From: an uncultured Alphaproteobacteria bacterium | GTDB taxonomy: Bacteria > Pseudomonadota > Alphaproteobacteria > Rs-D84 | Assembly (NCBI GenBank): GCA_944392815.1 | Contig: CALXXY010000001.1 | Coordinates: forward strand, 5,141-69,140 | DNA: 64,000 nt | Direction of reading: 5' to 3' | Shown here: positions 1 through 64,000 of the stretch, piece after piece | How the letters are laid out: each line of letters starts with the position of its first letter | Position numbering within the stretch: position 1 is the stretch's first letter | Position numbers and translations under genes: made by a program | The notes under the pieces: generated by a model | What the model was told of the DNA's origin: nothing | Database searches by the model: none | The model's input: the letters and a program-made list of their open reading frames with translations, nothing else

Positions 1-51
1 GGTCGATATCCGCGATGGCGAATATATTGGCACGGTGGCGTAAAAAATCTG

Positions 52-80
52 TTGGCAATGTGATTTAGAATTGCTATTAT
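52..80 (+). promoter_or_regulatory. sigma70-like promoter upstream of DD-carboxypeptidase gene (TTGGCA-N17-TATTAT)
   Basis: ttggca at 52-57, 17-nt spacer, tattat at 75-80. ATG at 88 is only 8 nt downstream, so the mRNA may be leaderless. Confidence 0.3.
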
Positions 81-87
81 CACAACC

Positions 88-1263
88 ATGAAAAAGAAAA
101 TATTTGTTCTGTTGTTGGCATTAATAACAACATCTGCGCACGCGGATTTTTCTACGCGCGCAAAATCAGCGTTTTTGATTGACTATGATTCTGGGGCCGA
201 AATAGTGGCCAAGGACGCAGACACACTTATGCCGCCGTCGTCCATGATAAAATTGATGACGTTGGCGGTGTTGTTTGATGAAATTCGCGCAGGGAATCTG
301 ACCATGGACGACAGATTGCCGGTATCGGAAAATGCCGACTATAATAATCCGCTGTGGTACCCGGCCAGTAAAATATGCCTGGTCGCGGGCCAGACGATTT
401 CTGTGCGGGACGCGATTTTGGGGCTGATTGTTTTATCTGGTGGCGACGCATCTGTGGTGGTGGCCGAAAAATTGGCCGGATCTGAATCTGCGTTCACCGA
501 ATTAATGCAGAAAAAGGCCCGCGAAATTGGTATGCGGCAATCTACTTTTGGTAATGCCAGTGGCCTGCCCAATCCAAACAATTTGATGACCAGTCGTGAA
601 TTGGCCATTTTGGCAAAACATATCATTTCTGATTATCCAGATTTGTATCCATTGTTTTCAACAAAGCGTTTCAAATTCAGCGAATATCAAAGTGATTGGT
701 GCCGTGAATGGGGACGCACGCACACCATGAATTATAACAAATTGCTGTTTACTATGTCCGGGGCCGACGGATTAAAAACTGGCCATACCGAAGACGGCGG
801 ATACGGCATGGTGGCCAGTGCCAAAATCGGTGGACGGCGATTGATTGGTGTTATAAATGGATTTAATGGGAAAAATCATGATGCTTTGGCGGCCGAAATG
901 AAAAAACTGTTGGAATACGGATATTCAAATACCATTAATCATACATTTTACAATCCTGGCGACAGTATCGTTGATATACCCGTGTGGTATGGGCGCCAGG
1001 ACAGCGTATCGGCCACTGTCGCAAAACCGTTTGTTGTGACTGTGCCAAAATCAGACGGCATGACGGGGCTGCGTGTTGTTGCACGGTATAATAACCCAGC
1101 CAGTGCGCCTGTGATGGCCGGCGACCAGGTTGGCGAAATTATCGCAACTCGAAATGGCACAGAAATTGCACGCGCACCGTTAATTGCACAAAACACTGTA
1201 AAGAAAACGCAATTTTTTGGACGCGTTATCAAAAACATTCGCGTGATATTTGGACTGGATTAA
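88..1263 (+). CDS. D-alanyl-D-alanine carboxypeptidase (PBP5/6, peptidase S11 family)
   Basis: 391-aa ORF with N-terminal signal peptide. Carries the SxxK (SMIK), SGN-like and KTG (LKTGHT) motifs of low-MW PBPs. Confidence 0.85.
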   Translation: MKKKIFVLLLALITTSAHADFSTRAKSAFLIDYDSGAEIVAKDADTLMPPSSMIKLMTLAVLFDEIRAGNLTMDDRLPVSENADYNNPLWYPASKICLVAGQTISVRDAILGLIVLSGGDASVVVAEKLAGSESAFTELMQKKAREIGMRQSTFGNASGLPNPNNLMTSRELAILAKHIISDYPDLYPLFSTKRFKFSEYQSDWCREWGRTHTMNYNKLLFTMSGADGLKTGHTEDGGYGMVASAKIGGRRLIGVINGFNGKNHDALAAEMKKLLEYGYSNTINHTFYNPGDSIVDIPVWYGRQDSVSATVAKPFVVTVPKSDGMTGLRVVARYNNPASAPVMAGDQVGEIIATRNGTEIARAPLIAQNTVKKTQFFGRVIKNIRVIFGLD

Positions 1264-2166
1264 ATGGCACCGCGTAAATCGTCAAAATCTTTTCATTTTC
1301 CGCACCCGATGGATAACGATACACTGGTCGGGCACGCAGATATATTACGCGATTTCACAAACGCATGGAATGGGCGCGCGGCCCACCCCGTGCACCCAGT
1401 GTGGATGTTGGCCGGCCCACGCGGAATTGGCAAAGCAACGTTGGCGTACAAAATCGCCAAAATGGTGTACGGCAATGTGGGGGATTTTTTTATTATTGAT
1501 ATGTCGCGCAATGTCGACAAAGACGGCAAATCTAAACCAGACGCCAAAAACATTTCTGTGTACACTGTGCGCGCAATGATTGAAAAAATGCAGATGTCGT
1601 CTATGTCCGGCGAATGGCGTGTGATATTAATTGATTCTGTTGATGAATTAACGACGTCTGCGGAAAATGCTATGTTAAAGTTATTAGAAGAACCGCCCGC
1701 AAAAACTTTGTTTTTGTTGGTTGTTCACCAATTGGCAAATGTTTTACCGACTGTGCGGTCGCGTGCACGCATTGAAAAAATGCGCCCGTTAAGTATGTCT
1801 GAATTACGTCAATTATGTGATAAATTTTTACCAGATGCGAATGTGGGTGATGAAATGTTGCGGTTGGCCAGCGGCAGTTTTGGTCGCATTGCGAACCTGA
1901 AAAAATCTGGGGGCGACGATATATATGATGAATTAATTGAATGTTTAAACAACCCGCACAGCCACAGCACTGACATGATGGCCGTGGCAAAAAAAATCGC
2001 AGCCGACCCCGCGCTGTACGGGATTTTACTGGACGCGATTGCCGCGTTCAGATTGGCTGATTTATATTCGTCGACCACACATGCAATCGCAGATATTACG
2101 CGGTTGAATCTGGAACCTGAAACGGCGATTTTTAAAATAATTACACAAATCAAAAAATGTTTATAG
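1264..2166 (+). CDS. holB: DNA polymerase III delta-prime subunit
   Basis: AAA+ P-loop GPRGIGKATLAYKIA and clamp-loader-like architecture. Immediately followed by tatD, as in many bacteria. Confidence 0.75.
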   Translation: MAPRKSSKSFHFPHPMDNDTLVGHADILRDFTNAWNGRAAHPVHPVWMLAGPRGIGKATLAYKIAKMVYGNVGDFFIIDMSRNVDKDGKSKPDAKNISVYTVRAMIEKMQMSSMSGEWRVILIDSVDELTTSAENAMLKLLEEPPAKTLFLLVVHQLANVLPTVRSRARIEKMRPLSMSELRQLCDKFLPDANVGDEMLRLASGSFGRIANLKKSGGDDIYDELIECLNNPHSHSTDMMAVAKKIAADPALYGILLDAIAAFRLADLYSSTTHAIADITRLNLEPETAIFKIITQIKKCL

Positions 2167-2915
2167 ACACCCATTGCCATTTAACTGATAACTATGTATC
2201 GGGCGATTTGCACGATGTTATTGCGCGCGCGGCGGCGGCAAATGTCGGCATGATGATATGCCCAACTGCAAATCCAGCCGACATCGCAGGCGCAATCAAA
2301 ATCGCCGAAACGCACGATAATATTTTCGCAACGATTGGTATCCACCCCGAATATGCCAGCACCGACGCCGCGCAGTATTTAACTGATGCTGTTTTGGAAA
2401 ATCCGCGTGTTGTTGGTGTGGGTGAAATTGGGCTGGATTACCACGGTGGCAACGATAATCGCGCGGCGCAAATCAAATTGTTTGAACAGCAATTGGAACT
2501 GGCGCGGCGACACAATTTGCCTGTGGCCATACATACCCGCGACGCAGAATCAGACACCGCCGCAATTTTAACAGGTGACGTACGCGGGGTTATGCACTGT
2601 TTCACCAGTTCATGGGATTTGGCAAAAACTATGTTGGATCGCGGTTTTTATTTTTCCGCCAGCGGTATTTTAACATTTAAAAATGCGGCAGACATTCGTG
2701 AAACGTTCGCCAAAATTCCAACTGACCGCATAGTCATTGAAACGGACAGTCCGTATTGCGCACCTGTGCCATATCGTGGCAAAACGTGCGAACCCGCATT
2801 TGTGATTGAAACTGCGCGCGTATTGGCCGATGTAAAGGGGTTGCAATTGGCTGATTTAGAATCTATACTGTATGAAAACACAATGAATTTATATCCAAAA
2901 TGCCACGTCAAATAA
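2157..2915 (+). CDS. tatD: TatD-family metal-dependent DNase/hydrolase
   Basis: Starts MFIDTHCHL, the typical TatD/YcfH N-terminus. Length is 252 aa. Confidence 0.85.
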   Translation: MFIDTHCHLTDNYVSGDLHDVIARAAAANVGMMICPTANPADIAGAIKIAETHDNIFATIGIHPEYASTDAAQYLTDAVLENPRVVGVGEIGLDYHGGNDNRAAQIKLFEQQLELARRHNLPVAIHTRDAESDTAAILTGDVRGVMHCFTSSWDLAKTMLDRGFYFSASGILTFKNAADIRETFAKIPTDRIVIETDSPYCAPVPYRGKTCEPAFVIETARVLADVKGLQLADLESILYENTMNLYPKCHVK

Positions 2916-3367
2916 TAAAATTTGGTCAGGTTTCCGAAAATCGCAAAGCGCGATACAGTTATTCTATTGAAGATACAATAGAGGCCGGAATTTCACTAAC
3001 CGGCGCAGAATTGAAATCTGTGCGGTATGGTTTGGTGACCATAGTTGATGGATTCGTGCAACGGCGCGGACGTGACCTGTATCTGGCGGGGGTGGAAATT
3101 CAAAAACTGCCCACTGCCGCACGCATTGTCAATTTCGACGAACGCCGGCCGCGGCAACTGTTGCTGCACCGGGCCCAGATTAATCGACTGATTGGGAAAT
3201 TACAGGAACGCGGCGCGACCATTGTGCCATTAAAGTTATATTTTAATAATCGCGGAAAATTAAAGGTTTTGTTGGGTGTGGGATACGGTAAAAACAAGGC
3301 CGACAAACGTGAAACCATTAAACGCCGCGAATGGGAAAAACATAAATCCAGAATATTAAAGGGTTAA
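2900..3367 (+). CDS. smpB: SsrA-binding protein SmpB
   Basis: 155 aa with the SmpB N-terminal consensus (NRKARYSYSIEDTIEAGISLTGAELKSVR) and a basic C-terminal tail. Confidence 0.9.
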   Translation: MPRQIIKFGQVSENRKARYSYSIEDTIEAGISLTGAELKSVRYGLVTIVDGFVQRRGRDLYLAGVEIQKLPTAARIVNFDERRPRQLLLHRAQINRLIGKLQERGATIVPLKLYFNNRGKLKVLLGVGYGKNKADKRETIKRREWEKHKSRILKG

Positions 3368-3370
3368 CGT

Positions 3371-3700
3371 ATGCAAACGAATATCATAAGCAAATTGATA
3401 ACGACGGCCGATTATAATCGCGCAAAATTTGCCATGCGAAATGCGGATTCTGTGCCCGTACAGGAAAACATGTTCAGCAGTTGCACCGCGACCGAGGTTG
3501 CCAATTGCGCGTTTCATGTGGTCAGGAATTTCGAAAATCCGAATTACACGTATAAAATGTTGGCGCCGTATATGACGCATGCCCAGATTGATAATTTATT
3601 AAAAAAATCTGTGCCTGTGTGGGTACATACTGTTAACAGATTTTTTCGTGCCCGCGAAAAATTCGCCCGGCGCGTTTATGGAACGCCAAAACAAATGTAA
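3371..3700 (+). CDS. hypothetical protein (109 aa)
   Basis: ORF between smpB and a clear terminator. No recognisable domain. Confidence 0.35.
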   Translation: MQTNIISKLITTADYNRAKFAMRNADSVPVQENMFSSCTATEVANCAFHVVRNFENPNYTYKMLAPYMTHAQIDNLLKKSVPVWVHTVNRFFRAREKFARRVYGTPKQM

Positions 3701-3701
3701 T

Positions 3702-3730
3702 AAAAAATCCGCATATTGCGGATTTTTTAT
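3702..3730. terminator. rho-independent terminator (bidirectional hairpin atccgca-tat-tgcggat flanked by A/T runs)
   Basis: Perfect 7-bp stem with a 3-nt loop, an A-run 5' and a T-run 3'. Lies between convergent genes. Confidence 0.6.
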
Positions 3731-4278
3731 TAGTCATTCATTTGTGCACGCATTTGGCGATGCAATTCGGTTTTAACCGCACGATATTCTTCGCGGGTTA
3801 TGCAACCGTTCTGGTCAATATCCATAACCGGCAACAACGCCTGTAATTGTGGACATTTAACAGACGACACCACCAGGCACCCATCATCAAAATCAACGCG
3901 TGGGCCACGAAATTCGTCGCAATCCAACAATTTTGCCGCACCAAATCCCAATGCGAATACAATTAAAACCATGATTAATTTAATCATGAAACGACCAAAG
4001 CGTGAACCGCCACGGACGCATTTGCAATCATGACCGCATTGGCAATGTTCGCCTGCGCCGCATTTACAATCCGCACCACACGGACATGTCGGCATTTCCG
4101 GCGCAATGACCTGTTCCACGGTTTCGACCGGTTTTTTCACCGCTTTTTTAGCAGCCGGTCGTTTGGCAGCAACCGTTTTTTTGGTTGTTGTTTTTTTGGT
4201 GGCCGCTGATTTAGCAGTTGTTTTTTTAACTGGTTTAGTTGGCATTTTATTCCTTCCTTTTTTTGTTTTACGCGACAA
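3730..4278 (-). CDS. chimeric small membrane protein: Lys-rich H1-like N-tail + Cys-cluster (metallothionein-like) + TM helix + C-terminal EF-hand
   Basis: 182-aa ORF. N-terminus is K/T/A-rich (KKTTAKSAATKKTTTKK...). Contains CPCGADCKCGAGEHCQCGHDCKC, then a hydrophobic helix FMIKLIMVLIVFALGFGAA. DIDQNGCITREE fits the 12-residue EF-hand loop consensus exactly. Confidence 0.55.
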   Translation of the reverse strand: MSRKTKKGRNKMPTKPVKKTTAKSAATKKTTTKKTVAAKRPAAKKAVKKPVETVEQVIAPEMPTCPCGADCKCGAGEHCQCGHDCKCVRGGSRFGRFMIKLIMVLIVFALGFGAAKLLDCDEFRGPRVDFDDGCLVVSSVKCPQLQALLPVMDIDQNGCITREEYRAVKTELHRQMRAQMND

Positions 4279-4312
4279 TTGTATTCAATCCAGGAATATA
4301 AGTAAAGGATAA

Positions 4313-4470
4313 AATTATTATTCCAGCGTGTGCGCTGCGCGCGGGAATAATAGAGTGGAGAGTGTAGAGTTTAGAGTGTAGATGTTGTCCGCGCATATGC
4401 GCGGGATACCACCCCGGCACTACGTGCCACCCCTCCGTAGAGGGGAACTTTGTTCTGCGACGGGGTGGTT
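4313..4470. repeat. mosaic palindromic intergenic repeat element, copy 1
   Basis: Contains cgcgcgggaataatagagtg, tandem gagtgtagagt 11-mers, the palindrome ccgcgcatatgcgcgg and cccctccgtagaggggaac. All recur at the five other loci listed. Confidence 0.8.
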
Positions 4471-4484
4471 ATTTTTCACTTGGG

Positions 4485-5408
4485 TTATTCGTCATCGTCG
4501 GGGGTGGCGCGCGGGTGGGCGTGTTCATAAATGTTCGTTATTTCCGCCATGTTTACCCTGGTGTACAATTGGGTGGTGGACAAAGACGAATGTCCCAACA
4601 ATTCCTGTAAACTGCGCAAATCTGCCCCACCCGCCAACAGTGCCGTGGCGAATGTATGTCGCAATGCGTGCGGCGTCACGTAATCAGGCAACTGTAAATA
4701 ATGGCGTAATTTTTCAACAACCTTTTCCGCCATGCGTGCCGACATAGGCAGGCCGCGTACACTGCGGAACAATGGGTCGTTTAGTGAATTGCCGAACGGG
4801 CGCAATTGAATATATTTATCAATCGCATCCAATACCGTCGGCAAAGTCGGGACCAGGCGTTCTTTGCCGCCTTTGCCCAATATGCGTAATGTATCTGGGC
4901 GGCCGCGAATGTCGATGTTTTTTAACGATAACGCTTCGGATATACGCAGGCCGCACCCAAACAGCAACATAACCAGTGCCCAATCGCGCGCAGCAATCCA
5001 TGGTTCTGATTCATCAACAACTGCGATGGCGTCGTGCATATCCCGAACGTCGGTGACGTCGATTGCCTTGGACAATTTACGCGGAATTTTTGGTGATGAA
5101 ATTAATCCAATCGCGTCATTTTTTATATCATGTGATTTGGCCAAAAATTTATAAAACCCACGCAACGATGACAGTGCCCGCGCAGTCGATGTATGTGATA
5201 AATTTCGACGTGCCCTGTCGGCCAACCAGGCACGAAAACATACGGTGTCTGCGCGTGCCACATCTGACAGCGAAACGTCCGCGCCAACATAGTTCCCCAG
5301 GAACCGAATAAAGTCGCGAATATCCGTTTCATACGCCGCAGATGTGTGCGCAGAATAGTTTTTAGTTTTTGTTAAATATTCAATAAATTCAATCAGATAT
5401 TCCGACAT
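4485..5408 (-). CDS. tyrosine site-specific recombinase, XerC/XerD family
   Basis: 307 aa with catalytic-region motifs HALRHTFAT and LGHSSLSTTQLYT. Sits in a housekeeping context, not next to a mobile element. Confidence 0.85.
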   Translation of the reverse strand: MSEYLIEFIEYLTKTKNYSAHTSAAYETDIRDFIRFLGNYVGADVSLSDVARADTVCFRAWLADRARRNLSHTSTARALSSLRGFYKFLAKSHDIKNDAIGLISSPKIPRKLSKAIDVTDVRDMHDAIAVVDESEPWIAARDWALVMLLFGCGLRISEALSLKNIDIRGRPDTLRILGKGGKERLVPTLPTVLDAIDKYIQLRPFGNSLNDPLFRSVRGLPMSARMAEKVVEKLRHYLQLPDYVTPHALRHTFATALLAGGADLRSLQELLGHSSLSTTQLYTRVNMAEITNIYEHAHPRATPDDDE

Positions 5409-5410
5409 GT

Positions 5411-6154
5411 TTATTTAATTTCAAAACTTGCAGATACGCTGACGGAAACTTCGGTATCTTTGGCAACTATGCTGCCCGCGGCGGAAAATGCAGCGGCATC
5501 AGCGGCAACCATTTTGGTCGATGCAGTCAGGAAATTTGACGCCCGTGGTTGTATCGTTGATGTGCCACCAACGTTGTATGAAACGCTTAACATTTTGCCC
5601 GCACTGCGACCGTCACCCGCCGCCAAAGCATCGGCACGTTCACGCGCATTTTCGACCGCCGCCGACAGGCAACTTTCCAAAATTGGTTTCATTGTTTCGG
5701 CACTGGTATACATGCGCAGATTTTCTGAATACACATCTTCCTGGCCGGCGAATTGGGTCAAGATTTTTTCAATCGTTTCGATGTTGTCGGCTGATACCTC
5801 GACTGCGATGGTTGTTTCTGTCCCCAGCACAACAGATTTTTCCAATTCACGATTCCATTCGCTGCGTTCGTATGAATTGAATTCGGTCGTCTGCATTTGG
5901 ACGTCCTGGGTTTTCAGGAATTTTGTGATTTCATTGATTTTGTCCGTCGCCATTTTCATGGACGTGGCGGCCGATTTATCCAATGTTGTCACGCGCAGTG
6001 TGATTGCGGTTCTGTCCTTTGGCGCGGTGGTTAAACATTCGCCATTGACCGATATTACGCGTGGCGTGTCCGGTTTGTCCACCCAACCAAACAACAATGC
6101 CAACACGGCGCCAACGCCAATTACACTGCCCGTCCAAATTAATGCGTTTTTCAT
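5411..6154 (-). CDS. SIMPL/DUF541-like periplasmic protein
   Basis: 247 aa with an N-terminal signal anchor. Composition and length resemble the 26 kDa periplasmic immunogenic protein family. The similarity was judged by eye. Confidence 0.5.
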   Translation of the reverse strand: MKNALIWTGSVIGVGAVLALLFGWVDKPDTPRVISVNGECLTTAPKDRTAITLRVTTLDKSAATSMKMATDKINEITKFLKTQDVQMQTTEFNSYERSEWNRELEKSVVLGTETTIAVEVSADNIETIEKILTQFAGQEDVYSENLRMYTSAETMKPILESCLSAAVENARERADALAAGDGRSAGKMLSVSYNVGGTSTIQPRASNFLTASTKMVAADAAAFSAAGSIVAKDTEVSVSVSASFEIK

Positions 6155-6182
6155 GTTTTCTCCTTTACCTTGGTTTTATATT

Positions 6183-7175
6183 TTATCCCAACATAGCGTG
6201 ATGAACGCGTTCATATGTTTTTTCCGCAACACTGCGCGCACGCGCAGCACCATCGGCCAAAATCCTGTCCAATTCAGACGTATTCGCCATTAACCGTTCG
6301 TATTCTGCGCGCGGGGCGGCCAATACCGAATTGATTTTTTCAAACAGTATTTTTTTCGCGTCACCATAACCCATGCCACCACGTTCAAAACGTGCGCGCA
6401 AATCCGCAATTTCTGTTGCTGTGGCAAAATGTTTGTACAATTGGAAAATTGTGGATTCGTCCGGATTTTTTGGTTCGTCTGGTAATTTGCTGTCCGTGAT
6501 TATGCGCATAATTTTCTTTTTCAATTCGGATTCAGGCGCAAATAACGGGATAACATTATCGTACGATTTACTCATTTTCCGGCCGTCCAGCCCGGGGATT
6601 ATGCCTGTGTCTGAACCAATCATGGGTTCGGGCAATTTAAACGTTTCGCCGTACAGGTGATTGAAATAGCCCGCAATGTCACGCGCAAATTCAACGTGCT
6701 GTTTTTGGTCGGCACCAACAGGAACCACATCTGTATCGTACAGCAATATGTCCGCCGCCATTAATATCGGATATGTATACAACCCCATATTCACCCCTGC
6801 ATCAGGATCGGCGCCGGCGGCCTCGTTTTTTTCCAGGGCGGCCTTGTACGAATGGGCACGGTTCATTAACCCCTTTGGCGTGACGTTCATCAACATTGTG
6901 GACAGTTGTGAAACCTGGACTATGTCGGATTGGCGAAACAGCGTCGCATTGTCCAAATTCAGTCCCAACGCCAATAAAATCGCCGCTATTTCATATGTGT
7001 GTTGCTGAATTTGTTTTGGGTCATGAATGATATTCAATGCGTGCAAATCGGCAATAAACACAAACGTTTTATCCGTTTTTGCCATTTCAATCAATGGTTT
7101 TAACGCACCAACATAGTTGCCCAAATGCGGTGTGCCAGTCGGTTTAATTCCAGTCAAAACAGTTTTATCAGACAT
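6183..7175 (-). CDS. trpS: tryptophan--tRNA ligase
   Basis: Class I HIGH region (TGTPHLGNYVG) and KMSKS motif (GRKMSKS). Length is 330 aa. Confidence 0.9.
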   Translation of the reverse strand: MSDKTVLTGIKPTGTPHLGNYVGALKPLIEMAKTDKTFVFIADLHALNIIHDPKQIQQHTYEIAAILLALGLNLDNATLFRQSDIVQVSQLSTMLMNVTPKGLMNRAHSYKAALEKNEAAGADPDAGVNMGLYTYPILMAADILLYDTDVVPVGADQKQHVEFARDIAGYFNHLYGETFKLPEPMIGSDTGIIPGLDGRKMSKSYDNVIPLFAPESELKKKIMRIITDSKLPDEPKNPDESTIFQLYKHFATATEIADLRARFERGGMGYGDAKKILFEKINSVLAAPRAEYERLMANTSELDRILADGAARARSVAEKTYERVHHAMLG

Positions 7176-7224
7176 TATAATTTCCTTTTGCGTTTTATGA
7201 TAACTTGTTTAGATTTCTTTTACC

Positions 7225-7260
7225 AGTAAAAAGAAATCCCACCGGAATCGGTGGGATTGA
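7225..7260 (-). terminator. rho-independent terminator downstream of rpsD
   Basis: Perfect hairpin aatcccaccg-gaat-cggtgggatt, followed on the minus strand by a T-rich run. Confidence 0.55.
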
Positions 7261-7277
7261 ATCTGTTCTGTTTTTTA

Positions 7278-7910
7278 TTAACGAGAATAGAATTCGACGA
7301 CCAGTTCCGGGAACATCTGGACCGGGTACGGAACATCTTCGAATGCCGGGACACGGGTAAATGTCGCGGTGAAGTTCGCACTGTCCACGTTGATATAATC
7401 CGGCCACTGACGTTCGGCGGATTCCAACGCCAACACGACCAACGGCATTTGTTTGGCCTTTTCGCTGACGGTGATGACATCGCCCGGTTTTACCTGATAC
7501 GATGCGATTTTCACGCGTTTGCCGTTAACATAGATGTGGCCGTGGCTGACCAACTGGCGGGCCGAAAATACAGTCGGCGCCAATTTAGCACGATACACAA
7601 CCGCGTCCAAACGGCGTTCCAACAGACCAATCAAATTGTCCGGTGTGTCACCGCGCATGTTGTCGGCCTCGATATAATATTTACGGAATTTCTTTTCGCC
7701 GATGTTGCCATAATAGCCCTTTAACGTCTGTTTTGCGCGCATCTGTTTTGCGTAATCAGACGAATTGCCACCGCGTGATGTTGGACCATGCTGGCCAGGT
7801 TTATATTTACGTTTGTTAAATGGCGATTTCGCCTGGCCCCACAGATTGACACCCAAACTGCGGCCGATTTTCAATTTTCTTGTGCTGCGCTTTGCGCCTG
7901 CTCTTGCCAT
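7278..7910 (-). CDS. rpsD: 30S ribosomal protein S4
   Basis: 210 aa with a strong match to bacterial S4 ([25 protein letters not shown]...). Confidence 0.95.
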
Positions 7911-8029
7911 AATTAATATCCTTTTGTTTTTGGTTTTTTATGGTGCCGGACATTTCACAGAATCCTTATCGTCAATATGACCAAAATACATATTGCTTAT
8001 TCAGTTCTGGTTATCCAGCGGCGTTCAGT

Positions 8030-8884
8030 TTATATTGTTTTTCGCGAAAAATCAAGTAAATTGTGTAATGTTGCAAAGTTGGTCACCCCGCAATCGCGCG
8101 CAAATTTATATGCATCGTCAAAATGACGCCCCAACTGGCATGATTTATGCGCGTCGTCCGACAATAATACCGGAATATTTTTTGCCGCAGCCGCACGCAG
8201 AATACGCGCAGACGGGTACGGTTCATATATTTCCGGTTTGTACAGGCCTGTGTTGATTTCCATGGCAATGCCGGCGGCCGCAATGGCGTCCAGTGCACGA
8301 TTTTCCGCCGTGCACCATTTTTCGTCACGCCCCAGGCCAACCTTTTTCGGTAAATCAATGTGCGCAATCCATGTAAACAGCCCGCTGGCTGCGGCGGCGG
8401 CAACTTTGTCCCAATACATTTGCAGCATTTTATCACGCACGTCCGGCGTTGCGTTTGCCATATCGTGCACATTGCACAGATTATCGTCATAATACACAAA
8501 ATGCGACGAACCTATGACATAATCGGGGTGCAGTTCATCAATCGCGCGTAAAAATCCGTCGCGCCACCAGGCGGTGGGGAAAAAGTCCACCTCCATTCCG
8601 CACAGAATTCGCATGTCTGTATCGGATTGAAATTTGCGCAATTCCGCATAATGCGGGCGAAATTTTTCCATAACGCGGTCAAAAGAATCCAAATAAATCG
8701 CGTCGTACCCGCCACGAACCGCATGCGGATACATGCGGGCGCGCGTAATGTCTGGGTGCACAATGAAATGATTTGATACCCCCAACACGCTGAACCCGGC
8801 GGCACGCGCGGACGCGGCCATTTCGGCAATGGTGTTTGCACCGTCAAATCCGACTGTGTGCGTGTGCAGAGTGAACGTTTGCAT
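8030..8884 (-). CDS. PHP-domain phosphoesterase (histidinol-phosphatase-like)
   Basis: N-terminal HTHT metal-binding motif (MQTFTLHTHTVGFDG) typical of the PHP family. Length is 284 aa. Confidence 0.65.
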   Translation of the reverse strand: MQTFTLHTHTVGFDGANTIAEMAASARAAGFSVLGVSNHFIVHPDITRARMYPHAVRGGYDAIYLDSFDRVMEKFRPHYAELRKFQSDTDMRILCGMEVDFFPTAWWRDGFLRAIDELHPDYVIGSSHFVYYDDNLCNVHDMANATPDVRDKMLQMYWDKVAAAAASGLFTWIAHIDLPKKVGLGRDEKWCTAENRALDAIAAAGIAMEINTGLYKPEIYEPYPSARILRAAAAKNIPVLLSDDAHKSCQLGRHFDDAYKFARDCGVTNFATLHNLLDFSRKTI

Positions 8885-8885
8885 A

Positions 8886-9425
8886 TTAGAATTTTACCTG
8901 GGGGGCAACCTTTTCGGATTCGTCCATTTCAAACATTTGTTCTTGGGTGATGTTAAACATGCGCGCAACCAAATTCGATGGGAACTGTTCAATTTGCGTA
9001 TTCAGCCCCATAACAACATTATTGTAAAACTGGCGCGCCGCCTGGATTTTAGTTTCCGTGTCGGTCAATTCGCGCTGTAATTCCAGAAAATTTTCGTTCG
9101 CCCGCAAAGTCGGATAATTTTCAGAAATTGCGAACAGATTTTTCAATGTTTCGGTTAATTTATTTTCTGCGTCTGCACGATTTGCGCCACCCGCCGCCAT
9201 GGCCGCGTCGCGCGCACGCGTGACGGATTCCAGTGTTTCGCGTTCATGCTTGGCCGCGCCACGCACTGTTTCAATTAAATTCGGAATTAAATCATAACGC
9301 CGTTTTAATTGTGTGTCGATTGTGGACCAGGCCTCGCGTACTTGATTACGGCGCGCGACAAGTCCGTTGTACACGGCGATAAAATACAATAATATTACGG
9401 CAACGATTGCAATTGTGGTCCACAT
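8886..9425 (-). CDS. lemA: LemA family membrane protein
   Basis: Starts MWTTIAIVAVILLYFIAVYNGLV...QVREAWSTIDTQLKRRYDLIPNL, the LemA consensus. The tool ORF extends to 9689, but that extension lies in the repeat element, and the ATG at 9423-9425 fits LemA. Confidence 0.8.
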   Translation of the reverse strand: MWTTIAIVAVILLYFIAVYNGLVARRNQVREAWSTIDTQLKRRYDLIPNLIETVRGAAKHERETLESVTRARDAAMAAGGANRADAENKLTETLKNLFAISENYPTLRANENFLELQRELTDTETKIQAARQFYNNVVMGLNTQIEQFPSNLVARMFNITQEQMFEMDESEKVAPQVKF

Positions 9426-9496
9426 AGTAAAAACTCCCTTTGGTTCGTTATGTGTTTTATTGTATACGCAGGAATTAATAAAAGCAAATCGTTTTC

Positions 9497-9910
9497 TGCG
9501 TGTGCGCTGCGCGCAGAGTGATATTATTGTCACGCACAGCGTGACAATAATAGAGTGGAGAGTGTAGAGTTTAGAGTGTAGATGTTGTCCGCGCATATGC
9601 GCGGGACATACTCTCCCCCTGTCATTCCCGCGTAGGCGGGAATAGGGTCTATAAAATTCGTATCGCGGATTGTGTAATAATAAAAACACAACACGGAATT
9701 ATTCCCCCAATTAAATAACTAATAACAACCACAGCCCTATTCCCGCCTACGCGGGAATGACAGAATGTTTGTTGTGCGGGGCTCTGGGCGCGGGAATGAC
9801 AGAGTATAGAGAGGAAGTGTTTTTTCTTGAACTCTCTAACCACCCCCGCCCGGTGTGGCGGTGGGCATTCGGGTGTGACGTTATTCGTATACCACTGCTG
9901 AGTATGGGGA
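9497..9910. repeat. mosaic palindromic intergenic repeat element, copy 2 (composite, about 410 bp)
   Basis: Shares the gagtgtagagt tandem and ccgcgcatatgcgcgg modules with copy 1, and the tcttgaactctctaaccacc...cggtgtggcggtgggcattc module with copies 3 and 5. Confidence 0.8.
9619..9762. repeat. MITE-like unit: 29-bp perfect inverted repeats (ctgtcattcccgcgtaggcgggaatagggtc / reverse complement) flanking about 86 bp of AT-rich DNA
   Basis: Positions 9619-9647 and 9734-9762 are exact reverse complements of each other. Confidence 0.7.
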
Positions 9911-9911
9911 A

Positions 9912-9945
9912 TAAAAAAATCCCACCAATCGGCGGGATTTTGAAT
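9912..9945 (-). terminator. rho-independent terminator downstream of hup
   Basis: Hairpin atcccacc-aatc-ggcgggat with one mismatch. On the minus strand it is followed by a T-run. Confidence 0.5.
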
Positions 9946-9959
9946 ACAAATCAAACGAT

Positions 9960-10250
9960 TTAGTTCAACGCATCTTTCAACGCTTTGCCTGGTTTGAATT
10001 TCGGCTGAGTGGAAGCCGGAATCTTTATCGCGGCACCTGTCTGAGGATTGCGGCCTGTTGTGGCTTTGCGTTTTGCTGTTGTAAATGTGCCGAAACCAAC
10101 CAAGCGAACTTCGCCTTTCTTTTTCAGAACTTTGGTCACTGTGTTGATGAAAGCGTCCAGGCATGCTGCTGCTGTTGCTTTGGTCACTTCGACTTCGTTT
10201 GCGATTGCTTCAATCAATTGCTGTTTGTTCATTGTGTTTTCTCCTTTCAT
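9960..10250 (-). CDS. hup: DNA-binding protein HU
   Basis: MNKQQLIEAIA...GFGTF...RNPQTGAAIKIP is the HU/IHF fold signature. The true start is probably the internal Met near 10232. Confidence 0.85.
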   Translation of the reverse strand: MKGENTMNKQQLIEAIANEVEVTKATAAACLDAFINTVTKVLKKKGEVRLVGFGTFTTAKRKATTGRNPQTGAAIKIPASTQPKFKPGKALKDALN

Positions 10251-10463
10251 ATAAATTTATACAAGGTGTCCGGCAGTCCCCAAGCAATGCCTGTGGAATC
10301 ATACCCCGCGGGTGTGCGCCATTTTTTTACAGTGCTGTGACGCAAACCTTTGTATTCCACGGACATTGCCTGTGCTGCTTACCCGAATCGTAGAGAATTC
10401 GGGCGTTCAAGTCAAGAGCATATTTAATATTTGATAAATTTTCTGATTGTTGACAAAAACACG

Positions 10464-10940
10464 TTAATTGTGCACCGCATCATAGCGAACCGCACGCGCA
10501 CCGGGCGTGTCAGATTCACACAGCACATATTCGCCGGACAATCCGTCAACCGTCACTGTGCGAAAATGGTTTGGTGTCATTACGAACAACAGTACAATCA
10601 CACTTACCCAGAACGTATATTTGGTTAATTGCCAGGGCTTTTTAAAACTGTCGCGTTTGAATGAATCGCTTAACAAATTCTGGTACAATGACCACCCCCA
10701 ACTGAACGCCAACAGCATAACAACCGCAAACAGCGCAATGATAAAATAACGATGGAACGGCTGCAACGCTGTTGCGAATCCGTCCCAAAAAGTGCTGTCC
10801 GTGGGGCAAATATACAACGCGTACGGCACAGATTCCGCAGACAGTGCAATTGGGGCGTTCGGCGCCAACTGTAATCCGAACGACACAACAATTACTATCG
10901 ATACCAATGCGACTATGGCAAACAGCATTAATGGTTTCAT
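10464..10940 (-). CDS. hypothetical integral membrane protein (158 aa, about 4 TM helices)
   Basis: Hydrophobic segments throughout. No recognisable domain. Confidence 0.45.
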   Translation of the reverse strand: MKPLMLFAIVALVSIVIVVSFGLQLAPNAPIALSAESVPYALYICPTDSTFWDGFATALQPFHRYFIIALFAVVMLLAFSWGWSLYQNLLSDSFKRDSFKKPWQLTKYTFWVSVIVLLFVMTPNHFRTVTVDGLSGEYVLCESDTPGARAVRYDAVHN

Positions 10941-11019
10941 GTGTGATTCCCCAAAAAATCTTTGTATATATTATATCATATTATTGCAATTTGATAAACT
11001 TTTATTTACAATCGTCGTT

Positions 11020-11832
11020 ATGATGCACAAAAAAAGCAATATCGTGGTTGGAATTACAACATTTAACAACGAAATGTTGCGGATTTCTGTGCCTGCGTTG
11101 GGAAAAATTCGTCAGAAATTTACTTTGATTATATACAACGACAATCCTATGACGAATGTTAATCGGCGTTGCATCAGGAAACTGGGGTATTGCGGCGATT
11201 TGATTATTATAAACACAGATGAAAACATCGGGCAATTACGGGCACGCATGGCCATTGTTGACACTGCACGGGATTTGCGCCCGGAATGGATTGTTTTTTG
11301 TGACGACGACGATATTTTGACCGATTTGGAAATTCCACATGTGGCGGACGATAATTTTGCCATTATCCAGGGCGGAATTATATTGCGCCATCGCGTGGGC
11401 GATTTGTTGCGTGCAATGGAAAATCCTGGGGACGTTGATGTTGACGGCGAAAACACAGAACTGGTACGCCCACGGTTGGCTGTGGCGGGCACGCCAATAC
11501 GCGCAAAAACATTGTTTGGATTGGCGAAAATTATGCCGGACATGTATGATGCCATCGCGCGCATTGATGAAAAATTTGAATTTTATCCGCCTGTGGACAC
11601 AATGATGTGGAATTTTGTAAACATATATGCACGCCATGTAAACCCGAACGCAGTGCCAATTTATATGGATAAAATAAACTATATCAAAAATGAAATCGAT
11701 ACAGCACGCATGAAATATGGGCGTTTGGCGCGTCCTGTGCGAAATGCAGATGAACATTATCGGCGGGCAATCGAAAAATATGACGCAGTGTTGCATGACG
11801 CGATTGGCGTGGCGGCCGCCCTGCGGGGCTGA
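11020..11832 (+). CDS. GT-A fold glycosyltransferase-like protein
   Basis: Start reassigned to ATG at 11020, because the tool ORF from 10792 overlaps the divergent gene. IVVGITTFNNE, LIIYNDN and DDDD (DXD) resemble GT2-type motifs. Confidence 0.45.
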   Translation: MMHKKSNIVVGITTFNNEMLRISVPALGKIRQKFTLIIYNDNPMTNVNRRCIRKLGYCGDLIIINTDENIGQLRARMAIVDTARDLRPEWIVFCDDDDILTDLEIPHVADDNFAIIQGGIILRHRVGDLLRAMENPGDVDVDGENTELVRPRLAVAGTPIRAKTLFGLAKIMPDMYDAIARIDEKFEFYPPVDTMMWNFVNIYARHVNPNAVPIYMDKINYIKNEIDTARMKYGRLARPVRNADEHYRRAIEKYDAVLHDAIGVAAALRG

Positions 11833-11931
11833 TACGATTTATTTATAATTATTTTCATAAAACATAAATATCTGATTGAAACCACGGTGGAATATGTATA
11901 AAATTGCACCGACAATAAACAGGGAACCAAA

Positions 11932-13989
11932 ATGAAATACAATGACATTCGTAAAACTTTTTTAGATTACTTTGAATCGCACGGGCATAAAATTGTGCCG
12001 TCTGCGTCGCTGATACCAAACGATCCGACGCTGTTATTCACGGTCGCCGGCATGGTCCCATGGAAGGGTATTTTACAGGGAACCGAACCTGCATTTGCAC
12101 CACGCGTTGCCGACGTTCAGAAATGTATTCGCGCGGGCGGCAAACACAACGATTTGGACGAGGTTGGATTTGACGGCCGGCATCATACTTTTTTTGAAAT
12201 GCTGGGCAATTGGTCGTTTGGCGATTATTTCAAAGCCGGTGCTATTGAAATGTCGTGGGATTTGTTGACCAACGTGTTAAAACTGGATCCGGCACGTTTG
12301 CGCGTGACAACGCATGTGACCGATGACGAATCCACAGAAATATGGCGTCGCGTTGCCGGCAAAGAGGCCATTCGCATGGGCGACAAAGACAACTGGTGGT
12401 CGGCGGGCGACACCGGCCCATGTGGTCCATGCACTGAAATATTTTATGATTTCGGTGATACATTTGAAAACGAAGACGACAGATGGGTTGAAATCTGGAA
12501 CGACGTGTTTATGCAATATGACCGCGACGCGAACGGCAATTTGACGCCGTTGCCAAAACAAAATGTTGATACAGGTGGCGGTCTGGAACGCTGGGCGGCA
12601 TTGTTGCAAAACAAAGTCGATAATTTCGATACTGATTTGTTTGTAAATTTAATCAATGCGACCCAGGATATTGTCGGCGTGAAAAAAACACCTGAAAACA
12701 CGCCGTCGTTTAAAATCATCGCAGACCACCTGCGTGCGGTTGGCTTTGCAATCGCGGACGGGGTTATCCCCAGCAATACCGACCGTGGGTATGTAATTCG
12801 TCGCATATTGCGCCGCGCAATGCGTCATGGGCAAATGCTGGGGCACCGCGGGGCTTTGTTGTCCAAATTATATCCTGCGTTGATTACAGAAATGGGCGAA
12901 GCGTATCCTGAATTGGCACGCGAAGAAAAGCGCGTTGTTGAAATTATCGAAAACGAAGAAAACGCATTCGCTGATATGCTGCAAAACGGCATGAAATTGT
13001 TGGATATCGAAATTCCCAAGGTGCAAAACGGCATTTTGCCCGGCGAAATCGCGTTCAAATTATTTGATACATACGGATTCCCGCTGGATTTAACCCAAAT
13101 GATTTTGCGCGAAAAAAATATAGATGTCGATGTGGCTGGATTCGAACGCGCCATGGCCGAACAAAAAGAACGCAGCCGCGCCAATACCAAAGGCACGCGG
13201 ACACTGTGGGAATCGCAAACTGAATTGCCCGACACCGATGACCATTATAAATACGCGCCGGACGCAAATTTAACATCAACCGTATTGGCAATTTTGCGCG
13301 ATGGCGAATTTGTACAAAGTGCAAAATCTGGGGACGAAGTCGAAGTGGCTTTGGACAAAACCAATTTCTATGGCACCCAGGGCGGCCAGGTTGGCGACGC
13401 CGGCGAATTGGTGGCGAACGGCACAACAATCATGACCGTGACCGAGGCCGCACGCGTTGATAACGTCGTGATTCACCGCGGGACTTTGGTGGGTGATTTG
13501 GCTGTTGGTGATACAGTGCAAACGAAAATTAATGCGGCCACGCGTCAACAAACTGCACGTGCACACACGGCAACCCACCTGTTGCAGGCGGCGTTGCGTC
13601 ATGTGCTGAACGAAGATGTCGAACAGCGCGGTTCCAAAGTGTCGCCTGATTCTGTGCGATTTGACTTTTCGTTTGGGCGCGCAATGACGGCCGACGAAAA
13701 ACAGGCGGTCGAAGATTTAGTTAACAAATGGATTGCGGACGATATGCCTGTCGCACACGAAGAAATGTCCATTGACGACGCAAAAAAACGTGGTGCAATG
13801 GCTTTGTTCGGCGAAAAATATGGCGACGTGGTAAAGGTTATTTCGGCCGGCGATGTATCGTGCGAATTGTGCGGTGGCACACACGTGTATCACACTGGCG
13901 AAATAATTCACGCGCGTGTAAACAAAGAAAAATCCATCAGCAGCGGCATTCGCCGTATAACAATGTCCGTTGGAACATTGGCAGAATAA
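11932..13989 (+). CDS. alaS: alanine--tRNA ligase lacking the C-terminal C-Ala domain
   Basis: Class II catalytic core, tRNA-recognition and editing domains are present and end at ...GIRRITMSVGTLAE. The protein is 685 aa, whereas typical AlaRS is about 870 aa. The stop codon is followed 3 nt later by a repeat element. Confidence 0.9.
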   Translation: MKYNDIRKTFLDYFESHGHKIVPSASLIPNDPTLLFTVAGMVPWKGILQGTEPAFAPRVADVQKCIRAGGKHNDLDEVGFDGRHHTFFEMLGNWSFGDYFKAGAIEMSWDLLTNVLKLDPARLRVTTHVTDDESTEIWRRVAGKEAIRMGDKDNWWSAGDTGPCGPCTEIFYDFGDTFENEDDRWVEIWNDVFMQYDRDANGNLTPLPKQNVDTGGGLERWAALLQNKVDNFDTDLFVNLINATQDIVGVKKTPENTPSFKIIADHLRAVGFAIADGVIPSNTDRGYVIRRILRRAMRHGQMLGHRGALLSKLYPALITEMGEAYPELAREEKRVVEIIENEENAFADMLQNGMKLLDIEIPKVQNGILPGEIAFKLFDTYGFPLDLTQMILREKNIDVDVAGFERAMAEQKERSRANTKGTRTLWESQTELPDTDDHYKYAPDANLTSTVLAILRDGEFVQSAKSGDEVEVALDKTNFYGTQGGQVGDAGELVANGTTIMTVTEAARVDNVVIHRGTLVGDLAVGDTVQTKINAATRQQTARAHTATHLLQAALRHVLNEDVEQRGSKVSPDSVRFDFSFGRAMTADEKQAVEDLVNKWIADDMPVAHEEMSIDDAKKRGAMALFGEKYGDVVKVISAGDVSCELCGGTHVYHTGEIIHARVNKEKSISSGIRRITMSVGTLAE

Positions 13990-14339
13990 AAAATTCCCGC
14001 GCGTATGCGCGGGAATAATAGAGTGTAGAGTGAAGAGTTTAGAGTGTAGATAATGTCTGCGGGCGGTACGCCCGCAGTGCTTTTTTTATTTACTGGATCG
14101 CCACGCTTTGCTCGCGATGACAAGGGGGACGAAGTGGATAATTACGCACTCTCTAACCACCCCGCCCCGTTGGGGCACCCCTCCAATGGAGGGGAACTTA
14201 TTCTGCGACGGGACGAAGGCCAAGTTCCCCTCTGCGGAGGGGTGCCGGCTATGCCGGCGGGGTGGTCATTGTACCCCCCGTTGTGCAAAGCATGCCCCCC
14301 GCCAGAGGCGGTGGGCATTACTTGCACCCTACACTCTAA
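13990..14339. repeat. mosaic palindromic intergenic repeat element, copy 3 (about 350 bp)
   Basis: Shares modules with copies 4 and 5: ttcccgcgcg-N-cgcgcgggaat, gagtgtagagt tandem, gtctgcgggc-N-gcccgcagtgc, tttactggatcgccacgctttgctcgcgatgacaaggggg. It also carries ccctccaatggaggggaac...ttcccctctgcggaggggtgccggctatgccggcggggtgg. Confidence 0.85.
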
Positions 14340-14340
14340 T

Positions 14341-14370
14341 AAAAAACGGGGCGGTGCCCCGTTTTTTTTA
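14341..14370. terminator. rho-independent terminator (aaaaaacggggcggtgccccgtttttttt) shared by convergent alaS and rlpA
   Basis: GC-rich hairpin flanked by an A-run and a T-run. Confidence 0.7.
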
Positions 14371-15291
14371 AATACTGTCTGCGTTTATCCAACGACCGTT
14401 TCGCAACAATCCCGGGGCCATGCCTTCGTTGCTGCGCAGGGCGTCTATGACACTGCGTGCCTGTGTCGCGTTCAGATTCACAATGCGTACTTTGTACATG
14501 TCGCCTTCTTGGACGACGACGGCGTTGCCATATTTCATCATACGGGACGCCAATGAATCTGCGCTGTCCTGGGCATAGAATGCCGCAACCTGGACACTAT
14601 ATTCGCCAGACATTGCCGCCGGAGCCGTTGTTGTGCCTGTTGCGCCCGGTGCCTGGGTTGTTGTGACGACGGTTGTTTCAACCACAGGTGCAGGTTGCTG
14701 GGCAACCGGCTGTTGTGCAGGTGTGGTCGCGCCAATAGTCGCATTTTTCACCGCCATGGATTCGTTGGCCATAACCTGAACCTGAACCTTGGTCTGGCCG
14801 TTCATGCCGATTTTCTGGGCGGCGGCCGGCGACAAATCCATAATACGAGTATTTACGAATGGCCCGCGGTTATTAACACGCACAACCACAGATTGACCAT
14901 TGTCCAAATTGGTCACGCGTGCAATTGTTGGCAACGGCAATGTTTTGCTGGTGGCGACCATTTGACTCATATCAAACACTTCGCCATTGCTGGTTTTTGT
15001 GCCGTTCAATTCAGCCGGAATAATACCCGCGATGCCAGTTTGGTTATAGGTTAAATCCTCGACCGGAATGTATTGCACATCTTCGACCTTGTACGCGCTG
15101 CCTACGTAATATTTCGGGGCGGGTGCCAACAGGTATGTATTATTCAGTGATTCATCTGTGGTGATTAATGTTTCTTCGCCAAAACCATCGGCGGCATAGC
15201 CGTTCATGCCACTGGTATCGGACGTAGTACTTAAATCAGTACACGCGGCCAAAACTGCGGTCAACACAGCCAAAGACAGTATTTTTTTCAT
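14368..15291 (-). CDS. rlpA: septal ring lytic transglycosylase RlpA-family lipoprotein with C-terminal SPOR domain
   Basis: Start set at ATG 15289-15291 with AAGGAG 7 nt upstream. The lipobox is ...AVLAAC. Contains a DPBB domain (RVTNLDNGQSVVVRVNNRGPF) and a C-terminal SPOR-like repeat (YSVQVAAF...). Confidence 0.8.
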   Translation of the reverse strand: MKKILSLAVLTAVLAACTDLSTTSDTSGMNGYAADGFGEETLITTDESLNNTYLLAPAPKYYVGSAYKVEDVQYIPVEDLTYNQTGIAGIIPAELNGTKTSNGEVFDMSQMVATSKTLPLPTIARVTNLDNGQSVVVRVNNRGPFVNTRIMDLSPAAAQKIGMNGQTKVQVQVMANESMAVKNATIGATTPAQQPVAQQPAPVVETTVVTTTQAPGATGTTTAPAAMSGEYSVQVAAFYAQDSADSLASRMMKYGNAVVVQEGDMYKVRIVNLNATQARSVIDALRSNEGMAPGLLRNGRWINADSI

Positions 15292-15366
15292 TGTGGGACT
15301 CCTTACATTCCGTTTATTATGATTAAATTTTATCATATAACGGTGGCGTTTTCAACTTTATTTTGA

Positions 15367-16851
15367 CTATATTTTTCGGCCAATTATGTACGCGATTGGC
15401 AAATACACGATTGCGAATCCGCCGATTGCCACAAACAGTATCCAAATGTTTGGAATCGGCACGAACCACAGCACTGCCCCCATCGCGATTGCCAGCGCAG
15501 CAAATGCCAAAATAGCCACGCGTGTGCGCGGTTCTGTGCGTATCAGATTTTTACGCATACAGGCACGGCGCAACAGCCAATTTTTCAGGTACCCACTGAC
15601 GACTATACCAATTGGAATGGCCAAATATCCGACCAGTGGGAACGCGGCCACATATATCAACGTTGCCACCGCCAATGATGTAATGCTGGTTTTGACGGGT
15701 GTGCGTACGTCCTGGGACGCGTACAGTGTTTTGCTGTAAATCTGGCTTATCATCATTGCGGGCAATACCAGAACCTGTATCATCATGGCCAACGCAACGG
15801 CATGTGTGGATTCGTGTGTCCATGCGCCGTATTCAAACAAATACTGGATAATCGGTTCGGCCAGCACGAACAATCCCACCACGCACGGCATAATCAGCAT
15901 CATAGATTCCCGCATAGACGCATTTTGTTGCAGATACACACTGCGCATATTTTTTTCCGCCATCGCATTTGACATGGACGATATCAGCACTGTACCCACC
16001 GCCAGCCCAATCAGCGCAAACGGCAATTGAATCATGCGGTCGGAATAATACAGCCACGACACAGCCCCACTTTGGAAACTGGCCACCAATGTACCGACGA
16101 TAATGGTGATTTGATAAAATCCATTGCCAATAATACTTATCCCCAGGCGTTTAAACATACTTTTAATCGCAGGCGTCCATCGCGGGCGTATCAATCGCAA
16201 TCCAAAATGATGCCGCCGAATACGCGACCACAATATAGCGAACTGGATAATACCGGCCAGCACCACCGTAAACGCCATAATATATAAAATTGTTTCTGGG
16301 GCAAACCATGCGGCCAACAGCAGTGCGCATATCAGCATAATGTTCAACAGCACCGGCATAAACGCCACCAGCAAGAATTTTGAAAACGCGTTCAAAATAG
16401 CCGACAAAAACGCAGCCGCACATATAAACACCACGTACCAGAACATTATTCTGGAAATAACGACTGTTAATTGCATTTTGCCCGGGTCGTCCGCGAACCC
16501 AGGCGCCAACACCCACACGACCAGTGGCATGAATATTTCGAACAATATCGCGATACCAAGCAATATCATCATTAACCATGAAAACACGTTTTTGGCGAAA
16601 TTTTCGTCTTTGTTTTTATCCGTGTACATGGGAATAAAGATAGACGACAATGCGCCTTCGCCCAACAGGTCGCGGAACAAGTTCGGCAATTTAAACGCCG
16701 CCAAAAATATATCTGATAAACGCCCCGCGCCAAAAACGTGTGCCACCAACATGTCGCGAACGAATCCGAAAACGCGACTGATACCGGTCATTACACTGAC
16801 CCCGAAAATATGTTTGCCTAGTTTCATAGTTTCGATTATACTGCTGTTCAA
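15367..16851 (-). CDS. murJ: lipid II flippase MurJ
   Basis: 494 aa, polytopic. The N-terminal consensus FRDLLGEGALSSIFIP is typical of MurJ/MviN. Confidence 0.85.
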   Translation of the reverse strand: MNSSIIETMKLGKHIFGVSVMTGISRVFGFVRDMLVAHVFGAGRLSDIFLAAFKLPNLFRDLLGEGALSSIFIPMYTDKNKDENFAKNVFSWLMMILLGIAILFEIFMPLVVWVLAPGFADDPGKMQLTVVISRIMFWYVVFICAAAFLSAILNAFSKFLLVAFMPVLLNIMLICALLLAAWFAPETILYIMAFTVVLAGIIQFAILWSRIRRHHFGLRLIRPRWTPAIKSMFKRLGISIIGNGFYQITIIVGTLVASFQSGAVSWLYYSDRMIQLPFALIGLAVGTVLISSMSNAMAEKNMRSVYLQQNASMRESMMLIMPCVVGLFVLAEPIIQYLFEYGAWTHESTHAVALAMMIQVLVLPAMMISQIYSKTLYASQDVRTPVKTSITSLAVATLIYVAAFPLVGYLAIPIGIVVSGYLKNWLLRRACMRKNLIRTEPRTRVAILAFAALAIAMGAVLWFVPIPNIWILFVAIGGFAIVYLPIAYIIGRKI

Positions 16852-16873
16852 GAAATAAAATCAAGGCAGGAAT

Positions 16874-17635
16874 ATGCACACAAAAAAATTTTTTGCAATT
16901 ATTGGCATGGCGGCTGCGCTGGGCGCGTGCGCCGGGACTGATGACAATGTTATGATTGAACGCAGTTTGCCGGAAATATACAAATCGGCATACGACGAAT
17001 TCAACGACGAAAACTATGACACCGCCGCCACAGAATTTTTACAGGCCGAAACACAATATCCGGCCGGTGAATGGGCGGCAGACGCACTGGTTATGGCGGC
17101 GTACTCGCAATATATGGACGATGATTTCGCCGGCGCAATAATGACCATTGACAGATTTATGCGTTTTCACCCCGGACATCGTGATGTGCCATATATGCTG
17201 TATTTGCGCGGAATGTGCTATTACCGCCAGGTCAGCGATGTACGACGCGAACCGGGCATGTCTGCATATGCGCTGCAACAGTTCCAACAATTGGTGGACA
17301 GATTCCCGAAATCGCAATATACAGAAAACGCGAAAAATAAAATCAACATATTGAAAAACTATGTCGCGGGCAAAGCAATGTATTCCGCCCGCAACGATAT
17401 GGCACGTAAAAATTGGCCCAGTGCGATTTCGCGCCTGCAGGCGGTGGTGCAAACAGCCCAGGAAACCGTCATGACGCCCGAGGCCCTGTACCGCCTGACC
17501 GAATGTTATACGGCGATTGGATTGCCCGAACAGGCGTATGGGTATGCAGAAATGTTGCGTCTGAATTTCCCGGACAATGAATGGACGAAAAAATTGGACA
17601 AACGTCCGTCGGATTTTGAATCTGGCACGAAATAA
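16874..17635 (+). CDS. bamD: outer membrane protein assembly factor BamD (TPR lipoprotein)
   Basis: Signal peptide with lipobox LGACAG, followed by TPR-like repeats. Length is 253 aa. Confidence 0.75.
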   Translation: MHTKKFFAIIGMAAALGACAGTDDNVMIERSLPEIYKSAYDEFNDENYDTAATEFLQAETQYPAGEWAADALVMAAYSQYMDDDFAGAIMTIDRFMRFHPGHRDVPYMLYLRGMCYYRQVSDVRREPGMSAYALQQFQQLVDRFPKSQYTENAKNKINILKNYVAGKAMYSARNDMARKNWPSAISRLQAVVQTAQETVMTPEALYRLTECYTAIGLPEQAYGYAEMLRLNFPDNEWTKKLDKRPSDFESGTK

Positions 17636-17668
17636 AAGCGGGGCATACGCCCCGTTTTTTATTTCTGT
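17636..17668. terminator. bidirectional rho-independent terminator between bamD and rnj
   Basis: aaaagcggggcatacgccccgtttttt. The rnj stop codon lies in the T-run. Confidence 0.65.
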
Positions 17669-19500
17669 ACAAAATGTACACTGTATTGCGGTTTTTTATC
17701 CGCCCCCAGCGACGCGCGCACAACGCGATTGGATGCGCCCTGGACCGCACGAATCAGATTTTGTCTGTCCTTGCGTTCTGTTTTGGTCATGTTATCAATG
17801 GACTTGGTAATTTCAATCTGAATCTGGCGTTTCATGAACCCAGTGTCATCGGTTTCAAAAATACCGACGCTGGAAACTTCGGGGGTGCCCTTTAAAAATC
17901 CGCGTTTATCAACCGGCAGCGTCACGAATATCGCGCCGTTTGTTGCGATTTTTTTACGTGTTTTATACACAGGGTCGTCCGTGCTGCGTTCTGTTTCGCC
18001 CTCCATCACTACAAAGCCCGTTTCGATGGTTTCAGCGACATATGGGGCCTGGCCATCAGCCAACGCAATCATTTCGCCGTTATGCACGACCATCATGTAT
18101 TTTGCGCCGCCGCGTTCCATTGCCATTTTGCCGTTCAGCATTTCATTAATGTAATCACCGTGCATTGGCACAGACACCTGGGGGTGCACCATGTCATAGA
18201 ACCGTTCGAATTCCGGACGTCCCGCGTGCCCACTGGCGTGCAGATGGTCTGTATCATAAATCGTATGTGTTTTAATGCCCATACGCGCCAATTTATTGTA
18301 CAGGTATGAAACGTCCTGTTCGCGTCCCGGAATAACAATTGCGCTGAACAACACCGTATCCGTTGGTTGCAGTTTCATTTCCTTTACATGCCCGCGGCAC
18401 AGACGCGTCAACATAGCAAACTGTTCACCCTGGGACCCGGTCAGGAAAATGGCCTGTTTTTCTGCGGGCAAATCTTTGATTTCGCTGTGCAGATATACAT
18501 CGTCTTTGTCCAGATATCCGAACTCGATTCCCATTTCGCGGAATTCAGGCAATCCCACAAAAGGCACAGGGTTTGGATTACTGCGTTCCTTTATCGCGGC
18601 AACACGGCCGGCTGCACGTGCGGCCTGGGCGAACATCTTCATTCGCGCAATGGAACGTGAATATCCCGTCACCAACACGCGCCCAGGTGCGTTTTTCATG
18701 ATTTCTGTTAATGTATCGCGAACTTGTGCCTCGGTCGTTTGGGGTTCCTGGCGCGATGCAGATGTAGAATCAGACATACATGCCAACAATTTCGGATCAG
18801 ACCCAATTTCACGCAAACGCGCATAGTCGGTTGGATCCTCGATTGGATTGTCATCATTGAATGTCCAGTCACCCGTATGCAACACTTTGCCCGCCGGCGT
18901 TTTAATGATTAACATTTGCGCTTCGGGTACAGAATGGGAAACATGGAATGTTTCAACCGTAAACGGCGCCAAATCCAATGTTGCACCATGGTGGTCAAAT
19001 TCAACAATGTCTGTGTCTGGATTGAAATCTATTTCCGCACCACGGAATGTTTGGCGCAGTATTTCCGCCGGAAAACGCGTGCAGTAAATTGGCTTTCTGA
19101 ATTTCGGCCATACGAATTTCAACGCACCGATGTGGTCTTCGTGTCCATGGGTTAAAACGAAACCAATAACGTCCTTTTTGCGTTTTTCTAACCACGTAGT
19201 ATCGCAATATTGCACGTCGCCGGCACCAATTTCTTCCTCCAGAAATCCCATACCACAATCGACAACCAGATATTTGCCTTTGTATTTATAAATGTACATG
19301 TTTTGGCCGACGTGTTCCAAACCGCCCAACGCCATAAAGTACAATTTTTCATCATTTTTATCGCTTTCGTGTTTGTTCATGCCGGTGATTTTTTCCGGCA
19401 TTCCCGCGTCAGACGCGACATTTTCTGGCGCTGTTTGTTTTTTACGTACTTTTACCATAATAAATTCCTTTGTTTCGGTTATACTTTTGCGCCACCACAT
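17659..19500 (-). CDS. rnj: ribonuclease J (metallo-beta-lactamase/beta-CASP RNase)
   Basis: HGHEDHIG motif, beta-CASP region, 613 aa. The true start is possibly MVKVRKK near 19461. Confidence 0.85.
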   Translation of the reverse strand: MWWRKSITETKEFIMVKVRKKQTAPENVASDAGMPEKITGMNKHESDKNDEKLYFMALGGLEHVGQNMYIYKYKGKYLVVDCGMGFLEEEIGAGDVQYCDTTWLEKRKKDVIGFVLTHGHEDHIGALKFVWPKFRKPIYCTRFPAEILRQTFRGAEIDFNPDTDIVEFDHHGATLDLAPFTVETFHVSHSVPEAQMLIIKTPAGKVLHTGDWTFNDDNPIEDPTDYARLREIGSDPKLLACMSDSTSASRQEPQTTEAQVRDTLTEIMKNAPGRVLVTGYSRSIARMKMFAQAARAAGRVAAIKERSNPNPVPFVGLPEFREMGIEFGYLDKDDVYLHSEIKDLPAEKQAIFLTGSQGEQFAMLTRLCRGHVKEMKLQPTDTVLFSAIVIPGREQDVSYLYNKLARMGIKTHTIYDTDHLHASGHAGRPEFERFYDMVHPQVSVPMHGDYINEMLNGKMAMERGGAKYMMVVHNGEMIALADGQAPYVAETIETGFVVMEGETERSTDDPVYKTRKKIATNGAIFVTLPVDKRGFLKGTPEVSSVGIFETDDTGFMKRQIQIEITKSIDNMTKTERKDRQNLIRAVQGASNRVVRASLGADKKPQYSVHFVQK

Positions 19501-19883
19501 AATCCATTGCCAATAAAGAACGCGTCTTTATTTGTAGTGAATCAGTGGCAGCGCGGCTTTTGTTTCCCCCGCGATAATCAATAATAAATTAAAACAACGG
19601 GGAATTTTTTGGGACATATCCCAAATCTCTCTGACCCCAGTAATGTTAGTATATTTTCAATTAAATGCAAGAGATAATATTTTTAAACCTTGCATTATAC
19701 GTGTCGGAATAGTAATATACTTTATGTCAATGGGGGTTCCATTGATGGGGTGTGAAGACCTCTGCCTTAGCGTCGAACGGGAAAAATGGCGCTCCATTAT
19801 ACAGGATGTTGATTAAGTCCAAACGCGCATAAAACATACAAGAATTACTAGTGAGTTTTAACTTGATTGATATGTTATTATAG

Positions 19884-20987
19884 TTATATTAAGTATTGTA
19901 ATAATTTTTCTAACTGTGTATCATTTAATAGAATTATCTTGCACGCATTTGCAGCTTGTCTAGCAGATTTAGTAAAACCCGCATTAGATACAACAACACC
20001 ATAGTCACAATTATAAAAATCTCGTCCTGCATTTGCCTCTTGAACCGCTTTGTTACCTACAGGTTTGGAATATTTTTTACATTGAATAGCAAAAGATACG
20101 CCATTCTTTTTTGCTATCACGTCTGCACCCTGGTCCCCACTGGCTTTTGTAGTGCGCGCATTGAATCCCAGTGACTTTAATTTAATTGTTATGCTTTTTT
20201 CGTAATCTAATGGTGTAATATTTTTTTGCTTTAAATTTATATCAGGCATTTCCCACTTATTGACATACAAACTAAAAACAAGCTCTTTTACAACATTACA
20301 GGCATTTAAATACCTATATTCTTCCAAACGATTGTTTTCTAAAATGATATTTTTCTTTGCACAACTCTGGGTACTGATGAAAATAAGCTCACCTCTAATA
20401 TCATCTGTTTTATCTAGCATATTAAAATAAACATCTTCCATAATGCCAAAAGAACGATTATCTATTTTTATATCACTGTTGTCATCCGTCGCCACAAATA
20501 TGCAAAAATTGAAAAAGTCCGCTTCAAATACAGGATACAAATATATTTCCAAGGAATGGTCAGGGATATTTGAAAATAGTTTTTCGTAACTATTTTGTAA
20601 TGCTTCATTATAATAAGGTGTTGCGTAAATAGGCATCTCTCTAGTCAATACAACATTCTGAGCAAAATTATACAATTCGTTTATATAATTTTCATAATGA
20701 ATATATCCATAATCGTCTTCTGTTACTAACTGCAAAAATTTTGCATGCAGCGTGTTTTCATGTTGTTGAATTATATCATAAATTTGATTTACATATTCCT
20801 GTCTGTATGTGTTTACAATTTTTGTATGTTTTTTTAGTTTTTCTATCAGCATCCGTTTTTCATTTTGAATATTTTTTTGATTTTTAACATTTCTTGCATC
20901 GTACTCTTCTAGCTTCATTAACAAAAAAGCCACCAACAATATAGCGATAGCACTGACGACAACAATTATTCCAATACTGTTTAACAT
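19884..20987 (-). CDS. membrane-anchored protein with C-terminal Mrr_cat-type restriction endonuclease domain
   Basis: 367 aa. N-terminal TM helix (IGIIVVVSAIAILLVAFLLM), a coiled-coil segment and an unknown middle domain. The C-terminus GDQGADVIAKKNGVSFAIQCKKYSKPVGNKAVQEANAGRDFYNCDYGVVVSNAGFTKSA matches the Mrr N-terminal catalytic PD-(D/E)xK domain (D-x-D...QCK). The local DNA is strongly AT-rich compared with its neighbours. Confidence 0.7.
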   Translation of the reverse strand: MLNSIGIIVVVSAIAILLVAFLLMKLEEYDARNVKNQKNIQNEKRMLIEKLKKHTKIVNTYRQEYVNQIYDIIQQHENTLHAKFLQLVTEDDYGYIHYENYINELYNFAQNVVLTREMPIYATPYYNEALQNSYEKLFSNIPDHSLEIYLYPVFEADFFNFCIFVATDDNSDIKIDNRSFGIMEDVYFNMLDKTDDIRGELIFISTQSCAKKNIILENNRLEEYRYLNACNVVKELVFSLYVNKWEMPDINLKQKNITPLDYEKSITIKLKSLGFNARTTKASGDQGADVIAKKNGVSFAIQCKKYSKPVGNKAVQEANAGRDFYNCDYGVVVSNAGFTKSARQAANACKIILLNDTQLEKLLQYLI

Positions 20988-21146
20988 GTATTAATCCTTT
21001 TATATATTCTGTATTGTTTTAAAAAATCTGTAACTTTGATATCGCGTCCCTTTAACTCAATGCATACATATTTTAAAAACGCATACCGCATCATGCAGGA
21101 AACCAACTGGAGACAAAGCATAATGATAACACCAAAAATTTAAAGT

Positions 21147-21719
21147 TCATAACGTTCCCCTTTTATTGAATAAATCCGTTACGCCTGCAGCATCACCAAT
21201 CTGTTGTCCGTTCTTAAATCGCACAAAATGCCCCATGTTTTTCCCAAGTGCAATAAAAATGCCTTGTTTATAGTTGAAATACGTTCGTAAATTTTCAGAT
21301 GGCGCAGTTTTGTTTGTAAATATCTTTAATTTATTTTCATCGTGCGTCCAGTCATCATCGTTATGCCAATAGCCTTTCAGTTCTATAACCAGCATATTGT
21401 TTTCGTGTGTCCCGCGTGTATGCACTATTATATCCGGAAATACACGCCCTTTTTTCTCATCAGATGCCGCATAAGCATTATTACAGCCCAGATGTTTAAT
21501 TAGTTCTTCTCCAGAATTATCTGTGGCTTTGCCGTATTCACAGTCAACAGACAGGCAATCGTTATCATATCCATGTATATCCAATAGACGCTGTAAATAT
21601 CCTGCAATTCTAGATGCACACGTTCTTTCCAAACCGCCAATTTCAACAAGCTTTTTGTCGCGCTTATAGAATATTGCCACCGCGGTCTGTAATAGTTCAA
21701 ATATTGCTTCCGTGTTCAT
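21147..21719 (-). CDS. hypothetical protein, possible PD-(D/E)xK-fold nuclease-like protein
   Basis: 190 aa, encoded upstream of and co-directional with the Mrr_cat gene. FPDIIVH...VIELKGYW resembles the hhh-D ... hhh-E-x-K core. The assignment is tentative. Confidence 0.45.
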   Translation of the reverse strand: MNTEAIFELLQTAVAIFYKRDKKLVEIGGLERTCASRIAGYLQRLLDIHGYDNDCLSVDCEYGKATDNSGEELIKHLGCNNAYAASDEKKGRVFPDIIVHTRGTHENNMLVIELKGYWHNDDDWTHDENKLKIFTNKTAPSENLRTYFNYKQGIFIALGKNMGHFVRFKNGQQIGDAAGVTDLFNKRGTL

Positions 21720-22032
21720 TCTACTCGCCCCTTTTTAATTCAAACAAAAAACCACCTGACAAAGCGGGTGGTTGGAGGTTAAGAACTATAATCTGGTATA
21801 GCGAGCTTATTCAATATATTCACTGCCCTCCAACCATGATGATTGGAGGTGTTTTTATGTCCCCACGGACACCAGATTCAGAGGTTCTTACGCCCCAACA
21901 CGGCAACCGCCATGTCGCTTTATACTTTATCACGGACAAAAATCCCGTGCAAGCAGTTTATAATGCATACTATTAAACAATGAGGAATTTATATTCTGGT
22001 GCGGCCGGCGGGTTCCCTCGCGCGACACATAA

Positions 22033-22068
22033 TAAAAACAACGCCACAGTTTTGTGGCGTTGTTTTTT
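22033..22068 (-). terminator. rho-independent terminator downstream of tRNA-Arg
   Basis: Hairpin aacaacgccaca-gttt-tgtggcgttgtt with flanking A-runs and T-runs. Confidence 0.6.
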
Positions 22069-22072
22069 ATTC

Positions 22073-22149
22073 TGGCGCGCCCAGAAGGATTCGAACCCTC
22101 AACCTTCTGATCCGTAGTCAGATGCTCTATCCAATTGAGCCATGGGCGC
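22073..22149 (-). tRNA. tRNA-Arg (anticodon ACG)
   Basis: Reverse complement reads GCGCCCA-TGGCTCAATTGGATAGAGCA-TCTGACTACGGATCAGA...GGTTCGAATCC...TGGGCGC-G-CCA. The cloverleaf has a 7-bp acceptor stem, the anticodon loop is CUACGGA and the CCA end is encoded. Confidence 0.9.
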
Positions 22150-22205
22150 AACGTTCGTATATTTTATACGTTTTTGTCGAAATTGCAAGCAAAAATATAT
22201 GTTTT

Positions 22206-22796
22206 TTATCTGCTGCCATGGCCGTCGTTATGATGGCCGTGATACAACATATTAAAATGCTGTCTGCACACAGATTTATAATTGCTGTCGCCGATTGCAA
22301 TTTGTGCGCCTGCGCGAACAACATTGCCCGATGCGTCGTATCGCAAATGATGCGTCGCCAAATGCATACAGCCGGGAATTTGACACGTCGATTCCATGCG
22401 GTGCAGTTTGGCGCCAACCTCGATTAACCGGCGCGACGCAGGAAAAATATGCTCGTTGCTGTCTATCATTATTCCATAGCACATAATTATCACGGGGCGA
22501 CTGTCGGCAATACGCACCAGTGCATCTATGTCGTCCGGGGTAAAGAACTGGATTTCATCGATTAGCACCATTTTAGTATCTGGGGCCGGGGTCCACCCGC
22601 GTAATGTTGTCAGCACTGTTGCATCGGCGGAAATTCCGATACGGGAATTGACTTTGTTATCGCTGAAACGATTATCGATTTTTGGTTTTATGATTTCGGT
22701 TTTGTTCCCGTTTTTGTTTTGGTTGTACGCATTAATAACCAACTGTGCAGATTTCGAACAACCCATTGTTCCATAATGAAAATGCAGATTCGCCAT
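22206..22796 (-). CDS. tdk: thymidine kinase
   Basis: 196 aa with an N-terminal P-loop-like GTMGCSKSAQL and a C-terminal Cys-containing zinc ribbon, consistent with type II TK. Confidence 0.8.
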   Translation of the reverse strand: MANLHFHYGTMGCSKSAQLVINAYNQNKNGNKTEIIKPKIDNRFSDNKVNSRIGISADATVLTTLRGWTPAPDTKMVLIDEIQFFTPDDIDALVRIADSRPVIIMCYGIMIDSNEHIFPASRRLIEVGAKLHRMESTCQIPGCMHLATHHLRYDASGNVVRAGAQIAIGDSNYKSVCRQHFNMLYHGHHNDGHGSR

Positions 22797-22817
22797 TTAT
22801 CAATCCCCCAATTTATA

Positions 22818-23753
22818 TTATGATGCCATAGATTCCAAACGTGCTATGCGTTTTTCAACAGGCGGGTGCGTCGCCATCAGTGAACTGGCGAATTCGCGCG
22901 GACCACCCGGGTATGCGATGCACACCGCCGACATAGATTTTACTTTGTCCAAACATTCCACGCGCGCGTCGGTCGTGATTTTGCGCAGCGCGTTTGCCAA
23001 CGCCATTGGATTATGGGTTATTTGCGCGCCTGTTGCATCGGCGGCGTATTCGCGATTTCTGGAAATAGCCATACGTAAAACCGGCGTGATAATCCAGTTA
23101 AACACAAAAAACGCCAGCCACACCAACAACAATACCGCCACGCCACTGTTTTTGTTGTCACTGTCGCTGTGACCCGACGCCAATGCCACGCGCAAAATCA
23201 TATCAGCCGCGAACACAGTCACACCAACGCCTGTAATCAACATCATATCCAATCGAATGTCGCGGTTGCCTATGTGTGCCATTTCGTGCGCGATGACGCC
23301 CTGTAATTCAATATTGTTTAATTTTTTTATCAGTCCGCGGGTCAGTGCAACAGACGCATCGCGCGGGGTGCGCCCGGTTGCAAATGCGTTCATGGAATCG
23401 TCATCTATGATGTAAACACGCGGGCATGGCAATCCGGCCGCCATAGCGACATTTTCCACTGCGCGGAATATTTCGCGATTTTGTTTGTCGTCATCAAAAA
23501 TTTCATGTGCATGTGCAGAATTTAACATCATGCTGTCGCCAAATGCCCACGATATCAGCAACCATACCGCGCACGCGACAAATGTCGGAATTGCCACGGA
23601 AATTGCCGTGTTAAACGCTGTGTCCGCGGGCGCGACAATCCACGTAAACAAAAATATTAGCGCGATAAATATCAGTGGGAAGCAAATCACCAATAATATA
23701 GTTTTTATATTATTGCTGCGAATATGATCGTAAACTGTTTTTACATGTGCCAT
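22818..23753 (-). CDS. htpX: zinc metalloprotease HtpX (peptidase M48)
   Basis: HEMAHI zinc-binding motif and multiple TM helices. Length is 311 aa. Confidence 0.85.
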   Translation of the reverse strand: MAHVKTVYDHIRSNNIKTILLVICFPLIFIALIFLFTWIVAPADTAFNTAISVAIPTFVACAVWLLISWAFGDSMMLNSAHAHEIFDDDKQNREIFRAVENVAMAAGLPCPRVYIIDDDSMNAFATGRTPRDASVALTRGLIKKLNNIELQGVIAHEMAHIGNRDIRLDMMLITGVGVTVFAADMILRVALASGHSDSDNKNSGVAVLLLVWLAFFVFNWIITPVLRMAISRNREYAADATGAQITHNPMALANALRKITTDARVECLDKVKSMSAVCIAYPGGPREFASSLMATHPPVEKRIARLESMAS

Positions 23754-23787
23754 GGCGTTTATTATAACCCAAATTTCTGTGCCGTCA

Positions 23788-24168
23788 TTATGAATTTTCG
23801 TTTTTTATGCGTTTAAATTTTACATCAAAACTGCCGTTGTTAATCGGGGTGGCTGATAATATGTACGGCGATAAAATACTTTCAGACACCCATTGTGGGA
23901 ATAATTTCCGCAAAACCCCACTGGCGCCGGTGATGATTGTGGCGCGACGCGCGCCCGATGTGGCCACAGCCATGATTTCGTCCCAGGCCTGGTCCACGGT
24001 GTGTTGGTGCAAATCCAGCGTGACGTGCGCGGGCGCCGCCCCAACGGGGGCGGGAATCCGACGCGACAGTTGTAATTCAGACCGCACGCGTCGCCGGGTG
24101 GCGCTGTCGTCCGGCACGAACGCGGTCCCAGCCATTTTTGCAATATCGTCATCGGTTAATTGTTTCAT
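23788..24168 (-). CDS. Smr-domain protein
   Basis: The C-terminal LDLHQHTVDQAW...IITGASG resembles the Smr (MutS2 C-terminal) domain. Confidence 0.65.
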   Translation of the reverse strand: MKQLTDDDIAKMAGTAFVPDDSATRRRVRSELQLSRRIPAPVGAAPAHVTLDLHQHTVDQAWDEIMAVATSGARRATIITGASGVLRKLFPQWVSESILSPYILSATPINNGSFDVKFKRIKNENS

Positions 24169-24232
24169 AGCAATCGCTATTATAATACAGCAACACGGAT
24201 TGTTTATAAAAAAATGACGGGCCCGTTGACAT

Positions 24233-24258
24233 TAAAAAACCGCCCGGGTGGGCGGTTG
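24233..24258 (-). terminator. rho-independent terminator downstream of cspA
   Basis: ccgcccgggtgggcgg hairpin with flanking A-runs and T-runs. Confidence 0.55.
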
Positions 24259-24277
24259 AGTCATTATCGATAAAAAT

Positions 24278-24622
24278 TTATTTTTTCCAAAACGCAAATC
24301 CGCTGCGACGTTCGGATTTTTCTTCGCGCTGTTTTCTGTCCTCGATTGCGCGGCGGCGTTCGGCGCGACGTTCCTGGAACCGGCGGGCCGATTCTTCGTC
24401 GCGATGAATCAGTTTCAGCGTGGTCACAGATAATTTATCATTACGGACTTCTTCGTCAAATTCAACAATATCATTTTCATTCAGGAATCTGATACCCGCT
24501 GCTTTCAGTGCACTGGAATGAACAAAAACATCGTCCATATTACCATTTTCGTTCGGTGTGTCCGGCGTAATAAAGCCAAAGCACTTTTTACCATTGTACC
24601 ATTTTACTTTACCTTGACGCAT
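24278..24622 (-). CDS. cspA: cold-shock domain protein with R/E-rich C-terminal tail
   Basis: MRQGKVKWYNGKKCFGFITPD is the S1-like CSD. It has an unusual 45-aa charged C-terminal extension. Confidence 0.8.
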   Translation of the reverse strand: MRQGKVKWYNGKKCFGFITPDTPNENGNMDDVFVHSSALKAAGIRFLNENDIVEFDEEVRNDKLSVTTLKLIHRDEESARRFQERRAERRRAIEDRKQREEKSERRSGFAFWKK

Positions 24623-24711
24623 AATGTGCCTTCCTTTCTTATGCTTGTTATGGTTCCCAAAGTACTGTGAACCTGTAATAATTGTTGCGGATTACGATAC
24701 AGATTGCAAGA

Positions 24712-24750
24712 AAAAACACCCCAGGAAAATCGTGTTTAATTTCCTGGGGC
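24712..24750 (-). terminator. rho-independent terminator downstream of the RelA/SpoT-like gene
   Basis: caccccaggaaa...tttcctgggg hairpin, followed on the minus strand by a T-run. Confidence 0.55.
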
Positions 24751-24760
24751 GGCGATTGTA

Positions 24761-26188
24761 TTATTTGTTCGTTTTTTTATAGTACCGCTGGACTTCGGTC
24801 ATAACAAAGTTGAACAATTTGCCCGCCAATGTGTCGGACGGTACGGTCCAGTCATGCTGGAAATACGGCATGGCCGCGACCAGAATAAACCGCGCCATGA
24901 AATGGAAAATCTCGCTTTCCTGGGCCTGGGTCAATTTGGCCGGGGCGTCTTTGATACGAAAAACTTCGTTTTCAATGGCGTTGTCCAATTTATCAACGAT
25001 GATGTCCAAAATTTTCGGCGGATAATACAGTTTGCACAATTTAGGAAACCCGTCAAACATGGATACATCTGTGCCCTGGCTGTACAAAATATTCCAACCG
25101 ACACGGTCAAATAAATCCTCCAGGCACTGGCAAATCATCAGATTGTATTGTTTAACGCCCATTTCCATAAAATCCGCCAATTTGCGTTCTATATCCGCAC
25201 TGGTACGCGCGGTTTTAGTGTTTTTGTTGTTTTCACGTTTACGCGAAACCTCGTAATTTCCGTGTGTTTGGCGTTCAAATTCGAAAAATGTGCGAACCTG
25301 GCAAATGATTTCCATGGGAACGACGTGGCCGTCTTTGCCGATATCGATTATTAATTTGGCGTCGCGATAATTACGCGGATTTTTCATATCGTAAAAATTA
25401 TCGCGCACAGATAAAATCCGGTCCGGCATCATGTCACACACGCGTTCAATAAATGTGCGGGCCTGGGGGATTAAATCAAACAGGCATTTCACACGCCAAA
25501 CGTCCTGCAGGCGCATGCGGGGACGTGGGACTTTGTCCAATTCACGCACCAATTCCACCGCGATTTTTTCGTGTCCAGAACCGATAATGGACAGCACTGT
25601 TTCGGACGGTGTGGAAATATAGCGTTCGTTTAATTTCGCGCGAATTTTATCGGCAACCGCACGCGCAGACGCCAAACGATCGTGCGATGCAATCACGCGG
25701 TACACTGTCGCGGCAACTTCGTCCACGTATGCGGCATAGTATTTGCCGGTCACTTTGTCCAATGCCCTGTCGATGCTTTTTTGTGCGCCGACAATAACCG
25801 TGACGATGGACGACACCGCCAGGTCAATTTTGTGCCCCGCCCCACTGGTAAAAAATTGATTACGCATGGGGTCTGCGTCCAAGCGGTGGTGCACAATGTA
25901 TGGCGACAATGGATTTATATCCGATACCTTGATCGGTTCGTCAATTGCGCTGTCGGTGGCATAATCATAGCGCATAACGGGCGCCTTGGGCGCACCAAAA
26001 CATTTGCCCAGGAAATAGAACACTTCGCGGAACCACAGCATACCATCGGAATATAATTCAGATAAATATGCGGCGGCTTCGTCATTAATGCGACCGGATT
26101 TGCGCGCCTGTTCAATGGTGGCCTGATTTTTCCTGTCCCGTTCGGCGGCCAGGTCGGCCGCGCTGCTTTCAGAATACGGTGTTATCAT
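24761..26188 (-). CDS. RelA/SpoT-synthetase-like (RSH nucleotidyltransferase) domain protein, no HD hydrolase domain
   Basis: 475 aa. Residues about 230-330 read WRVKCLFDL...DRILSVRD...NPRNYRDAKLIIDIG...PMEIICQVRTFFEFERQTH. This parallels the RSH synthetase motifs GRVKS, DxxGxR, PKxNGYQSLH and EIQIRTxxMHxWAExxH. Similarity was judged by eye. The gene is 13 nt downstream of lysS on the same strand. Confidence 0.5.
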   Translation of the reverse strand: MITPYSESSAADLAAERDRKNQATIEQARKSGRINDEAAAYLSELYSDGMLWFREVFYFLGKCFGAPKAPVMRYDYATDSAIDEPIKVSDINPLSPYIVHHRLDADPMRNQFFTSGAGHKIDLAVSSIVTVIVGAQKSIDRALDKVTGKYYAAYVDEVAATVYRVIASHDRLASARAVADKIRAKLNERYISTPSETVLSIIGSGHEKIAVELVRELDKVPRPRMRLQDVWRVKCLFDLIPQARTFIERVCDMMPDRILSVRDNFYDMKNPRNYRDAKLIIDIGKDGHVVPMEIICQVRTFFEFERQTHGNYEVSRKRENNKNTKTARTSADIERKLADFMEMGVKQYNLMICQCLEDLFDRVGWNILYSQGTDVSMFDGFPKLCKLYYPPKILDIIVDKLDNAIENEVFRIKDAPAKLTQAQESEIFHFMARFILVAAMPYFQHDWTVPSDTLAGKLFNFVMTEVQRYYKKTNK

Positions 26189-26200
26189 GGCATGCCCCCA

Positions 26201-27679
26201 TTATTTCATTATCGGAAATAATATAACGTCACGCAGTGTCGGGGCGTCCGCTATGATAGAAAAAAATCTGTCAATTCCCAACCCCAGGCCCGAAATCGGT
26301 GGCATACCGTGTTCCATGGCACGCAGGAAATCTTCGTCCAGGTCAAATGCCTCGTCATCGCCGGCGGCTTTGTTTTTCGCCTGCTCTTCGAACGCGGCAC
26401 GTTGGACAATTGGGTCGACCAATTCTGAATATGCCTTTATCAATTCGGCACCACAGACAATCAACTGGAATATATCTATGCGGCGATTGTCATCGTCGTT
26501 GCGACGCGCCAATGGTATCAAATATGCCGGATAGTTATATACAATTGTCGGCTGGATAATCTGGTCACGGATTTTGTGTTTGAACACATAGTCCACTATG
26601 GCCGGCACAGATTTCAGCGGTTCCATTTCGTCCGCGCCAAACATGCCGCCGGCAATCAACTGTTTTTTCAGGGCGTCGGTGTCGCGGAATTCCAAAATGT
26701 CAACACCCAGCAATTCATTCATGCGGGCCGTGTAATCGATTTCATCGTATTTGGTGAAATCCAATTTGGTGCCCTGGTATTCAATTTGTAATGTGCCGCG
26801 CAAATCCATGATGATTTTTTGAATCATATCCCATGAAAATTTAATATTGTCCTGATAATTCCAATATGCGGCGTACCATTCCAGCATGGTGAATTCCTGC
26901 AGGTGCATGGCGTCCATGCCTTCGTTGCGAAAATTTTTGCCCAATTCATACACGCGGTCAAATCCAGCGGCAATGGTTTGTTTCAAAAATAATTCCGGCG
27001 CAATACGCAGATAAAAATCAGCGTCCAACGCATTGTGATGCGTGATAAATGGGCGCGCGGCGGCACCACTGGCCACAACCTGCATTATCGGGGTTTCAAC
27101 CTCGGTAAAACCATTGGCGTTTAAATATTCGCGTATCAGGCGCAACATTTTAAAACGCATTTTCATCGTGCGACGTGTGTCTTCGTTGGCAATTATATCC
27201 AGATAGCGTTGACGATAACGCGTTTCCATATCCGTCAACCCGTGGAATTTTTCCGGCAACGGACGCAGGGCTTTTGATAAAATTTCATATTTTGCCACGC
27301 GCACAGTCAATTCGCCCGCGGTTGTATGGTATAATTCACCATCAATACCGATAAAATCGCCCAGGTCGACATTGGATTTCATGAATTTATATTGTTCTTC
27401 GCCCAATTCTTCGCGGGACATAGAAAACTGGATTTCGCCGTCAATATCATAAATGCGGCCGAACATCAATTTCCCCAACCACCGCAGTGCCGTGACGCGC
27501 CCCGCCAGGCGCACATGCGCGCCATCGGACAAATTGCGGGCGTCACAAATTTTGTGGCTGCGGTCAAATTTATCTTTCCAAACAACACCATCGCGGGCGC
27601 GGATATTTTCTGCCTTTTGCAGGCGCGCCTGTAATTCATTTGTCGATATTTTCGTGGTACTGTTTGCGTTTTCTGACAT
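26201..27679 (-). CDS. lysS: lysine--tRNA ligase (class II)
   Basis: 492 aa with an OB-fold N-domain and class II motifs, including GGLGIDR near the C-terminus. Confidence 0.9.
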   Translation of the reverse strand: MSENANSTTKISTNELQARLQKAENIRARDGVVWKDKFDRSHKICDARNLSDGAHVRLAGRVTALRWLGKLMFGRIYDIDGEIQFSMSREELGEEQYKFMKSNVDLGDFIGIDGELYHTTAGELTVRVAKYEILSKALRPLPEKFHGLTDMETRYRQRYLDIIANEDTRRTMKMRFKMLRLIREYLNANGFTEVETPIMQVVASGAAARPFITHHNALDADFYLRIAPELFLKQTIAAGFDRVYELGKNFRNEGMDAMHLQEFTMLEWYAAYWNYQDNIKFSWDMIQKIIMDLRGTLQIEYQGTKLDFTKYDEIDYTARMNELLGVDILEFRDTDALKKQLIAGGMFGADEMEPLKSVPAIVDYVFKHKIRDQIIQPTIVYNYPAYLIPLARRNDDDNRRIDIFQLIVCGAELIKAYSELVDPIVQRAAFEEQAKNKAAGDDEAFDLDEDFLRAMEHGMPPISGLGLGIDRFFSIIADAPTLRDVILFPIMK

Positions 27680-27710
27680 TTTCGTTTCCTTTGTTGGGCG
27701 TTTAAAAGTT

Positions 27711-27750
27711 AAAAAAAGGACGCATGAAAAGTGCGTCCGTCAATTTTTTT
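27711..27750 (-). terminator. rho-independent terminator downstream of tRNA-Gly
   Basis: ggacgca-tgaaaag-tgcgtcc hairpin flanked by a 7-nt A-run and a 7-nt T-run. Confidence 0.6.
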
Positions 27751-27824
27751 GATGGTCGCACCGTATCAATAAAAAATTTTCAAAACCAATTTCATTTTCC
27801 GATTGTCCCCATCAGATAAAACTT

Positions 27825-27901
27825 TGGTGCGAGCAAAGGGGCTCGAACCCTCGACCTCAACCTTGGCAAGGTTGCGCTCTAGCCAACTGAGCTACGCTCG
27901 C
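27825..27901 (-). tRNA. tRNA-Gly (anticodon GCC)
   Basis: Reverse complement reads GCGAGCG-TAGCTCAGTTGGCTAGAGC-GCAACCTTGCCAAGGTTG...GGTTCGAGCCC...CGCTCGC-A-CCA. The anticodon loop is UUGCCAA. Confidence 0.9.
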
Positions 27902-27950
27902 ACTGTGGGGTATATTTTTACATATCTTTTTTGCAATTGCAAGTAAAATT

Positions 27951-28208
27951 TTATCGCTGGCGTCCGGGGGCAAAATACCGCAATGAATCCAGCGTATATT
28001 GGCGTTTTGCCAAATCGTGACGCCGTTGTTGAATGTTTAATTCCTGCTGTTTTAATGTGTTGGCGTGGCGGATCTCGCCCCAAATACCGTATGCCGCCAC
28101 AGACATCATCATTATGCTGAACGCCAACACAAAATACAGGCACCCGGTCGGGTTTGTCCGAACCGGGTCGCCAAAATCACTGCCGGAAATTTCGCGTTTT
28201 TCCGTCAT
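27951..28208 (-). CDS. small bitopic membrane protein with coiled coil (FtsB/DivIC-like?)
   Basis: 85 aa with a TM helix followed by LKQQELNIQQRRHDLAKRQ. Assignment is by architecture only. Confidence 0.35.
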   Translation of the reverse strand: MTEKREISGSDFGDPVRTNPTGCLYFVLAFSIMMMSVAAYGIWGEIRHANTLKQQELNIQQRRHDLAKRQYTLDSLRYFAPGRQR

Positions 28209-28211
28209 GTG

Positions 28212-29243
28212 TTATAACCATTTCCATGGTTGGATTATCTGCAGAAATCCGTATGCAGTACGTTTGTCTGCGAATGTGTGACCACAACGTGGGCATACGA
28301 TGAACGGTGCGATAACGGCCTTGGTCTTTTTAAACATGGCGTGCCATATCCACAACCCCAGTACCCATACGGCGATTACCAATCCCCATGCGACATAGTT
28401 GAAATACTGGTCAACTGTGTCGGTGATGACGGTGATAACCTGGACATCGGATTGTGACAAATCGTCATAAATTTTTGTTGCCACAGGCCACGACGACGGG
28501 CGCCACGGATACACGTGTTCAATGCCGTAATTCGTCAGCAATGTTGTGCCCAGGCCACCTGTGTTTTTATCCAATTGCGATTTGATTACGTCGTCAATCA
28601 TATCGTCAATTTGAACCTGCAGAACACTGGTTAACTGGGTTTCGATTTCGTCCAATTTTTCATTGACCATCGCGGCAGTGTCATCAACGCGGGCGATTGT
28701 TTCGTTGGCTTTGTCAATACCGGTGTTAACCTGGTCTACGCCTTTGTTTACTTCGTCCAGGGCCTTGTCTATGCCGCTGGTGTTAATGCCAAACATGTTG
28801 GCCAGGCCGGTTAATTTGCCAACCTTTTCCGTGGTGTCGGTCACTTTTTCAGTGGCGGCGCCTGCGTCGGCGGTGACCTGTTTGGCTTTGTCTGTGGTAT
28901 CGGTGACAACATCAACGGCGTCGCCCACCATGCGGACTTTGTCCACAGCAAACGCAACCGGTTTTTCCAGATTAATCGCGTCCTTGATACCGTCCAACAA
29001 TTTTTCGTATTGTTCAACTATGTTGCGTTGCAGGTCGAAAAACATAGACACAACTATCGATTTTTTAATCGGTTGGGAATACGTGTTTTTCACCCACAGC
29101 GGTGTCGCAATTACCAGCGCAATCCAGATAACCGATATCACCGCAAATGTAATTTTTACACGGGTGATAAACGATTTTTTCTTTTTAACGGTTTTTGCGC
29201 CGTTTTGTTCGATTACTTCGACTTCTTTTTTCTTTCTGGGCAT
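28212..29243 (-). CDS. hypothetical membrane protein with central coiled-coil/TD-rich region and C-terminal CPRCGH zinc-ribbon-like motif
   Basis: 343 aa, with an N-terminal TM, a second TM near the C-terminus and repetitive V/D/T/K-rich segments. It is 3 nt upstream of the preceding gene and co-directional with it. Confidence 0.45.
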   Translation of the reverse strand: MPRKKKEVEVIEQNGAKTVKKKKSFITRVKITFAVISVIWIALVIATPLWVKNTYSQPIKKSIVVSMFFDLQRNIVEQYEKLLDGIKDAINLEKPVAFAVDKVRMVGDAVDVVTDTTDKAKQVTADAGAATEKVTDTTEKVGKLTGLANMFGINTSGIDKALDEVNKGVDQVNTGIDKANETIARVDDTAAMVNEKLDEIETQLTSVLQVQIDDMIDDVIKSQLDKNTGGLGTTLLTNYGIEHVYPWRPSSWPVATKIYDDLSQSDVQVITVITDTVDQYFNYVAWGLVIAVWVLGLWIWHAMFKKTKAVIAPFIVCPRCGHTFADKRTAYGFLQIIQPWKWL

Positions 29244-29306
29244 GATAAAACTCCTTTCCTGAACATATACAGTTTAATAAAGTTTTGTTTTTTATTTCAA
29301 CTGTTT

Positions 29307-29660
29307 TTATCGTGTTTGCTGTTTGAATGCAACTATCATTTCGGCTGACATCGAACGCGCAAATTCAGTGCTGGGCCAGGTGCTTTGCAATTTCATGATT
29401 TGATTTATTGTGTTGTAATACAATTCTGCGTGACGTTTATTATCAAAAGTCGATACCTGGGTCGTCGGTAAAAGTTTGCACTGTCCCGGTCTGTCCTGGT
29501 CCGGCAAGCACGCCAATGTGTAAACGTATGTTAATTTTTTTATCGTCTTTTTCGCCGTGGCCAGATAGATTTTATCCGACGCACTTAATACTAATTTTGG
29601 TTGTACTTGGTTTTCTTTCAGCCAACGGGCGGCCAGTTTTAATTTTAAATTTTCAAACAT
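29307..29660 (-). CDS. hypothetical protein (117 aa)
   Basis: ORF in a co-directional gene string. No recognisable domain. Confidence 0.35.
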   Translation of the reverse strand: MFENLKLKLAARWLKENQVQPKLVLSASDKIYLATAKKTIKKLTYVYTLACLPDQDRPGQCKLLPTTQVSTFDNKRHAELYYNTINQIMKLQSTWPSTEFARSMSAEMIVAFKQQTR

Positions 29661-29686
29661 ATATCTTTTTCCTTTTTCGTTTTTAA

Positions 29687-30814
<1,128 letters not shown>

Positions 30815-30960
30815 TTATTTAAAGTTTTCGCGCCATACCGTCCCTAAATCAGCGTCAAAATCCGCGCCCTGGGTTACAATTGATATAGGGCCATCAAAAT
30901 AACCGTCAGTCCATTTGGCAATTTATGTAATTGCGGTTCAAATTTCATTTACGTTTCCCT

Positions 30961-31365
30961 TTATCTGGTGCGCCCGGCGGCAGCCATGGCCAACTGCTGT
31001 TGTTGCACTTGTTGCAATTCAGATTGCATTTGCGCGTACATGCGTTGCATTTCTATAATCTGGCGCCCCAATGTGAATGTGTCTGTTTGCAGGGCCGATT
31101 GATTATCGCGATTTTGCTGGACCTGTTTTTCCAGTTGTTTGACACGTTTTTGCGTTTGTTTATATTTGCGTTCCAGTGCGCGATATTCTTTGTTTTTATC
31201 CAATGTTTTGCCATTTTTACCGATAAATTTATCAATCAGTCCCTGAATCGCGCGGGATTTAATTAACATACTGCCCCATTTGAACGCACTTTTACGTCCC
31301 GCTTTGCTTTTCATAAAACGTGCCCATAATTTCGGGTTTGCCAAAAAACGCAGCCATGCAGCCAT
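30961..31365 (-). CDS. hypothetical coiled-coil protein (134 aa)
   Basis: Basic N-terminus and a Q-rich coiled coil. Lies between tgt and queA. Confidence 0.4.
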   Translation of the reverse strand: MAAWLRFLANPKLWARFMKSKAGRKSAFKWGSMLIKSRAIQGLIDKFIGKNGKTLDKNKEYRALERKYKQTQKRVKQLEKQVQQNRDNQSALQTDTFTLGRQIIEMQRMYAQMQSELQQVQQQQLAMAAAGRTR

Positions 31366-31368
31366 TTT

Positions 31369-32439
31369 TTACTCCTTTGCCTGTGTGTTGTTTTGTTGTT
31401 GTTTTTTAAACAGTAAACAGCAATCGCCATATGAAAAAAATCTGTATTTTTCTGCGACTGCGTGCGCATATGCGCATTTCATTTCGTCCAGTCCGCTGAA
31501 CGCGGAAACCAACATGAACAGTGTTGATTTGGGCAAATGAAAATTCGTCAGCAACACATCGACCGCACGAAATTCGTATCCGGGCGTGATGAAAATATCG
31601 GTACTGCGGCAAATTGGTGCAACCCGCGCAAAACGTTCGTTTTCGGGACGTGCCCAGTTGTCCATTGCCGCACTTTCCAACGTCCGCATAGACGTTGTAC
31701 CAACCGCAATTACGCGTTTTGCGTTGTTAATTATATCGGCCTGTGGCGGGGTGATACAGCACCATTCACTGTGCATTTTGTGTTCGTTCAGGTTTTCTGT
31801 TTTCACCGGCAACCATGTGCCCGCACCAACGTGCAGTGTTATTTTGACTATTTTCGCGCCACGGCGTTCGATTTCGTCCATTAATTCGGGCGTAAAATGC
31901 AGGCCGGCCGTGGGTGCCGCCATTGACCCCAATGGTTCGGCGTACACAGTTTGATAACGCGTGCGATCGGATTCTTCGGCATCGCGTTTCATATATGGTG
32001 GCAAAGGCATTTTGCCAACTGCGTCCAAAACCGCGAACACGTTGTCGCACATGAATTCCAATTTTAACCCACTGTCGTCTTTTTTATCCAGCACGCGTGC
32101 GGTGGTGCCATCGTCCAGGGTTAATATTTCATCGATTGGAATTTTATTGAATTTTTTGCACAGCCCCCACCACGTTTTATCATTTTCGGCGGTATGCAAT
32201 GTAATTTCGTATGCCGTGCCATGTGAATCTGTGGCATTAAAACGCGCGGGGATTACGCGCGAATTATTAAACACAACAACGTCGCCGGGCTGTAAGTAAT
32301 CCACAAAATCGCGAATATGCCTGTCCACCAGATCATTCCCATGCACCACCAACATGCGCGAGGCGTCGCGTTGTTGCAACGGGTGCGATGCGATTAATTC
32401 AGGCGGCAATTCAAAATCAAAATCAGACGTATGCAACAT
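31369..32439 (-). CDS. queA: S-adenosylmethionine:tRNA ribosyltransferase-isomerase
   Basis: 356 aa. MLHTSDFDFELPPELIA is the QueA N-terminus. Confidence 0.9.
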   Translation of the reverse strand: MLHTSDFDFELPPELIASHPLQQRDASRMLVVHGNDLVDRHIRDFVDYLQPGDVVVFNNSRVIPARFNATDSHGTAYEITLHTAENDKTWWGLCKKFNKIPIDEILTLDDGTTARVLDKKDDSGLKLEFMCDNVFAVLDAVGKMPLPPYMKRDAEESDRTRYQTVYAEPLGSMAAPTAGLHFTPELMDEIERRGAKIVKITLHVGAGTWLPVKTENLNEHKMHSEWCCITPPQADIINNAKRVIAVGTTSMRTLESAAMDNWARPENERFARVAPICRSTDIFITPGYEFRAVDVLLTNFHLPKSTLFMLVSAFSGLDEMKCAYAHAVAEKYRFFSYGDCCLLFKKQQQNNTQAKE

Positions 32440-33332
32440 TATTTTTTGAATTCCAATCCCTGGTCAATATAGTTTTCGGCGGTATCTTCCCAATTTGGTT
32501 CAACACGCACAAACAAATGCAAACGCGCGTTTACACCCCATTGATCCTGGATATCATGGCGGGCAGCGGTGCCAATTTTTTGCAATTGCGCCCCGCCCCG
32601 GCCGATAACTATTTTTTTATGTGCGTCGCTGCGCACGACTATTTTTTGGTATATATCCAAAACGCCGTCGTCGGCCACGTCCACGCGTTCAGTCACAACA
32701 TTGATGTGATATGGCAATTCCTGGTGAATATATCTGTAGATTTTTTCGCGCGTCAATTCCGCCAAATACAAATTATCAGGCACATCGGTTGCGTCATGCG
32801 GTTCAAACAAATACGGGCCGGCCGGCATAACGTCCGCCAATGCGCGCAACATTTCATTTACGCCGTCGTTTTTCAATGCGGAAATCATGAATATATCACG
32901 CGGGTGCGCCAATTCATTAATTTCGGCCGTCAGCGGCAACAAATCTGGTTTTGGGACTGCGTCAACCTTGTTCAAAGCGACAAACAAATTTTTATGGTCG
33001 CGGATTTTTTCAACCAATCCGCGCACTGTATCGGTTATGCCCTTTTGTGCATCGATTAACAGCAAAATCGCATCTGCGTCACCGGTTGCGTCCATGGCCG
33101 CGCCAACCATGGCCCTGTCCAGGCGACGCGACGGGCGAAATATCCCGGGTGTATCAACAAATATTAACTGACGCGACCCGACCATTTTCACCGCCCGCAG
33201 GTTCGTACGTGTTGTTTGCACTTTGTGTGAAACAATCGACACCTTGCGCCCCATGATTTGATTTATCAGGGTGCTTTTCCCCGCGTTGGTTGGGCCAACT
33301 ATTGCAATAAATCCTGAATAAGTTTTGTTCAT
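32439..33332 (-). CDS. era: GTPase Era
   Basis: G1 motif GPTNAGKST, G3 DTPG and a KH domain at the C-terminus. Start set at ATG 33330-33332 (MNKTYSGFIAIVG). Confidence 0.9.
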   Translation of the reverse strand: MNKTYSGFIAIVGPTNAGKSTLINQIMGRKVSIVSHKVQTTRTNLRAVKMVGSRQLIFVDTPGIFRPSRRLDRAMVGAAMDATGDADAILLLIDAQKGITDTVRGLVEKIRDHKNLFVALNKVDAVPKPDLLPLTAEINELAHPRDIFMISALKNDGVNEMLRALADVMPAGPYLFEPHDATDVPDNLYLAELTREKIYRYIHQELPYHINVVTERVDVADDGVLDIYQKIVVRSDAHKKIVIGRGGAQLQKIGTAARHDIQDQWGVNARLHLFVRVEPNWEDTAENYIDQGLEFKK

Positions 33333-33374
33333 ACCCCCAGCATAGCACAGCAAATGAAAAAGTGAACAAAAATC

Positions 33375-33402
33375 TTGCAAACGTGCCACGGGCGTGTAGA
33401 AT
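33375..33402 (+). promoter_or_regulatory. sigma70-like promoter (TTGCAA-N16-TAGAAT) for the dcd-like gene
   Basis: ttgcaa at 33375-33380, tagaat at 33397-33402. An AAAAGG RBS lies 8 nt before the ATG at 33436. Confidence 0.4.
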
Positions 33403-33435
33403 TTGACCAGAGAGATAACCCAAAAGGTATTTTAC

Positions 33436-34155
33436 ATGCAGTTAACCGGACCGGAAATTTTGCGCCGTATGCAAACATATAACAAAAATAATCCTGGATA
33501 CAAGCCGGACATTGTTATCACCCCATTTGATGAAAAATGCCTGGGCAGCAACAGTTATGATTTGCACCTGGGGGATTTGTTAAAAGTGTATAAACACACG
33601 ATTCCTGTTGGAATGCGGCCCATTATTGAATATCATGGCGGCAGAAAATATTCCATGCGTGATTGGTTCAAATCATACAATGATTATTTGAACTATCACA
33701 AAAATCCCGAGTTATTTGATATTCGCAATCCGCAATACTTGCTGGATCCGTGCGATGCACAATCACACGAAACGGTCGATATAAAAATCCCGACGAATGG
33801 GGTTATTTTGTCCCCTTTGATTGGATATTTGGGACACACAGTGGAATATACTGAAACGTACAATCTGTTCCCGTATATAGACGGCAAATCGTCTGTGGGC
33901 CGCAATTTCATATTAAATCACCACACGGCTGGGCGTGGCGACGATGGTTTTTGTGGCCAATGGACGTTGGAAATTCGCGTGTTGCACCCGACTGTCGTAT
34001 ATCCCAATATGCGCATAGGGCAAATTTACTATGAACAATTCGTTGGCGAACGCAAACCATACAATGAAAACGCCAGCAGTCATTACAACGGGCAAATGGG
34101 TCCCACGCCCGCGGCAGTAATTCCGATTGAATCAATCACACAAAAACAACGATAA
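33436..34155 (+). CDS. dcd: dCTP deaminase (Dcd/dUTPase-fold) family protein
   Basis: Segments GKSSVGRNFILNHHTAGRGDDGFCGQWTLEI and PNMRIGQIYYE parallel the Dcd motifs GRSSLARLGL...HRIDPGWSGCIVLE and PGMLIGAL. The tool ORF starts at the TTG at 33403, but the ATG at 33436 has an RBS. Confidence 0.6.
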   Translation: MQLTGPEILRRMQTYNKNNPGYKPDIVITPFDEKCLGSNSYDLHLGDLLKVYKHTIPVGMRPIIEYHGGRKYSMRDWFKSYNDYLNYHKNPELFDIRNPQYLLDPCDAQSHETVDIKIPTNGVILSPLIGYLGHTVEYTETYNLFPYIDGKSSVGRNFILNHHTAGRGDDGFCGQWTLEIRVLHPTVVYPNMRIGQIYYEQFVGERKPYNENASSHYNGQMGPTPAAVIPIESITQKQR

Positions 34156-34187
34156 AAAAGGAACCTTTGGATTCGGAATAAATTATA

Positions 34188-34216
34188 TTGACGATACAGG
34201 AAAATATTGCTATTAT
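34188..34216 (+). promoter_or_regulatory. sigma70-like promoter (TTGACG-N17-TATTAT) for licD, bracketed by a 13-bp inverted repeat
   Basis: ttgacg at 34188-34193, tattat at 34211-34216. cctttggattcgg (34164-34176) and ccgaatccaaagg (34233-34245) are exact inverted repeats either side. Confidence 0.5.
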
Positions 34217-34257
34217 TCAGCGCAGAAGTACGCCGAATCCAAAGGTCAGTTTAGATT

Positions 34258-35247
34258 ATGCACAACTTTTTCATAAAGTTTATAGCTTTGTTCATTCTGT
34301 CCCCAAAAACTCGCAGGGAATTCAAGGAACGGCACATAAAACCCACTGCCACAAAACGGATGCTTGCAGCAATAAATGCAAAGTTAGATTGGGTAAACAA
34401 TTTCCTGAAAATAACAAATGATATCACAAAAATACCGCCTGCACGCGGGGATTTGCGCACTTTGCAATTGGGCAGTGCGAAATTATTAAGCATTATTCAC
34501 GATATCTGTACGCAACACGGTTTGCAATATTGGTTAATGTACGGAACATTGTTGGGTGCTGTACGACATGGCGGATTTATCCCCTGGGACGACGACATAG
34601 ATATTGGCATGATGCGCCCCGATTACGATAAATTAATCCAAATTTTGGGGAATGGGTTGTACACAAAAACAACTGGGAATATTACATTTAATGTCGCTGA
34701 TATTACCAAGGTGTTTTACAAAAACAGCCCTGCCCGTGTGGATATTTTTCCATTTGAACAATATTATACAGATACCAAAACAGACGCAAAAAAACAGGAA
34801 TTACGCGATAAAATAACCATTGCCCACGATGCAATAAAATGGGATTGGGAACATCTGGTCGGATTTTGGCCCGATATAATTCCGACGTCCCCACAAACAT
34901 ATGAACAGCGTGTAAAGATTCAAAATGACGTAATCATGCAGGGACGTCGCGGCATAAAGGGCGGCACCCTGTTCCGTGGCGCTGACGTTTATGGATTGTC
35001 GGGCAGTATGCGCCTGTATTCGCCCGACGACATATTCCCGTTGCGCACCATTAAGTTCGAAGGATATGAATTATACATTCCGCAAAAATCTGAACAAATG
35101 CTGGCACAGACATATGGCGATATATACATGTGGCCAAACGATATATTTCCACACCACGCGTTGCTGGCAAAGACCAATTTCGCCCAGATGGCGTTATTGA
35201 ATGAATTATTAAATCAAACGAACAAACAGATATTAAAAAAGGCGTAA
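34258..35247 (+). CDS. licD: LicD-family phosphotransferase (phosphocholine/phospho-alcohol transferase to glycans)
   Basis: LMYGTLLGAVRHGGFIPWDDDIDIGM is the LicD signature. Length is 329 aa. Confidence 0.8.
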   Translation: MHNFFIKFIALFILSPKTRREFKERHIKPTATKRMLAAINAKLDWVNNFLKITNDITKIPPARGDLRTLQLGSAKLLSIIHDICTQHGLQYWLMYGTLLGAVRHGGFIPWDDDIDIGMMRPDYDKLIQILGNGLYTKTTGNITFNVADITKVFYKNSPARVDIFPFEQYYTDTKTDAKKQELRDKITIAHDAIKWDWEHLVGFWPDIIPTSPQTYEQRVKIQNDVIMQGRRGIKGGTLFRGADVYGLSGSMRLYSPDDIFPLRTIKFEGYELYIPQKSEQMLAQTYGDIYMWPNDIFPHHALLAKTNFAQMALLNELLNQTNKQILKKA

Positions 35248-35252
35248 TAATT

Positions 35253-35681
35253 ATGACACAACGTGCCATAACGTACGGGGTTTTCGATTTTTTACATCTG
35301 GGGCACGTCAGATTATTTGCCAATATAAAGCACTGTATACTGAATGACACTGGTTCGCTGATTGTGGCGTTGCATGCGGACGCGTGTATCAAGAGCACCA
35401 AACCCGACGCCCATGTTCTGTACCCCCAGGCACAGCGTGCAGAAATGCTGGGGGCCATTAAATACATTGATGATGTAGTAATATATGATTTCATAGATAC
35501 TGATTTGCCAAACCGCGATTTTGATATCCTGGTTGTTGGCCCAGATCAAGTAAATGAGCATTTTCAACGTGCTATTAATTGGTGTCATGCACATAAAAAA
35601 ACTGTTGTTGTTATGCCACGAACAAAAAACATATCGTCAACCGAAATTAAAAACAAAATCGCCAAAGAGTTAAAACTATGA
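35253..35681 (+). CDS. cytidylyltransferase (TagD/LicC-like, HxGH nucleotidyltransferase)
   Basis: ITYGVFDFLHLGHVRLF matches the glycerol-3-phosphate/choline-phosphate cytidylyltransferase HxGH motif. Length is 142 aa. Confidence 0.75.
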   Translation: MTQRAITYGVFDFLHLGHVRLFANIKHCILNDTGSLIVALHADACIKSTKPDAHVLYPQAQRAEMLGAIKYIDDVVIYDFIDTDLPNRDFDILVVGPDQVNEHFQRAINWCHAHKKTVVVMPRTKNISSTEIKNKIAKELKL

Positions 35682-36211
35682 ATTATGTCATTCATAAATC
35701 CGATGGGGATATTACATTGGATATCCGTCGTCCAAATGAAAATGATTTCGATGCGTATTGCAAATTTATCCAGCAAATTGCCACAGAAACTTGCTTTACA
35801 TTCCATTACGTTGGCGAACCAGAAATTAACCGCGCCCGGCAATTAGAATTGTGGGCCGCGCCACACAGGTACACTGTTGCCGCATTTGATGGCGACGTGA
35901 TGGTTGGGTATACATGTTTATATGCCACAAATCCTGGGCACCCGTATCTGGGGCATAACGGTGGTTTGCATACGTATATTTTGCAAAAATATACTGGGGT
36001 TGGACTGGGCACCAGATTACACGAATTACACGCTGCACACGTCAAAGATTTGGGGATAAAACGTATATCTGTAAATGTGCATGCCGACAATGTTGCAAAT
36101 TTAGCATTATTGCATAAACAGGGATTTATAACAGAATCCGTGGCCCGGGGTCGGTATTTTGTGAATGGCGAATATGTTGATTGTTGCAATTTGGTAAAAT
36201 GGTATGAATAA
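35678..36211 (+). CDS. GNAT-family N-acetyltransferase
   Basis: 177 aa. The C-terminal LGTRLHELHAAHVKDLGIKRISVNVHADNVANLALLHKQGF is the GNAT A/B motif region. Confidence 0.6.
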   Translation: MNYVIHKSDGDITLDIRRPNENDFDAYCKFIQQIATETCFTFHYVGEPEINRARQLELWAAPHRYTVAAFDGDVMVGYTCLYATNPGHPYLGHNGGLHTYILQKYTGVGLGTRLHELHAAHVKDLGIKRISVNVHADNVANLALLHKQGFITESVARGRYFVNGEYVDCCNLVKWYE

Positions 36212-36244
36212 AAAACTGGGGTGCACCCCAGTTTTTATTTTTTA
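36211..36244. terminator. bidirectional rho-independent terminator (aaaaaactggggtgcaccccagttttt)
   Basis: Perfect GC-rich hairpin. Stop codons of both convergent genes lie at its edges. Confidence 0.7.
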
Positions 36245-38277
36245 CCCGACAATTCAGGATTTAATTTTGGATCATTATACATTTTATGCTGATAATACGC
36301 ACGTGGTTGGCGCGCACCATTCATAAAATCTACGAGCAGGTATTTTGTGGCCTCTAGCAATTCCACACGCTGCCGTTCCAGAACCTTTAATTTTTCGGTA
36401 CATTTTTTGCGATTTTCACGTTTGTGCGATTGTTCTTCCATATGATAAATCTTTAACGCCAAAATCGACAATCTGTCCAAAACCATGCCCAATGATTCCG
36501 TGTTCAATGGTGCTTTGAACGCGCCAGGCAACGCGGGCCCCAAAATTTGGATCATCGTTTCGTCCATTTTTTCTGCGAAATCGTTGCGCAATTGATTGTA
36601 ATTATCAATTTTATGTTTCGCGTCCGCAATGACTGAATCCGGCACATCGCGACGACGGGCTGTGTCTTCGGTATGCCACAGGAAATAATTCATCATATGA
36701 TTGGCGCGGGCATAACCCTCTAGCGTTGGGTATTCTGGTTTGGGCTGGGTTTCTTCGCGCCAATATTTGATGTCATCAATTGGTTCCTGTTTATGCCATT
36801 CAGCCGTCCAGGTACGCTGCATATCTGCAATTTTTGCAATGTATGCAAAATACGATGGGCGTGGTTGTAAACGAATTATTAACGGGTTGTCAGAAACTGT
36901 TTTCGCGGCATATTGCATTGTATCAATCACTTTGCCGACCGTCACTGGTGCGGACACGGTTTGTGCAATTGCATATTTGCTGTAATCCGGACGCACGGCA
37001 GAATAATCAAATGATTGTGAATACAGGCCGTCTGTTCTGCATTCGTCGGCGGCGGTTGGCCACGCGAAATCTGTAATAAAATCGTCCAGATTGAACCACC
37101 AATTCATTGTGGTGTTGCAATCGACTATGTGTCCAACGCATTTAAATAAATCGGGCGTTGCCGCCAATTCGCGCGGACGTTTCATTTCTTCGCGAATAAT
37201 TTGTGCGATACGTTTCACATTAAAATCAACTATGCAGCGATAGCGATTTGGGCAGCGTCGTTCGTCGTCTTTGTCCGGCCACCAGCAACGCTGGACACAT
37301 AACATACAACGGTTTTCAGAAAAAACTTTGCGTTGTGATGGATAATAAAAATCATCGTGTTCACAGCCATGCAAAATAACCGCCGGACAATCAACCGCCC
37401 GCGCCAAGTGCATCATGCCACCAATGGCCCCGACAAACATACGCGCATGCGTTAAAACGCCCGCGAATTCGCGCAAATTTAATTTGAACAACTGTTCCGC
37501 ACCACTTAACACAGGATCGTCAAAATCGCCAATCTGCAAAAATTCGTATTCGCCACGCAGTTCGTCAATTATGCCCTGGGCTATTTTTGGCAACAGATAT
37601 TTATATGGGCCATTGCCACCACATTTTATGACTATTTTTCCATCGGCAAATTTACCAAAATCTTTTTCATATTGCGTTAATCTGATTTCAGGTTTTACAT
37701 TTATTTCACCGGTTAAATCCATGCGATTTGCAACCCACTGCATCATTTGTCCACGCATAGGAAATCCGCCAAATAATTTCGTGAATGTGTTTCCCCACAC
37801 ATAGCAATTTTTTAAATATTCCAACGGTTTTAAATTAAATGTATATCCATCGCGCAGTTTTAATGGTTTGCCAATTAATTGCATGTTATAAAATATATAA
37901 AATACGTCCATGGTATGCTTGGCGCCCTTGACATTTTCGGGCACCAGGCGCCAATCGCATAAATACCAGCAAAAATCACAATTGCGAAACACGTGCCATT
38001 GGGGCACATATACCAACGGCCGCACACCTGTTTTTTTATAATACTCGCGCGCGACGCCGGCGAACACCAATCCGTCACCGACACCCTTGTTCAAATGATA
38101 GATGTCATGAATACCGTACTTTTTCGCCATGCGCAATGTCATAACCGGCACGCCCAATTTACGCATGCGATAAAATTGCCGCCAGAACAACAAATACCGC
38201 ACAGGCCGCCAACGAAACAGTAAATTACGCACTTTATAGTATGGAACCAGTAATTTTTTTATGAATTGTAATACCAT
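36235..38277 (-). CDS. large protein with central glycosyltransferase family 9 (heptosyltransferase-like) domain
   Basis: 680 aa. KIVIKCGGNGPYK...NLREFAGVLTHARMFVGAIGGMMHLARAVDCPAVILHG parallels the GT9 C-terminal motif (tL.eLaall..a.l.vgnDSGpmHlAaAlg.P.v.LfG). The flanking roughly 200-aa N-terminal and roughly 260-aa C-terminal regions are unassigned. Confidence 0.55.
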   Translation of the reverse strand: MVLQFIKKLLVPYYKVRNLLFRWRPVRYLLFWRQFYRMRKLGVPVMTLRMAKKYGIHDIYHLNKGVGDGLVFAGVAREYYKKTGVRPLVYVPQWHVFRNCDFCWYLCDWRLVPENVKGAKHTMDVFYIFYNMQLIGKPLKLRDGYTFNLKPLEYLKNCYVWGNTFTKLFGGFPMRGQMMQWVANRMDLTGEINVKPEIRLTQYEKDFGKFADGKIVIKCGGNGPYKYLLPKIAQGIIDELRGEYEFLQIGDFDDPVLSGAEQLFKLNLREFAGVLTHARMFVGAIGGMMHLARAVDCPAVILHGCEHDDFYYPSQRKVFSENRCMLCVQRCWWPDKDDERRCPNRYRCIVDFNVKRIAQIIREEMKRPRELAATPDLFKCVGHIVDCNTTMNWWFNLDDFITDFAWPTAADECRTDGLYSQSFDYSAVRPDYSKYAIAQTVSAPVTVGKVIDTMQYAAKTVSDNPLIIRLQPRPSYFAYIAKIADMQRTWTAEWHKQEPIDDIKYWREETQPKPEYPTLEGYARANHMMNYFLWHTEDTARRRDVPDSVIADAKHKIDNYNQLRNDFAEKMDETMIQILGPALPGAFKAPLNTESLGMVLDRLSILALKIYHMEEQSHKRENRKKCTEKLKVLERQRVELLEATKYLLVDFMNGARQPRAYYQHKMYNDPKLNPELSGKK

Positions 38278-38381
38278 GAGTCACCATTTGGTTAAATTAG
38301 CAGGTACGTAAGATTATAATCGTGCAAAAACACAATGTCAACAGCAGTGATTTCATCTTTTCCGCCCCATCGGATCGGAAA

Positions 38382-38545
38382 ACAGAGTGGAGAGTTATAT
38401 CATTCCCGCGCGTGCGCGCGGGAATAATAGAGTGTAGAGTGGAGAGTTTAGAGTGTAGATAATGTCTGTGGGCAAATGCCCGCAGTGCTTTTTATTTACT
38501 GGATCGCCACGCTTTGCTCGCGATAACAAGGGGGAGTAAGTGGTT
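38382..38545. repeat. mosaic palindromic intergenic repeat element, copy 4
   Basis: cattcccgcgcgtgcgcgcgggaataatagagtgtagagtggagagtttagagtgtagataatgtctgtgggcaaatgcccgcagtgctttttatttactggatcgccacgctttgctcgcgataacaaggggg is nearly identical to copies 3 and 5. Confidence 0.85.
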
Positions 38546-38558
38546 AATTGTTGTTTTG

Positions 38559-39824
38559 TTATAACTGGATAAACCAATCTGGGTGTTGGGACAAATGTTC
38601 GATTCCGGCGTCCAGATTTTTACGGTATTCGATAAACTTTTCCTTGTCCGCGCTGCCCAGGTTGCTGATTGCCGGCAATTTAACTGTCATTGGGTTGACG
38701 TGTTTGCCGTCCTTGATAATTTCATAGTGTAAATGCGGGCCGGTGGACAGACCAGTTGAACCAACATATCCGATTGTTTGCCCCTGTTTCACTGTGGTGC
38801 CGACAACTACACCCTTGGCAAATTTGGACATATGCGCGTACAGTGTTTCAAACGATGCGTTGTGGCGCAATTTGATATAATTGCCGTGGCCACTGTTGTA
38901 TCCACGCGCGACAACGCGCCCCGCGCCCGCGGCAGGAATTGGTGTGCCGGTGGACGCGCGGAAATCGACGCCTTTGTGTGCGCGGGTATATCCCAACACA
39001 GGGTGTTTACGGCGATACGAAAAACTGCTGGTCACGCGGGCGTTATTAATTGGCGTACGTTTTAACGATTTTATCGCGCCATTGCCATTTTCATCATAGT
39101 ACCCGATTTTGCCGTCGGATTTTTTAAACCGATACATTTTGACATCGCCACGCAATGCCTGGAATTGCACGGCCAACACGTTGCCGTTGTCAACCTTTTG
39201 CCCGTCGGCAAAGTTTTCTTCGTACAATACGGAAAATTTCTGGCCGGCACGGACATCACGTTCAAAGTCCATTTCGAATGCCAATAAATCGTATACCTGG
39301 GCCAGGATACCTTCGGGTATGCTGGCACGGGCCCCAGCCAAATAAAAACTGTCGCCGTCCAGAATTTCCCCGGCACGATATACTGCGCGTTTATCCGGCT
39401 GGATTTCAACGGTTTCGCATGTCCAACCGCCGTCCGATAACGACGATATTTCAATCTGGCGCCAGGGGGACGGAATGATTACTATTTTGGACACAGGCGC
39501 GTCCGCGTCGTCACGAACAAATTCGATTTTATCGCTGTCTGCGCGCAAACTGGTGACAGATGCCTGGGATTTCAATACGTCCGCGATTTCCAGAACCTGG
39601 GCATTGGTGAATCCCTGGTCCGTTAATAATTTTGACAATGTATCACCAGACGACACATTTACAGTCAAAATATGCGACCCGTCGTCCGCGATTTGTATGC
39701 CGTCGCCGCCACCATTATTATGCGTGAATGCCAGCACAATCGCCACAAACACCAGTATTATCGCCAACCCGATAACGCCCCATGTGGCGTTGGTTAAATT
39801 CAGAATATCTTTTGCTTTTTTCAT
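38559..39824 (-). CDS. M23-family peptidoglycan endopeptidase with N-terminal signal anchor
   Basis: The C-terminal HKGVDFRASTGTPIPAAG...GHGNYIKLRH...GSTGLSTGPHLHYEI are the HxxxD and HxH M23 motifs. Start set at ATG 39822-39824 (MKKAKDILNL...signal anchor). The tool ORF extends to 40181. Confidence 0.8.
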   Translation of the reverse strand: MKKAKDILNLTNATWGVIGLAIILVFVAIVLAFTHNNGGGDGIQIADDGSHILTVNVSSGDTLSKLLTDQGFTNAQVLEIADVLKSQASVTSLRADSDKIEFVRDDADAPVSKIVIIPSPWRQIEISSLSDGGWTCETVEIQPDKRAVYRAGEILDGDSFYLAGARASIPEGILAQVYDLLAFEMDFERDVRAGQKFSVLYEENFADGQKVDNGNVLAVQFQALRGDVKMYRFKKSDGKIGYYDENGNGAIKSLKRTPINNARVTSSFSYRRKHPVLGYTRAHKGVDFRASTGTPIPAAGAGRVVARGYNSGHGNYIKLRHNASFETLYAHMSKFAKGVVVGTTVKQGQTIGYVGSTGLSTGPHLHYEIIKDGKHVNPMTVKLPAISNLGSADKEKFIEYRKNLDAGIEHLSQHPDWFIQL

Positions 39825-39845
39825 ACCGGCGATTATAATTGGTTC

Positions 39846-40616
39846 ATGACTAAAAATCAAGCATTTGAAATACTGGCGCGTGCGGGGAATATTCATGACG
39901 CACGGGTGATTATTGAAAACACTGAAAAGTTTTCGCGAATAAAAATTTGGCGCATGGCGCGGGCGTTGCGACGTGGGGTGCCTGTGGCGAAAATAATCCA
40001 TGTAAAATGGTTTTATGGGCTGAAATTTTATACCAATCGGCACACGTTGGATCCACGCCCAGATACAGAAACGTTGGTTGCGGCCGTTATCGCCGATTGT
40101 GGGGTGGGCGCGCGTCCCGCTGTATTGGATTTGGGCACAGGCACGGGGTGCATAATCGCGGCGTTGGTTAAAAATATTCATGGTGCGCGTGGGGTGGCGT
40201 TGGACGCGTCGCGTGCCGCTGTGCGGGTGGCGCGTCGTAATATGCGCGATTTGAAATTAAACGATTCTGTTCGTGTAATACATGGGAATTTTAATAATCC
40301 GCATGCTGTACGGGACGTGTTTGATATAATCGTGTCCAATCCACCATACATAGCAATTGGTGACGCGCGTGTGAATATTGGCGCGACGTATGATCCGCGA
40401 CGTGCGCTGTATGCCCAGAACAATGGTTTGGCGGCATACGAATCAATTGCAAAAAATGCACGCGCTTGGTTGCGCAGCGGCGGGAAAATATACGTTGAAA
40501 TCGGCGACGGCATGATGGGTGACGTGCGTGATATATTTGACCGCGCCGGGTGGAAATTCGGGCGCGCGGAACGCGACCTGGGGGGAATTATACGCGTGTT
40601 GGTGTTTGAAAAATAA
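39846..40616 (+). CDS. prmC: release factor glutamine methyltransferase PrmC/HemK (short N-domain)
   Basis: NPPY motif (IVSNPPYI), SAM-binding LDLGTGTGCI and LDPRPDTE upstream. The N-terminal domain appears shortened. Confidence 0.8.
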   Translation: MTKNQAFEILARAGNIHDARVIIENTEKFSRIKIWRMARALRRGVPVAKIIHVKWFYGLKFYTNRHTLDPRPDTETLVAAVIADCGVGARPAVLDLGTGTGCIIAALVKNIHGARGVALDASRAAVRVARRNMRDLKLNDSVRVIHGNFNNPHAVRDVFDIIVSNPPYIAIGDARVNIGATYDPRRALYAQNNGLAAYESIAKNARAWLRSGGKIYVEIGDGMMGDVRDIFDRAGWKFGRAERDLGGIIRVLVFEK

Positions 40617-40618
40617 AG

Positions 40619-41266
40619 TTATTTAAAATACGGATTTTCGCGTTTCAGTATGCCGATTGTTGAATCAACACCGTGACCGTGCACCGCATATGTTTCATCG
40701 GGCAAATTTAATTCATATACTTTGGAAATAGATTGCCACAGTGCATTTGCGTCACCGCCCGGCAAATCATACCGCCCAAATCCGTCACGAAACAGTGTGT
40801 CACCAGTGATTAAAATACCAAAATCTGGGAAATAATACATTACCCCGCCCGGCGTATGCCCGGGCGTTTCAATCACGTCCATGGTGACGCCAGGCAAAAT
40901 TTGAATTGTATCGGCACCGATATCAGTTGGGCGACGATAACCAGGTTCAATTTGCGGCAACCCGAAACCGGCCAGCAAATTATTAGACCACGAAATTAAA
41001 TCGTCATCTTCGCTGTTTAAATACCACGGAACGTCGTATTTTTCGGCCAATGCCGGGGCGGCAGCGATATGATCGCCGTGTCCATGCGTTGAATATATTG
41101 CACGCAATTGCAGTCCGCGTGACGTTAACAAATTTTCCCAATCGGCAACATTGCCCCATGCGTCAAAAATTACTGCGTCATTACCACACGTCACCAATAC
41201 CGAATTAGTATTTTCGGGAGGCATATGCAATATTTCAAATTTTGGTTCAGCGTTATTTTGTGGCAT
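40619..41266 (-). CDS. MBL-fold hydrolase (hydroxyacylglutathione hydrolase-like)
   Basis: HGHGDHIAAA metallo-beta-lactamase motif. The tool ORF reaches 41362 via a GTG and a basic extension. The internal Met MPQNNAEPKF near 41266 is the likelier start. Confidence 0.7.
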   Translation of the reverse strand: MPQNNAEPKFEILHMPPENTNSVLVTCGNDAVIFDAWGNVADWENLLTSRGLQLRAIYSTHGHGDHIAAAPALAEKYDVPWYLNSEDDDLISWSNNLLAGFGLPQIEPGYRRPTDIGADTIQILPGVTMDVIETPGHTPGGVMYYFPDFGILITGDTLFRDGFGRYDLPGGDANALWQSISKVYELNLPDETYAVHGHGVDSTIGILKRENPYFK

Positions 41267-43190
41267 TTGTTTTTGCTTTTTTAGTGGCTGATTTTTTGAC
41301 CGATTTTTTTGCCGATTTTTGCACAGCGGATTTACCCGATACAATTGCGCGGATTTCGTCACCAGTCAATGTTTCGCGTGCCAATAATTCTTCGGCCAGT
41401 TTGCGAACTGTTTCTTTGTTTTTGGCCAGCATTCGCGTCGCGTCCGCGTGTGCGGCGTCCAGCCATGCTTTTACTTCGGCGTCAACCATTTCGGCTGTTT
41501 TTTCAGACGCGTTTTCCAACGCGCTGCGCGTACCAAAATTATTTACCTGGTTAATCGCGGCCAGACCAACTTTGTCCGACAACCCGGCCGTTGTTATCGA
41601 ATACCGCGCCAGACGTGTTGCCATGGCGATATCACTTTCCGCGCCGGTGGTAATGTTGTCCGGGCCGAAAAAGATTTCTTCGGCACTGCGGCCCGCCAAC
41701 GAAATCGCCAGATTGGCGCGAACCTCGGCAATGGTCATGGAAACTTTGTCATCGATTGGCAAATGTTGCACCATGCCCAGCGCACGACCACGCGGGATAA
41801 TTGTGGCCTTGTGTATTGGGTCGGTTATGTCCGAATACATAATGCTGACGAACGCATGGCCGGCCTCGTGATAGGCGGTCAGTTTAATATCCTGGGGGCG
41901 CATTTTGCGAACCTTGCGCGGGCCCATCAGGATTTTATCGCGCGCCTCTTCTACGTCAACGGCGGTGATTTCTGTGCGGTCATTTCGCACGGCATGCAGG
42001 GCGGCCTCGTTCAACAGATTTTCCAAATCCGCACCGGAAAATCCAGTTGTACCACGCGCCAAATCCTGCAGATTTACGTCGGCGGCAACCTTTACCTTTT
42101 TGGCATACAAATCCAGAATTTCGCGACGTCCCGCCAAATCGGGTAATTCGATGTATACCTGGCGATCAAAACGGCCGGGGCGCAACAACGCAGGATCCAA
42201 CATATCCGCACGATTTGTTGCACCGATGACTATGATGCCTGTATTGTTGGCGAATCCGTCCATTTCAATCAATAACTGGTTCAATGTTTGTTCGCGGTCC
42301 TGGTCGTTATAAGAACTGGTACTGCGGCGCTGGCCAATGGCGTCGATTTCATCGATGAATAATATGCATGGCGCGTTGCGCTTTGCCATGTCAAAGATTT
42401 CCTTTATCTTGGCCACACCCAGCCCCACAATAATACCGGAAAAATCACTGCCGGACGCGGCAAAAAACGGGACGTTGGCTTCGCCGGCGATGGCACGTGC
42501 CAATAAAGTTTTTCCTGTGCCTGGTTCCCCGGACAGCAATATGCCACGTGGCACACGCGCACCGACGTCACGGAATTTTTTGCCGTCTTTCAGAAAATCA
42601 ACTATTTCCATTAATTCCTGTTTTTCAGAATCTATGCCGGCGACATCTTTGAACGTAGTTTTTGTTTTGCCGGTGGTAATTCTGGTCGGGTTTTGTTGTG
42701 CCAAACTGCGCCCCAGGCCAGCGGCACCACCGCGAAATCCGCGGAATATCCACCATATGAAAAACAACCCCATCAAAATAGGCACCCATGTCCCCAGGTA
42801 ATCCACCCATGTTTTTGACGTATCAATCGAAATAGTCGCACCATTTTGTGCAATTTGACTTAATAATTCAGGGTCGTATGTAATGGTTGCCGTATATGGT
42901 GTGCCATCGGTCAGGGTGCCGGCCGCGTCACTGCCACGAATTTCCATCGTTTTAATTTCTGATGCACGGTTCAAAACATCTGAAAAACTTAATTCAATTG
43001 GTGCGGCCACAGGTTGACCATTTGCCAACAGTCCCGGCGCACCAACCGGCCCCGTGAATGACCGTGCTATCATCGCAACAAACAAAGCCGCGAAAATTAT
43101 CAAGAAAATATTCCCACCACCGGTTGCGCGGGCGAATTTATTTTTGCGTGTCGATTTTTTCTGATTTAATGTTTGATTTTCGTTTTCCAT
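41253..43190 (-). CDS. ftsH: ATP-dependent zinc metalloprotease FtsH
   Basis: AAA Walker A GEPGTGKT, SRH, zinc-binding HEAGHA and two TM helices at the N-terminus. Length is 645 aa. Confidence 0.95.
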   Translation of the reverse strand: MENENQTLNQKKSTRKNKFARATGGGNIFLIIFAALFVAMIARSFTGPVGAPGLLANGQPVAAPIELSFSDVLNRASEIKTMEIRGSDAAGTLTDGTPYTATITYDPELLSQIAQNGATISIDTSKTWVDYLGTWVPILMGLFFIWWIFRGFRGGAAGLGRSLAQQNPTRITTGKTKTTFKDVAGIDSEKQELMEIVDFLKDGKKFRDVGARVPRGILLSGEPGTGKTLLARAIAGEANVPFFAASGSDFSGIIVGLGVAKIKEIFDMAKRNAPCILFIDEIDAIGQRRSTSSYNDQDREQTLNQLLIEMDGFANNTGIIVIGATNRADMLDPALLRPGRFDRQVYIELPDLAGRREILDLYAKKVKVAADVNLQDLARGTTGFSGADLENLLNEAALHAVRNDRTEITAVDVEEARDKILMGPRKVRKMRPQDIKLTAYHEAGHAFVSIMYSDITDPIHKATIIPRGRALGMVQHLPIDDKVSMTIAEVRANLAISLAGRSAEEIFFGPDNITTGAESDIAMATRLARYSITTAGLSDKVGLAAINQVNNFGTRSALENASEKTAEMVDAEVKAWLDAAHADATRMLAKNKETVRKLAEELLARETLTGDEIRAIVSGKSAVQKSAKKSVKKSATKKAKTNATK

Positions 43191-44142
43191 GTTTTGTCCT
43201 GAAACTTGTTTTATTTCCCTCGGGTACGATTAAAATACGCTGGCCCAGGCGACGAATTGTGCAATGTCCCAACGTGAATTTACAATCGCGCTGCAAATTA
43301 CGTAGTGCATTTGACAAAGAATTCAAGCGCGGCTGATATTCATTCCCCCCAATCTGTTGAATTAACGTTCCCAGAAACTTTAGCCCAATATCCGGGGCCA
43401 GGTCAAACAGAAAAGTTGCATCAAATACTGCGCGCCGGTTATCCGTCACAGACGCAATCATATCCGCGATTTTTTTATCCACTGCGTCGCGAACACGCCC
43501 CAGATTATTAATGGCCAATAAAATGCGCGCGTCACTGATACCCAGCGCGCCCGACAACAAATGTCTGTTTTTGCGAATGCGAACCCGGGTATATTGCGTA
43601 TCGTCGTTCATTTCGTCCATAAAATATTTAATGCCGTTGTCATCGCAATATTTTTTCAGTTCCGCGCGCGATACGTCCAACAGGGGTCGAACTATTTTTA
43701 CCCCATCGCGCCATGTCACACGACGCATGGCCGCCAATCCGTACAGGCCGCTGCCCCGCCCCAAATTCATTAAAAACGTTTCGATTTGATCGTCGGATTG
43801 GTGCGCGGTTAATAATGCGTCCTGGCCATTTTCACGACAAAAATCCGTCATAAACTTATATCGGGCGGTGCGGGCCGCGGCCTCGAGCCCTGATGTGGGT
43901 TTGTCGCCCGACCAATAAAAGATTTTGCACGGCACACCCAATTTCGCACATAAATCACGTACGTACTGGGTTTCTGTTTCTGCGTTTGGGCGCAATCCAT
44001 GATTTACGTGCAAACACGTGACAGACGCACCACACGCCGCCAACCAGCACAGCAGGCATACAGAATCCACCCCGCCACTGACCGCCACCGCCAGGCGTGC
44101 ATTCGCGTATTCGCGCATAAAATCTAAAAACTTTTGATTCAT
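43138..44142 (-). CDS. tilS: tRNA(Ile)-lysidine synthetase
   Basis: PP-loop SGGVDS near the N-terminus. The conserved tilS-ftsH arrangement is present. The 53-nt overlap suggests ftsH initiates internally. Confidence 0.85.
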   Translation of the reverse strand: MNQKFLDFMREYANARLAVAVSGGVDSVCLLCWLAACGASVTCLHVNHGLRPNAETETQYVRDLCAKLGVPCKIFYWSGDKPTSGLEAAARTARYKFMTDFCRENGQDALLTAHQSDDQIETFLMNLGRGSGLYGLAAMRRVTWRDGVKIVRPLLDVSRAELKKYCDDNGIKYFMDEMNDDTQYTRVRIRKNRHLLSGALGISDARILLAINNLGRVRDAVDKKIADMIASVTDNRRAVFDATFLFDLAPDIGLKFLGTLIQQIGGNEYQPRLNSLSNALRNLQRDCKFTLGHCTIRRLGQRILIVPEGNKTSFRTKHGKRKSNIKSEKIDTQK

Positions 44143-44191
44143 AATATCGGCATTTTATGATATAATCTGCAAAAATAAAGGAAAAAGAGCA

Positions 44192-44749
44192 ATGGTGTGT
44201 AAGCTGAAATCTATTGCCGTGTATTGTGGGCACCAATTTGGGGCCGACCCGCGGTTCGCGATGGACGCGGCGACAATCGGGGAATTTTTGGGCAAAAACA
44301 AAATTCGCATGGTATTTGGTGGCGGAAATGTGGGACTGATGGGAACGGTGGCCACCGCTGCATTGGACGCAGGCGGGCACGTTATCGGCGTTTCCACAAA
44401 CAACGTGATTGAAAAACAGGAACCTGTGCACAGTGGTGTTGATGTGACTGTTGTCGATGGCGTCAATGACAGAAAACAAAAAATGTTTGAATTGTCGGAC
44501 GCGTTCATTATTTTGCCGGGCGGAATCGGGACACTGAACGAATTAACCGACATCATGACAATGCAACAAATCGGCGAATCAAAAAAACCGCTGTTTTTCC
44601 TGAATACCGCAGGTTTTTGGATTCCATTTGTGCGTTTGTTTATTCATATGCAAAAATCTGGATTTATCGAAAGTATTCACGATTACAATATTCACGGCGC
44701 AAATACTGTCGATGATTTAGTGAAACGTATTTTGAATTATAAAAATTAA
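44192..44749 (+). CDS. LOG-family cytokinin riboside 5'-monophosphate phosphoribohydrolase-like protein
   Basis: GGGNVGLMG and PGGIGTLNE motifs. Confidence 0.8.
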   Translation: MVCKLKSIAVYCGHQFGADPRFAMDAATIGEFLGKNKIRMVFGGGNVGLMGTVATAALDAGGHVIGVSTNNVIEKQEPVHSGVDVTVVDGVNDRKQKMFELSDAFIILPGGIGTLNELTDIMTMQQIGESKKPLFFLNTAGFWIPFVRLFIHMQKSGFIESIHDYNIHGANTVDDLVKRILNYKN

Positions 44750-44979
44750 ACACGAATAACTTTGTCACGTGACGTGGCACCACGGACGATTTCTATGCTG
44801 GATTTGGGTACATCAAAGTATTCGGCCAGCATTTTTATTACCGCCGCGTTTGCCGCCCCGTCTGTGGGGGCGGCGGTTGTGTGCACACGCAACGCACCGT
44901 TTTCGTCAACAGTGATTTCATTGCGACGTGCGCGCGGTATTACGCGGACATTAAAAATCCGTTTTGAATCGTTCATCAC
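44746..44979 (-). CDS. DUF167 (YggU-like) protein
   Basis: 77 aa. NVRVIPRARRNEI...ALRVHTTAAPTDGAAN matches DUF167. Confidence 0.65.
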   Translation of the reverse strand: MMNDSKRIFNVRVIPRARRNEITVDENGALRVHTTAAPTDGAANAAVIKMLAEYFDVPKSSIEIVRGATSRDKVIRV

Positions 44980-45298
44980 TCATAATATGCACATGGAAAT
45001 GAAACACACTTTGGCCAGCGCCGGCCCCAGTATTCGCAACCGTGCGAAAATTATCGCGCAGCCCCAATATGTCCACAGTTTTGCGCACGGCCGCCCAAAA
45101 TCCGGCCTGTAATTCCGCAGGGGCGTTGGCAGAAAAATCATAGATGTCTGTGTATTCGCCCTTTGGTACAACCAAAACGTGCGTTTTTGCGCGGGGTGCG
45201 ATATTCTGAAACGCCAGCGCAAAATCATCTTCGAAAATTTTGGTTGATGGCGCGTCGCCCCGCAGAATTTTTGCAAATATATTATCTTTGTCGTACAT
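44951..45298 (-). CDS. HIT-family (histidine triad) hydrolase
   Basis: HFHVHIM histidine triad motif. Length is 115 aa. Confidence 0.8.
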   Translation of the reverse strand: MYDKDNIFAKILRGDAPSTKIFEDDFALAFQNIAPRAKTHVLVVPKGEYTDIYDFSANAPAELQAGFWAAVRKTVDILGLRDNFRTVANTGAGAGQSVFHFHVHIMSDERFKTDF

Positions 45299-45356
45299 GA
45301 TTTACCCCCTGTATTTCACCCCACAGCGTATTATATACTGTGGATAAAATCAAGCA

Positions 45357-45385
45357 CTTGAAATCGTAATGTGGTGCACTATATT
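45357..45385 (+). promoter_or_regulatory. sigma32-type heat-shock promoter for groESL (CTTGAAA-N14-CACTATAT)
   Basis: cttgaaa at 45357-45363 matches the RpoH -35 consensus, with a CYTAT-like -10 14 nt downstream. No CIRCE inverted repeat is present. An AAAAGGAG RBS lies 9 nt before the groES ATG. Confidence 0.45.
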
Positions 45386-45426
45386 CACCCCTGACGAAGT
45401 TATAGACATAAAAGGAGAATGAAATT

Positions 45427-45714
45427 ATGTTCAAACCTTTGCATAACTATGTTCTGTTGGAACGTATAGAAGAAGAAAACAAAACAGCCGGCGGAATTAT
45501 TATCCCTGATAATGCCAAAGAAAAACCGTCCCGTGGTCGTGTTATCGCGGTGGGCGATGGCGCATTTGATGGCGACGACAGGGTTCCTATGACTGTCCAG
45601 GTTGGTAATGTGGTATTATTTGCAAAATGGGCCGCGTCCGCGAACGAGGTCAAAATTGACGGCAAAGATTATGTGCTGGTCAAAGAAACTGATATTTTGG
45701 GAATTTTGGAATAA
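45427..45714 (+). CDS. groES: co-chaperonin GroES
   Basis: 95 aa. MFKPLHNYVLLERIEEENKTAGGIIIPD is the canonical GroES sequence. Confidence 0.95.
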   Translation: MFKPLHNYVLLERIEEENKTAGGIIIPDNAKEKPSRGRVIAVGDGAFDGDDRVPMTVQVGNVVLFAKWAASANEVKIDGKDYVLVKETDILGILE

Positions 45715-45732
45715 TCAAAGGATAAATACATC

Positions 45733-47349
45733 ATGGCAAAAGAAATTGTTTTTGATACAGATAAAATGGTGGCAGGGGTCGATAAATTGGCCAATGCCGT
45801 TAAAATTACTATGGGCCCCAAGGGTCGCACTGTTGTGATTGATAAATCGTACGGCGCGCCTGTTGCGACAAAAGATGGTGTGACCGTCGCCAAAGCGGTA
45901 TCGTTAAAAGATCCCCAGGAAAACATTGGTGCGCGCATGGTTCAGGAAGTTGCCAAAAAGGCCGGCGATGACGCTGGTGACGGCACGACCACTGCAACCG
46001 TATTGGCGCAAAAAATTATTCGCGAAGGTCGCCGTGTAATCGCGGCCGGTATGAATCCTATGGACGTGAAACGCGGTATTGATATCGCAACAGCCGCCGT
46101 CGTGGCCGACATCGAAAAACACGCACGCCCGGTCAAGGACAGCGCTGAAATTGCCCAGGTTGCAACAATTTCCGCAAATTCAGATTCTGAAATTGGTGAA
46201 AAAATTGCCGGCGCCATGGAAAAAGTTGGCAAAGAAGGCGTTATCACCGTCGAAGAGGCCAAAGGTCTGGAAACAGAAATCGACGTTGTCGAAGGCATGC
46301 AATTCGACCAGGGTTTCATGTCGCCCTATTTCGTGACCAACAGCGAAAAAATGTTGGCTGAATTGGACGGCGCGCAAATTTTGGTGTCTGAAAAGAAAAT
46401 CACAGGGCTGCAGGCATTGTTGCCTATATTGGAACCTGTGGCGCAATCCGGCCGGCCGTTGCTGATTATCGCCGAAGACGTCGAATCCGAAGCGTTGGCA
46501 ACATTGGTTTTGAACAAACTGCGTGGCGGATTAAAAGTTTGCGCAGTCAAAGCCCCGGGATTCGGCGACAGACGCAAAGAAATGTTAAAAGATATCGCCG
46601 CTGTCACCGGTGCAACTGTGATTTCTGACGATATGGGCATGACATTTGAAAATATTACACCGGACGTTTTGGGCAGTGCTAAAAAAGTCGTTGTGGCCAA
46701 AGATTCAACTCTGTTGGCACAGGGCAATGGCGACAAAGCGGCCATTAATGCACGCGCGGACGAAATCCGTAAATTAATGTCCACCAGCACCAGCGATTAT
46801 GACCGCGAAAAATTGGCGGAACGTTTGGCTAAACTGGTCGGTGGCGTCGCTGTTATCAAAGTCGGCGGCATGACCGAGGTCGAAGTCAAAGAAAAGAAAG
46901 ACCGCGTTGACGACGCGTTGGCTGCAACACGCGCCGCCGTGGCCGAAGGCATCGTTGCCGGGGGCGGAATCGCACTGGTTCGCGCAACGGCCGCGTTGGA
47001 AAAATTGACTGGGGCGAACACGGACCAAAATGTCGGTATCGACATTGTACGCCGTGCGCTGGTTGCACCATGCGCCCAGATTGCTGAAAACGCGGGCGTG
47101 TCGGGCGAAATTGTCGTTGGCAAAGTTATGGACGCCAAAGATTACAATTTCGGATACAACGCGCAAACTGGCGAATATGTCGATATGATGAAATCCGGTA
47201 TTATCGATCCGGCCAAGGTTGTAAAAACAGCCATACAGGCCGCAGCCAGCACAGCAGGCGTATTGCTGACGACTGGCGCAGTAATGTCCGATATACCCGA
47301 GGATAAACCCGCCCCGCAAATGGGTGGCGGCATGCCGGGCATGATGTAA
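45733..47349 (+). CDS. groEL: chaperonin GroEL
   Basis: 538 aa with canonical GroEL sequence and a GGM-type C-terminal tail (MGGGMPGMM). Confidence 0.97.
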
Positions 47350-47380
47350 TAAAAACGGGGCGTCTGCCCCGTTTTTATTA
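47350..47380 (+). terminator. rho-independent terminator downstream of groEL
   Basis: aaaaacggggcgtctgccccgttttt hairpin directly after the stop codon. Confidence 0.7.
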
Positions 47381-47800
47381 GAGTGTAGAGTGGAGAGTAT
47401 AGAGTGTAGATAATGTCTGCGGGCGAATGCCCGCAGTGCTTTTTTATTTACTGGATCGCCACGCTTTGCTCGCGATGACAATGGAGAGTAAGTGCATATT
47501 CTTGAACTCTCTCACCACCCCGCCCTGCGGGCACCCCTCCAATGGAGGGGAACTGATTCCGCGACGGGACGAAAGCCAAGTTCCCCTCTGCGGAGGGGTG
47601 CCGGCTATGCCGGCGGGGTGGTCATTGTGCCCCACCCCCCGTCGTGCTCTGCACGACACCCCCCGCCCAGAACCACCCACGCAAACTATGTTTGCGCGGG
47701 GCCCGGTGTGGCGGTGGGCATTCTGATATTTCACCATTCGTATGCCACTGCCCCAACATGGGGCGGGGGGTATTCGGGTGCAGGATTTTAATTTGCGGGG
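47379..47800. repeat. mosaic palindromic intergenic repeat element, copy 5 (about 420 bp, the longest)
   Basis: Contains the gagtgtagagt tandem, gtctgcgggc-N-gcccgcagtgc, tttactggatcgccacgctttgctcgcgatgacaa and cttgaactctctcaccaccccgccctgcgggcacccctccaatggaggggaac...ttcccctctgcggaggggtgccggctatgccggcggggtgg. A cggtgtggcggtgggcattc module is shared with copies 2 and 3. Confidence 0.85.
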
Positions 47801-48024
47801 GTGACGATTGTACCGCCGCCGGGCAGAACTGGTGTGATTTCGCCGCCGGGAACGGGGTCAAACGTACATGGTGCGGCTAGTGTTGTGGCGCACGCAACGC
47901 CGCACAACATGGGAATAACCGGGTGCTATGTCCAGGCCCAGGATACTTTTTATGACCCCAGCGGGACGTGGGTTTATGATTCTGATTGCCCATACTATCC
48001 AGAATAGTAATCCGAAACAGATAT

Positions 48025-48062
48025 AAAAAATGGCGCGATATTTTTATTGCGCCATTTTTTAG
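48025..48062 (-). terminator. rho-independent terminator downstream of the YkgJ-like gene
   Basis: atggcgc-N-gcgccat hairpin flanked by an A-run and a T-run. Confidence 0.5.
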
Positions 48063-48067
48063 TGTAA

Positions 48068-48610
48068 TTAATGCTGGTTTTGTTTTTTGGCCCAGCGGGT
48101 AATTACATCGTTATTGAATTTTTCATATTTATCGCGCAATTCAATTGAACGTGTGCACCATTGCGATGATTCTGGGATTACAAAATCCCACGGGCCGGGC
48201 AATGTGTTTGCGCGGCGTGGTGAATCATTGTTGTCGTCCGATGTGGCGGACATTTTTGTCAATTCTGTTTCAGATATGATTTTTTTATAGTCCGGTTTTA
48301 TTTGCGTTTCCGCCGGTCCATAAATATATTCTATGTACCCGCATGAATTTGGCATTAATCCAGAACGCAATACCACCGGCACATTTACTTTGTTGCAATA
48401 TATACGGTGGTTCAGACGCGTGTTGTATACCCTGCACCGTTGGGTGTCCAGGTTTAAATTTTTGCATGCGACACTGGTATAATACACGCCCGCACGACGC
48501 GTATGTTTCAACAGGCAACATACACCACAACCCTTGCACAAAGATTCCCATTGTTCGTCGTTCAATGTGGCCAGTTTTTCTATGCGTTCCTGAATTTGTT
48601 TTTCTGTCAT
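48068..48610 (-). CDS. YkgJ/UPF0153-like Cys-cluster (CxxCxxCC) protein
   Basis: The CKGCGVCCLLK N-terminal cluster is typical of the zinc/iron-chelating YkgJ family. Length is 180 aa. Confidence 0.5.
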   Translation of the reverse strand: MTEKQIQERIEKLATLNDEQWESLCKGCGVCCLLKHTRRAGVYYTSVACKNLNLDTQRCRVYNTRLNHRIYCNKVNVPVVLRSGLMPNSCGYIEYIYGPAETQIKPDYKKIISETELTKMSATSDDNNDSPRRANTLPGPWDFVIPESSQWCTRSIELRDKYEKFNNDVITRWAKKQNQH

Positions 48611-48656
48611 GATTATTTATTATCCTTTTGTTATAACGGTTTGTGATAGCCCCCTT

Positions 48657-49562
48657 CTAGCGGCTTAGGAACAAACTGCGATCATTGGCCAGGAAATAGC
48701 GGCGCCCGGGCATTGCACACATAAATTTATGCAAATATCGCAACGAGTTTTGTATCATTGCTGTTTCCAATGTCTGTGCATTTTCCACCATCAGGCGCAA
48801 TTTCTGCAGGCGCGCCAAATCAAATACGTTTTCGCCGGCCGTTTCTGCGTTGTTGTTATATTTAATTTCCACCAAAAAATTCTGGAAATTGTTGTTAATG
48901 TATTTCAGACGCGATACCTGGTCGTCCAATTTTATATACGGCAAAATGCCCATGGCAACGATTGTGTTCAATTCACCATCGGCCGCCATATTTTTCGCTG
49001 TGTCCCATGAAATGCTGTGCGGGGCGCGACCAAACACGCGTTCAGACGCAATACTGTAAACATCGATTATTTCAGGTTTGTCGTCAATGCAATATGCGTC
49101 GGTTGTGTTGTATTGCGCCTGGATAATCGGGGCCAATGGCGACAGGCCACAGCCCAAATCCACAAATTTAATATCCTGGTTGTTGGCGATTTTATTCGTC
49201 AGGAAATTTATACTTTCTGAAAAACGTATGGCATAGTGCAACGAATGCAACGGCACGTTGCGCGCCGATTCCACACATTTCGCCGGGAAAGTATCCGACG
49301 CCAACGTGTTATTCAAAATTTTACGTCCCATTTGCCCCAGATGTGCGCTGTATTGCGATGATTTTAAAATGTCAACCAATGCGCAATTCCATTCGTGCAC
49401 ATATTTTTTCGTTTCGCGCGACAATGGCGCAATGTTGTGCACGTATTTTTTTAACGCTGGTTCCAAAAACATACTGCACGACAAAGGAACGTCAATCGTG
49501 CCGTAATTTTGTTTATTTGATTTTGTCATAATTTTTCCTGATTGTTGTGAGATATAGTACAA
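48657..49562 (-). CDS. hypothetical protein, possible class I SAM-dependent methyltransferase fold
   Basis: FVDLGCGLSPL resembles MTase motif I. Length is 301 aa. The local DNA is AT-rich. Confidence 0.4.
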   Translation of the reverse strand: MYYISQQSGKIMTKSNKQNYGTIDVPLSCSMFLEPALKKYVHNIAPLSRETKKYVHEWNCALVDILKSSQYSAHLGQMGRKILNNTLASDTFPAKCVESARNVPLHSLHYAIRFSESINFLTNKIANNQDIKFVDLGCGLSPLAPIIQAQYNTTDAYCIDDKPEIIDVYSIASERVFGRAPHSISWDTAKNMAADGELNTIVAMGILPYIKLDDQVSRLKYINNNFQNFLVEIKYNNNAETAGENVFDLARLQKLRLMVENAQTLETAMIQNSLRYLHKFMCAMPGRRYFLANDRSLFLSR

Positions 49563-49591
49563 AATTTATATTTTGTCAATATATTTAATGG

Positions 49592-50353
49592 TTAAATTTC
49601 TGGTTGCCATTGTCCGAAATCGTCGTGTGTGGCGCCCGGGACAACGACTGTATTTGCCCCGCCCGTCCATTTAAAAGACAACGAATTTGGAACTGTTTGG
49701 TCGTTTTCCGCCACGTAATGTGTTTGTTGAATACGCGGCAACGTGTCCATGTTTATGGACGATTTCAGCGGGCTGTCGCCGAAATATTCGGTCCAATCAG
49801 CATGATTTAAAACGCCCGCGATTGTTATCCATTTTTCCACATTTATCTGCGGATATTTTTGGATAATTAATCCGGCCGCCAATGCCCCGCCCGAATATCC
49901 AATCAGAACAACTGGACGCGCGGCGGCCACCTGGGTCACCGCTGTGGCCATTGAATCAATCACACGGGGCGAAAAACGGCCATCTGTCCAATCGGACGTG
50001 TTGCACGACGGCGACATTATATATTGGCATGGACGTGCCATATACACCACGTTTGGCGCGGCGTCACGCGCAGCCCATTCGCGAACCTGGGTGCCGTGGG
50101 GCGTCGGGTCGGCGGTCGGCATGCCGCGGCCATTGAATGCGTGGCCGTCACCTTCGATATAAATATGGACGGGGGCGGTTGTATCTGTGATTTTTTGCCA
50201 GGTGGCGATTTCAAATATGCCTGTATCAATCGGATTATATATAAAATCGTCCGGCGCATGCCAATCAGACACGCACCCGGCCAATAATAAAATCAGTAAA
50301 ATCCCAACCCGTGACATACGCGGTATAATACCGCAATCCGCGTCAATCGTCAA
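49592..50353 (-). CDS. alpha/beta-hydrolase-fold lipoprotein (GYSGG nucleophile elbow)
   Basis: Lipobox LLLAGC and a GxSxG motif (IGYSGGALAAG). Length is 253 aa. Confidence 0.55.
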   Translation of the reverse strand: MTIDADCGIIPRMSRVGILLILLLAGCVSDWHAPDDFIYNPIDTGIFEIATWQKITDTTAPVHIYIEGDGHAFNGRGMPTADPTPHGTQVREWAARDAAPNVVYMARPCQYIMSPSCNTSDWTDGRFSPRVIDSMATAVTQVAAARPVVLIGYSGGALAAGLIIQKYPQINVEKWITIAGVLNHADWTEYFGDSPLKSSINMDTLPRIQQTHYVAENDQTVPNSLSFKWTGGANTVVVPGATHDDFGQWQPEI

Positions 50354-50377
50354 ATCTTGTCGGCAAATATATTTCCG

Positions 50378-50429
50378 TTTGACAAATTGTTGACAAAATA
50401 CTTGACAAATATGTTTTTGGGGTCATAAT
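50378..50429 (+). promoter_or_regulatory. sigma70 promoter (TTGACA-N17-ATAATA) preceded by three direct TTGACAAA repeats at 11-12 bp spacing
   Basis: ttgacaaa at 50378, 50389 and 50401. The third repeat serves as the -35, with a 17-nt spacer, ataata at 50424-50429, and an AAAAGGGTGAG RBS before the ATG at 50461. Confidence 0.5.
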
Positions 50430-50460
50430 AGTATTAGAAATTAACAAAAAGGGTGAGCAC

Positions 50461-51234
50461 ATGTTCAAAGCATTGAAAATGAAAATCGCGGCGCGGCGCA
50501 TGAATCGCAGTGGCGCGAAAAAGCGCACTGCCCGCAACAGTGTGCGTCGCAAAAATTCACGTCGCCCATCGTTTTGGGCGCGCATGTGGAATGCGATTTG
50601 CGTGCCGTTTCGTGCGATTGCACGTTGGGCCCGCGCATTTTGGCGCTGGGTTCGCAGCATTGATTTAATCGGGTTGGTTAATATCACGCTGTTGTCCGCA
50701 ATCGTAGTTTTATTTTCTATGCTGATTATGGATTTCGTTGGTTGTGGTAAAAAACAGGTCATTATTATCGCGAAAAATAATACGCCTGAAATCGTGCGCA
50801 CAACTGATGACGCCCCACAAATGCACCGTGTGGTGCGCGCACGCACTGTTAAATTGCCAATGAAACAAACGACCAAACGCGAATTAATCGGCGCGCCGGT
50901 CAATGTTGCACGCACAACACCCGACAAAGTGGCCGTCGCCCAGACCGCCCGCACAGGCAAAGTCATGTTTGGTGACGTTATTGTCGACAGCCGTGGCGCC
51001 GCGACTATGTTAAAGCCCGGCGATACAGTGCGTGGAAATTTATATCTGCAGAATATGCGCAAATATGTTTTGCCGCGCGACATTCGCATCGAAGGCAACC
51101 TGTTCCTGCGTGATATGGGCATGTTGCAATTTGGCGGTCAATTCACAGTGACTGGCAATATCTATGTGACGCCGTCGTCTTCGTTCGGGCCAATTCCGGG
51201 CAACGCGCGCATCGGTGGCCAGGTGATTTTATAA
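50461..51234 (+). CDS. hypothetical membrane-anchored protein with Arg-rich N-terminus and C-terminal GN-repeat (beta-helix-like) region
   Basis: 257 aa with one TM helix. The C-terminus carries the repeated motifs VRGNLYLQNM, IEGNLFLRDM and VTGNIYVTP. Confidence 0.5.
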   Translation: MFKALKMKIAARRMNRSGAKKRTARNSVRRKNSRRPSFWARMWNAICVPFRAIARWARAFWRWVRSIDLIGLVNITLLSAIVVLFSMLIMDFVGCGKKQVIIIAKNNTPEIVRTTDDAPQMHRVVRARTVKLPMKQTTKRELIGAPVNVARTTPDKVAVAQTARTGKVMFGDVIVDSRGAATMLKPGDTVRGNLYLQNMRKYVLPRDIRIEGNLFLRDMGMLQFGGQFTVTGNIYVTPSSSFGPIPGNARIGGQVIL

Positions 51235-51346
51235 GTTTTTTATTTTCAGTTCCCCTGTTAAACGGTTGCGTTTATGCAACCGTTTTTTGTGGATTTTTTA
51301 TTCAAAATATGATATAATGCGTTCGTCCAAACGATGGGGGGATTAT

Positions 51347-51616
51347 ATGAATACTTTTGAAAAAATTTTGAATGTTTTGGGTAAAAACCTGGCGTATACA
51401 ATCGTGTTGATTATCGCGGTGATATTTTTTGCATATTTTTCAGATGGACTGATTCCGGGATTAATTACCGCGTTCAGTGCGCTGATTGCATATGTTTGTG
51501 GGGCTGGGTTGTATCGCGAATTCAAAATCGCGTTTTCTGGCAAAAAAACTGTCAGCGCAACGGTGAAAAAATCACCTGCGAAAAAAACAGGCGCAAAAAA
51601 AACATCAAAAAAATAA
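51347..51616 (+). CDS. small membrane protein with Lys-rich C-terminal tail
   Basis: Start chosen at MNTFEKIL. The tool ORF starts at 51266. Has two TM helices and a KKTGAKKTSKK tail. Confidence 0.4.
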   Translation: MNTFEKILNVLGKNLAYTIVLIIAVIFFAYFSDGLIPGLITAFSALIAYVCGAGLYREFKIAFSGKKTVSATVKKSPAKKTGAKKTSKK

Positions 51617-51632
51617 ATTTAATTTATCAAAT

Positions 51633-51664
51633 AAAAAATCCCGCGGTTGCGGGATTTTTTATTA
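51633..51664. terminator. bidirectional rho-independent terminator (aaaaaatcccgcggttgcgggatttttt)
   Basis: Perfect hairpin. The secG stop lies in its T-run. Confidence 0.7.
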
Positions 51665-52012
51665 TTGATTTTCCTGGCCTGGGGCGGAATCACCCGTTTC
51701 ACCCGGAATGGCGGATTCAGCCGGGGCGTTGCCCTGTTGTACGATTTCGCTGCGCAAATCACTTTGTTGGGTGGCAATGTCTGATTTTGCCGAAACCAGT
51801 GCCAACAATGCGCACAACACGAAAAATATAGTCGCCAACCACGCCGTTGCACGGGTTAAAAAATTCCCGGCGGCCGCGCCCGTTAACGCGCCACCAAACA
51901 TAGATGCCGCGGCGGAACCGGACATACCGCTGCCCTCGGATTTTTGCAGCAAAATTATGCCCGTCATCAAAATTGCAACAATGATTAATAATACCAGTAA
52001 AATTGTAAACAT
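51662..52012 (-). CDS. secG: preprotein translocase subunit SecG
   Basis: MFTILLVLLIIVAILMTGIILLQKSEGSGMSGS is the canonical SecG N-terminus. Confidence 0.85.
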   Translation of the reverse strand: MFTILLVLLIIVAILMTGIILLQKSEGSGMSGSAAASMFGGALTGAAAGNFLTRATAWLATIFFVLCALLALVSAKSDIATQQSDLRSEIVQQGNAPAESAIPGETGDSAPGQENQ

Positions 52013-52039
52013 GTGTTAATCCCTTGGTTGGTGGTAATT

Positions 52040-52687
52040 TTATATGTCCGCGCCGTCAATTGCAAGTTTTTTCAGCAATGCGTCCGCGGCGGCGATACTG
52101 GCCGATTTTTTCGAAGTGCCCGCCCCCGTCGCGCTGTGGCCCATGGCGGTCACGCGAACATTAAACGTTGGTTTATGCGACGCACCGGTCGGTTCCAGGT
52201 ATTCGTATTCAGGCAATGCGCCGTTATCCATTTTTTGCACCAATTCCTGTAATGCAGTTTTGGAATCTTTTGGTGCGATTGGGTCGGCCGCCGCCAAATC
52301 GCGCCACAGTTCAACAATTATCGCACGCGCCGCGTCAAAACCGCCATCGATAAAGATGGCGCCAAATACGGCCTCCATCGCGTTGGCACAGATGTGCTGA
52401 ATGCGGCCGGCTGTCATATGACCATGATGAATTTTTTTATCCAGCCCCAGTTGGGTTGCAACGCGTGCCAACGTTTCTGTGGAAACCAGTGTGGCGTGAC
52501 GACGCGCCAGTTCGCCTTCGTGTTCGGTCGGGAACATTTCATACAGCAGCGCCGCCACCGACAACCCCAGCACGCGATCGCCGACGAATTCCAATCGTTC
52601 GTTATTATGTTCTGCGTTGGCACCGCTTTGCGTTAATGCCAATTCCAACAATTCTGGATTTTTAAAAGTATAATTTAATTTTGCCAC
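52040..52687 (-). CDS. rnc: ribonuclease III
   Basis: ERLEFVGDRVLGL RNase III signature and a C-terminal dsRBD. Confidence 0.9.
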   Translation of the reverse strand: MAKLNYTFKNPELLELALTQSGANAEHNNERLEFVGDRVLGLSVAALLYEMFPTEHEGELARRHATLVSTETLARVATQLGLDKKIHHGHMTAGRIQHICANAMEAVFGAIFIDGGFDAARAIIVELWRDLAAADPIAPKDSKTALQELVQKMDNGALPEYEYLEPTGASHKPTFNVRVTAMGHSATGAGTSKKSASIAAADALLKKLAIDGADI

Positions 52688-52688
52688 G

Positions 52689-53576
52689 TTAATCTATCCC
52701 CATGCCTATTCTGTCCCAGCGCATTTTATTGCCCCAATTCCATACTGCCAACATAGACGAATAGTAATTGTGCGAATACCATATAAACCACACCGGCCCC
52801 AGTACATTATCGCGCGGGACATACCCGATATCAGCCCGGCTGTCGCCACTGTTATCACGATTATCACCCATAAAGAAATAATGATTTTCCGGCACAGTGA
52901 ACATCATGGTGTTGTCCAGGGGTCCTTCGTCGGTTAATTCAACTATGCTGTGTGTGACGCCATTTGGTAATGTTTCTGTATATTCTGTGCCCATAAATAC
53001 GCCACATTCCCACTGATATTTATTACAAAAATCGTCGTCTTTGTATTCTATGGTGTAATCAAATTCTGCCGGGGCATTATCGACCCAGATTTTATTGCCC
53101 TTTATCACCATGTTTTTTTCTGGGATATGATATCCGGCACTGCGCAAAGATTTACGCAATGTGGCAATTACATACGGCCGCGGATTATCGCGCGGCACCA
53201 TTTCGCCGTTTATATACAGGCGGCCATCTGTCATTTGAATCGTGTCGCCAGGTTTGCCAATTAACCGTTTAACATAATCCTGGGATTCATTGATTGGATT
53301 ACGGAATACTATGACATCACCGATTTCCGGTTCGTGACCGAAAAAGCGCCCGTCCCATAAATGCCACGACCCAAACGGAAAAGAATAGCGCGAATACCCG
53401 TACGGCCATTTTTCAACAAAAATATGATCGCCCACATGCAATGTCGGTATCATTGACCCAGACGGTATATTAAACGGTTCCAATAAAAAACTGCGAAACA
53501 CTATGGCGATTAAAACACCGTAAAAAATGGTATTAAACCAATCGCGCGCAACATTAGATTTCTTTTTCAATGGCAT
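52689..53576 (-). CDS. lepB: signal peptidase I
   Basis: SGSMIPTL (box B, catalytic Ser), GDNRDNSGDSR (box E). The conserved lepB-rnc gene order is present. Confidence 0.9.
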   Translation of the reverse strand: MPLKKKSNVARDWFNTIFYGVLIAIVFRSFLLEPFNIPSGSMIPTLHVGDHIFVEKWPYGYSRYSFPFGSWHLWDGRFFGHEPEIGDVIVFRNPINESQDYVKRLIGKPGDTIQMTDGRLYINGEMVPRDNPRPYVIATLRKSLRSAGYHIPEKNMVIKGNKIWVDNAPAEFDYTIEYKDDDFCNKYQWECGVFMGTEYTETLPNGVTHSIVELTDEGPLDNTMMFTVPENHYFFMGDNRDNSGDSRADIGYVPRDNVLGPVWFIWYSHNYYSSMLAVWNWGNKMRWDRIGMGID

Positions 53577-53646
53577 AATTTTCGTTTCCTTTGTCCGCCC
53601 TATTTTATAACTTGAATTGATTCAGCGCAAGTTTTAATATGCGCAT

Positions 53647-55170
53647 ATGATATCTTTGAATTCAATCATATTTAATGGCATGGACGCAACACCCATTGAT
53701 GTCCAGGTACAATTGTCCAGTGGCCTGTGCAAACAGGAATTTAACATTATCGGATTGGCGGATCGCGCGGTCAAAGAATCTGCCGAACGTATTCGCAATG
53801 TGTTGGGGGCATTGAATATATCTATGCCGCCACGGCGATTGACGGTGAATCTGTCGCCGGCCGACGTGGAAAAAACAGGGTCGCATTTTGATTTGCCGAT
53901 TTTATGCGGGATATTATGCGCATTTGGCATTTTACCCGAAGCGGAATTGTCGAAATATGTGATTATTGGCGAAGTCGGACTGAATGGCGCAATCGTTAAA
54001 ACAGACGGCGTATTACCCGCCAGTGTTTGGGCAAATCAACACAATATGGGCATTATTTGCCCCGGCGACCAGGGGACCGAGGCCCGATGGGCCGGGCACA
54101 CCAATATTCTGGCGCCGTTTCACGTGCTGGAATTAATTAACCATTTCAAAGGCACGCAAATTTTGCCTGTGCCGGAATTAACAAAAATTGAATCGGACGC
54201 GTCTGCGCATGTTGATATGGCCGAAGTGCATGGGCAATCTGCTGCGAAACGGGCGTTGGAAATCGCGGCCGCCGGCGGGCATGCAATGTTAATGGTTGGG
54301 CCGCCGGGGTCCGGGAAAACTATGTTGGCGTCGCGTTTGCCGACGATATTGCCAGAAATGACGCCCGATGAAATTTTGGAAACGTCAATCATATATTCCA
54401 TCGCGGGGCAATTAAATGGAAAATCGCTGATAACGACGCGGCCGTTTCGCAGTGTGCACCATACGTCCAGTGCGGTATCACTGGCGGGCGGCGGGGCAGA
54501 CGCACGCCCGGGCGAAATTTCATTGGCGCACAATGGGGTATTGTTTTTGGACGAATTGCCTGAATTTAATCGCGCCACATTGGAAATTTTACGTCAACCG
54601 ATGGAGGCCGGAAAAATCATGGTTGCGCGCGCACGACGTACTGCGACATACCCGGCGCGTTTTCAATTAATCGCGGCCATGAATCCATGCCCGTGCGGGC
54701 ATTTGGGGAATGCCGCCCTGGCCTGTTCGCGCGCGCCCCGCTGTGCCGAGGCATATCAGAACAAAATTTCGGGCCCGTTATTGGACAGAATTGATTTACA
54801 CGTTGATGTTGACGCGGTAAATCCGTGGGAAATGACCAACGCCGATAACGACACACCCGCAGAAACGTCCGCACAAATTCGCGCACGTGTTGTTGCCGCA
54901 CGCAATCGGCAAATCGCGCGCCAGGGTGTGCCAAACGCACTGTTGGACGGGGCGGCGTTGGACGCCGCGGCCCCATTGTCGGCCGAATTAACAGAATTTT
55001 TAAATGGTGCCGCGGAAAAAATGGGCATGTCTGCGCGTGGATATAACAGAATAAAACGTATTGCGCGCACAATCGCCGACCTGCGCGGGGCGGAAAATAT
55101 TGAAATGTCCGACCTGGCCGAGGCATTATCATACCGTCCAATTAATCGTGGGAAATATGGCGCAAAATAA
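53647..55170 (+). CDS. YifB/ComM-family Mg-chelatase-like AAA+ ATPase
   Basis: 507 aa with an N-terminal Lon-like domain, Walker A GPPGSGKT and a C-terminal MCM/ChlI-like domain. Confidence 0.85.
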   Translation: MISLNSIIFNGMDATPIDVQVQLSSGLCKQEFNIIGLADRAVKESAERIRNVLGALNISMPPRRLTVNLSPADVEKTGSHFDLPILCGILCAFGILPEAELSKYVIIGEVGLNGAIVKTDGVLPASVWANQHNMGIICPGDQGTEARWAGHTNILAPFHVLELINHFKGTQILPVPELTKIESDASAHVDMAEVHGQSAAKRALEIAAAGGHAMLMVGPPGSGKTMLASRLPTILPEMTPDEILETSIIYSIAGQLNGKSLITTRPFRSVHHTSSAVSLAGGGADARPGEISLAHNGVLFLDELPEFNRATLEILRQPMEAGKIMVARARRTATYPARFQLIAAMNPCPCGHLGNAALACSRAPRCAEAYQNKISGPLLDRIDLHVDVDAVNPWEMTNADNDTPAETSAQIRARVVAARNRQIARQGVPNALLDGAALDAAAPLSAELTEFLNGAAEKMGMSARGYNRIKRIARTIADLRGAENIEMSDLAEALSYRPINRGKYGAK

Positions 55171-55196
55171 AAATCCGCAGATTGCGGATTTTTTAA
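55171..55196. terminator. bidirectional rho-independent terminator (aaaaatccgcagattgcggatttttt)
   Basis: Perfect hairpin between convergent genes. Confidence 0.7.
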
Positions 55197-56176
55197 AATT
55201 CGAACCGAATACCAAACATAATATTTGCATAAATGGTATTTTCTGAACTGAACCAATCGCGATGCAGGGTGTTATCCTCGTTGCTTAATTCCCAGCGAAT
55301 TCGTGGAATGTATGCAATACGCGCACCAAAATCAAAATACATATTTTCCGTCATGCCGTATGACATACCAACCGCAAACAATGCCGCTATGTTGGAATTA
55401 TTCCGTTCAGAACGATAAAACTGGATTGGATCCAGGGTTTCGGCCTTTTGCCCATAGGGGTATAAATCGGGACTGAGTGATAAATCACCATATAAATCCG
55501 ACATGTTTAATATGGTTTTTATATCGGCGTATCCGGCACCGAACCCGATGTATGGGATAACTGTGCGCATTGGTTTTTGCACACCGTCAAAGAAATCGTA
55601 AAACGCCATGACACTGATGATATCGGTCGTGACACTGGACTGGACAGCACCGCTGGATATCAGTGCGATTTGACCGCCCTGCTCGGTTCCCATTAATTCG
55701 GCTTCGCCCTCCAGAAACGGCGAGGCGTTATATTCACTTTCCGATATATGGTCCCAACCCAATTCAATGCGCCACTGGGGGCGGTTCGGGACAGTCCAAC
55801 CAACACTGGCCCCCGCGGCGAATGTGAATGATTCATAATCCTTGGTCGGGGGTAATTCGCCAATGTTTACATAGCCCACGGGGGAAAAGTTGTCGTATAA
55901 CCCCTCGGCCCGGCCCTGTTCATATGCCAATTCAGACAACAGAACTGTGCCATCGCTGTAATACAATGGGGTTAATTCGCCAATTTCATTTTTGATAGAA
56001 CCAAAACCAAACGATGCGCCACCACGCACAGATACGGTAAAACGGCTGCCGTCATCGGTGTATGCGCCATCGCCCACGTAATAACCAGGATATTCCCAGT
56101 TCGCGTGCGCCGCGCCACCCACCAGTGTCGCAAAAGCAGAGATTAATAACAGGTTCCTACACTTCTTCATGCCCAT
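55193..56176 (-). CDS. outer-membrane beta-barrel protein (unknown family)
   Basis: Signal peptide, alternating amphipathic strands rich in aromatic residues and Gly, and a C-terminal ...GIRFEF ending in Phe. Confidence 0.5.
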   Translation of the reverse strand: MGMKKCRNLLLISAFATLVGGAAHANWEYPGYYVGDGAYTDDGSRFTVSVRGGASFGFGSIKNEIGELTPLYYSDGTVLLSELAYEQGRAEGLYDNFSPVGYVNIGELPPTKDYESFTFAAGASVGWTVPNRPQWRIELGWDHISESEYNASPFLEGEAELMGTEQGGQIALISSGAVQSSVTTDIISVMAFYDFFDGVQKPMRTVIPYIGFGAGYADIKTILNMSDLYGDLSLSPDLYPYGQKAETLDPIQFYRSERNNSNIAALFAVGMSYGMTENMYFDFGARIAYIPRIRWELSNEDNTLHRDWFSSENTIYANIMFGIRFEF

Positions 56177-56239
56177 TATTATATCACAAATTTGCCCGCA
56201 ATAAAAACAGATTTTATCGTTAAAAGTTAATCCCGTGAT

Positions 56240-58009
56240 TTATTTCACTATTTCGTGGAAAATTGTGGCCGGAATGGTGCCACCTGTGATTTTTGATGAC
56301 ATAGATGTGTTGTCATCGCGGCCGGTCCAAACACCTATGACCAAATCGCGCCATGCACCCACGAACCAAGCGTCGCGATTATCATTACTGGTGCCGGTTT
56401 TCCCACCCAAAACACCCGGCGCCATTGCCCTGTGGCCGGTGCCACCAACAGCAACCACATCGGCCAACAACTGGGTCATGTATTCAACAGTTTGGGGCAT
56501 TAATACCTGTATAGGGTCAGACGGATTACGTTCATAAATTATGTTGCCGTATGGGTCGGTGATTTTAGTAATTGAATATGGGCGCACCGATTGACCCGCG
56601 TTCCAGATAACTGCGTAAATTGTTGTTAAATCCAACAGCGACATTTCCGACGCACCCAATACTGTCGAATATTCGCGACGCAATTTATTTCCAACACCCA
56701 AACGCCCCGCCATGTCCAGCACAGCGTCTATGCCGAATTCCTGGGTTAATTTCAGCGGCACAGAATTCACCGATTTTGCAAATGCCGTGGCCAATGTTAT
56801 ATCGCCATAATAGCGTTTGTTATAATTCTGGGGCGAATAATCACCAATGGAAAACGGGGAATCATTGACGTACGTGTCCGGTGTCATGCCGTTTTCCAGC
56901 GCAACCAAATATACGACCGGTTTAAACGAACTGCCGGGTTGACGCAGTGCCAATGCACGATTAAACTGGCTTTCCTGGTAATTAGTTCCACCGACCATGG
57001 CACGCACCGCGCCGTCTGTATTCATGGCCACAACCGCCCCCTGATTTTTACCAACCTGGGGTGGTAAAATATCGGCAATATGTTCCTGTAAATTCATATC
57101 CAGCGTGGTATAGACATACAAATCAGATTCAAATGTCCCGATTGTTGATTCCGCTTCGTCCAAAACAAAGTCCGTCCAATAACGATATATATTCGTATTT
57201 GGTGCGGGCGTTGCCGGTGCCAATTCGCGCGCCGCAATGCGCGCCTGGTTCAATGTGATGTATCCCTGGCGCACCATTTCCTGTAATATAATGCGGGCGC
57301 GCGCGATATTTTTATCGGGGTTCGCCAATGGGCTGTATGTGGTTGGGGCCTTTAACATAGCGGCGATTTGTGCGGCCTGGGCAATTGATAAATCATTCGC
57401 AGAACGTTGGAACATAACACGCGCGGCCGCGTCTATGCCCCGCATGCCGCCCACCAACGATACGCGATTCATGTATAAATCCAAAACCTGATTTTTAGTA
57501 AAACGATTTTCCAACCAATATGATAAAATCAATTCCTGGACTTTGCGGGAAATCTTTTTTTCACGCGACAGAAAAATATTTTTTGCCGTTTGCTGGGTAA
57601 TTGATGAACCGCCCGCCGCAATACGACCATGGATTAAATTCGACAGCAGGGCGCGCGTAATCCCGCGAATATCAATAGGGCCATGTTCAAAAAATCTTTT
57701 ATCTTCGATTGCGACAATAGATTGCCATACGTATGGGGGCAAAGTTTCCACCGATACCGGCGTGCCCATTATACGATTTGACGCACGAATTTCGTTCCCG
57801 TTTTTATCCAAAAATATCACGGCCGCCGGACGCGTTTCATGCAAAATTGCGTCCAATGACGGCATTTGCAAAAATATCACAACAACATATATCGCAACGC
57901 CCGTCAGCGCCAACAAAAACAAATCGACGCACCACACAAATATCCGCAGCCCACGCGACGTGCGGCGTTCGTTTGTCTGTGTGCGTGATGTATTGCGTTT
58001 GTTTTGCAA
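56240..58009 (-). CDS. mrcA: class A penicillin-binding protein (transglycosylase + transpeptidase), compact 589-aa form
   Basis: GT51 motifs (EDKRFFEHGPIDIRGI, GGSSITQQ) and TPase motifs SSFK, SVN, KTGTSND. Has an N-terminal signal anchor. Confidence 0.8.
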   Translation of the reverse strand: MQNKRNTSRTQTNERRTSRGLRIFVWCVDLFLLALTGVAIYVVVIFLQMPSLDAILHETRPAAVIFLDKNGNEIRASNRIMGTPVSVETLPPYVWQSIVAIEDKRFFEHGPIDIRGITRALLSNLIHGRIAAGGSSITQQTAKNIFLSREKKISRKVQELILSYWLENRFTKNQVLDLYMNRVSLVGGMRGIDAAARVMFQRSANDLSIAQAAQIAAMLKAPTTYSPLANPDKNIARARIILQEMVRQGYITLNQARIAARELAPATPAPNTNIYRYWTDFVLDEAESTIGTFESDLYVYTTLDMNLQEHIADILPPQVGKNQGAVVAMNTDGAVRAMVGGTNYQESQFNRALALRQPGSSFKPVVYLVALENGMTPDTYVNDSPFSIGDYSPQNYNKRYYGDITLATAFAKSVNSVPLKLTQEFGIDAVLDMAGRLGVGNKLRREYSTVLGASEMSLLDLTTIYAVIWNAGQSVRPYSITKITDPYGNIIYERNPSDPIQVLMPQTVEYMTQLLADVVAVGGTGHRAMAPGVLGGKTGTSNDNRDAWFVGAWRDLVIGVWTGRDDNTSMSSKITGGTIPATIFHEIVK

Positions 58010-58109
58010 TTGTTCCCCGTTGTTTCATGGAATTATATCACAAACGACTTGCGTTTTTCCATAAATTAAAACTATAATTCGGCATATGTACAAAACGAAA
58101 GGAAAGAAT

Positions 58110-58736
58110 ATGAAAAAATTTTTACTGGTCACGTTGTTGTTTTGTATGGGAACGATGCCGGCGGTGGCTGATAATTACGGGTATAATTCAACGCCACAGC
58201 GTGATACCTATGTGGGGTTGCGGTTGCATAAAAATGACAACATAGCGTTCAGGTACGAACCAGAAAATGGCGATGGTATTACCCTGCGCGATGGCAGTTT
58301 TGGGTTTGGCGCGATGATTGGAAATCGACTGACAGATCATGTAAAAATAGAATTTGAAACAGAATACACATATGGTGGGCAATCTAAATATGGCAGCGAT
58401 TATAATTTTAACGTTTGGGCCAATATGCTGAATGTATATGTGTATCAACAATTTGGTGGCGCGGTGGAACCGTATGCAGGCCTGGGGGTTGGTGTATCTG
58501 GGCTGTGGGGCGAAATTGACGGAAATATAAATGCGTCTGACGCCACGGCTGATATGTCGTGGTCCATTATGGCCGGCGTGAATTTTGCGTTGAATGACCG
58601 CATAGATTTAAATCTGGGGATAAAATACCAAAATTACGGTGATTTGGGAATCAGTGACGACAACGGAAACAATGCGTCCATAGAAGTTGACGGCACGGAA
58701 TTCTATATCAGTGCGGCGTATAAATTCGGATTATAA
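58110..58736 (+). CDS. small outer-membrane beta-barrel protein (OmpA-like/8-strand barrel family)
   Basis: Signal peptide MKKFLLVTLLFCMGTMPAVA, alternating aromatic strands and a C-terminal YKFGL. Confidence 0.55.
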   Translation: MKKFLLVTLLFCMGTMPAVADNYGYNSTPQRDTYVGLRLHKNDNIAFRYEPENGDGITLRDGSFGFGAMIGNRLTDHVKIEFETEYTYGGQSKYGSDYNFNVWANMLNVYVYQQFGGAVEPYAGLGVGVSGLWGEIDGNINASDATADMSWSIMAGVNFALNDRIDLNLGIKYQNYGDLGISDDNGNNASIEVDGTEFYISAAYKFGL

Positions 58737-58768
58737 AAATCAACGGGGCGCGGCCCCGTTTTTTATTT
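58737..58768. terminator. bidirectional rho-independent terminator (aaaatcaacggggcgcggccccgtttttt)
   Basis: GC hairpin between convergent genes. Confidence 0.7.
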
Positions 58769-59455
58769 ATCGTTTTGTGTAATCGGTAATTTGGCCGTGC
58801 CCAACAATTGTTGAAAATGTATCGCGGCCAATGCGTCTGAATCCAGCCAATCGGTTATGTGCGTTATCATGCTTTTTATATATTTCGCACCAACGTGGCG
58901 ATTGCGACGAAAATTGTGTTCGTTTATTAATTGGGATATTTCGCGCATTAAAATGGACAGCGTTTGCACCTGGTCTGCGGACAACACGTTTGAATTGGCG
59001 TTGTGGTATATTAAATTATCCAATTCGTCCCTGCATTCACGCAAAGATTTCATTGCTGCGGCGGATATTTTTAATCGCGACGCCATGCGTGATATGCTGA
59101 TGTCGCCCATGTTATTCAGTGTGGCAAATGTTAATTTGCCACGCAGGCCGATAATCTGGCGAATAACCATGATTAATTTCAACAACAGCACATTGATTTT
59201 ATCGCCCATATTGTTGGCCAGGGTCTTTTTTAACTGTTTGGATACGCGATAATTTGAATAATCATACAGCAAAAACACCAGCGGTATCGACAACAGTGAC
59301 GCTGCGATGTTGTTTATCAAATCGGCGACACTGGGGTCATGAATGTCGTCTTTGGTGACTATGAATAAAACCCAACCGCCCGCGATTGACAACACGTACG
59401 GAATCATTTTCAGCAAAAAATCACGCAGATTAAATTTCATACACATATTGTGCAT
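58763..59455 (-). CDS. hypothetical membrane protein (230 aa)
   Basis: Two N-terminal TM helices and a helical remainder. No recognisable domain. Confidence 0.4.
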   Translation of the reverse strand: MHNMCMKFNLRDFLLKMIPYVLSIAGGWVLFIVTKDDIHDPSVADLINNIAASLLSIPLVFLLYDYSNYRVSKQLKKTLANNMGDKINVLLLKLIMVIRQIIGLRGKLTFATLNNMGDISISRMASRLKISAAAMKSLRECRDELDNLIYHNANSNVLSADQVQTLSILMREISQLINEHNFRRNRHVGAKYIKSMITHITDWLDSDALAAIHFQQLLGTAKLPITQNDK

Positions 59456-59569
59456 TATCCCGCGCGGGAAATATACAGGAACCTATGCCTGGCGATAGTG
59501 CTGGCAATGCTTGAAATTTTGCCCAAAATACACTATAATAGTGTGATGTGAAACAAGGGGCGTTGTGTT

Positions 59570-61819
59570 ATGGCTGTAAAAATGAACGATTTTTTATTGG
59601 AATATTTCAAGCGAATGATTTTTCGCAGCATGTCAATTGAACAATTCGTTCATTATTGCGATTTCGTCAAGGCCGACGATATGGCCGGAAATATGAAGGA
59701 ATGGCGCGATACCCTGTTGGAAAAAAACGCGGCCGGCGAATTGGTCACTGACGCGGCCGGGCTGTACGTACGCAAAGATTATCCGGACCCGTTTGCCGGC
59801 GATTTTGAATTGGAACCCGCCGAGTGGGAAAAAATGTTTCGCGCGTTCAACAATGCTTTCCAGGAAATGGACGCGTATAAAAACAGTTTTAAATATGAAA
59901 AAAAGCCAACCGATTTCCTGAACAAATATTTTGGCAGCACTGGGCAATTGTTTTCGTATACCACTGCAAGCATAGCGGCCGAAACAAAAATTGCGGAATT
60001 AAAAAACATATTGGAAACGCATGCGTCGCAATTAAGACCCAAATTAACTGGATTTTTTAACGATGATTTTACATGGGACGATTTAATAACTGGGATTGCC
60101 GATAAAAAATACAATAAAAATCCATCGTTCCGTGAAAAAATGACCTCTATTGCAGAAGCGTTGGCCGCCGATACCCAGGTGACGGCAACGTCTGCGGTCT
60201 ATTCTGTGGTTGGCAGAAAACTGGATTTTTCTGCTATTCGCGATGGATTTGATGGTGGGCCAATTAACCCCGCCAAAATGACGCAATTTCAATTATCGTA
60301 TCGTGATTTATTGCGCGAATTGTACACCAATACCAAGGCATTCGAGTATTTTTCTGCACACGACCCAACCAAAATTTCCAAATTATTGAACGAGGCCAAA
60401 GGCCGCCTGGATTATAATGACACGAACAGCAAGGGATATATTTCCCCAAAACGGCCGGATACGTTAACCCTGCCCCAGCGTATATCTGAATGGTGGGACA
60501 AAACGTATTCCAATTATCTGGAAAAATATGTCAAATTGACGCCGGATCGTATGTTCATTTCGCTGCAGGCCAAGGCGATTTTCCAGGAAATTGACAAACT
60601 GCATTTAAATCCGGCCGATGGACTGGATAAAGTGTTGGAAAATACCGATAAAATTTCCGGCAAGTTAAAGGCAAAATATAAAAAGGCCGCGGATCATTTT
60701 GAATGGTTTACCAAAACTTTGACCGAATTAAAAAATACTATGGGCAAAGGCAAAGCGTTTGAAAAGGCCCTGTCGAACGGTCATTCTATGAACATGTTGG
60801 TTCAGCAAATTATTATCAAGGCCGTCAACGAAAACAAAATTGACGAGGCCAAAACCACCCTGGAAATATTGCCTGTGTTGCGGTATGCGTACACGACCAG
60901 TCGCATAATGGACGTATTTAATAAATCTGATTTGACGATTTTTTCAGACAAAAGTTATTCATGGAACACAAAAAATCCCGCCATGCAATTTATTACAAAC
61001 GCCATGGATTTGGGAATTAAAAAGGCATTCCAACTGGCTGGGTACGGCATTACCATGGCAGGGAACGCAATCAATCGCATCGGTACGAAATTCAACGGCA
61101 AAATGGGCAAAGATTTACGCGACGCCCGCAATGCCAAGATGGACGAATGGTCCCAACAGCGCAGCGATTTAGAATCCAACGTATCACGATACGAAACAGA
61201 ACGCAGTACAAAAAGTGCTGAATTACGCAGTTTGATTCGTGCTGGTAATTCGCCAATTCAACTGAAACGCGACATCAGCGGATACGAACGCAGACGCGAT
61301 TTGGCTTTGCAAAGTTTCAATCAAAGATTGGAAAAATTGACACAAATATGGGGAGTCATGACGTATACCCCCGGCGTCAACAGGGCGGACATAGATATCC
61401 TGGGGGATATTATTTCCAGATTGCGCGATGATGTTAATGCTGATATCGATCCCGCCCAGATTAGTGCCATTACCGATGTAAATATCCAGCGCGAAATAAA
61501 CCGCATGTTGGCACGTCGAAACAATTTCATACAAAATGCCGATGATTTGCGGGATTCCCAAACAAAGTACCAGGAATTGGTTAATGCCAAAAATGCAGTC
61601 AAGGCATATGATGAATTAATTGACAAGGCCAACGAAGATTTGGCCAACTGGGACAGTAATCACAAGGATAAATATGCTGAATTAATGGCGTATTGGGATT
61701 TGTGCAATTCTGGGTTTAATAAATCATGGTTTGGCAATCGCGACGCCCAACAGAAAAAATTCACGAAAAACATGGTGCCGTTGGTCCAGGCACGTTTGGA
61801 CGCATATCGCGTGGCCTGA
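59570..61819 (+). CDS. large orphan protein (749 aa), predominantly alpha-helical/coiled-coil, no signal peptide or TM
   Basis: Long uninterrupted ORF with typical coding composition and no recognisable catalytic motifs. Confidence 0.6.
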   Translation: MAVKMNDFLLEYFKRMIFRSMSIEQFVHYCDFVKADDMAGNMKEWRDTLLEKNAAGELVTDAAGLYVRKDYPDPFAGDFELEPAEWEKMFRAFNNAFQEMDAYKNSFKYEKKPTDFLNKYFGSTGQLFSYTTASIAAETKIAELKNILETHASQLRPKLTGFFNDDFTWDDLITGIADKKYNKNPSFREKMTSIAEALAADTQVTATSAVYSVVGRKLDFSAIRDGFDGGPINPAKMTQFQLSYRDLLRELYTNTKAFEYFSAHDPTKISKLLNEAKGRLDYNDTNSKGYISPKRPDTLTLPQRISEWWDKTYSNYLEKYVKLTPDRMFISLQAKAIFQEIDKLHLNPADGLDKVLENTDKISGKLKAKYKKAADHFEWFTKTLTELKNTMGKGKAFEKALSNGHSMNMLVQQIIIKAVNENKIDEAKTTLEILPVLRYAYTTSRIMDVFNKSDLTIFSDKSYSWNTKNPAMQFITNAMDLGIKKAFQLAGYGITMAGNAINRIGTKFNGKMGKDLRDARNAKMDEWSQQRSDLESNVSRYETERSTKSAELRSLIRAGNSPIQLKRDISGYERRRDLALQSFNQRLEKLTQIWGVMTYTPGVNRADIDILGDIISRLRDDVNADIDPAQISAITDVNIQREINRMLARRNNFIQNADDLRDSQTKYQELVNAKNAVKAYDELIDKANEDLANWDSNHKDKYAELMAYWDLCNSGFNKSWFGNRDAQQKKFTKNMVPLVQARLDAYRVA

Positions 61820-61891
61820 TAAATTCCCCATTTTGCTGTTGAAACGTGACGCGGCCTGTGTTATGCTGGACGCCGTAACAAAGGGGATTTT

Positions 61892-63133
61892 ATGTACATA
61901 CTTGCATTGAACTGTGGTTCTTCGTCACTGAAATATCAGGTTTTTGATGCTGATACTAAACGCGCCGTTGTGGGCGGGAATGTGGAAAAAATCGGATTGC
62001 CGGATTCTTTTATCACACAAAAATACCCGGACGGCACCAAACAGCGCAAAGATACCGAAATGAAAAATCATGACGAGGCATTAAATGTCGTTCTGTTTAT
62101 GCTGCGCGACGCGTCCATCGACATGAATGAAATCGGCGGTGTTGGGCACCGCGTGGTTATGGGGGGCGATAAATTTGCGTCGTCTGTGGAAATTACTGAT
62201 GACGTGATTAAAACTATTGATGAATTGTCGCCGTTGGCGCCATTGCACAACCCGTCGGCACTGATGGGAATTGTGACAGCAAAACAGTTGTTGCCCAACG
62301 CAAAACAGGTTGCTGTGTTTGATACCGCGTTTCACCAGACAATGCCTGATTATGCGTATCGCTATGCCGTGCCACACGCGTGGTACACTGAATTGGGCGT
62401 GCGCAGATACGGGTTCCACGGAACATCGCACCTGTACGTATCCAAACGCGCGGCCAAACTGTTGGGACGGCCGGCGTCTGAGTGTAATTTGGTGACGCTG
62501 CACATCGGTTCGGGCGCGTCGGCCACAGCAATTAAAAACGGTATTTCGGTTGATACTTCGCTGGGCATGACACCGTTGTCGGGGCTGACCATGGGAACGC
62601 GGCCGGGCGATGTTGATCCAGGTGTGATTTTGTACGTGATGGAACGGTTGCACCTGACGCCGGAACAAATGCAAAAACATTTGAACAAAGATTCTGGATT
62701 AATGGGACTGACGGAATGTTTCGTTGATCGCCGTGATGTGGAATCCAACCGCGACACTAATGACAAATGCCGTTTGGCGATTGATATGGAATCGCACAAC
62801 GTGAAAAAATACATTGGTGCATATATGGCCGAGTTGGGTCACACAGACGCGTTGGTGTTTACCGCCGGCGTGGGCGAAAACGATGATTACCTGCGTGAAA
62901 AATTCTGTACAGGATTGGAAGAATTGGGAATCAAACTGGACCGCGAAAAAAATGCCGCCGCGTTGGCGCGCAAGGGTATTTCTGAAATGGAAATTTCCAC
63001 CCCAGACAGCCCGGTAAAGGTATTCATGATTGCCACCAACGAAGAGTTGGTTATCGTCGAAGATACATTGGCCATCATGAACGGCACATATAATCCAAAC
63101 CATTTGGAAATGGATTATTCATTCGCGAAATAA
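61892..63133 (+). CDS. ackA: acetate kinase
   Basis: MYILALNCGSSSLKYQVF N-terminus, HLGSGAS and TAGVGEN motifs of the ASKHA-fold acetate kinase. Confidence 0.9.
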   Translation: MYILALNCGSSSLKYQVFDADTKRAVVGGNVEKIGLPDSFITQKYPDGTKQRKDTEMKNHDEALNVVLFMLRDASIDMNEIGGVGHRVVMGGDKFASSVEITDDVIKTIDELSPLAPLHNPSALMGIVTAKQLLPNAKQVAVFDTAFHQTMPDYAYRYAVPHAWYTELGVRRYGFHGTSHLYVSKRAAKLLGRPASECNLVTLHIGSGASATAIKNGISVDTSLGMTPLSGLTMGTRPGDVDPGVILYVMERLHLTPEQMQKHLNKDSGLMGLTECFVDRRDVESNRDTNDKCRLAIDMESHNVKKYIGAYMAELGHTDALVFTAGVGENDDYLREKFCTGLEELGIKLDREKNAAALARKGISEMEISTPDSPVKVFMIATNEELVIVEDTLAIMNGTYNPNHLEMDYSFAK

Positions 63134-63134
63134 C

Positions 63135-63161
63135 AAACGGGGCATTCGCCCCGTTTGTTAT
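63135..63161 (+). terminator. terminator-like hairpin downstream of ackA
   Basis: caaacggggcattcgccccgtttg hairpin, but the T-run is weak. Confidence 0.45.
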
Positions 63162-63290
63162 TAGAGTGAAGAGTGTAGAGTTTAGAGTGTAGATAATGTC
63201 CGCGCATATGCGCGGGATTTTATTACCGTTGCGGAATAAAGTTCCCCTCTGCGGAGGGGTGGGCAAAGCCCGGGGTGGTTTATTCCATTG
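63158..63290. repeat. mosaic palindromic intergenic repeat element, copy 6
   Basis: agagtgaagagtgtagagtttagagtgtagataatgtccgcgcatatgcgcgg plus the gttcccctctgcggaggggtg module. Confidence 0.8.
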
Positions 63291-63606
63291 CACACGCCTG
63301 TTCGAATTCATATATGCCGGTGGTGTCTGTATACGATACACCCGCTGGGGCGTACATTATGCACGACCCGCCGGGGTTGGATGCGATACAACTGGTTGCT
63401 GTGCCGGCGGACGTATAGCCCGTTGGGCATGAAGTGTTCGCGATGTCCATGTGTTCCTCGACCACCGCGATATAACCCGACGGGCATGAAGTTGACGGCG
63501 CGCTTATTGCCTGCGCTGGCGGACCAACGACTACTCCACCTCCTACATCCAGGGCCATTGCAGATACCGGACAACATAATGCACATAAAATCAGTATTCT
63601 TTTCAT
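63280..63606 (-). CDS. small secreted Cys-rich protein with internal SCP(S/T)GY repeat
   Basis: 108 aa with signal peptide MKRILILCALCCPVSAMA, 8 Cys in the mature part and a duplicated motif TSCPSGY / TSCPTGY. Confidence 0.45.
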   Translation of the reverse strand: MKRILILCALCCPVSAMALDVGGGVVVGPPAQAISAPSTSCPSGYIAVVEEHMDIANTSCPTGYTSAGTATSCIASNPGGSCIMYAPAGVSYTDTTGIYEFEQACAME

Positions 63607-63617
63607 CGTCGCCCCCG

Positions 63618-63983
63618 TTAGTCAGACAAAGAACCAAACAACCTAGACCGAAAGGCCGGATAGAAGTAGAGGTTGGTCGCACAGTTGTCCGCGCAATGCC
63701 GCTGGCAATAAATGGTCGCCGGGGCCGCGGAGTACACCCAGCGCGACACGGCGGGACTTATCATACGACACCAGCAATATTTATTATCGTCAGGTGTGTT
63801 TGATGTATCCAGTTCTGTCGCCGTTTGATATCCTGACCCACCATCTGTACTGCTGCATATTCCTATACCGCTTACCGGTGTGCTTACCCCGTATGTTGTA
63901 CACGTAGATGCCCAATCGGTATGACGTTCGTAATCATCTATCGTACACGTCGTGCTGCTGTTCAAGGCCACGCACTTCGTCAC
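63618..63983 (-). CDS. second Cys/Thr/Ser-rich small protein, tandem to the previous one (N-terminus may lie beyond the window)
   Basis: Similar composition with many Cys. It is 11 nt upstream of the previous gene and co-directional with it. Confidence 0.35.
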   Translation of the reverse strand: MTKCVALNSSTTCTIDDYERHTDWASTCTTYGVSTPVSGIGICSSTDGGSGYQTATELDTSNTPDDNKYCWCRMISPAVSRWVYSAAPATIYCQRHCADNCATNLYFYPAFRSRLFGSLSD

Positions 63984-64000
63984 GGCGTGGGCGCCGGTGG

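Follow-up and report, generated by a model that had tools for sequence, protein, structure and literature searches.

Intergenic mosaics of small hairpin-forming repeats in an uncultured marine alphaproteobacterium

Six non-coding stretches in a 64,000-nucleotide piece of DNA (the window) from an uncultured marine alphaproteobacterium are built from a kit of small shared hairpin-forming repeats, and resemble REP/BIME arrays and the "intergenic mosaics" of Neisseria. All six (E1-E6; Table 1) are 120-420 bp long and strictly intergenic. An 18-nt core, TAGAGTGTAGATRWTGTC, occurs six times without mismatch, always on the plus strand (4372, 9572, 14040, 38449, 47400 and 63183), and does not occur in shuffled sequence. 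Repeat finding and self-BLAST recovered modules common to the copies, in a fixed order with some parts optional, in agreement with the six-copy family that an earlier note on this DNA had described. The 41-nt heptad block is present in six copies; a CCGCGC-loop-GCGCGG hairpin, a CTGYGGGC-loop-GCCCGCAG hairpin with a T-run, and TTTACTGGATCGCCACGCTTTGCTCGCGATGACAA are each present in three; and the nested palindrome ACCACCCCG...CGGGGTGGT is found in two long copies, one short copy and one half copy. The tandem repeat of the heptad block, previously read as an 11-mer, is the heptamer TAGAGTG, repeated 4.6 times with a period of 7. The palindrome ttcccgcgcg...cgcgcgggaat, proposed as a module of the family, holds for two copies and a degenerate third, and is missing from the others.

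Table 1 Positions, flanks and modules of the six elements in the window
Feature	Position	Strand	Flanks	Modules
E1	4320..4469	+	between histone-like gene start (3730-4278, -) and xerC-like gene stop (4485-5408, -)	degenerate dRS3-like palindrome 4320-4348; heptad block 4349-4389; CCGCGCATATGCGCGG hairpin 4389-4404; short nested palindrome ACCACCCCG..CGGGGTGGT 4408-4469
E2	9490..9909	+	between lemA start (8886-9425, -) and HU terminator + stop (9916-9960)	hairpin 9494-9518; palindrome TATTGTCACGC/GCGTGACAATA 9525-9548; heptad block 9549-9589; CCGCGC hairpin 9589-9604; dRS3-RS-dRS3 nested unit 9617-9765; half-NTS 9788-9801; AAGTG..CTCTCTAACC 9815-9841; truncated core + GGCGGTGGGCATT 9838-9869; tail up to 9909
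Mini-element nested in E2	9617..9765	.		perfect 29-bp inverted repeats 9619-9647 and 9735-9763, each TGTC + ATTCCCGC-GTAG-GCGGGAAT, flanking a 95-bp A+T-rich spacer
E3 (full-length)	13993..14340	+	between alaS stop (13989) and shared terminator (14346-14363)	palindrome ATTCCCGCGCG-TAT-GCGCGGGAAT 13993-14016; heptad block 14017-14057; terminator-like hairpin + T-run 14057-14087; TGTC-REP-like module (- strand reading) 14089-14123; AAGTG..CTCTCTAACC 14132-14158; nested palindromic core 14156-14266; hairpin + GGCGGTGGGCATT 14267-14319; inverted heptad end CTACACTCTAAT 14329-14340
E4	38382..38549	+	between GT9/DUF4254 promoter (38341-38313, -) and M23-peptidase stop (38559)	heptad-like AGAGTGGAGAGTT 38384-38396; palindrome ATTCCCGCGCG-TG-CGCGCGGGAAT 38402-38425; heptad block 38426-38466; terminator-like hairpin, one T.G pair, 38466-38493; TGTC-REP-like module 38495-38529; partial next module to 38549
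E5 (longest copy)	47377..47785	+	directly after T-run of groEL terminator (47355-47373)	heptad block 47377-47417; terminator-like hairpin 47417-47445; TGTC-REP-like module 47447-47481; AAGTG..CTCTCTCACC 47490-47516; nested palindromic core 47514-47622; more hairpin modules, to GGCGGTGGGCATT 47710-47722; tail in common with E2 to ~47785
E6	63160..63279	+	directly after ackA terminator (63137-63155)	heptad block 63160-63200; CCGCGCATATGCGCGG 63200-63215; ATTTTATTACCGTTGCGG spacer, also in L017 and L083; half core GTTCCCCTCTGCGGAGGGGTG-GGCAAAGCC-CGGGGTGGT 63241-63279

Each element had been placed after a named gene. This is correct for alaS, groEL and ackA; the chimeric-protein (histone-like), lemA and GT9 genes lie on the minus strand with the element at their 5′ side, and three elements are therefore sense and three antisense relative to the upstream gene. 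E1, E2 and E4 are 3′ of the xerC-like, HU and M23-peptidase genes, respectively, in antisense orientation.

This species carries the family at high density, and syntenic relatives lack it. Copies are spread over at least 85 kb of the species, at a density of at least nine loci per 85 kb in the ~105 kb reached, including at least one further composite just beyond the window end (L083 12360-13010). One composite copy adjoins the unrelated gene rmuC in L017, which is a separate GTDB representative MAG, and one single arm is found in an IMG/VR contig. The earlier view of a dispersed modular palindromic family, as opposed to a local duplication, is thus borne out. In three syntenic relatives (L076, L079 and L088; AlaS ~90% identical) there are no elements, and the spacers are short with plain terminators. 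In a closer relative, L090, the alaS stop is followed directly by the terminator, leaving an empty site in an A-tract, and one decayed fragment lies after RNase J.

Among strains with identical AlaS, the alaS-rlpA spacer measures 219, 379, 442 or 454 bp; these four module sets at one locus differ by whole modules. E2 and its L093 allele differ by three insertions, one of which is a 41-nt unit with an exact dRS3 palindrome inside the heptad block. L082, L083 and L084 differ from one another at the locus that follows RNase PH. In L085 the 69-bp palindromic core is inverted in place: it matches that of E3 at 68/69 positions when flipped, as opposed to 49/70 in direct orientation, and the flanking modules keep their orientation. 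We conclude that near-identical strains gain, lose, swap and flip units as entire modules, and that small palindromes are inserted within other modules. At E5, four of the five differences in strain L028 shift towards the state of other copies, which hints at gene conversion. Relatives free of repeats, the relative with its empty site and decayed fragment, and strains carrying four alleles at a single locus make up, in that order, a compact natural series from which the gain, loss, swapping and inversion of modules can be read directly.

The hairpin stems remain complementary as their sequence changes. The slot beside ACCACCCCG holds ~10 different stems, and 93.8% of its cells pair, compared with 63.8% in shuffles (0/500) and 33-54% in slid controls. 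In this variable mini-hairpin, 16 cells are altered on both sides, in four of five pairs; this is compensatory variation, for which the earlier note had proposed a test across copies. Its unpaired cells are T-C and A-C, with no wobble pairs. Since the elements are palindromic, both strands fold equally strongly (z -11.3 and -10.9); a further fold gave z -8.6.

The family compares best with CGTC/TGTC-tagged REPs and the NIME/dRS3 arrays of Neisseria. CGTC-tagged REPs occur mostly in Alphaproteobacteria and take in Neisseria dRS3 and Rickettsia RPE-4 and RPE-6 (Di Nocera et al. 2013, PMC3733652). Correia elements, which the earlier note had named along with Rickettsia RPEs, fit less well. TGTC stands directly before CCGCGC.., CTGCGGGC.., ATTCCCGC.. 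and, on the minus strand, ATCGCGAGC.., as an unpaired tag preceding the stem. Other shared traits are stems that begin with A-T (ATTCCCGC, ATCGC), loops of 4-5 nt, a CCA(G) tail after the TTGTCATCGCGAGC..GGCGATCCAG module, the want of a known dedicated transposase, and a location only between co-directional or convergent genes, as the same paper describes for REPs (PMC3733652). The correspondence is partial: the NTS-like unit has an A-T-first stem of 8-9 bp and a loop of 4-5 nt but ends in AGG, not CCA; the GTCATCGCGAGC..GCGATCCAG module has the REP stem, loop and CCA features except that its stem is imperfect; the two commonest hairpins (CCGCGC.. and CTGCGGGC..) have GC-only stems of 6-8 bp, unlike the CGTC-REP stem; and the repeats lie inside long composites rather than as free head-to-head dimers.

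In NIMEs, RS elements of ~50-150 bp are bracketed by dRS3 pairs, and an array usually contains several such units (Bentley et al. 2007, PMC1797815). The 20-bp dRS3 inverted repeat ATTCCCNNNNNNNNGGGAAT (ATTCCC-N8-GGGAAT) occurs exactly at 9624-9643 and 9739-9758, compared with 0.01 occurrences expected; here, in the only dRS3-RS-dRS3 unit, ATTCCCGC-GTAG-GCGGGAAT equals both the dRS3 consensus and the Neisseria NTS core (definitions: PMC1797815, PMC11893778). Beside these two strict matches the 64 kb hold two N12-spaced variants, one each in E3 and E4; E1, E5 and E6 have no dRS3, and no element is an array of several dRS3 units as is usual for NIMEs. The likeness lies in intergenic arrays that mix a GC-rich palindrome with other repeat families, in the exact dRS3 consensus around the A+T-rich spacer of E2, in the strain-to-strain variation of repeat number and length in syntenic arrays, and in the nesting of other repeats. 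The differences lie in the alphaproteobacterial host, the minority share of dRS3-type units, the absence of an evident link to surface-antigen genes, and the TAGAGTG block and nested palindromic core, which define the present family and which NIMEs lack. These data extend dRS3/NTS-type hairpins to an uncultured marine lineage and bear on what spreads CGTC-type REPs.

E. coli BIMEs (REP/PU clusters with RAYT) and Rhizobium RIMEs are mosaics of palindromic units with fixed connecting motifs, extragenic at 3′ ends, with compensatory stem changes. The present elements share all of these traits, but have no sequence similarity to either, and no RAYT (Y1_Tnp) gene was seen in ~105 kb of the species. 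GTAG recurs every 7 nt within the heptad block and lies 8 nt from the next hairpin, not at the hairpin foot. Rickettsia palindromic elements insert in frame inside protein-coding genes; we rejected this assignment, all present copies being intergenic. We also rejected Correia elements, which are ~156 bp or internally deleted with an inverted repeat of their own (PMC1797815), whereas the present elements vary in length and content and have unrelated ends. Like Correia elements (CREE) and MITEs they are short, non-coding and repeated, with terminal inverted repeats in some copies and TA at the ends; unlike them they lack one end in most copies, their inverted ends are tandem heptads (foldback-like), and there is no IHF site or Correia sequence.

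Taken together, the elements are probably lineage-specific intergenic mosaics of the REP/BIME/NIME class, that is, selfish or neutral hairpin-repeat arrays that turn over at the DNA level by nested insertion and recombination. Each locus would be an array assembled from the TAGAGTG heptad block, TGTC-tagged REP-like hairpins (including dRS3/NTS-type ATTCCC...GGGAAT palindromes), the nested palindromic core ACCACCCCG-h-CACCCCTCC...GGAGGGGTG-h-CGGGGTGGT and a few connecting motifs, and would occupy a tolerated gap from stop codon or terminator to the next gene. As selfish or neutral DNA, the units may be spread and homogenised at the DNA level. Insertion would likely be directed by hairpins and carried out by a single-strand-specific enzyme that acts in trans from a gene elsewhere in the genome; RAYT, in the case of GTAG REPs, and the Ssn GIY-YIG nucleases, in that of dRS3/NTS-type hairpins, are precedents. 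Copies would likely also undergo homologous recombination or gene conversion with one another, and invert between their inverted repeats. Effects on the host (an extra terminator hairpin, recombination substrates, assembly-breaking repeats) would be by-products. No Y1 transposase, GIY-YIG (including cd10448 ssn) or IS transposase was seen among the called genes and Pfam hits in ~105 kb of the species, and no clean filled-versus-empty site pair with target duplication was found, so that insertion, as opposed to recombination, is something we infer. Also against this reading, the window holds no match to the published Ssn-related-motif (SRM) pattern, and its NTS-like units lack a cytosine that matters critically for SsnA binding (PMC11893778; see below). 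The mosaic explanation does not account for the presence of all six heptad cores on one strand (two-sided p ~0.03). Nothing that we found points to a new mechanism or principle; the sequence family is new, but of a kind already known.

Strand uniformity would follow from insertion into one replication strand if the heptad-ended composite were an active, non-autonomous, hairpin-guided single-strand mobile element that is served by an unrecognised lineage enzyme and homes to terminator T-tracts, with the nested core as a true flip-flop segment. We consider this rather unlikely; if true, it would provide a tractable natural system for the spread of CGTC-type REPs, for which no transposase is known. 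The inverted heptad ends on three long copies fit a conventional MITE equally well. Such a family would have a full length of ~330 bp and TAGAGTG-heptad terminal inverted repeats of 12-35 bp, would be cut and pasted by a transposase encoded elsewhere into TA or T-tracts beside terminators, and would include the short copies as internal-deletion or one-ended derivatives. We reasoned that this, too, is unlikely, although the left (ATAGAGTGTAG) and right (CTACACTCTAAT) ends of E3 pair in the MFE fold, the same right end recurs in L086 and L093, the L085 copy has a longer array of inverted heptads (GGGCATTATCTACACTCTTCACTCTACACCCTAAT) at its end, and in 5/5 cases the heptad end that does not adjoin a palindrome abuts CCCCGTTTTT(T)|ATTAG(A/G)GTGTAG. 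TA precedes GAGTG at every end, but as TA flanks every heptad end it is not separable from the repeat, and neither is a target duplication. In addition, the right inverted end is present in only one of the six window copies, the L096 and L098 alleles carry unrelated sequence in its place, modules vary independently and are also found without heptads (L083 12360-13010, L083 19394-19460 and L084 18293-18511), and no autonomous partner was found.

A use by the host is improbable, whether as RNA or as DNA. Transcribed from the plus strand, the elements might serve as structured 3′ UTRs, extra terminators, mRNA-stabilising hairpins or small RNAs: in both regions scanned, the top terminator-like site is CTGCGGGC-loop-GCCCGCAG with TGCTTTTTT after it, folding is very stable, E3, E5 and E6 are downstream of plus-strand genes, and the single T.G pair of E4 is tolerated on the plus strand only. 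However, the minus strand folds equally well, the unpaired cells of the variable hairpin are not wobble pairs, and E1, E2 and E4 are antisense to the preceding gene; indeed, the terminator-like hairpin of E4 has no plus-strand gene upstream, only the GT9 promoter facing away. The groEL and ackA terminators already precede their elements, a plain terminator suffices in relatives, and module content varies freely among strains. At the Rfam gathering score only two tRNAs in the scan matched, and no element; weak overlaps with E3, E5 and E6 at E<=5 were far below it. The suggested 3′-UTR or sRNA role is therefore unsupported. As DNA sites, the elements might, by analogy with NTS/SsnA in Neisseria, be hairpins recognised by a single-strand nuclease of the Ssn type, through which the recombination of incoming DNA is modulated, or heptad arrays to which a nucleoid protein binds. 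The hairpin core GTCATTCCCGCG(C/T)AGGCGGGAAT (Chenal et al. 2025, PMC11893778) is present, as is the NTS core GTCATTCCCGCG-NNN-GCGGGAAT; the L083 copy matches the NTS core without change for 23 nt (GTCATTCCCGCGCAGGCGGGAAT); the inverted hairpin pair around a short segment mirrors the NTS-gene-NTS layout; the six cores are uniformly oriented; and NTS-like repeats are reported in other Alphaproteobacteria (Chenal et al., PMC11893778). Nevertheless, the E2 pair encloses no gene and has the 3′ flank AGGG rather than CYRG, the strict SRM pattern HGTCWYN(0-2)YYVSBRHN(0-5)WNVSBRGN(0-2)RNCYNB has no match on either strand of the window, and no 28-nt NTS with <=1 mismatch was found there. Even the closest NTS-like copies differ at 3-4 positions, one of them the cytosine following the palindrome, on which SsnA binding critically depends (PMC11893778). 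Of the six elements only one contains NTS-like units, ~105 kb of the species yielded no GIY-YIG gene, and since relatives have none of the repeats, no conserved function is required. A local segmental duplication or an assembly artefact is highly improbable. All of the data come from metagenomes assembled from short reads, where repeats can be collapsed or wrongly joined, and one join in L086 (window 4473 to 14259) may be a chimera; however, independent samples yield the same assembly of all six elements, the copies differ from one another by 6-10%, their flanking genes are unrelated housekeeping genes, and copies occur in another MAG and a viral contig.

At least eight metagenome contigs end inside elements; the arrays break, and may mis-join, contigs of this abundant marine alphaproteobacterial lineage. 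They also yield false ORFs, as the earlier note had recognised: among them are ORFs that start MSSRAKRGDPVNKK, and a false ORF of 167 aa is called in several public assemblies.

All six copies claimed by the earlier note are present in the window, and each holds the core TAGAGTGTAGATRWTGTC on the + strand, a sequence with no occurrence in 100 dinucleotide-preserving shuffles. Module coordinates were obtained by repeat finding, self-BLAST and pattern searches of the window. Every copy contains a 41-nt block, (A/T)(A/T)TAGAGTG-NAGAGTG-NAGAGTN-TAGAGTG-TAGAT(AA/GT)TGTC; the tandem unit had been described as an 11-mer, but Tandem Repeats Finder returned the heptamer TAGAGTG in 4.6 copies. The block is followed by CCGCGC-ATAT-GCGCGG in E1, E2 and E6, and by CTG(C/T)GGGC-loop-GCCCGCAG-TGCTTTTT in E3, E4 and E5. 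The next modules in the longer copies are, in order, TTTACTGGATCGCCACGCTTTGCTCGCGATGACAA, AAGTG-N-CTCTCTAACC and a nested palindrome, ACCACCCCG...CGGGGTGGT, beyond which lie more hairpins and, as the last motif, GGCGGTGGGCATT. That all six heptad cores lie on the + strand (p ~0.03) is outside what the explanation proposed below accounts for. Spurious ORFs, also described by the earlier note, are found in the elements, and one of 167 aa is annotated as a gene in several public assemblies. When the six reading frames of E3 were concatenated as a protein query for spurious ORFs of the other copies, there was no scoring match, the candidate list probably having been flooded. About 60 bp just past E5 (window 47790-47850) recur past a seventh composite copy on strain contig L083 (13020-13080); read on the - strand, they give ..GGEITPVLPGGGTIVTPAN*, the C-terminal end of a small ORF called as a gene in no assembly.

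Positions of the six hairpin-repeat elements in the window, and the genes around them
Element	Position	Core position (+ strand)	Placement
E1	4320..4469	4372	between start of histone-like gene (-) and stop of xerC-like gene (-)
E2	9490..9909	9572	between lemA start (-) and hupB stop/terminator (-)
E3	13993..14340	14040	3' of alaS (+), ahead of terminator shared with rlpA-like gene (-)
E4	38382..38549	38449	between perfect consensus promoter of GT9/DUF4254 gene (-) and M23 peptidase gene stop (-)
E5	47377..47785	47400	after groEL (+)
E6	63160..63279	63183	after ackA (+)

We placed the elements using Pfam and the gene calls of matching assemblies; the window sequence, from an uncultured marine bacterium, recurs in many assemblies of the ENA sets BRZ_* and ONAT22-1, where coverage of the organism reaches ~68x. 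Adjacent tilS and ftsH are in keeping with a member of the Alphaproteobacteria. Each of the six elements follows a gene, and none separates a divergent gene pair; three are in sense and three in antisense orientation relative to the upstream gene. The genes previously named as upstream were correct for the three on the + strand and wrong for the three on the - strand. The promoter immediately left of E4, before the GT9/DUF4254 gene, is a perfect sigma-70 consensus, TTGACA-17-TATAAT (window 38313-38341, - strand). AlaS (window 11932-13989) has just 685 aa and lacks the usual C-terminal domain; since almost all of ~120 AlaS relatives with 88-95% identity are of the same length, the short protein is characteristic of a lineage that is very abundant. 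A low-GC segment (0.345; window 19689-22034) carries a gene for an Mrr-type restriction endonuclease (19884-20987, - strand) and adjoins tRNA-Arg (22073-22149). This segment is missing from strain contig L086, and is therefore a strain-variable island. Between E6 and the next composite are genes for small proteins that are secreted and rich in Cys (108 and 145 aa, with signal peptides and no Pfam family; window 63280-64000, L083 11389-13479 and the same region of L082 and L084), the number of which varies between strains sharing 98.6% identity.

The Neisseria dRS3 consensus, ATTCCC-N8-GGGAAT, has two exact matches in the window, compared with 0.01 expected. Both are inside E2, as an inverted pair on either side of a 95-bp A+T-rich spacer, and each has TGTC immediately before it, so that the unit reads GTCATTCCCGCGTAGGCGGGAAT. 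A sister copy just past the window, GTCATTCCCGCGCAGGCGGGAAT, is identical over 23 nt to the Neisseria NTS core (as defined in PMC11893778). In the CGTC/TGTC-tagged REP superfamily described by Di Nocera et al. (PMC3733652), which is mostly alphaproteobacterial and includes dRS3 and the Rickettsia repeats RPE-4 and RPE-6, the 8-9-bp stems begin with AT, the loops measure 4-5 nt and the tail is CCA. The NTS-like units fit this description except for the tail, and the module GTCATCGCGAGCAAAGCGTGGCGATCCAG, read on the - strand, fits except for an imperfect stem; the two commonest hairpins carry the tag but have GC-only stems. A strict search of the window for the Ssn-related motif gave no matches. 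We conclude that the elements form a family specific to this lineage and belong to the REP/BIME/NIME class of intergenic mosaic elements; among their modules are REP-type hairpins with a TGTC tag and true palindromes of the dRS3/NTS type. We propose that a trans-acting, hairpin-specific enzyme would spread such elements, and that recombination among copies would homogenise them. No GIY-YIG, Y1-transposase or IS gene is among the called genes in ~105 kb of the species. The small or unannotated ORFs, searched for an associated enzyme, proved to be HU, CspA-like, SecG, the secreted Cys-rich proteins and RmuC; the xerC-like gene beside E1 is housekeeping, since it is conserved in repeat-free relatives.

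The elements undergo modular allelic turnover. Strains with identical AlaS have alaS-rlpA spacers of 219, 379, 442 and 454 bp, and in their alignment whole modules are present, absent or swapped: the alleles differ by an additional TATTGTCACGC palindrome, a 34-nt hairpin module inserted in the variable inner stem slot of the nested palindrome (slot h), an inner spacer that is not the same, an additional module common to E5, and a right end in two alternative forms. Small palindromes are nested inside other modules: E2 and its allele on L093 differ by three insertions, one of them a 41-nt unit with an exact dRS3 palindrome (ATTCCCGCTGGCGCGGGAAT) within the heptad block, as arranged in E4. The core has also been inverted in place. 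The 69-bp core centre of the copy on L085 matches E3 at 68/69 positions when flipped and at 49/70 when read directly, with flanking modules unchanged, and an inversion in L082 is limited to the inner spacer. Where rph is followed by two tRNA genes, the intervening repeats exist in three versions (L082, L083 and L084), in minus orientation and without heptads. In the E5 allele of L028, four of the five differences change E5 to the state of other copies. A hybrid element on L086 (11225-11600), with a second similar contig, joins window position 4473 to 14259; taken at face value, xerC, trpS, rpsD, lemA, hupB and alaS would be deleted, a loss that includes essential genes. We initially read this as an E1 x E3 recombinant but dropped it as evidence. 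Either the strain carries a translocation or repeats have produced a chimera during assembly, the latter being at least as likely because E1 and E3 can share >150 bp, as allele L096 demonstrates. A two-gene cassette (~147 and 92 aa, no Pfam family, long leader) follows RNase PH in the window strain (L083 18400-19393); in the relative L090 it lies between lemA and hupB (1760-2703), and L084 lacks it. The cassette looks mobile. Its leader has only a weak Rfam match, to sRNA-Xcc1 (30.9 bits against a gathering score of 53).

Hairpin complementarity is kept as sequence changes. Two arms make up the nested core, each with the layout ACCACCCCG-h-CACCCCTCC-loop-GGAGGGGAAC, in which slot h is occupied by ~10 unrelated stems, including GCAC/GTGC, GCGC/GCGC, CCCC/GGGG, CCGGC/GCCGG, GGC/GCC and TCC/GGA. 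In an alignment of fourteen different arms, drawn from the window, from strain contigs and from L017, a contig discussed below, pairing was found in 93.8% of cells, compared with 63.8% in shuffles, none of 500 reaching the observed value; it fell to 33-54% when the partner was slid by 1-3 columns. The compensatory changes that the earlier note had asked about were found as two-sided changes in 4/5 pairs (16 cells). Other hairpins keep their stems while loops vary freely (ATAT, ATGT, ATC, ATAC; GGTAC, AAAT, GAAT, GATAC, GAAC). Folding is far stronger than in shuffles (z -11.3 for E3, z -8.6 for E5), and the CTGCGGGC hairpin (CTGCGGGC..GCAGTGCTTTTTT) with its T-run is the top terminator-like site in scans, as might be expected of an RNA element used by the host. 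However, groEL and ackA each have their own terminator ahead of the element, the terminator-like hairpin of E4 has no + strand gene to terminate, and the reverse strand of E3 folds equally well (z -10.9), as expected for palindromic DNA. Nor does the pairing pattern point to RNA, since arms from the two strands show the same behaviour and the rare cells that fail to pair hold T-C and A-C, not wobble pairs. Rfam found only two tRNAs in the window at the gathering score, and at E<=5 just weak sub-threshold matches over E3, E5 and E6; the elements are not a known RNA family. A host-used RNA role is unsupported and unlikely. Pairing would be maintained equally well by selection acting on the hairpins as DNA or by correction of one hairpin arm against the other.

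An inverted heptad array ends three long copies (E3, the L085 copy and the L086/L093 alleles), so the full-length unit resembles a foldback MITE. However, the right end is missing in most copies and swapped in two alleles, and modules are found without heptads, so that one cut-and-paste MITE accounts for only part of what is seen. Where a heptad end has no palindrome beside it (5/5 cases), it directly adjoins the T-tract of a terminator of the form CGGGGC-N4-GCCCCG (CCCCGTTTTT(T)ATTAGRGTGTAG). Target preference or survivorship may underlie these terminator-adjacent ends, which fall outside what spread by a hairpin-specific enzyme and recombination accounts for. Integron attC sites, group II intron remnants and retron RNAs were also considered and rejected: core motifs or Rfam matches are missing, and the flanking genes are housekeeping, on both strands.

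The REP-like mosaic family is limited to one sublineage. Relatives with AlaS ~90% identical (L076, L079 and L088) keep the gene order, with short spacers, ordinary terminators and no modules. In the closer relative L090 (~90% DNA identity), a terminator directly after the alaS stop codon represents the empty site for E3, the lemA-hupB insert is of another kind, and a single decayed fragment follows RNase J, where the window has no element. One composite copy follows rmuC in L017, a GTDB representative MAG labelled 'uncultured Alphaproteobacteria'. Besides L017 and an odd heptad array in L070, scans of genome and metagenome contigs with the 18-nt core gave single chance matches only. That array, on an unrelated metagenome contig (L070 1-330; Ga0099364_10151850; GC 0.40), comprises ~17 tandem TAGAGTG heptads and then TAGATAATGTCTG, with an inverted heptad array 120 bp beyond; the arrangement resembles that of a foldback element. 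A contig classed as viral (L091 11532-11590; IMGVR_UViG_3300042271_000466) has a single core arm (CCCACCCCGCCCTTCGGGCACCCCTCCAATGGAGGGGAAC) between two genes. Within the species there are at least 9 loci in ~85 kb, and at least 8 public assembly contigs end inside E2, E3, E5 or a copy upstream of the window. In L079 (12058-16199), methyltransferase, M23 peptidase, RNase J, MBL, ftsH, tilS ... groESL come directly after alaS. Relative to that order, 24.5 kb bounded by E3 and E4 (window 13990-38560) intervenes and the MTase-M23 pair is inverted, placing E3 and E4 at synteny breakpoints.

Follow-up and report, generated by a model that had tools for sequence, protein, structure and literature searches.

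A mosaic, strain-variable islet at a tRNA-Arg(ACG) hotspot of an uncultured alphaproteobacterium carries a candidate membrane-tethered defence nuclease

The window analysed here, a 64-kb stretch (64,000 nucleotides) of the genome of an uncultured alphaproteobacterium, contains next to a tRNA-Arg(ACG) gene an inserted islet with two nuclease genes, referred to as geneA and geneB. The features of the islet and of its conserved flank are as follows.

22073-22149, minus strand: tRNA-Arg(ACG) (ARAGORN; Rfam tRNA, 68 bits), conserved flank and anchor of an insertion hotspot
22034-22067, minus strand: terminator hairpin of the tRNA, 15-bp stem (inverted repeat, 100% complementary; terminator scan)
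19690-22033, minus strand: inserted islet, 2344 bp, GC 0.351 (BLAST against the same-species empty-site contigs L018, L021 and L026)
21720-22033, minus strand: leader segment, of which 22033-21733 is 99% identical in L022, L025 and L027, which hold a different cassette
21988-22006: degenerate 19-nt copy of the tRNA 3' end, inside the leader near the left end (repeat search)
21785-21814: promoter-like site inside the leader (promoter scan)
21752-21767: terminator-like hairpin inside the leader (terminator scan)
21746-21838: repeated element of about 95 nt inside the leader (repeat search)
21147-21719, minus strand: geneA, encoding a 190-aa cytoplasmic PD-(D/E)xK nuclease of the PD-Lambda-3_A superfamily
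21091-21150, minus strand: lipoprotein gene remnant of 19 codons, MNFKFLVLSLCFVSSWFPA followed by a stop (by translation); its start overlaps the geneA stop (ATGA)
20988-21146, minus strand: geneA-geneB spacer, 159 nt, GC 0.30, holding the remnant and a weak terminator-like hairpin at 21086-21098
19884-20987, minus strand: geneB, encoding a membrane protein of 367 aa with one TM pass and an Mrr-type nuclease at its C-terminus
20919-20975, minus strand: codons of the geneB transmembrane (TM) helix, residues 5-23 (Kyte-Doolittle 19-residue mean 3.24)
19899-20222, minus strand: codons of the geneB Mrr_cat domain, residues 256-363 (Pfam; alignment of 37 relatives)
19690-19883, minus strand: non-coding right tail of the islet, partly common to strains with cassette X (to 19792 in L019 and to 19753 in L020)

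No other 2.3-kb stretch of the window is as low in GC as the islet, which has 0.34-0.35 against a mean of 0.464 (SD 0.030), a departure of about 4 SD. Along the window, GC drops to 0.28-0.35 over 19.5-21.2 kb and lies at 0.46-0.50 in the flanks. The two genes have GC contents of 0.306 (geneB) and 0.389 (geneA), and their GC3 values are 0.255 and 0.34, with about 0.50-0.53 in the flanking genes. A preliminary description of this DNA had recognised the AT-rich islet but extended it from 19501 to 22149. Comparison with the empty-site contigs places the insertion junction between 22034 and 19689 and confines the insert to 19690-22033, and it is this strain comparison that assigns 19501-19689, the tRNA gene and its terminator hairpin to the conserved flank. 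The hairpin is the last conserved sequence ahead of the insert: homology with the empty-site contigs L018 and L026 stops at 22034, and the insert begins 39 nt beyond the 3' end of tRNA-Arg(ACG). The early observation that the islet abuts the tRNA without an integrase holds, as none of its open reading frames encodes an integrase or recombinase. Apart from frames nested in or antisense to geneA or geneB, the islet has no further open reading frames of at least 50 aa. The leader RNA folds with a z-score of -2.7, and an Rfam search over 19300-22400 at a permissive threshold returned the tRNA alone and no known RNA family in the leader. One candidate pair of flanking repeats (19586-19607 and 21969-21990, 73% identical) was rejected, its first copy sitting in the conserved flank outside the insert.

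Contigs that encode an identical tdk protein differ in what they hold at this site. Specifically, it is empty in L018, L021 and L026 and filled by other cassettes in L019/20 and L022/23/25/27, which marks the insert as accessory. Furthermore, another species (L009) has an islet of 89.7% identity to this one, whereas its tdk is only 76% and its bamD 79.5% identical; together with the empty and differently filled sites beside identical tdk, this bears out the earlier suggestion of horizontal acquisition. In a related species (L001), the same site carries a 527-aa serine recombinase gene that overlaps the 3' end of tRNA-Arg and is followed by a geneA homologue, geneA being the conserved first gene of this tRNA-Arg islet family. 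As a candidate att-type repeat of the tRNA 3' end, the window has only the degenerate copy at 21988-22006; copies of 22020-22092 are clear at the distal end of cassette Y, and more are present in L020 and L024. The data support the islet being horizontally acquired, strain-variable, integrase-less cargo at a tRNA-Arg(ACG) hotspot of an uncultured gut-type alphaproteobacterium. Because the cargo of the other cassettes at the hotspot consists of genes for lipoproteins and for small proteins that are secreted or membrane-bound, with no recognisable defence genes, this is not a classical defence island. The locus also constitutes a natural experiment, with an empty site and three alternative cassettes among otherwise near-identical strains, that could be used to test islet function in uncultured gut alphaproteobacteria.

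The geneA product has a complete nuclease active site, with invariant PD-(D/E)xK residues that it has in common with PD-Lambda-3_A. The PADLOC model of that name matches it over positions 20-131 of 159 (E=1.9e-13, 48.6 bits); this places geneA in the superfamily and no closer, because a canonical PD-lambda-3 member (L062) scores 322 bits. The protein has an extra C-terminal extension, and its subfamily is alphaproteobacterial and small, at about 15 clusters. In four of the seven lineages of this subfamily (L001, L002-4, L008 and L110/111), the geneA homologue runs by a 4-nt overlap into an operon of a lipoprotein and Slam, and in one (L108/109) a HigBA module lies nearby. This association of geneA with lipoprotein and Slam genes would merit a study of its own. 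Members of the wider family are also found between hsdM and hsdS, beside HEPN proteins and beside STAND NTPases. An NCBIfam search gave no useful match for geneA or geneB.

Between geneA and geneB, the window retains, as the 19-codon remnant, part of the signal peptide of the lipoprotein found in these operons. Aligned with the geneA-lipoprotein junctions of L001, L002, L008 and L110, the DNA is homologous for about 45 nt beyond the geneA stop and then breaks. The persistence of this remnant shows that geneB came by cassette replacement, and with 159 nt and a gene remnant separating the two genes, the two-gene operon of the preliminary description is not established. The idea of a co-evolved pair fares no better, given the lipoprotein and Slam genes that follow geneA in four lineages, the remnant itself, and full-length geneB homologues in L011, L012/13 and L014-16 that have no geneA nearby. 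The geneA profile found no match in 594 kb around 80 viral loci of the geneB nuclease subfamily, nor in 52 kb around six chromosomal geneB-type loci, and solitary geneB homologues are preceded by small genes (153 aa; 67-72 aa) that match neither a known family nor the geneA profile. Relatives of geneB are usually found without geneA. All ten sampled contigs with the exact geneB also have geneA, a count that carries little weight because the ten represent one haplotype. Judged by sequence, geneA and geneB form a mosaic with separate histories rather than a co-evolved or obligate pair, and geneA probably acts alone.

Of the parts that the preliminary description had discerned, the PD-(D/E)xK fold of geneA is real, and so are, in the geneB protein, an N-terminal TM helix, a middle domain without recognisable fold, and a C-terminal Mrr_cat domain (PF04471, E=3.4e-23), itself of PD-(D/E)xK fold. 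Only one hydrophobic segment is present. Four residues precede the TM helix, and the 30 residues that follow it contain nine K+R against five D+E, which predicts an inner-membrane protein of N-out, C-in topology with a very short periplasmic N-terminus and a cytoplasmic nuclease. AlphaFold2 predicts a helix over residues 2-75 that would comprise the TM segment and a long stalk. In the nuclease domain, whose catalytic residues are intact, E263, D285, D289 and Q302-C-K304 are invariant columns across 37 relatives, and the domain is probably an active DNase. The middle region evolves fast, and nuclease domains that are 70-80% identical occur in proteins whose N-terminal parts cannot be aligned. 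A phmmer search with residues 30-255 against 1.84 billion representative proteins returned eight matches, all of them Mrr_cat proteins, with no sign among these of the region being joined to other effector domains. An N-terminal TM-like segment occurs in 70 of 117 geneB relatives and in 42 of 53 viral ones; many relatives of the nuclease domain on viral contigs have two TM segments, and both viral contigs and plasmids commonly carry the subfamily. Both PHROGs and PADLOC recognise geneB in its nuclease domain only. Specifically, residues 250-364 match the PADLOC models PDC-S02 (E=1.4e-11) and ZorD (E=6.5e-17), yet the N-terminal two-thirds of geneB are left unmatched by either and the ZorD helicase is missing. 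PDC-S02, which we take to be a candidate system only, comprises proteins similar to geneB in length with an Mrr-like domain at the C-terminus. Classical type IV Mrr shares with geneB the Mrr_cat catalytic domain and its D...QxK motif, but geneB has a TM helix and a region without recognisable fold where Mrr has a winged helix, and a family search found no match to the winged-helix DNA-binding domain Mrr_N in geneB.

The islet had initially been described as unlike any named defence system. This finds partial support. PADLOC calls no complete system for it, but its parts do resemble named ones: geneA matches PD-Lambda-3_A, and two systems that resemble geneB, Epona and SNIPE, have been published. 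SNIPE (PD-lambda-1; Saxton et al., Nature 2026) has experimentally demonstrated anti-phage activity, defends directly rather than abortively (PMC13190303), and is the only mechanistically studied TM-anchored single-gene nuclease. Its homologues combine a conserved nuclease with a variable N-terminus, 59% having one TM domain and 7% two, and deletion of the TM segment makes SNIPE toxic and leads it to cut host DNA (PMC13190303). Like SNIPE, geneB is a single gene whose N-terminal TM anchor (N-out, C-in, as predicted for geneB) leads through a long helix and a middle domain to a nuclease at the C-terminus, and TM segments are about as frequent in its family (about 60%) as among SNIPE homologues. 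In contrast to the TM-DUF4041-GIY-YIG order of SNIPE, geneB has Mrr_cat in place of GIY-YIG, and a family search detected no DUF4041 in it. The two are not homologous and are alike in architecture and presumed logic alone. Epona, from a cassette of the Vibrio cholerae superintegron, protects against phages and joins Mrr_cat to two TM segments (bioRxiv 10.1101/2024.07.02.601686). It has in common with geneB an Mrr_cat nuclease and membrane-spanning sequence in one protein; compared by description, Epona fuses Mrr_cat to a holin-like domain with two TM segments, and geneB has one TM segment followed by a stalk and middle region that together span about 230 residues, with no holin family match in the family search.

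The available data are compatible with a model in which the islet is a mosaic of two nuclease genes of separate history and geneB is a stand-alone, membrane-tethered defence nuclease directed against entering DNA, a reading to which we assign a probability of about one half. In this model, the tether would keep the geneB DNase off the nucleoid and hold it at the point where phage or plasmid DNA enters, and the variable N-terminal and middle regions may set which entry machinery is recognised. Downstream of geneA there was formerly a Slam-dependent operon for a surface lipoprotein, whose place the geneB cassette has since taken. We propose that geneB follows the same logic of location as SNIPE, which also fits the membrane-bound Mrr_cat protein Epona; its strategy is most likely a variant of defence already described. 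The defence role suggested at the outset is, in our analysis, still the best reading, although both the anti-phage function and action at DNA entry are deduced for geneB from its architecture and relatives.

In a rival reading, in line with the effector pair of the preliminary description, the two nucleases would cooperate, one of them perhaps sensing or processing DNA that the other cuts, as a membrane-localised, HEPN-less relative of PD-lambda-3 (Vassallo et al. 2022; PMC9519451). This is possible, although we doubt it. Besides the match of geneA to PD-Lambda-3_A, some PD-lambda-3 operons (L064, L079, L082 and L084) also have an Mrr_cat protein, a 477-aa Mrr_cat and beta-propeller gene after the HEPN gene, and PD-Lambda-3 A, B and this gene sum to the 2759-nt, three-protein interval that was cloned as PD-lambda-3. 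In a divergent lineage (L005-7), geneA (42% identical) has a 4-nt stop/start overlap with a gene for a 465-aa TM and Mrr_cat protein, and in L100 a geneA-like gene (PADLOC E=2.9e-27) and a 171-aa Mrr_cat gene (E=1.5e-31) lie divergently with 52 nt between them. Furthermore, all five Mrr_cat matches in 393 kb around geneA-like genes fall within two genes of such a gene. Because geneA-like genes adjoin Mrr_cat proteins in several unrelated arrangements, some functional link can be argued. One could go further and see in a PD-Lambda-3_A-type protein and Mrr_cat a recurrent two-nuclease core: PD-lambda-3 would combine it with a beta-propeller, L100 would have the bare pair, and L005-7 and the window would add TM anchors. 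The window would then hold a new, HEPN-less membrane member whose soluble and tethered nucleases cooperate at DNA entry, a reading that we regard as unlikely. Against cooperation stand the lipoprotein remnant, by which the adjacency seen here arose through cassette replacement, the 159-nt gap, the unequal GC3, the lipoprotein-Slam and HigBA neighbours of geneA homologues, and the lack of geneA-like genes at the 80 viral and six chromosomal geneB-type loci. The presence of geneA-like genes at hsdM/hsdS, HEPN and STAND NTPase loci is, moreover, what one would predict for a promiscuous module working on its own. No HEPN/Hypoth_Ymh partner (PD-Lambda-3_B) is present, and geneB has neither a HEPN nor a PD-Lambda-3_B match. 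As for the 312-aa gene upstream of PD-Lambda-3_A, hhalign gives it no more than a motif-level likeness to Mrr (E=0.007, probability 5%), and neither Pfam nor PDB yielded a match.

How a membrane nuclease would act is a further point on which readings diverge. In abortive infection, geneB would idle at the membrane until phage-induced membrane damage or proteolysis let it degrade host and phage DNA, killing the cell. PD-lambda-3, a distant relative by way of geneA, works through abortive infection (PMC13190303), Epona joins Mrr_cat to a holin-like domain, and the toxicity of SNIPE without its TM segment argues that release of a tethered nuclease would kill. Yet SNIPE itself gives direct defence, no release mechanism is indicated in the sequence and no protease partner is present; abortive action, though it would fit the same sequence as direct defence does, seems distinctly unlikely. 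We give still less credence to the absence of any defence role, with the genes serving selfish or maintenance functions of a decayed integrative element (for example as an addiction- or homing-type nuclease) or geneB acting as a membrane nuclease in DNA uptake or processing. The position of geneA as conserved first gene beside the recombinase in L001, the envelope proteins that make up the remaining hotspot cargo, and the missing PADLOC call would suit it. The predicted cytoplasmic nuclease of geneB, however, is unlike the outward-facing nucleases of competence, viral contigs and plasmids commonly carry its subfamily, the wider geneA family sits in type I restriction-modification loci and PD-lambda-3 operons, and hypervariable N-termini on a conserved nuclease are typical of arms-race genes. 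The toxin-immunity idea of the preliminary description finds no support, and a toxin-antitoxin pair, with geneB as toxin and geneA as neutraliser or the reverse, is scarcely credible: two adjacent small genes on an accessory islet and a HigBA module near one geneA homologue are set against a complete and invariant nuclease active site in geneA that is unlike an antitoxin, the lack of a secretion or delivery domain in either protein, the 159 nt between the genes and the common occurrence of each without the other.

If geneB is indeed a stand-alone nuclease acting at DNA entry, defence by location would extend beyond the GIY-YIG/DUF4041 protein SNIPE, having arisen independently with an Mrr-type nuclease, and a recently discovered form of self/non-self discrimination would gain a broader reach. 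The geneB family is large, and its annotation is poor: "restriction endonuclease" is the only label that its members receive. A TM segment is present in the majority of them, and prophages and plasmids commonly carry them.

The sliding GC profile confirms that the AT-rich stretch beside tRNA-Arg(ACG) is real and distinct from the rest of the window, as the preliminary description had proposed, and both of its open reading frames lie where they had been placed. Specifically, GC content is 0.28-0.35 across 19.5-21.2 kb versus 0.46-0.50 in both flanks, and no 2.3-kb sub-window of the 64 kb has a lower value than the islet, at 0.34-0.35 (mean of all sub-windows 0.464, SD 0.030). Since contigs in which the site is empty (L018, L021 and L026) join window position 22034 to 19689, the insert proper can be delimited as follows.

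Features of the tRNA-Arg site
17659-19500, RNase J, flanking gene
19501-19689, conserved flank, outside the insert
19690-22033, insert proper, 2344 bp, from BLAST junctions in empty-site contigs
19884-20987, minus strand, geneB, open reading frame of 367 aa
21147-21719, minus strand, geneA, open reading frame of 190 aa
22034-22067, tRNA terminator hairpin, conserved flank, outside the insert
22073-22149, minus strand, tRNA-Arg(ACG) (ARAGORN and Rfam), 3' end towards the AT-rich stretch; conserved, outside the insert
22206-22796, thymidine kinase (tdk), flanking gene
22818-23753, HtpX, flanking gene

The tRNA-Arg hotspot provides a neat natural experiment. Ten contigs encoding a tdk protein identical to that of the window were compared with it by BLAST, and the tRNA-Arg/RNase J site was found in four states: empty, occupied by cassette X, occupied by cassette Y, or carrying the window's geneA-geneB islet. 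The site varies among strains with identical tdk, and the earlier view of an accessory, defence-type islet is supported. Cassette X, present in L019 (10408-11292) and L020, encodes two small secreted Cys-rich proteins of 107 and 182 aa, and cassette Y, present in L022 (10124-11981), L023, L025 and L027, encodes four, of which two are lipoproteins (129 and 178 aa) and two are small membrane proteins of 100 and 149 aa; none of these proteins has a Pfam or PADLOC match. The cell envelope is the location of all cargo seen at the site, geneB included. Identity to cassette-Y strains is 99% over the islet's initial 300 nt (22033-21733), and cargo has therefore been swapped behind a common leader. The tRNA 3' end and hairpin (window 22020-22092) are furthermore copied at the far end of cassette Y, with more copies in L020 and in L024, the latter listed with the empty sites, as would be expected of repeated site-specific integration. 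The corresponding tdk-linked site of another species (L001) encodes a serine recombinase of 527 aa with Resolvase/Recombinase domains (3739-5354), whose gene ends within the 3' part of tRNA-Arg(ACG), with a geneA homologue next in line; the recombinase is likely the integrase of the element family that decayed to give the window's islet. In addition, the window and contig L009 have 89.7% identity over the islet, compared with only 76% for tdk and 79.5% for bamD, a difference indicative of interspecies transfer. Exact copies of the geneB protein are encoded on 18 contigs, of geneA on 17 and of tdk on 115; geneA is present in all ten exact-geneB contigs sampled, with the 159-nt spacer and the site unchanged, that is, as one haplotype.

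The islet leader also contains an element of about 95 nt (21746-21838, minus strand), which consists of a hairpin (CACCTCCAA...TTGGAGGG), a terminator-like stem and a T-run and is likewise found at L021 15515-15608 and L018 5425-5464. Copies with 80-92% identity lie elsewhere in the same genome, 5' of unrelated genes. The element has no Rfam match; it may represent a repeat of the REP/MITE type or else a common 5' leader.

The geneA protein is an orphan, divergent member of the PD-Lambda-3_A superfamily (PADLOC, E=1.9e-13); E31, D96, E113 and K115 are invariant among 43 relatives. Its most plausible reading is that of a soluble nuclease module acting independently. By comparison, the true PD-Lambda-3_A member at locus L062 reaches 322 bits, and the gene after it encodes the HEPN/Hypoth_Ymh protein PD-Lambda-3_B. 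In their supplement, Vassallo et al. 2022 (PMC9519451) give PD-lambda-3 as "Nuclease, HEPN"; the system behaves as an abortive-infection system in Saxton et al. 2026 (PMC13190303). The wider A-type family comprises at least 475 metagenomic loci; among the 80 for which neighbours were counted, HEPN B is adjacent at 10 and the gene lies between hsdM and hsdS at 9, other neighbours being a STAND NTPase and many unique genes. PD-Lambda-3_A-type nucleases between type I R-M hsdM and hsdS are seen at L046, L051, L065 (2527-6691), L069, L074 and L078. The window's own 190-aa subfamily forms about 15 clusters and is found in only one GTDB species representative.

The neighbourhoods of seven lineages of this subfamily were compared. 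In four (L001, 5989-8866; L002-4, 476-2990 in L002; L008, 113-3374; L110/111, 5001-7851 in L110), geneA overlaps by 4 nt a lipoprotein gene with a lipobox (L-A/V-A-C), followed by a Slam outer-membrane protein; two of these four occupy the same tdk/tRNA-Arg site. One lineage has a HigBA module nearby, and the remaining two, the window with L009/L010 and L005-7, have a TM + Mrr_cat protein. The junction between the lipoprotein and Slam (SlipAM/TPR_Slam) genes also overlaps, and the lipoproteins (L001 6570-7514; L002 1045-2052; L008 640-2037) have a common N-terminal motif, SAYEIWLxxGNVGTEQDF, which may resemble a motif of phage tail-fibre proteins. We know of no explanation for a soluble nuclease joined to a surface-lipoprotein export operon. 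In the window, a 19-codon open reading frame directly 3' of the geneA stop (21091-21150; MNFKFLVLSLCFVSSWFPA, then stop) starts with the same ATGA overlap, and its DNA aligns over about 45 nt with the signal-peptide codons of the Slam-linked lipoproteins before homology stops. This remnant indicates an earlier arrangement with geneA in such an operon, whose lipoprotein cargo was then replaced by the geneB cassette, which is very AT-rich (GC3 0.255 versus 0.34 for geneA).

The Mrr_cat domain previously assigned to geneB is confirmed by Pfam (residues 256-363, E=3.4e-23), and PADLOC matches are confined to this nuclease domain (ZorD C-terminus, PDC-S02). E263, D285, D289 and Q302-C-K304 are invariant among 37 relatives, which fits a predicted active Mrr-type enzyme. 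Residues 5-23 form a strongly hydrophobic segment, and the next 30 carry nine K/R versus five D/E; the topology predicted from this is a short external N-terminus followed by a cytoplasmic remainder. The AlphaFold2 model (pLDDT 78) shows one continuous helix at residues 2-75, then a mixed alpha/beta region whose confidence drops to low at residues 179-212, and finally a nuclease domain modelled with confidence. geneB belongs to a large, unstudied family. Across it, the nuclease domain is 70-80% identical, the N-terminal two-thirds are unalignable and length-variable, and the catalytic motif lies anywhere from residue 120 to residue 524; a TM-like segment is present near the N-terminus in 70 of 117 relatives. 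Searched with the N-terminal and middle region, 1.84 billion representative proteins yielded eight matches, all Mrr_cat proteins. Members of the nuclease subfamily are also encoded in 81 viral contigs, and of the 53 distinct proteins there, 42 have one or two TM-like segments ahead of the nuclease. The subfamily is likewise represented in 342 plasmid records, in every case under the annotation "restriction endonuclease". The 63.6-kb L009 contig, whose 89%-identical islet has geneB at 8001-9104, encodes a second, 45%-identical paralogue elsewhere (P0013), and these alphaproteobacteria may thus carry several membrane Mrr_cat genes per genome.

By analogy, geneB would most likely work alone as a membrane-tethered DNase with a SNIPE-like action, and its defence may be direct or abortive. 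SNIPE (PD-lambda-1), the closest experimentally studied analogue in layout, combines a TM anchor with periplasmic N-terminus, cytoplasmic DUF4041 and a GIY-YIG nuclease; it cuts phage DNA during injection and, without its TM segment, is toxic and nucleoid-bound (PMC13190303). Among its homologues the nuclease is conserved, the N-terminus varies, and about two-thirds carry a TM segment (PMC13190303). geneB resembles it in anchor, predicted topology, conserved nuclease, variable N-terminus and a TM segment in most homologues, but has neither domain family in common with it and is not a SNIPE family member. Epona of the V. cholerae superintegron, in which Mrr_cat is fused to membrane-spanning segments, protects against phage (bioRxiv 10.1101/2024.07.02.601686); unlike Epona, geneB has one TM segment, a long stalk and a middle region of no recognised family. 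The earlier impression of a pair resembling no named system thus gives way to a PD-Lambda-3_A match for geneA and a layout near SNIPE and Epona for geneB, which is classified as a variant of membrane-tethered defence nucleases, itself a known strategy. Nothing at the locus overturns expectations.

That geneA and geneB instead cooperate as a two-nuclease system is unlikely in our view, but is kept as the main rival because A-type genes and Mrr_cat proteins are neighbours at a frequency above that expected from chance alone. Specifically, stop and start codons of the two genes overlap in L005-7, a 171-aa Mrr_cat gene lies 52 nt from an A-type gene in divergent orientation at L100, and in the PD-lambda-3 operons of L064, L079, L082 and L084 a 477-aa Mrr_cat + beta-propeller gene follows the HEPN gene. 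In the window, however, the 19-codon remnant indicates that adjacency arose by cargo replacement. An obligate pair is contradicted by this remnant between the genes, by the four lipoprotein-Slam lineages and by full-length geneB relatives without geneA in three other contexts; the geneA profile has no match in 52 kb around such relatives, nor in the 594 kb that surround 80 viral loci encoding the geneB nuclease subfamily. A geneB acting alone hence remains the preferred reading.

The summed lengths of genes A, B and the third gene equal the 2759-nt, three-protein interval cloned as PD-lambda-3, and we infer, beyond that paper, that the Mrr_cat-beta-propeller protein fits by length as the third PD-lambda-3 gene. 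These canonical operons (L064 431-4206; also L079, L082, L084) are flanked by restriction-endonuclease-like genes outside the PADLOC models: a 312-aa protein with a GGDQGRD...IIQCAN motif upstream (e.g. L064) and, in some loci, the Mrr_cat + beta-propeller protein downstream.

Follow-up and report, generated by a model that had tools for sequence, protein, structure and literature searches.

The lysS locus and its flanking genes

The window, i.e., the whole 64,000-nucleotide stretch of DNA analysed here, originates from Ca. Enterousia excrementavium, whose genome is smaller than 1 Mb. It contains lysS and, downstream on the same strand, a gene whose product is called X hereafter (Table 1). As the initial annotation had stated, the reading frame of X is genuine and its upstream neighbour is lysS, the identity of which is backed by NCBIfam (NF001756, 549 bits; TIGR00499, 511 bits) and by the Pfam domains tRNA-synt_2 and tRNA_anti-codon; the gap between the two genes, given there as 13 nt, is one nucleotide shorter, and a G-rich Shine-Dalgarno-like element lies within it (tgggggcatgcc). 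X also has its own terminator, as proposed, consisting of a hairpin (24751-24717) and a U-tract (24716-24711); the hairpin folds at -22.6 kcal/mol (z = -4.63), and none of 200 shuffles was equally stable. Since this terminator lies between X and the cold-shock-domain gene, the latter, which encodes a C-terminal tail rich in Arg/Glu and was detected closely downstream of X in about 70 of the 86 clade loci, forms a separate transcription unit. On the other side, tRNA-Gly(GCC) (27825-27901) is followed by a terminator-like hairpin (27738-27718), which ends about 40 nt upstream of the lysS ATG. The genes flanking the pair are housekeeping genes. X would be co-transcribed with the LysRS gene, to which it is probably also coupled translationally.

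Table 1. Features of the lysS-X region (window coordinates) and domains of X.
Feature	Position	Strand	Description
Cold-shock-domain gene	24278..24622	-	114 aa; Pfam CSD 6e-15
Intrinsic terminator 3' of X	24711..24751	-	12-bp stem, then U-tract
X	24761..26188 (stop codon included)	-	ORF, 475 aa, divergent RSH-synthetase-like protein
X, residues 344-475	24764..25159	-	Conserved all-helical C-terminal domain
X, residues 321-343	25160..25228	-	Variable, low-confidence linker
X, residues 220-320	25229..25531	-	RSH catalytic core β2-β5 and next helix; SAS1/SAS2 alignments
X, residues 151-219	25532..25738	-	Helical insert specific to the family, between α2 and β2
X, residues 120-150	25739..25831	-	RSH β1 and helix α2; hmmsearch, hhalign
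X, residues 1-119	25832..26188	-	Three N-terminal helices (8-64), extra β region (72-102); AF2
lysS-X spacer	26189..26200	-	12 nt, TAA tgggggcatgcc ATG; read from sequence
lysS	26201..27679	-	Class II lysine--tRNA ligase, 492 aa; first gene of conserved pair
tRNA-Gly(GCC) and hairpin upstream of lysS	27718..27901	-	ARAGORN, Rfam, terminator scan

Distribution and conservation of X

X has 601 homologues, none of them annotated, and its gene is carried by 260 GTDB species representatives belonging to one clade. The family is restricted to uncultured, gut-associated Alphaproteobacteria with reduced genomes (order Rs-D84 / Ca. Enterousia and relatives), and the clade genomes are smaller than 1 Mb (approximately 0.9 Mb, with approximately 850-900 genes). 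Clade orthologues share 69-99% identity for X versus 65-98% for LysRS, and by this measure X evolves about as slowly as LysRS. Its presence in 260 representatives, together with this LysRS-like identity, points to vertical inheritance of X as a core gene in a genome of approximately 0.9 Mb.

In each of the 86 Enterousia-clade loci the gene directly preceding X is lysS, with a spacer of 1-29 nt in each of the 85 in which the gap was measurable; the spacers of these 85 orthologous loci are mostly G-rich. Two divergent lysS allele classes exist, both paired with near-identical X. Distant homologues of X are not situated beside lysS; their genes follow ruvB, precede a U32 peptidase gene, or lie near fmt or a tRNA_edit (YbaK-like) gene. 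The association with an aminoacyl-tRNA synthetase gene noted initially is therefore fixed in the Enterousia clade but absent in distant family members, and because it is confined to this clade its functional meaning is uncertain.

Remote homology to RSH synthetases

The natural X sequence has no Pfam match even at E ≤ 0.1, and accordingly no HD hydrolase domain (in agreement with the initial annotation), nor any TGS, ZFD, ACT/RRM or other Pfam domain, was detected in it. Matches were likewise absent from NCBIfam, from the PDB by sequence and from the PADLOC models, and PHROGs gave no meaningful match. With the full-length family profile, hhalign returned no match, and no protein outside the X family matched any part of this profile. 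Similarity becomes detectable once the helical insert of approximately 70 aa, which splits the RSH domain, is removed. For this purpose a core profile, A3, was made from the family core by excising the insert by hand, which was the analyst's choice; this excision is backed by the natural homologues P0123 and P0128, in which the insert is shorter or absent. Against the whole PDB, A3 matched SAS chains only (YwaC, E = 5.6e-6; YjbM, 4e-5; RelP, approximately 1e-2), and hhalign aligned the family core to RelQ with a probability of 88% (E = 3e-6). PF04607, the family against which X had been proposed for comparison, is not matched by the natural sequence or by X's own excised core, but it is matched by 7 of the 22 excised family cores (E ≤ 1; best 1.6e-4), and no other Pfam family recurs in this set.

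Structure prediction agrees with these results. The AF2 model of X (pLDDT 82) matches the RSH nucleotidyltransferase fold, in which helices flank a mixed β-sheet of five strands, as all 50 of its 50 best Foldseek matches in the PDB are RSH SYNTH/toxSYNTH chains (SAS1, SAS2, RelP, CapRel, FaRel2, Rel and SpoT), mostly with a probability of about 1.0, although with modest E-values of approximately 1e-3 over some 150 aligned columns. A second AF2 model, made for a distant subfamily whose core is approximately 20-25% identical to that of X (pLDDT 88.9), has RSH synthetase domains as 13 of its 13 best matches and as most of its best 29, with CapRel at the top and RelP, RelQ, Tas1 (E = 0.05), Rel and RelA also among the best; TM-scores on the target are 0.35-0.49 for the X and subfamily models. 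[quoted passage not shown]

The architecture departs from the one first proposed, in which an unrelated N-terminal extension of about 230 aa preceded the core. The RVK motif belongs to β2 and the true β1 motif lies at residues 134-137, so that the RSH domain starts at approximately residue 120. Its start would fall earlier if the N-terminal helices, which are common to the distant subfamily, were counted. Residues 1-119 include the invariant loop HRLDxDPMRNQFF, and residues 120-150 align to RelQ GRVK...S...K and to YwaC. The insert corresponds to AF2 helices at 149-218, and the catalytic core follows with its key positions D229, R232, K234, R272-N-Y274-R275-D276-x-K278, E293, I295, Q297, H309 and Y312-E313. 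After residue 298 the model contains helices only, and no β-strand. None of the 23 linker positions is invariant, the linker varies in length in the alignment, and pLDDT falls below 50 at 325-330; in the C-terminal domain 41 of 132 positions (31%) are invariant, which is comparable to the rest of X.

Active-site residues

Residue roles were transferred to X by alignment from RelP and FaRel2 (PMC5794853, PMC11782079), and the RSH register is consistent across five motifs. Both catalytic acidic residues expected of an RSH-synthetase-type core are present: in RSH enzymes the Mg2+ ligands are an Asp on β2 and a Glu on β5 (PMC5794853, PMC11782079), and D229 and E293 of X align to these ligands in RelP (D107/E174) and RelQ (D72/E139). 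The ATP-binding motif on β1 is G134-A-Q-K137, whereas the initially noted R232-V-K234 is a different element, which sits on β2 at the position of the RSH 'DxxGxR'. The 'P-basic-N-Y' motif (P271-R272-N273-Y274) was rightly recognised and represents the G-loop. The 'EIxxQVRT' motif does include the catalytic Glu, but it is offset from the RSH 'ExQxRT': in the gapless register E293 is the catalytic Glu, while I295, Q297 and H309 take the places of the RSH Gln, Arg and His, the spacing from E to H being 16 residues in X, RelQ and the distant subfamily alike. Across 22 family cores, down to approximately 20% identity, K137, D229, R232, Y274, E293 and H309 are invariant, and R141, K145, D276 and K278 are at least 90% conserved across both subfamilies.

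The nucleotide-binding positions are altered to different extents. In the triphosphate motif of β1/α2 (R-x-K-x3-S-x3-K-x2-R), X retains K137 and K145 and has R141 in place of Ser, A135 (a variable position in the distant subfamily) in place of the first Arg, and G148, next to K149, in place of the last Arg. The donor adenine is known to be sandwiched by a pair of Arg residues, i.e., R78/R112 in RelP, R79/R116 in CapRel and R64/R95 in FaRel2 (PMC5794853, PMC11782079, PMC9712102). In the alignment this pair and the Gln of ExQ are absent from X, which has A135, K234 and I295 instead; the invariant R232 stands on β2 two residues before K234 and takes the place of an RSH Gly. Given these replacements, X could be inactive or could catalyse a different transfer. 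On the acceptor side, Y274 aligns to the base-stacking G-loop Tyr (RelQ Y116, RelP Y151), and the five basic G-loop residues R262, K269, R272, R275 and K278 fit with the positively charged patch that serves the acceptor in alarmone synthetases (PMC11782079). The overall pI across the family is 5.7-8.0, similar to the 6.6 of RelQ.

Comparison with known RSH enzymes

The best profile and fold matches of X are the small alarmone synthetases RelQ/SAS1 (YjbM) and RelP/SAS2 (YwaC; PDB 5DED, 5F2V, 6FGK, 6EWZ). They have in common the order β1-α2-β2-α3-β3-G-loop-β4-β5-α4, the Mg ligands, the β1 and α2 Lys, the G-loop Tyr and the ribose His, and are alike in lacking HD, in having a helical C-terminal appendage and in a non-toxic chromosomal housekeeping context. 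However, X has 475 aa versus about 210-230 aa, and its AF2 model does not fit the RelQ/RelP layout of a single SYNTH domain of about 200-250 aa with a C-terminal helical oligomerisation bundle; it differs by the α2-β2 insert of approximately 70 aa, the extra N-terminal β region and a C-terminal domain of 130 aa. In addition, X carries other residues in place of the adenine-stacking Arg pair and of the ExQ Gln, has NYRDxK where RelQ/RelP have GYRSxH, and does not reach the threshold of any curated RSH HMM. Finally, SAS enzymes occur mainly in Firmicutes and others, whereas X is confined to Rs-D84-type Alphaproteobacteria.

The (pp)pApp synthetases Tas1 (6OX6) and FaRel also share the RSH core. 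Tas1 is an effector secreted by a T6SS and has an immunity protein, and FaRel belongs to a tricistronic toxin-antitoxin locus, whereas X is encoded by a core cytoplasmic gene in no secretion or immunity context. Tas1 is monomeric and carries a small helical C-terminal domain (PMC11782079). The long RSH proteins (Rel, RelA, SpoT/Rsh) share the SYNTH fold, with weaker structural matches; X lacks their HD, TGS, ZFD and ACT/RRM domains, and its flanking domains are unrelated.

Proposed mechanism and alternative interpretations

Most likely, X is a deeply diverged, active, housekeeping nucleotide pyrophosphokinase of the RSH type. The analyses above show its fold, its remote relationship, the conserved residues, the gene order and the core-gene status; its catalysis, donor and acceptor we infer as those of a Mg2+-dependent transferase, in which D229 and E293 would hold the metal, K137, R141 and K145 the triphosphate of an NTP donor, and H309 would contact the ribose of the donor; Y274 in the basic G-loop would stack the acceptor base, the 3'-OH of which would receive the β,γ-pyrophosphate. 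The donor-base pocket would be remodelled, with A135, R232/K234 and I295 for Arg, Gly/Arg and Gln, so that donor recognition, and possibly donor identity, would differ from known RSH enzymes. As acceptor, a purine nucleotide giving an alarmone-type product is slightly more likely than a tRNA or RNA 3' end, and the role of X would be that of a constitutive housekeeping or regulatory enzyme, and not of a toxin.

An unlikely but serious alternative is that X is a pyrophosphokinase directed at tRNA or RNA, modifying a 3' end (e.g., that of tRNA-Lys) as a regulated housekeeping activity coupled to LysRS. The U32 peptidase family includes RNA hydroxylases, and the location of distant homologues beside U32 peptidase, fmt and tRNA_edit/YbaK-like genes points in this direction, as do the tight lysS-X operon, universal in the Enterousia clade, and CapRel as best PDB match of the distant-subfamily model. 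Macromolecule binding could be the task of the accessory domains, whose large size and high conservation suggest a macromolecular partner rather than an enzyme of free nucleotides. Activity of RSH enzymes on the CCA end of tRNA has a precedent, FaRel2 and CapRel both modifying the tRNA 3' end; however, CCA pyrophosphorylation blocks aminoacylation and is toxic (PMC11782079), which is difficult to reconcile with a constitutive core gene without an antitoxin or hydrolase partner. Moreover, translation genes are abundant in genomes of approximately 900 genes, so that such neighbourhoods may be due to chance, and the outgroups have ruvB upstream instead of lysS. The accessory regions are acidic to neutral and not basic, and the basic-rich G-loop resembles that of alarmone synthetases, unlike that of FaRel2.

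It is rather doubtful, although conceivable, that X represents a new deep RSH branch whose rebuilt donor-base pocket makes a product so far undescribed for RSH enzymes. If true, the enzyme might use, for example, a non-ATP donor, or modify Lys-tRNA, tRNA-Lys or a LysRS-derived nucleotide such as Ap4A; X might then be the only RSH-type enzyme of these genomes of approximately 0.9 Mb, and an essential device for growth control or translation coupling in obligately host- or community-dependent gut Alphaproteobacteria.

We find it improbable that X is a catalytically dead, RSH-derived pseudoenzyme serving as a structural or regulatory partner, e.g., of LysRS or the ribosome. Such a role would agree with the loss of the three donor-adenine contacts of RelP and FaRel2, with the very high conservation over the full length, non-catalytic domains included, and with the short conserved spacer, which suggests translational coupling and expression matched to that of LysRS. 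Nevertheless, the invariance of D229, E293, K137, Y274 and H309 at approximately 20% identity is a pattern typical of retained catalysis, and the pairing of near-identical X with two lysS allele classes argues against a tightly co-adapted LysRS-X complex.

Very improbable is the initial suggestion that X is a toxSAS toxin or a CapRel-like fused toxin-antitoxin or defence protein, with the C-terminus as a cis-acting antitoxin or sensor. In its favour are the RSH synthetase-type core without HD domain, the presence of CapRel (7ZTB, 9ERV) and FaRel2 (8PU1), both tRNA-pyrophosphorylating, among the structural matches, and the large C-terminal extension. CapRel, too, is a single polypeptide extended at its C-terminus, and the genes of several X family members have tRNA-handling neighbours. 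toxSAS genes characteristically form bi- or tricistronic loci with a small cognate antitoxin or SAH gene, and their patchy occurrence goes with mobile elements or defence. In CapRel, the C-terminal pseudo-ZFD, a three-stranded antiparallel β-sheet with a helix and a YXXY motif blocking the ATP site, is a hypervariable sensor and the least conserved part of the protein (PMC9712102). By contrast, the C-terminal domain of X is all-helical and conserved, without a pseudo-ZFD in the AF2 model or a YXXY motif in residues 344-475, and the adenine-coordinating Arg residues of CapRel and FaRel2 are absent. No small antitoxin-like or SAH partner gene is conserved beside X in the clade loci, no PADLOC model matches, and X is a slowly evolving, vertically inherited core gene with fixed synteny among housekeeping genes, not part of a mobile defence island; context thus largely refutes this candidate.

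Lastly, a chance motif match in a protein of unrelated fold deserves almost no credence, since, although the natural sequence has no Pfam, NCBIfam or PDB match and full-length hhalign is empty, the independent AF2 models of X and of the distant subfamily both lead to RSH domains, the profile matches are exclusively SAS chains and the five-motif register agrees with identical E-to-H spacing.

Significance

HMM screens have classified 30 subfamilies of small synthetases (bioRxiv 10.1101/575399). With its domain interrupted by an insertion and its donor pocket rebuilt, the X family escaped the curated HMMs tried, and the RSH catalogue may therefore be incomplete. One false lead is removed, namely that of a defence or toxin module. 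In genomes as small as these a retained gene is usually important, and X is among the most conserved "hypothetical" genes of a lineage with only approximately 850-900 genes, and its operon with an aminoacyl-tRNA synthetase gene is fixed. Identifying its product would reveal the extent to which an RSH active site tolerates remodelling and yet remains functional, and whether some form of nucleotide second-messenger or tRNA-end signalling persists in minimal gut symbionts.

Genomic Context of X

Two genes on the minus strand occupy 24761-27679, namely lysS and the gene for X, a 475-aa protein that had been read in the initial annotation as a synthetase-like member of the RelA/SpoT homologues (RSH). 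The gap between them, previously counted as 13 nt, is 12 nt when read from the sequence (TAA-tgggggcatgcc-ATG). The proposal that X has its own terminator was borne out, as none of 200 shuffled sequences was as stable as the hairpin that precedes its U-tract. The region 5' of lysS contains tRNA-Gly(GCC) with its terminator. The idea of a leader of the T-box or riboswitch type was discarded, because Rfam matches tRNA-Gly alone there. Since only ~40 nt separate the tRNA-Gly hairpin from the lysS start codon, there is little space for a separate lysS promoter, and lysS-X may be transcribed by read-through from the tRNA-Gly gene or from a promoter that is very compact. The window genes around X have housekeeping functions (tgt, thymidine kinase, M48 protease, alaS, ftsH, RNase J, groEL and PBP1).

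Other features of the window were recorded alongside. The cold-shock-domain (CSD) protein ends in a C-terminal tail of ~50 aa rich in Arg and Glu (RRFQERRAERRRAIEDRKQREEKSERR...). Next to tRNA-Arg(ACG) is an islet of low GC content (0.345; window, ~0.47), which has the look of a small island integrated at the tRNA gene. It encodes a protein of 367 aa whose C-terminal domain is a Mrr-type restriction endonuclease (Pfam 3.4e-23), and a 190-aa ORF within it lacks a Pfam match. The fusion of a weakly matching heptosyltransferase domain (Glyco_transf_9) to a C-terminal DUF4254 (Pfam 1.2e-41) in a 680-aa protein is unusual.

Features of the window discussed in the text
Feature	Position	Strand	Description
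lysS	26201-27679	-	492 aa; NCBIfam lysine--tRNA ligase, 549 bits; Pfam tRNA-synt_2 and OB anticodon domain
X	24761-26188	-	ORF, 475 aa
Hairpin 3' of X, before the U-tract	24751-24717	-	fold energy -22.6 kcal/mol, z = -4.6
CSD gene	24278-24622	-	downstream of the terminator of X
tRNA-Gly(GCC) and terminator-like hairpin	27718-27901	-	upstream of lysS
Low-GC islet	19884-21719	-	Mrr-type protein and 190-aa ORF
tRNA-Arg(ACG)	22073-22149		adjoins the islet
749-aa ORF	59570-61819	+	no Pfam match at E <= 1e-3; surroundings otherwise housekeeping
Glyco_transf_9-DUF4254 protein	36235-38277	-	680 aa

Remote Homology to RSH Synthetases

The natural sequence of X gave no meaningful match to the Pfam, NCBIfam, PADLOC or PHROGs HMMs, and searches of PDB sequences with phmmer or a full-length profile returned only chance-level globin or LHC matches (E = 1); the weak globin similarity of the N-terminus was dismissed as chance. 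Structure prediction, by which the initial annotation could be checked, upheld the RSH fold in two independent models. With the AlphaFold model of X (pLDDT 82, pTM 0.78) as query, the 50 best PDB matches are all RSH synthetase domains, including Bacillus subtilis SAS1 and SAS2 (small alarmone synthetases, SAS), RelP, CapRel, FaRel2, an exported SAS, Rel and SpoT, mostly at a probability of ~1.0, with E ~1e-3 and ~150 aligned columns, and no non-RSH PDB entry was matched better than E ~0.1 by the full-length model. A distant subfamily with ~20-25% core identity to X, modelled independently (pLDDT 88.9), finds CapRel, RelP, RelQ, Tas1, Rel and RelA as its best PDB matches.

According to the family alignment, the RSH β1-α2 element of X is SSIVTVIVGAQKSIDRALDK (residues 126-145) and β2 is RLQDVWRVKCLFD (residues 226-238), the two being separated by a helical insert of ~70 residues. 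In hhalign, the full-length, low-diversity family alignment did not match a trio of RelQ sequences, a failure put down to the low depth of the profile (Neff 1.7) and to the insert, which splits the domain. We also used a core alignment of 22 diverse family members in which residues 120-150 are joined to 220-330; this excision was our choice and is supported by natural homologues in which the insert is short (P0123) or almost absent (P0128). Against PDB sequences, the core profile matches small alarmone synthetases and nothing else (YwaC/SAS2, E = 5.6e-6; YjbM/SAS1, 4e-5; 3L9D, 1e-3; 2BE3, 2.5e-3; RelP, ~1e-2), the value for the exported SAS being non-significant (E = 1.9), and hhalign against the RelQ trio gave a probability of 88% (E = 3e-6). 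The RelQ query agrees with PDB 5DED along residues 2-211, where no mismatch was seen. The suggested check against PF04607 had a divided outcome: neither natural X nor its own excised core matches, but PF04607 is the sole recurrent Pfam match of the excised family cores (7/22, best E = 1.6e-4). Homology of X to RSH enzymes is confirmed, and it is remote.

Active Site

The register of the active site was taken from the alignments, and residue roles from structures of RelP/RelQ (PMC5794853), FaRel2 (PMC11782079) and CapRel (PMC9712102). Strong constraint acts on the residues that handle metal and triphosphate and on the tyrosine that stacks the acceptor base, and the donor-base pocket appears to have been rebuilt. 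The G-loop of X contains five basic residues (R262, K269, R272, R275 and K278), and the spacing from the catalytic glutamate to the histidine is 16 residues in X, RelQ and the distant subfamily alike.

Active-site positions of RSH synthetases and their counterparts in X
Role or motif	Reference residue	X	State in X or family
Mg2+ ligand (β2)	RelQ D72 / RelP D107	D229	family-invariant
Mg2+ ligand/catalytic (β5)	RelQ E139 / RelP E174	E293	family-invariant
β1 lysine, phosphates	RelQ K48	K137	family-invariant
α2 lysine, phosphates	RelQ K56	K145	at least 90% of family
G-loop tyrosine, acceptor base	RelQ Y116	Y274	family-invariant
Donor ribose histidine	RelQ H155 / RelP H190	H309	family-invariant
α-phosphate serine	RelQ S52	R141	at least 90% of family
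Adenine stack (β1)	RelQ R46 / FaRel2 R64 / CapRel R79	A135	changed
β2 glycine	FaRel2 G93	R232	invariant Arg
Adenine stack (β2)	RelQ R77 / FaRel2 R95 / CapRel R116	K234	distant subfamily: Ser/Thr
ExQ glutamine	FaRel2 Q147	I295	distant subfamily keeps Gln
ExQxR arginine	RelQ R143	Q297	changed
GYRSxH	RelQ 115-120	N-Y-R-D-x-K	changed

The initial annotation was largely right, with one motif mis-assigned and the domain boundaries wrong. The tripeptide 'RVK' belongs to the β2 segment and is not the RxK ATP motif, and 'EIICQVRT' does place E293 on the catalytic glutamate, but its apparent equivalence of QVRT with QIRT is two residues off.

Accessory Regions and the Toxin Reading

Residues 1-119 of X fold into three helices plus an additional β region and include the invariant loop HRLDxDPMRNQFF; a variable linker of low model confidence (residues 321-343) leads to an all-helical region (residues 344-475) in which 41 of 132 positions are invariant. 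Among 1.84 billion cluster representatives, these accessory regions match nothing outside the family. SYNTH, the RSH synthetase domain, usually bears a helical appendage at its C-terminus (PMC11782079).

It had been suggested that X might be a toxin SAS (toxSAS) with a fused antitoxin, as in CapRel. The antitoxin of CapRel is a pseudo-zinc-finger of a three-stranded β-sheet and a helix, bears a YXXY motif and is the least conserved part of the protein (PMC9712102), whereas X has no modelled β-strand after residue 298, no YxxY and a conserved C-terminus. No small partner ORF or mobile context was found at the locus, and a PADLOC scan of X matched no defence system. These findings, together with the housekeeping surroundings, lend a toxin or defence role no support, and that reading was rejected.

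Distribution and Evolution

When the species representatives of GTDB were scanned, 260 relatives were obtained, the best match (99% identity) being Candidatus Enterousia excrementavium. Enterousia, of the order Rs-D84 (Alphaproteobacteria), is an uncultured gut lineage with genomes of <1 Mb and ~850-900 genes and is thought to depend on other cells (PMC12306168); the set includes one circular MAG of 958,618 bp. A protein database contained 601 homologues, the best 120 of which (72-99% identity, 438-486 aa) have neither functional annotation nor a Pfam domain. The family is narrow, as just 50 of the 1.84 billion cluster representatives match it. Some members differ in architecture: P0124 (629 aa) and P0130 (654 aa) have disordered-looking, Lys/Pro/Ser/Arg-rich N-terminal extensions of ~130-190 aa as well as a longer internal insert. 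P0170 (424 aa, probably eukaryotic), a marginal match to the family profile in the representative search (E 4.5e-4), joins an RSH-like core with family motifs (GYRDA...CEIQCQAR...HHVVYE) to a C-terminal globin domain (Pfam 5.7e-22).

The lysS linkage stressed in the initial annotation holds throughout the clade, where lysS is immediately 5' of X in all 86 loci examined, with a spacer of 1-29 nt in the 85 measurable ones, usually with a G-rich ribosome-binding element; the CSD gene follows just 3', behind the terminator, in about 70 of 86. Across clade species, the identities of X (69-99%) and LysRS (65-98%) span similar ranges, so that X changes at about the same slow pace as an aminoacyl-tRNA synthetase, and lysS-X-csp is kept together while the outer flanks vary between lineages. 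Such slow evolution in a fixed arrangement marks X as a core gene passed on vertically rather than a mobile gene for a toxin or for defence.

The linkage does not extend to more distant relatives, as none of P0126, P0122, P0125, P0163, P0171 and P0200 adjoins lysS. The genes for P0126 and P0122 lie after ruvB and that for P0125 before a U32-peptidase gene, that for P0163 is convergent with fmt and that for P0171 divergent from a tRNA_edit/YbaK-like gene, and a class II aaRS gene lies 4 kb from that for P0200. These neighbours faintly share a theme of tRNA and aminoacyl-tRNA handling, which is no evidence by itself because translation genes form a large share of such small genomes. In locus L007, a 117-aa ORF (5379-5732, plus strand) between ruvB and the outgroup homologue P0126 has a precomputed Pfam match to CdiA_C, the C-terminal part of a contact-dependent inhibition toxin.

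Across the clade, the identity of LysRS orthologues (loci L011-L090) to the window LysRS is largely bimodal, mostly ~70-76% or ~84-98%, and these classes do not follow the identity of the neighbouring X, tgt or CSD genes (L012: X 92%, LysS 94%; L013: X 90%, LysS 76%). The pattern suggests that lysS has undergone allelic replacement or recombination, with a breakpoint where lysS meets X. Each of two divergent lysS allele classes is paired with near-identical X, which speaks against tight co-adaptation in a LysRS-X complex. Nothing relevant came from a literature search that combined SAS with lysyl-tRNA synthetase.

Proposed Mechanism and Role

On the basis of the conserved residues, X is probably a working transferase of the RSH type that depends on Mg2+. 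From an NTP held by K137, R141, K145, D229, E293 and H309, the β,γ-pyrophosphate would pass to the 3'-OH of an acceptor, the base of which would stack on Y274; recognition of the donor base would be non-canonical. A nucleotide acceptor is slightly favoured, because the G-loop is basic and the overall pI of the family (5.7-8.0) resembles that of RelQ (6.6). Transfer to tRNA or RNA is a less likely alternative, as is a pseudoenzyme role for X. X would have a constitutive housekeeping or regulatory role and would be co-expressed with LysRS. The analysis establishes the fold, the remote homology, the conservation of residues, the synteny and the core status of X, and catalysis and substrates are inferred.

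The gene rpoZ is the usual neighbour of rsh. Neither rpoZ (motif search) nor a second RSH-like gene (RelQ and family HMMs) was found in the window, which is ~7% of the genome, so that their absence there says little. The Enterousia genome paper makes no mention of a canonical Rsh/SpoT (PMC12306168).

X is an architecturally distinct, new variant of the RSH-type enzyme, from a family that apparently lies outside current RSH catalogues, and its gene ranks with the most conserved genes that lack annotation in a gut lineage with minimal genomes.
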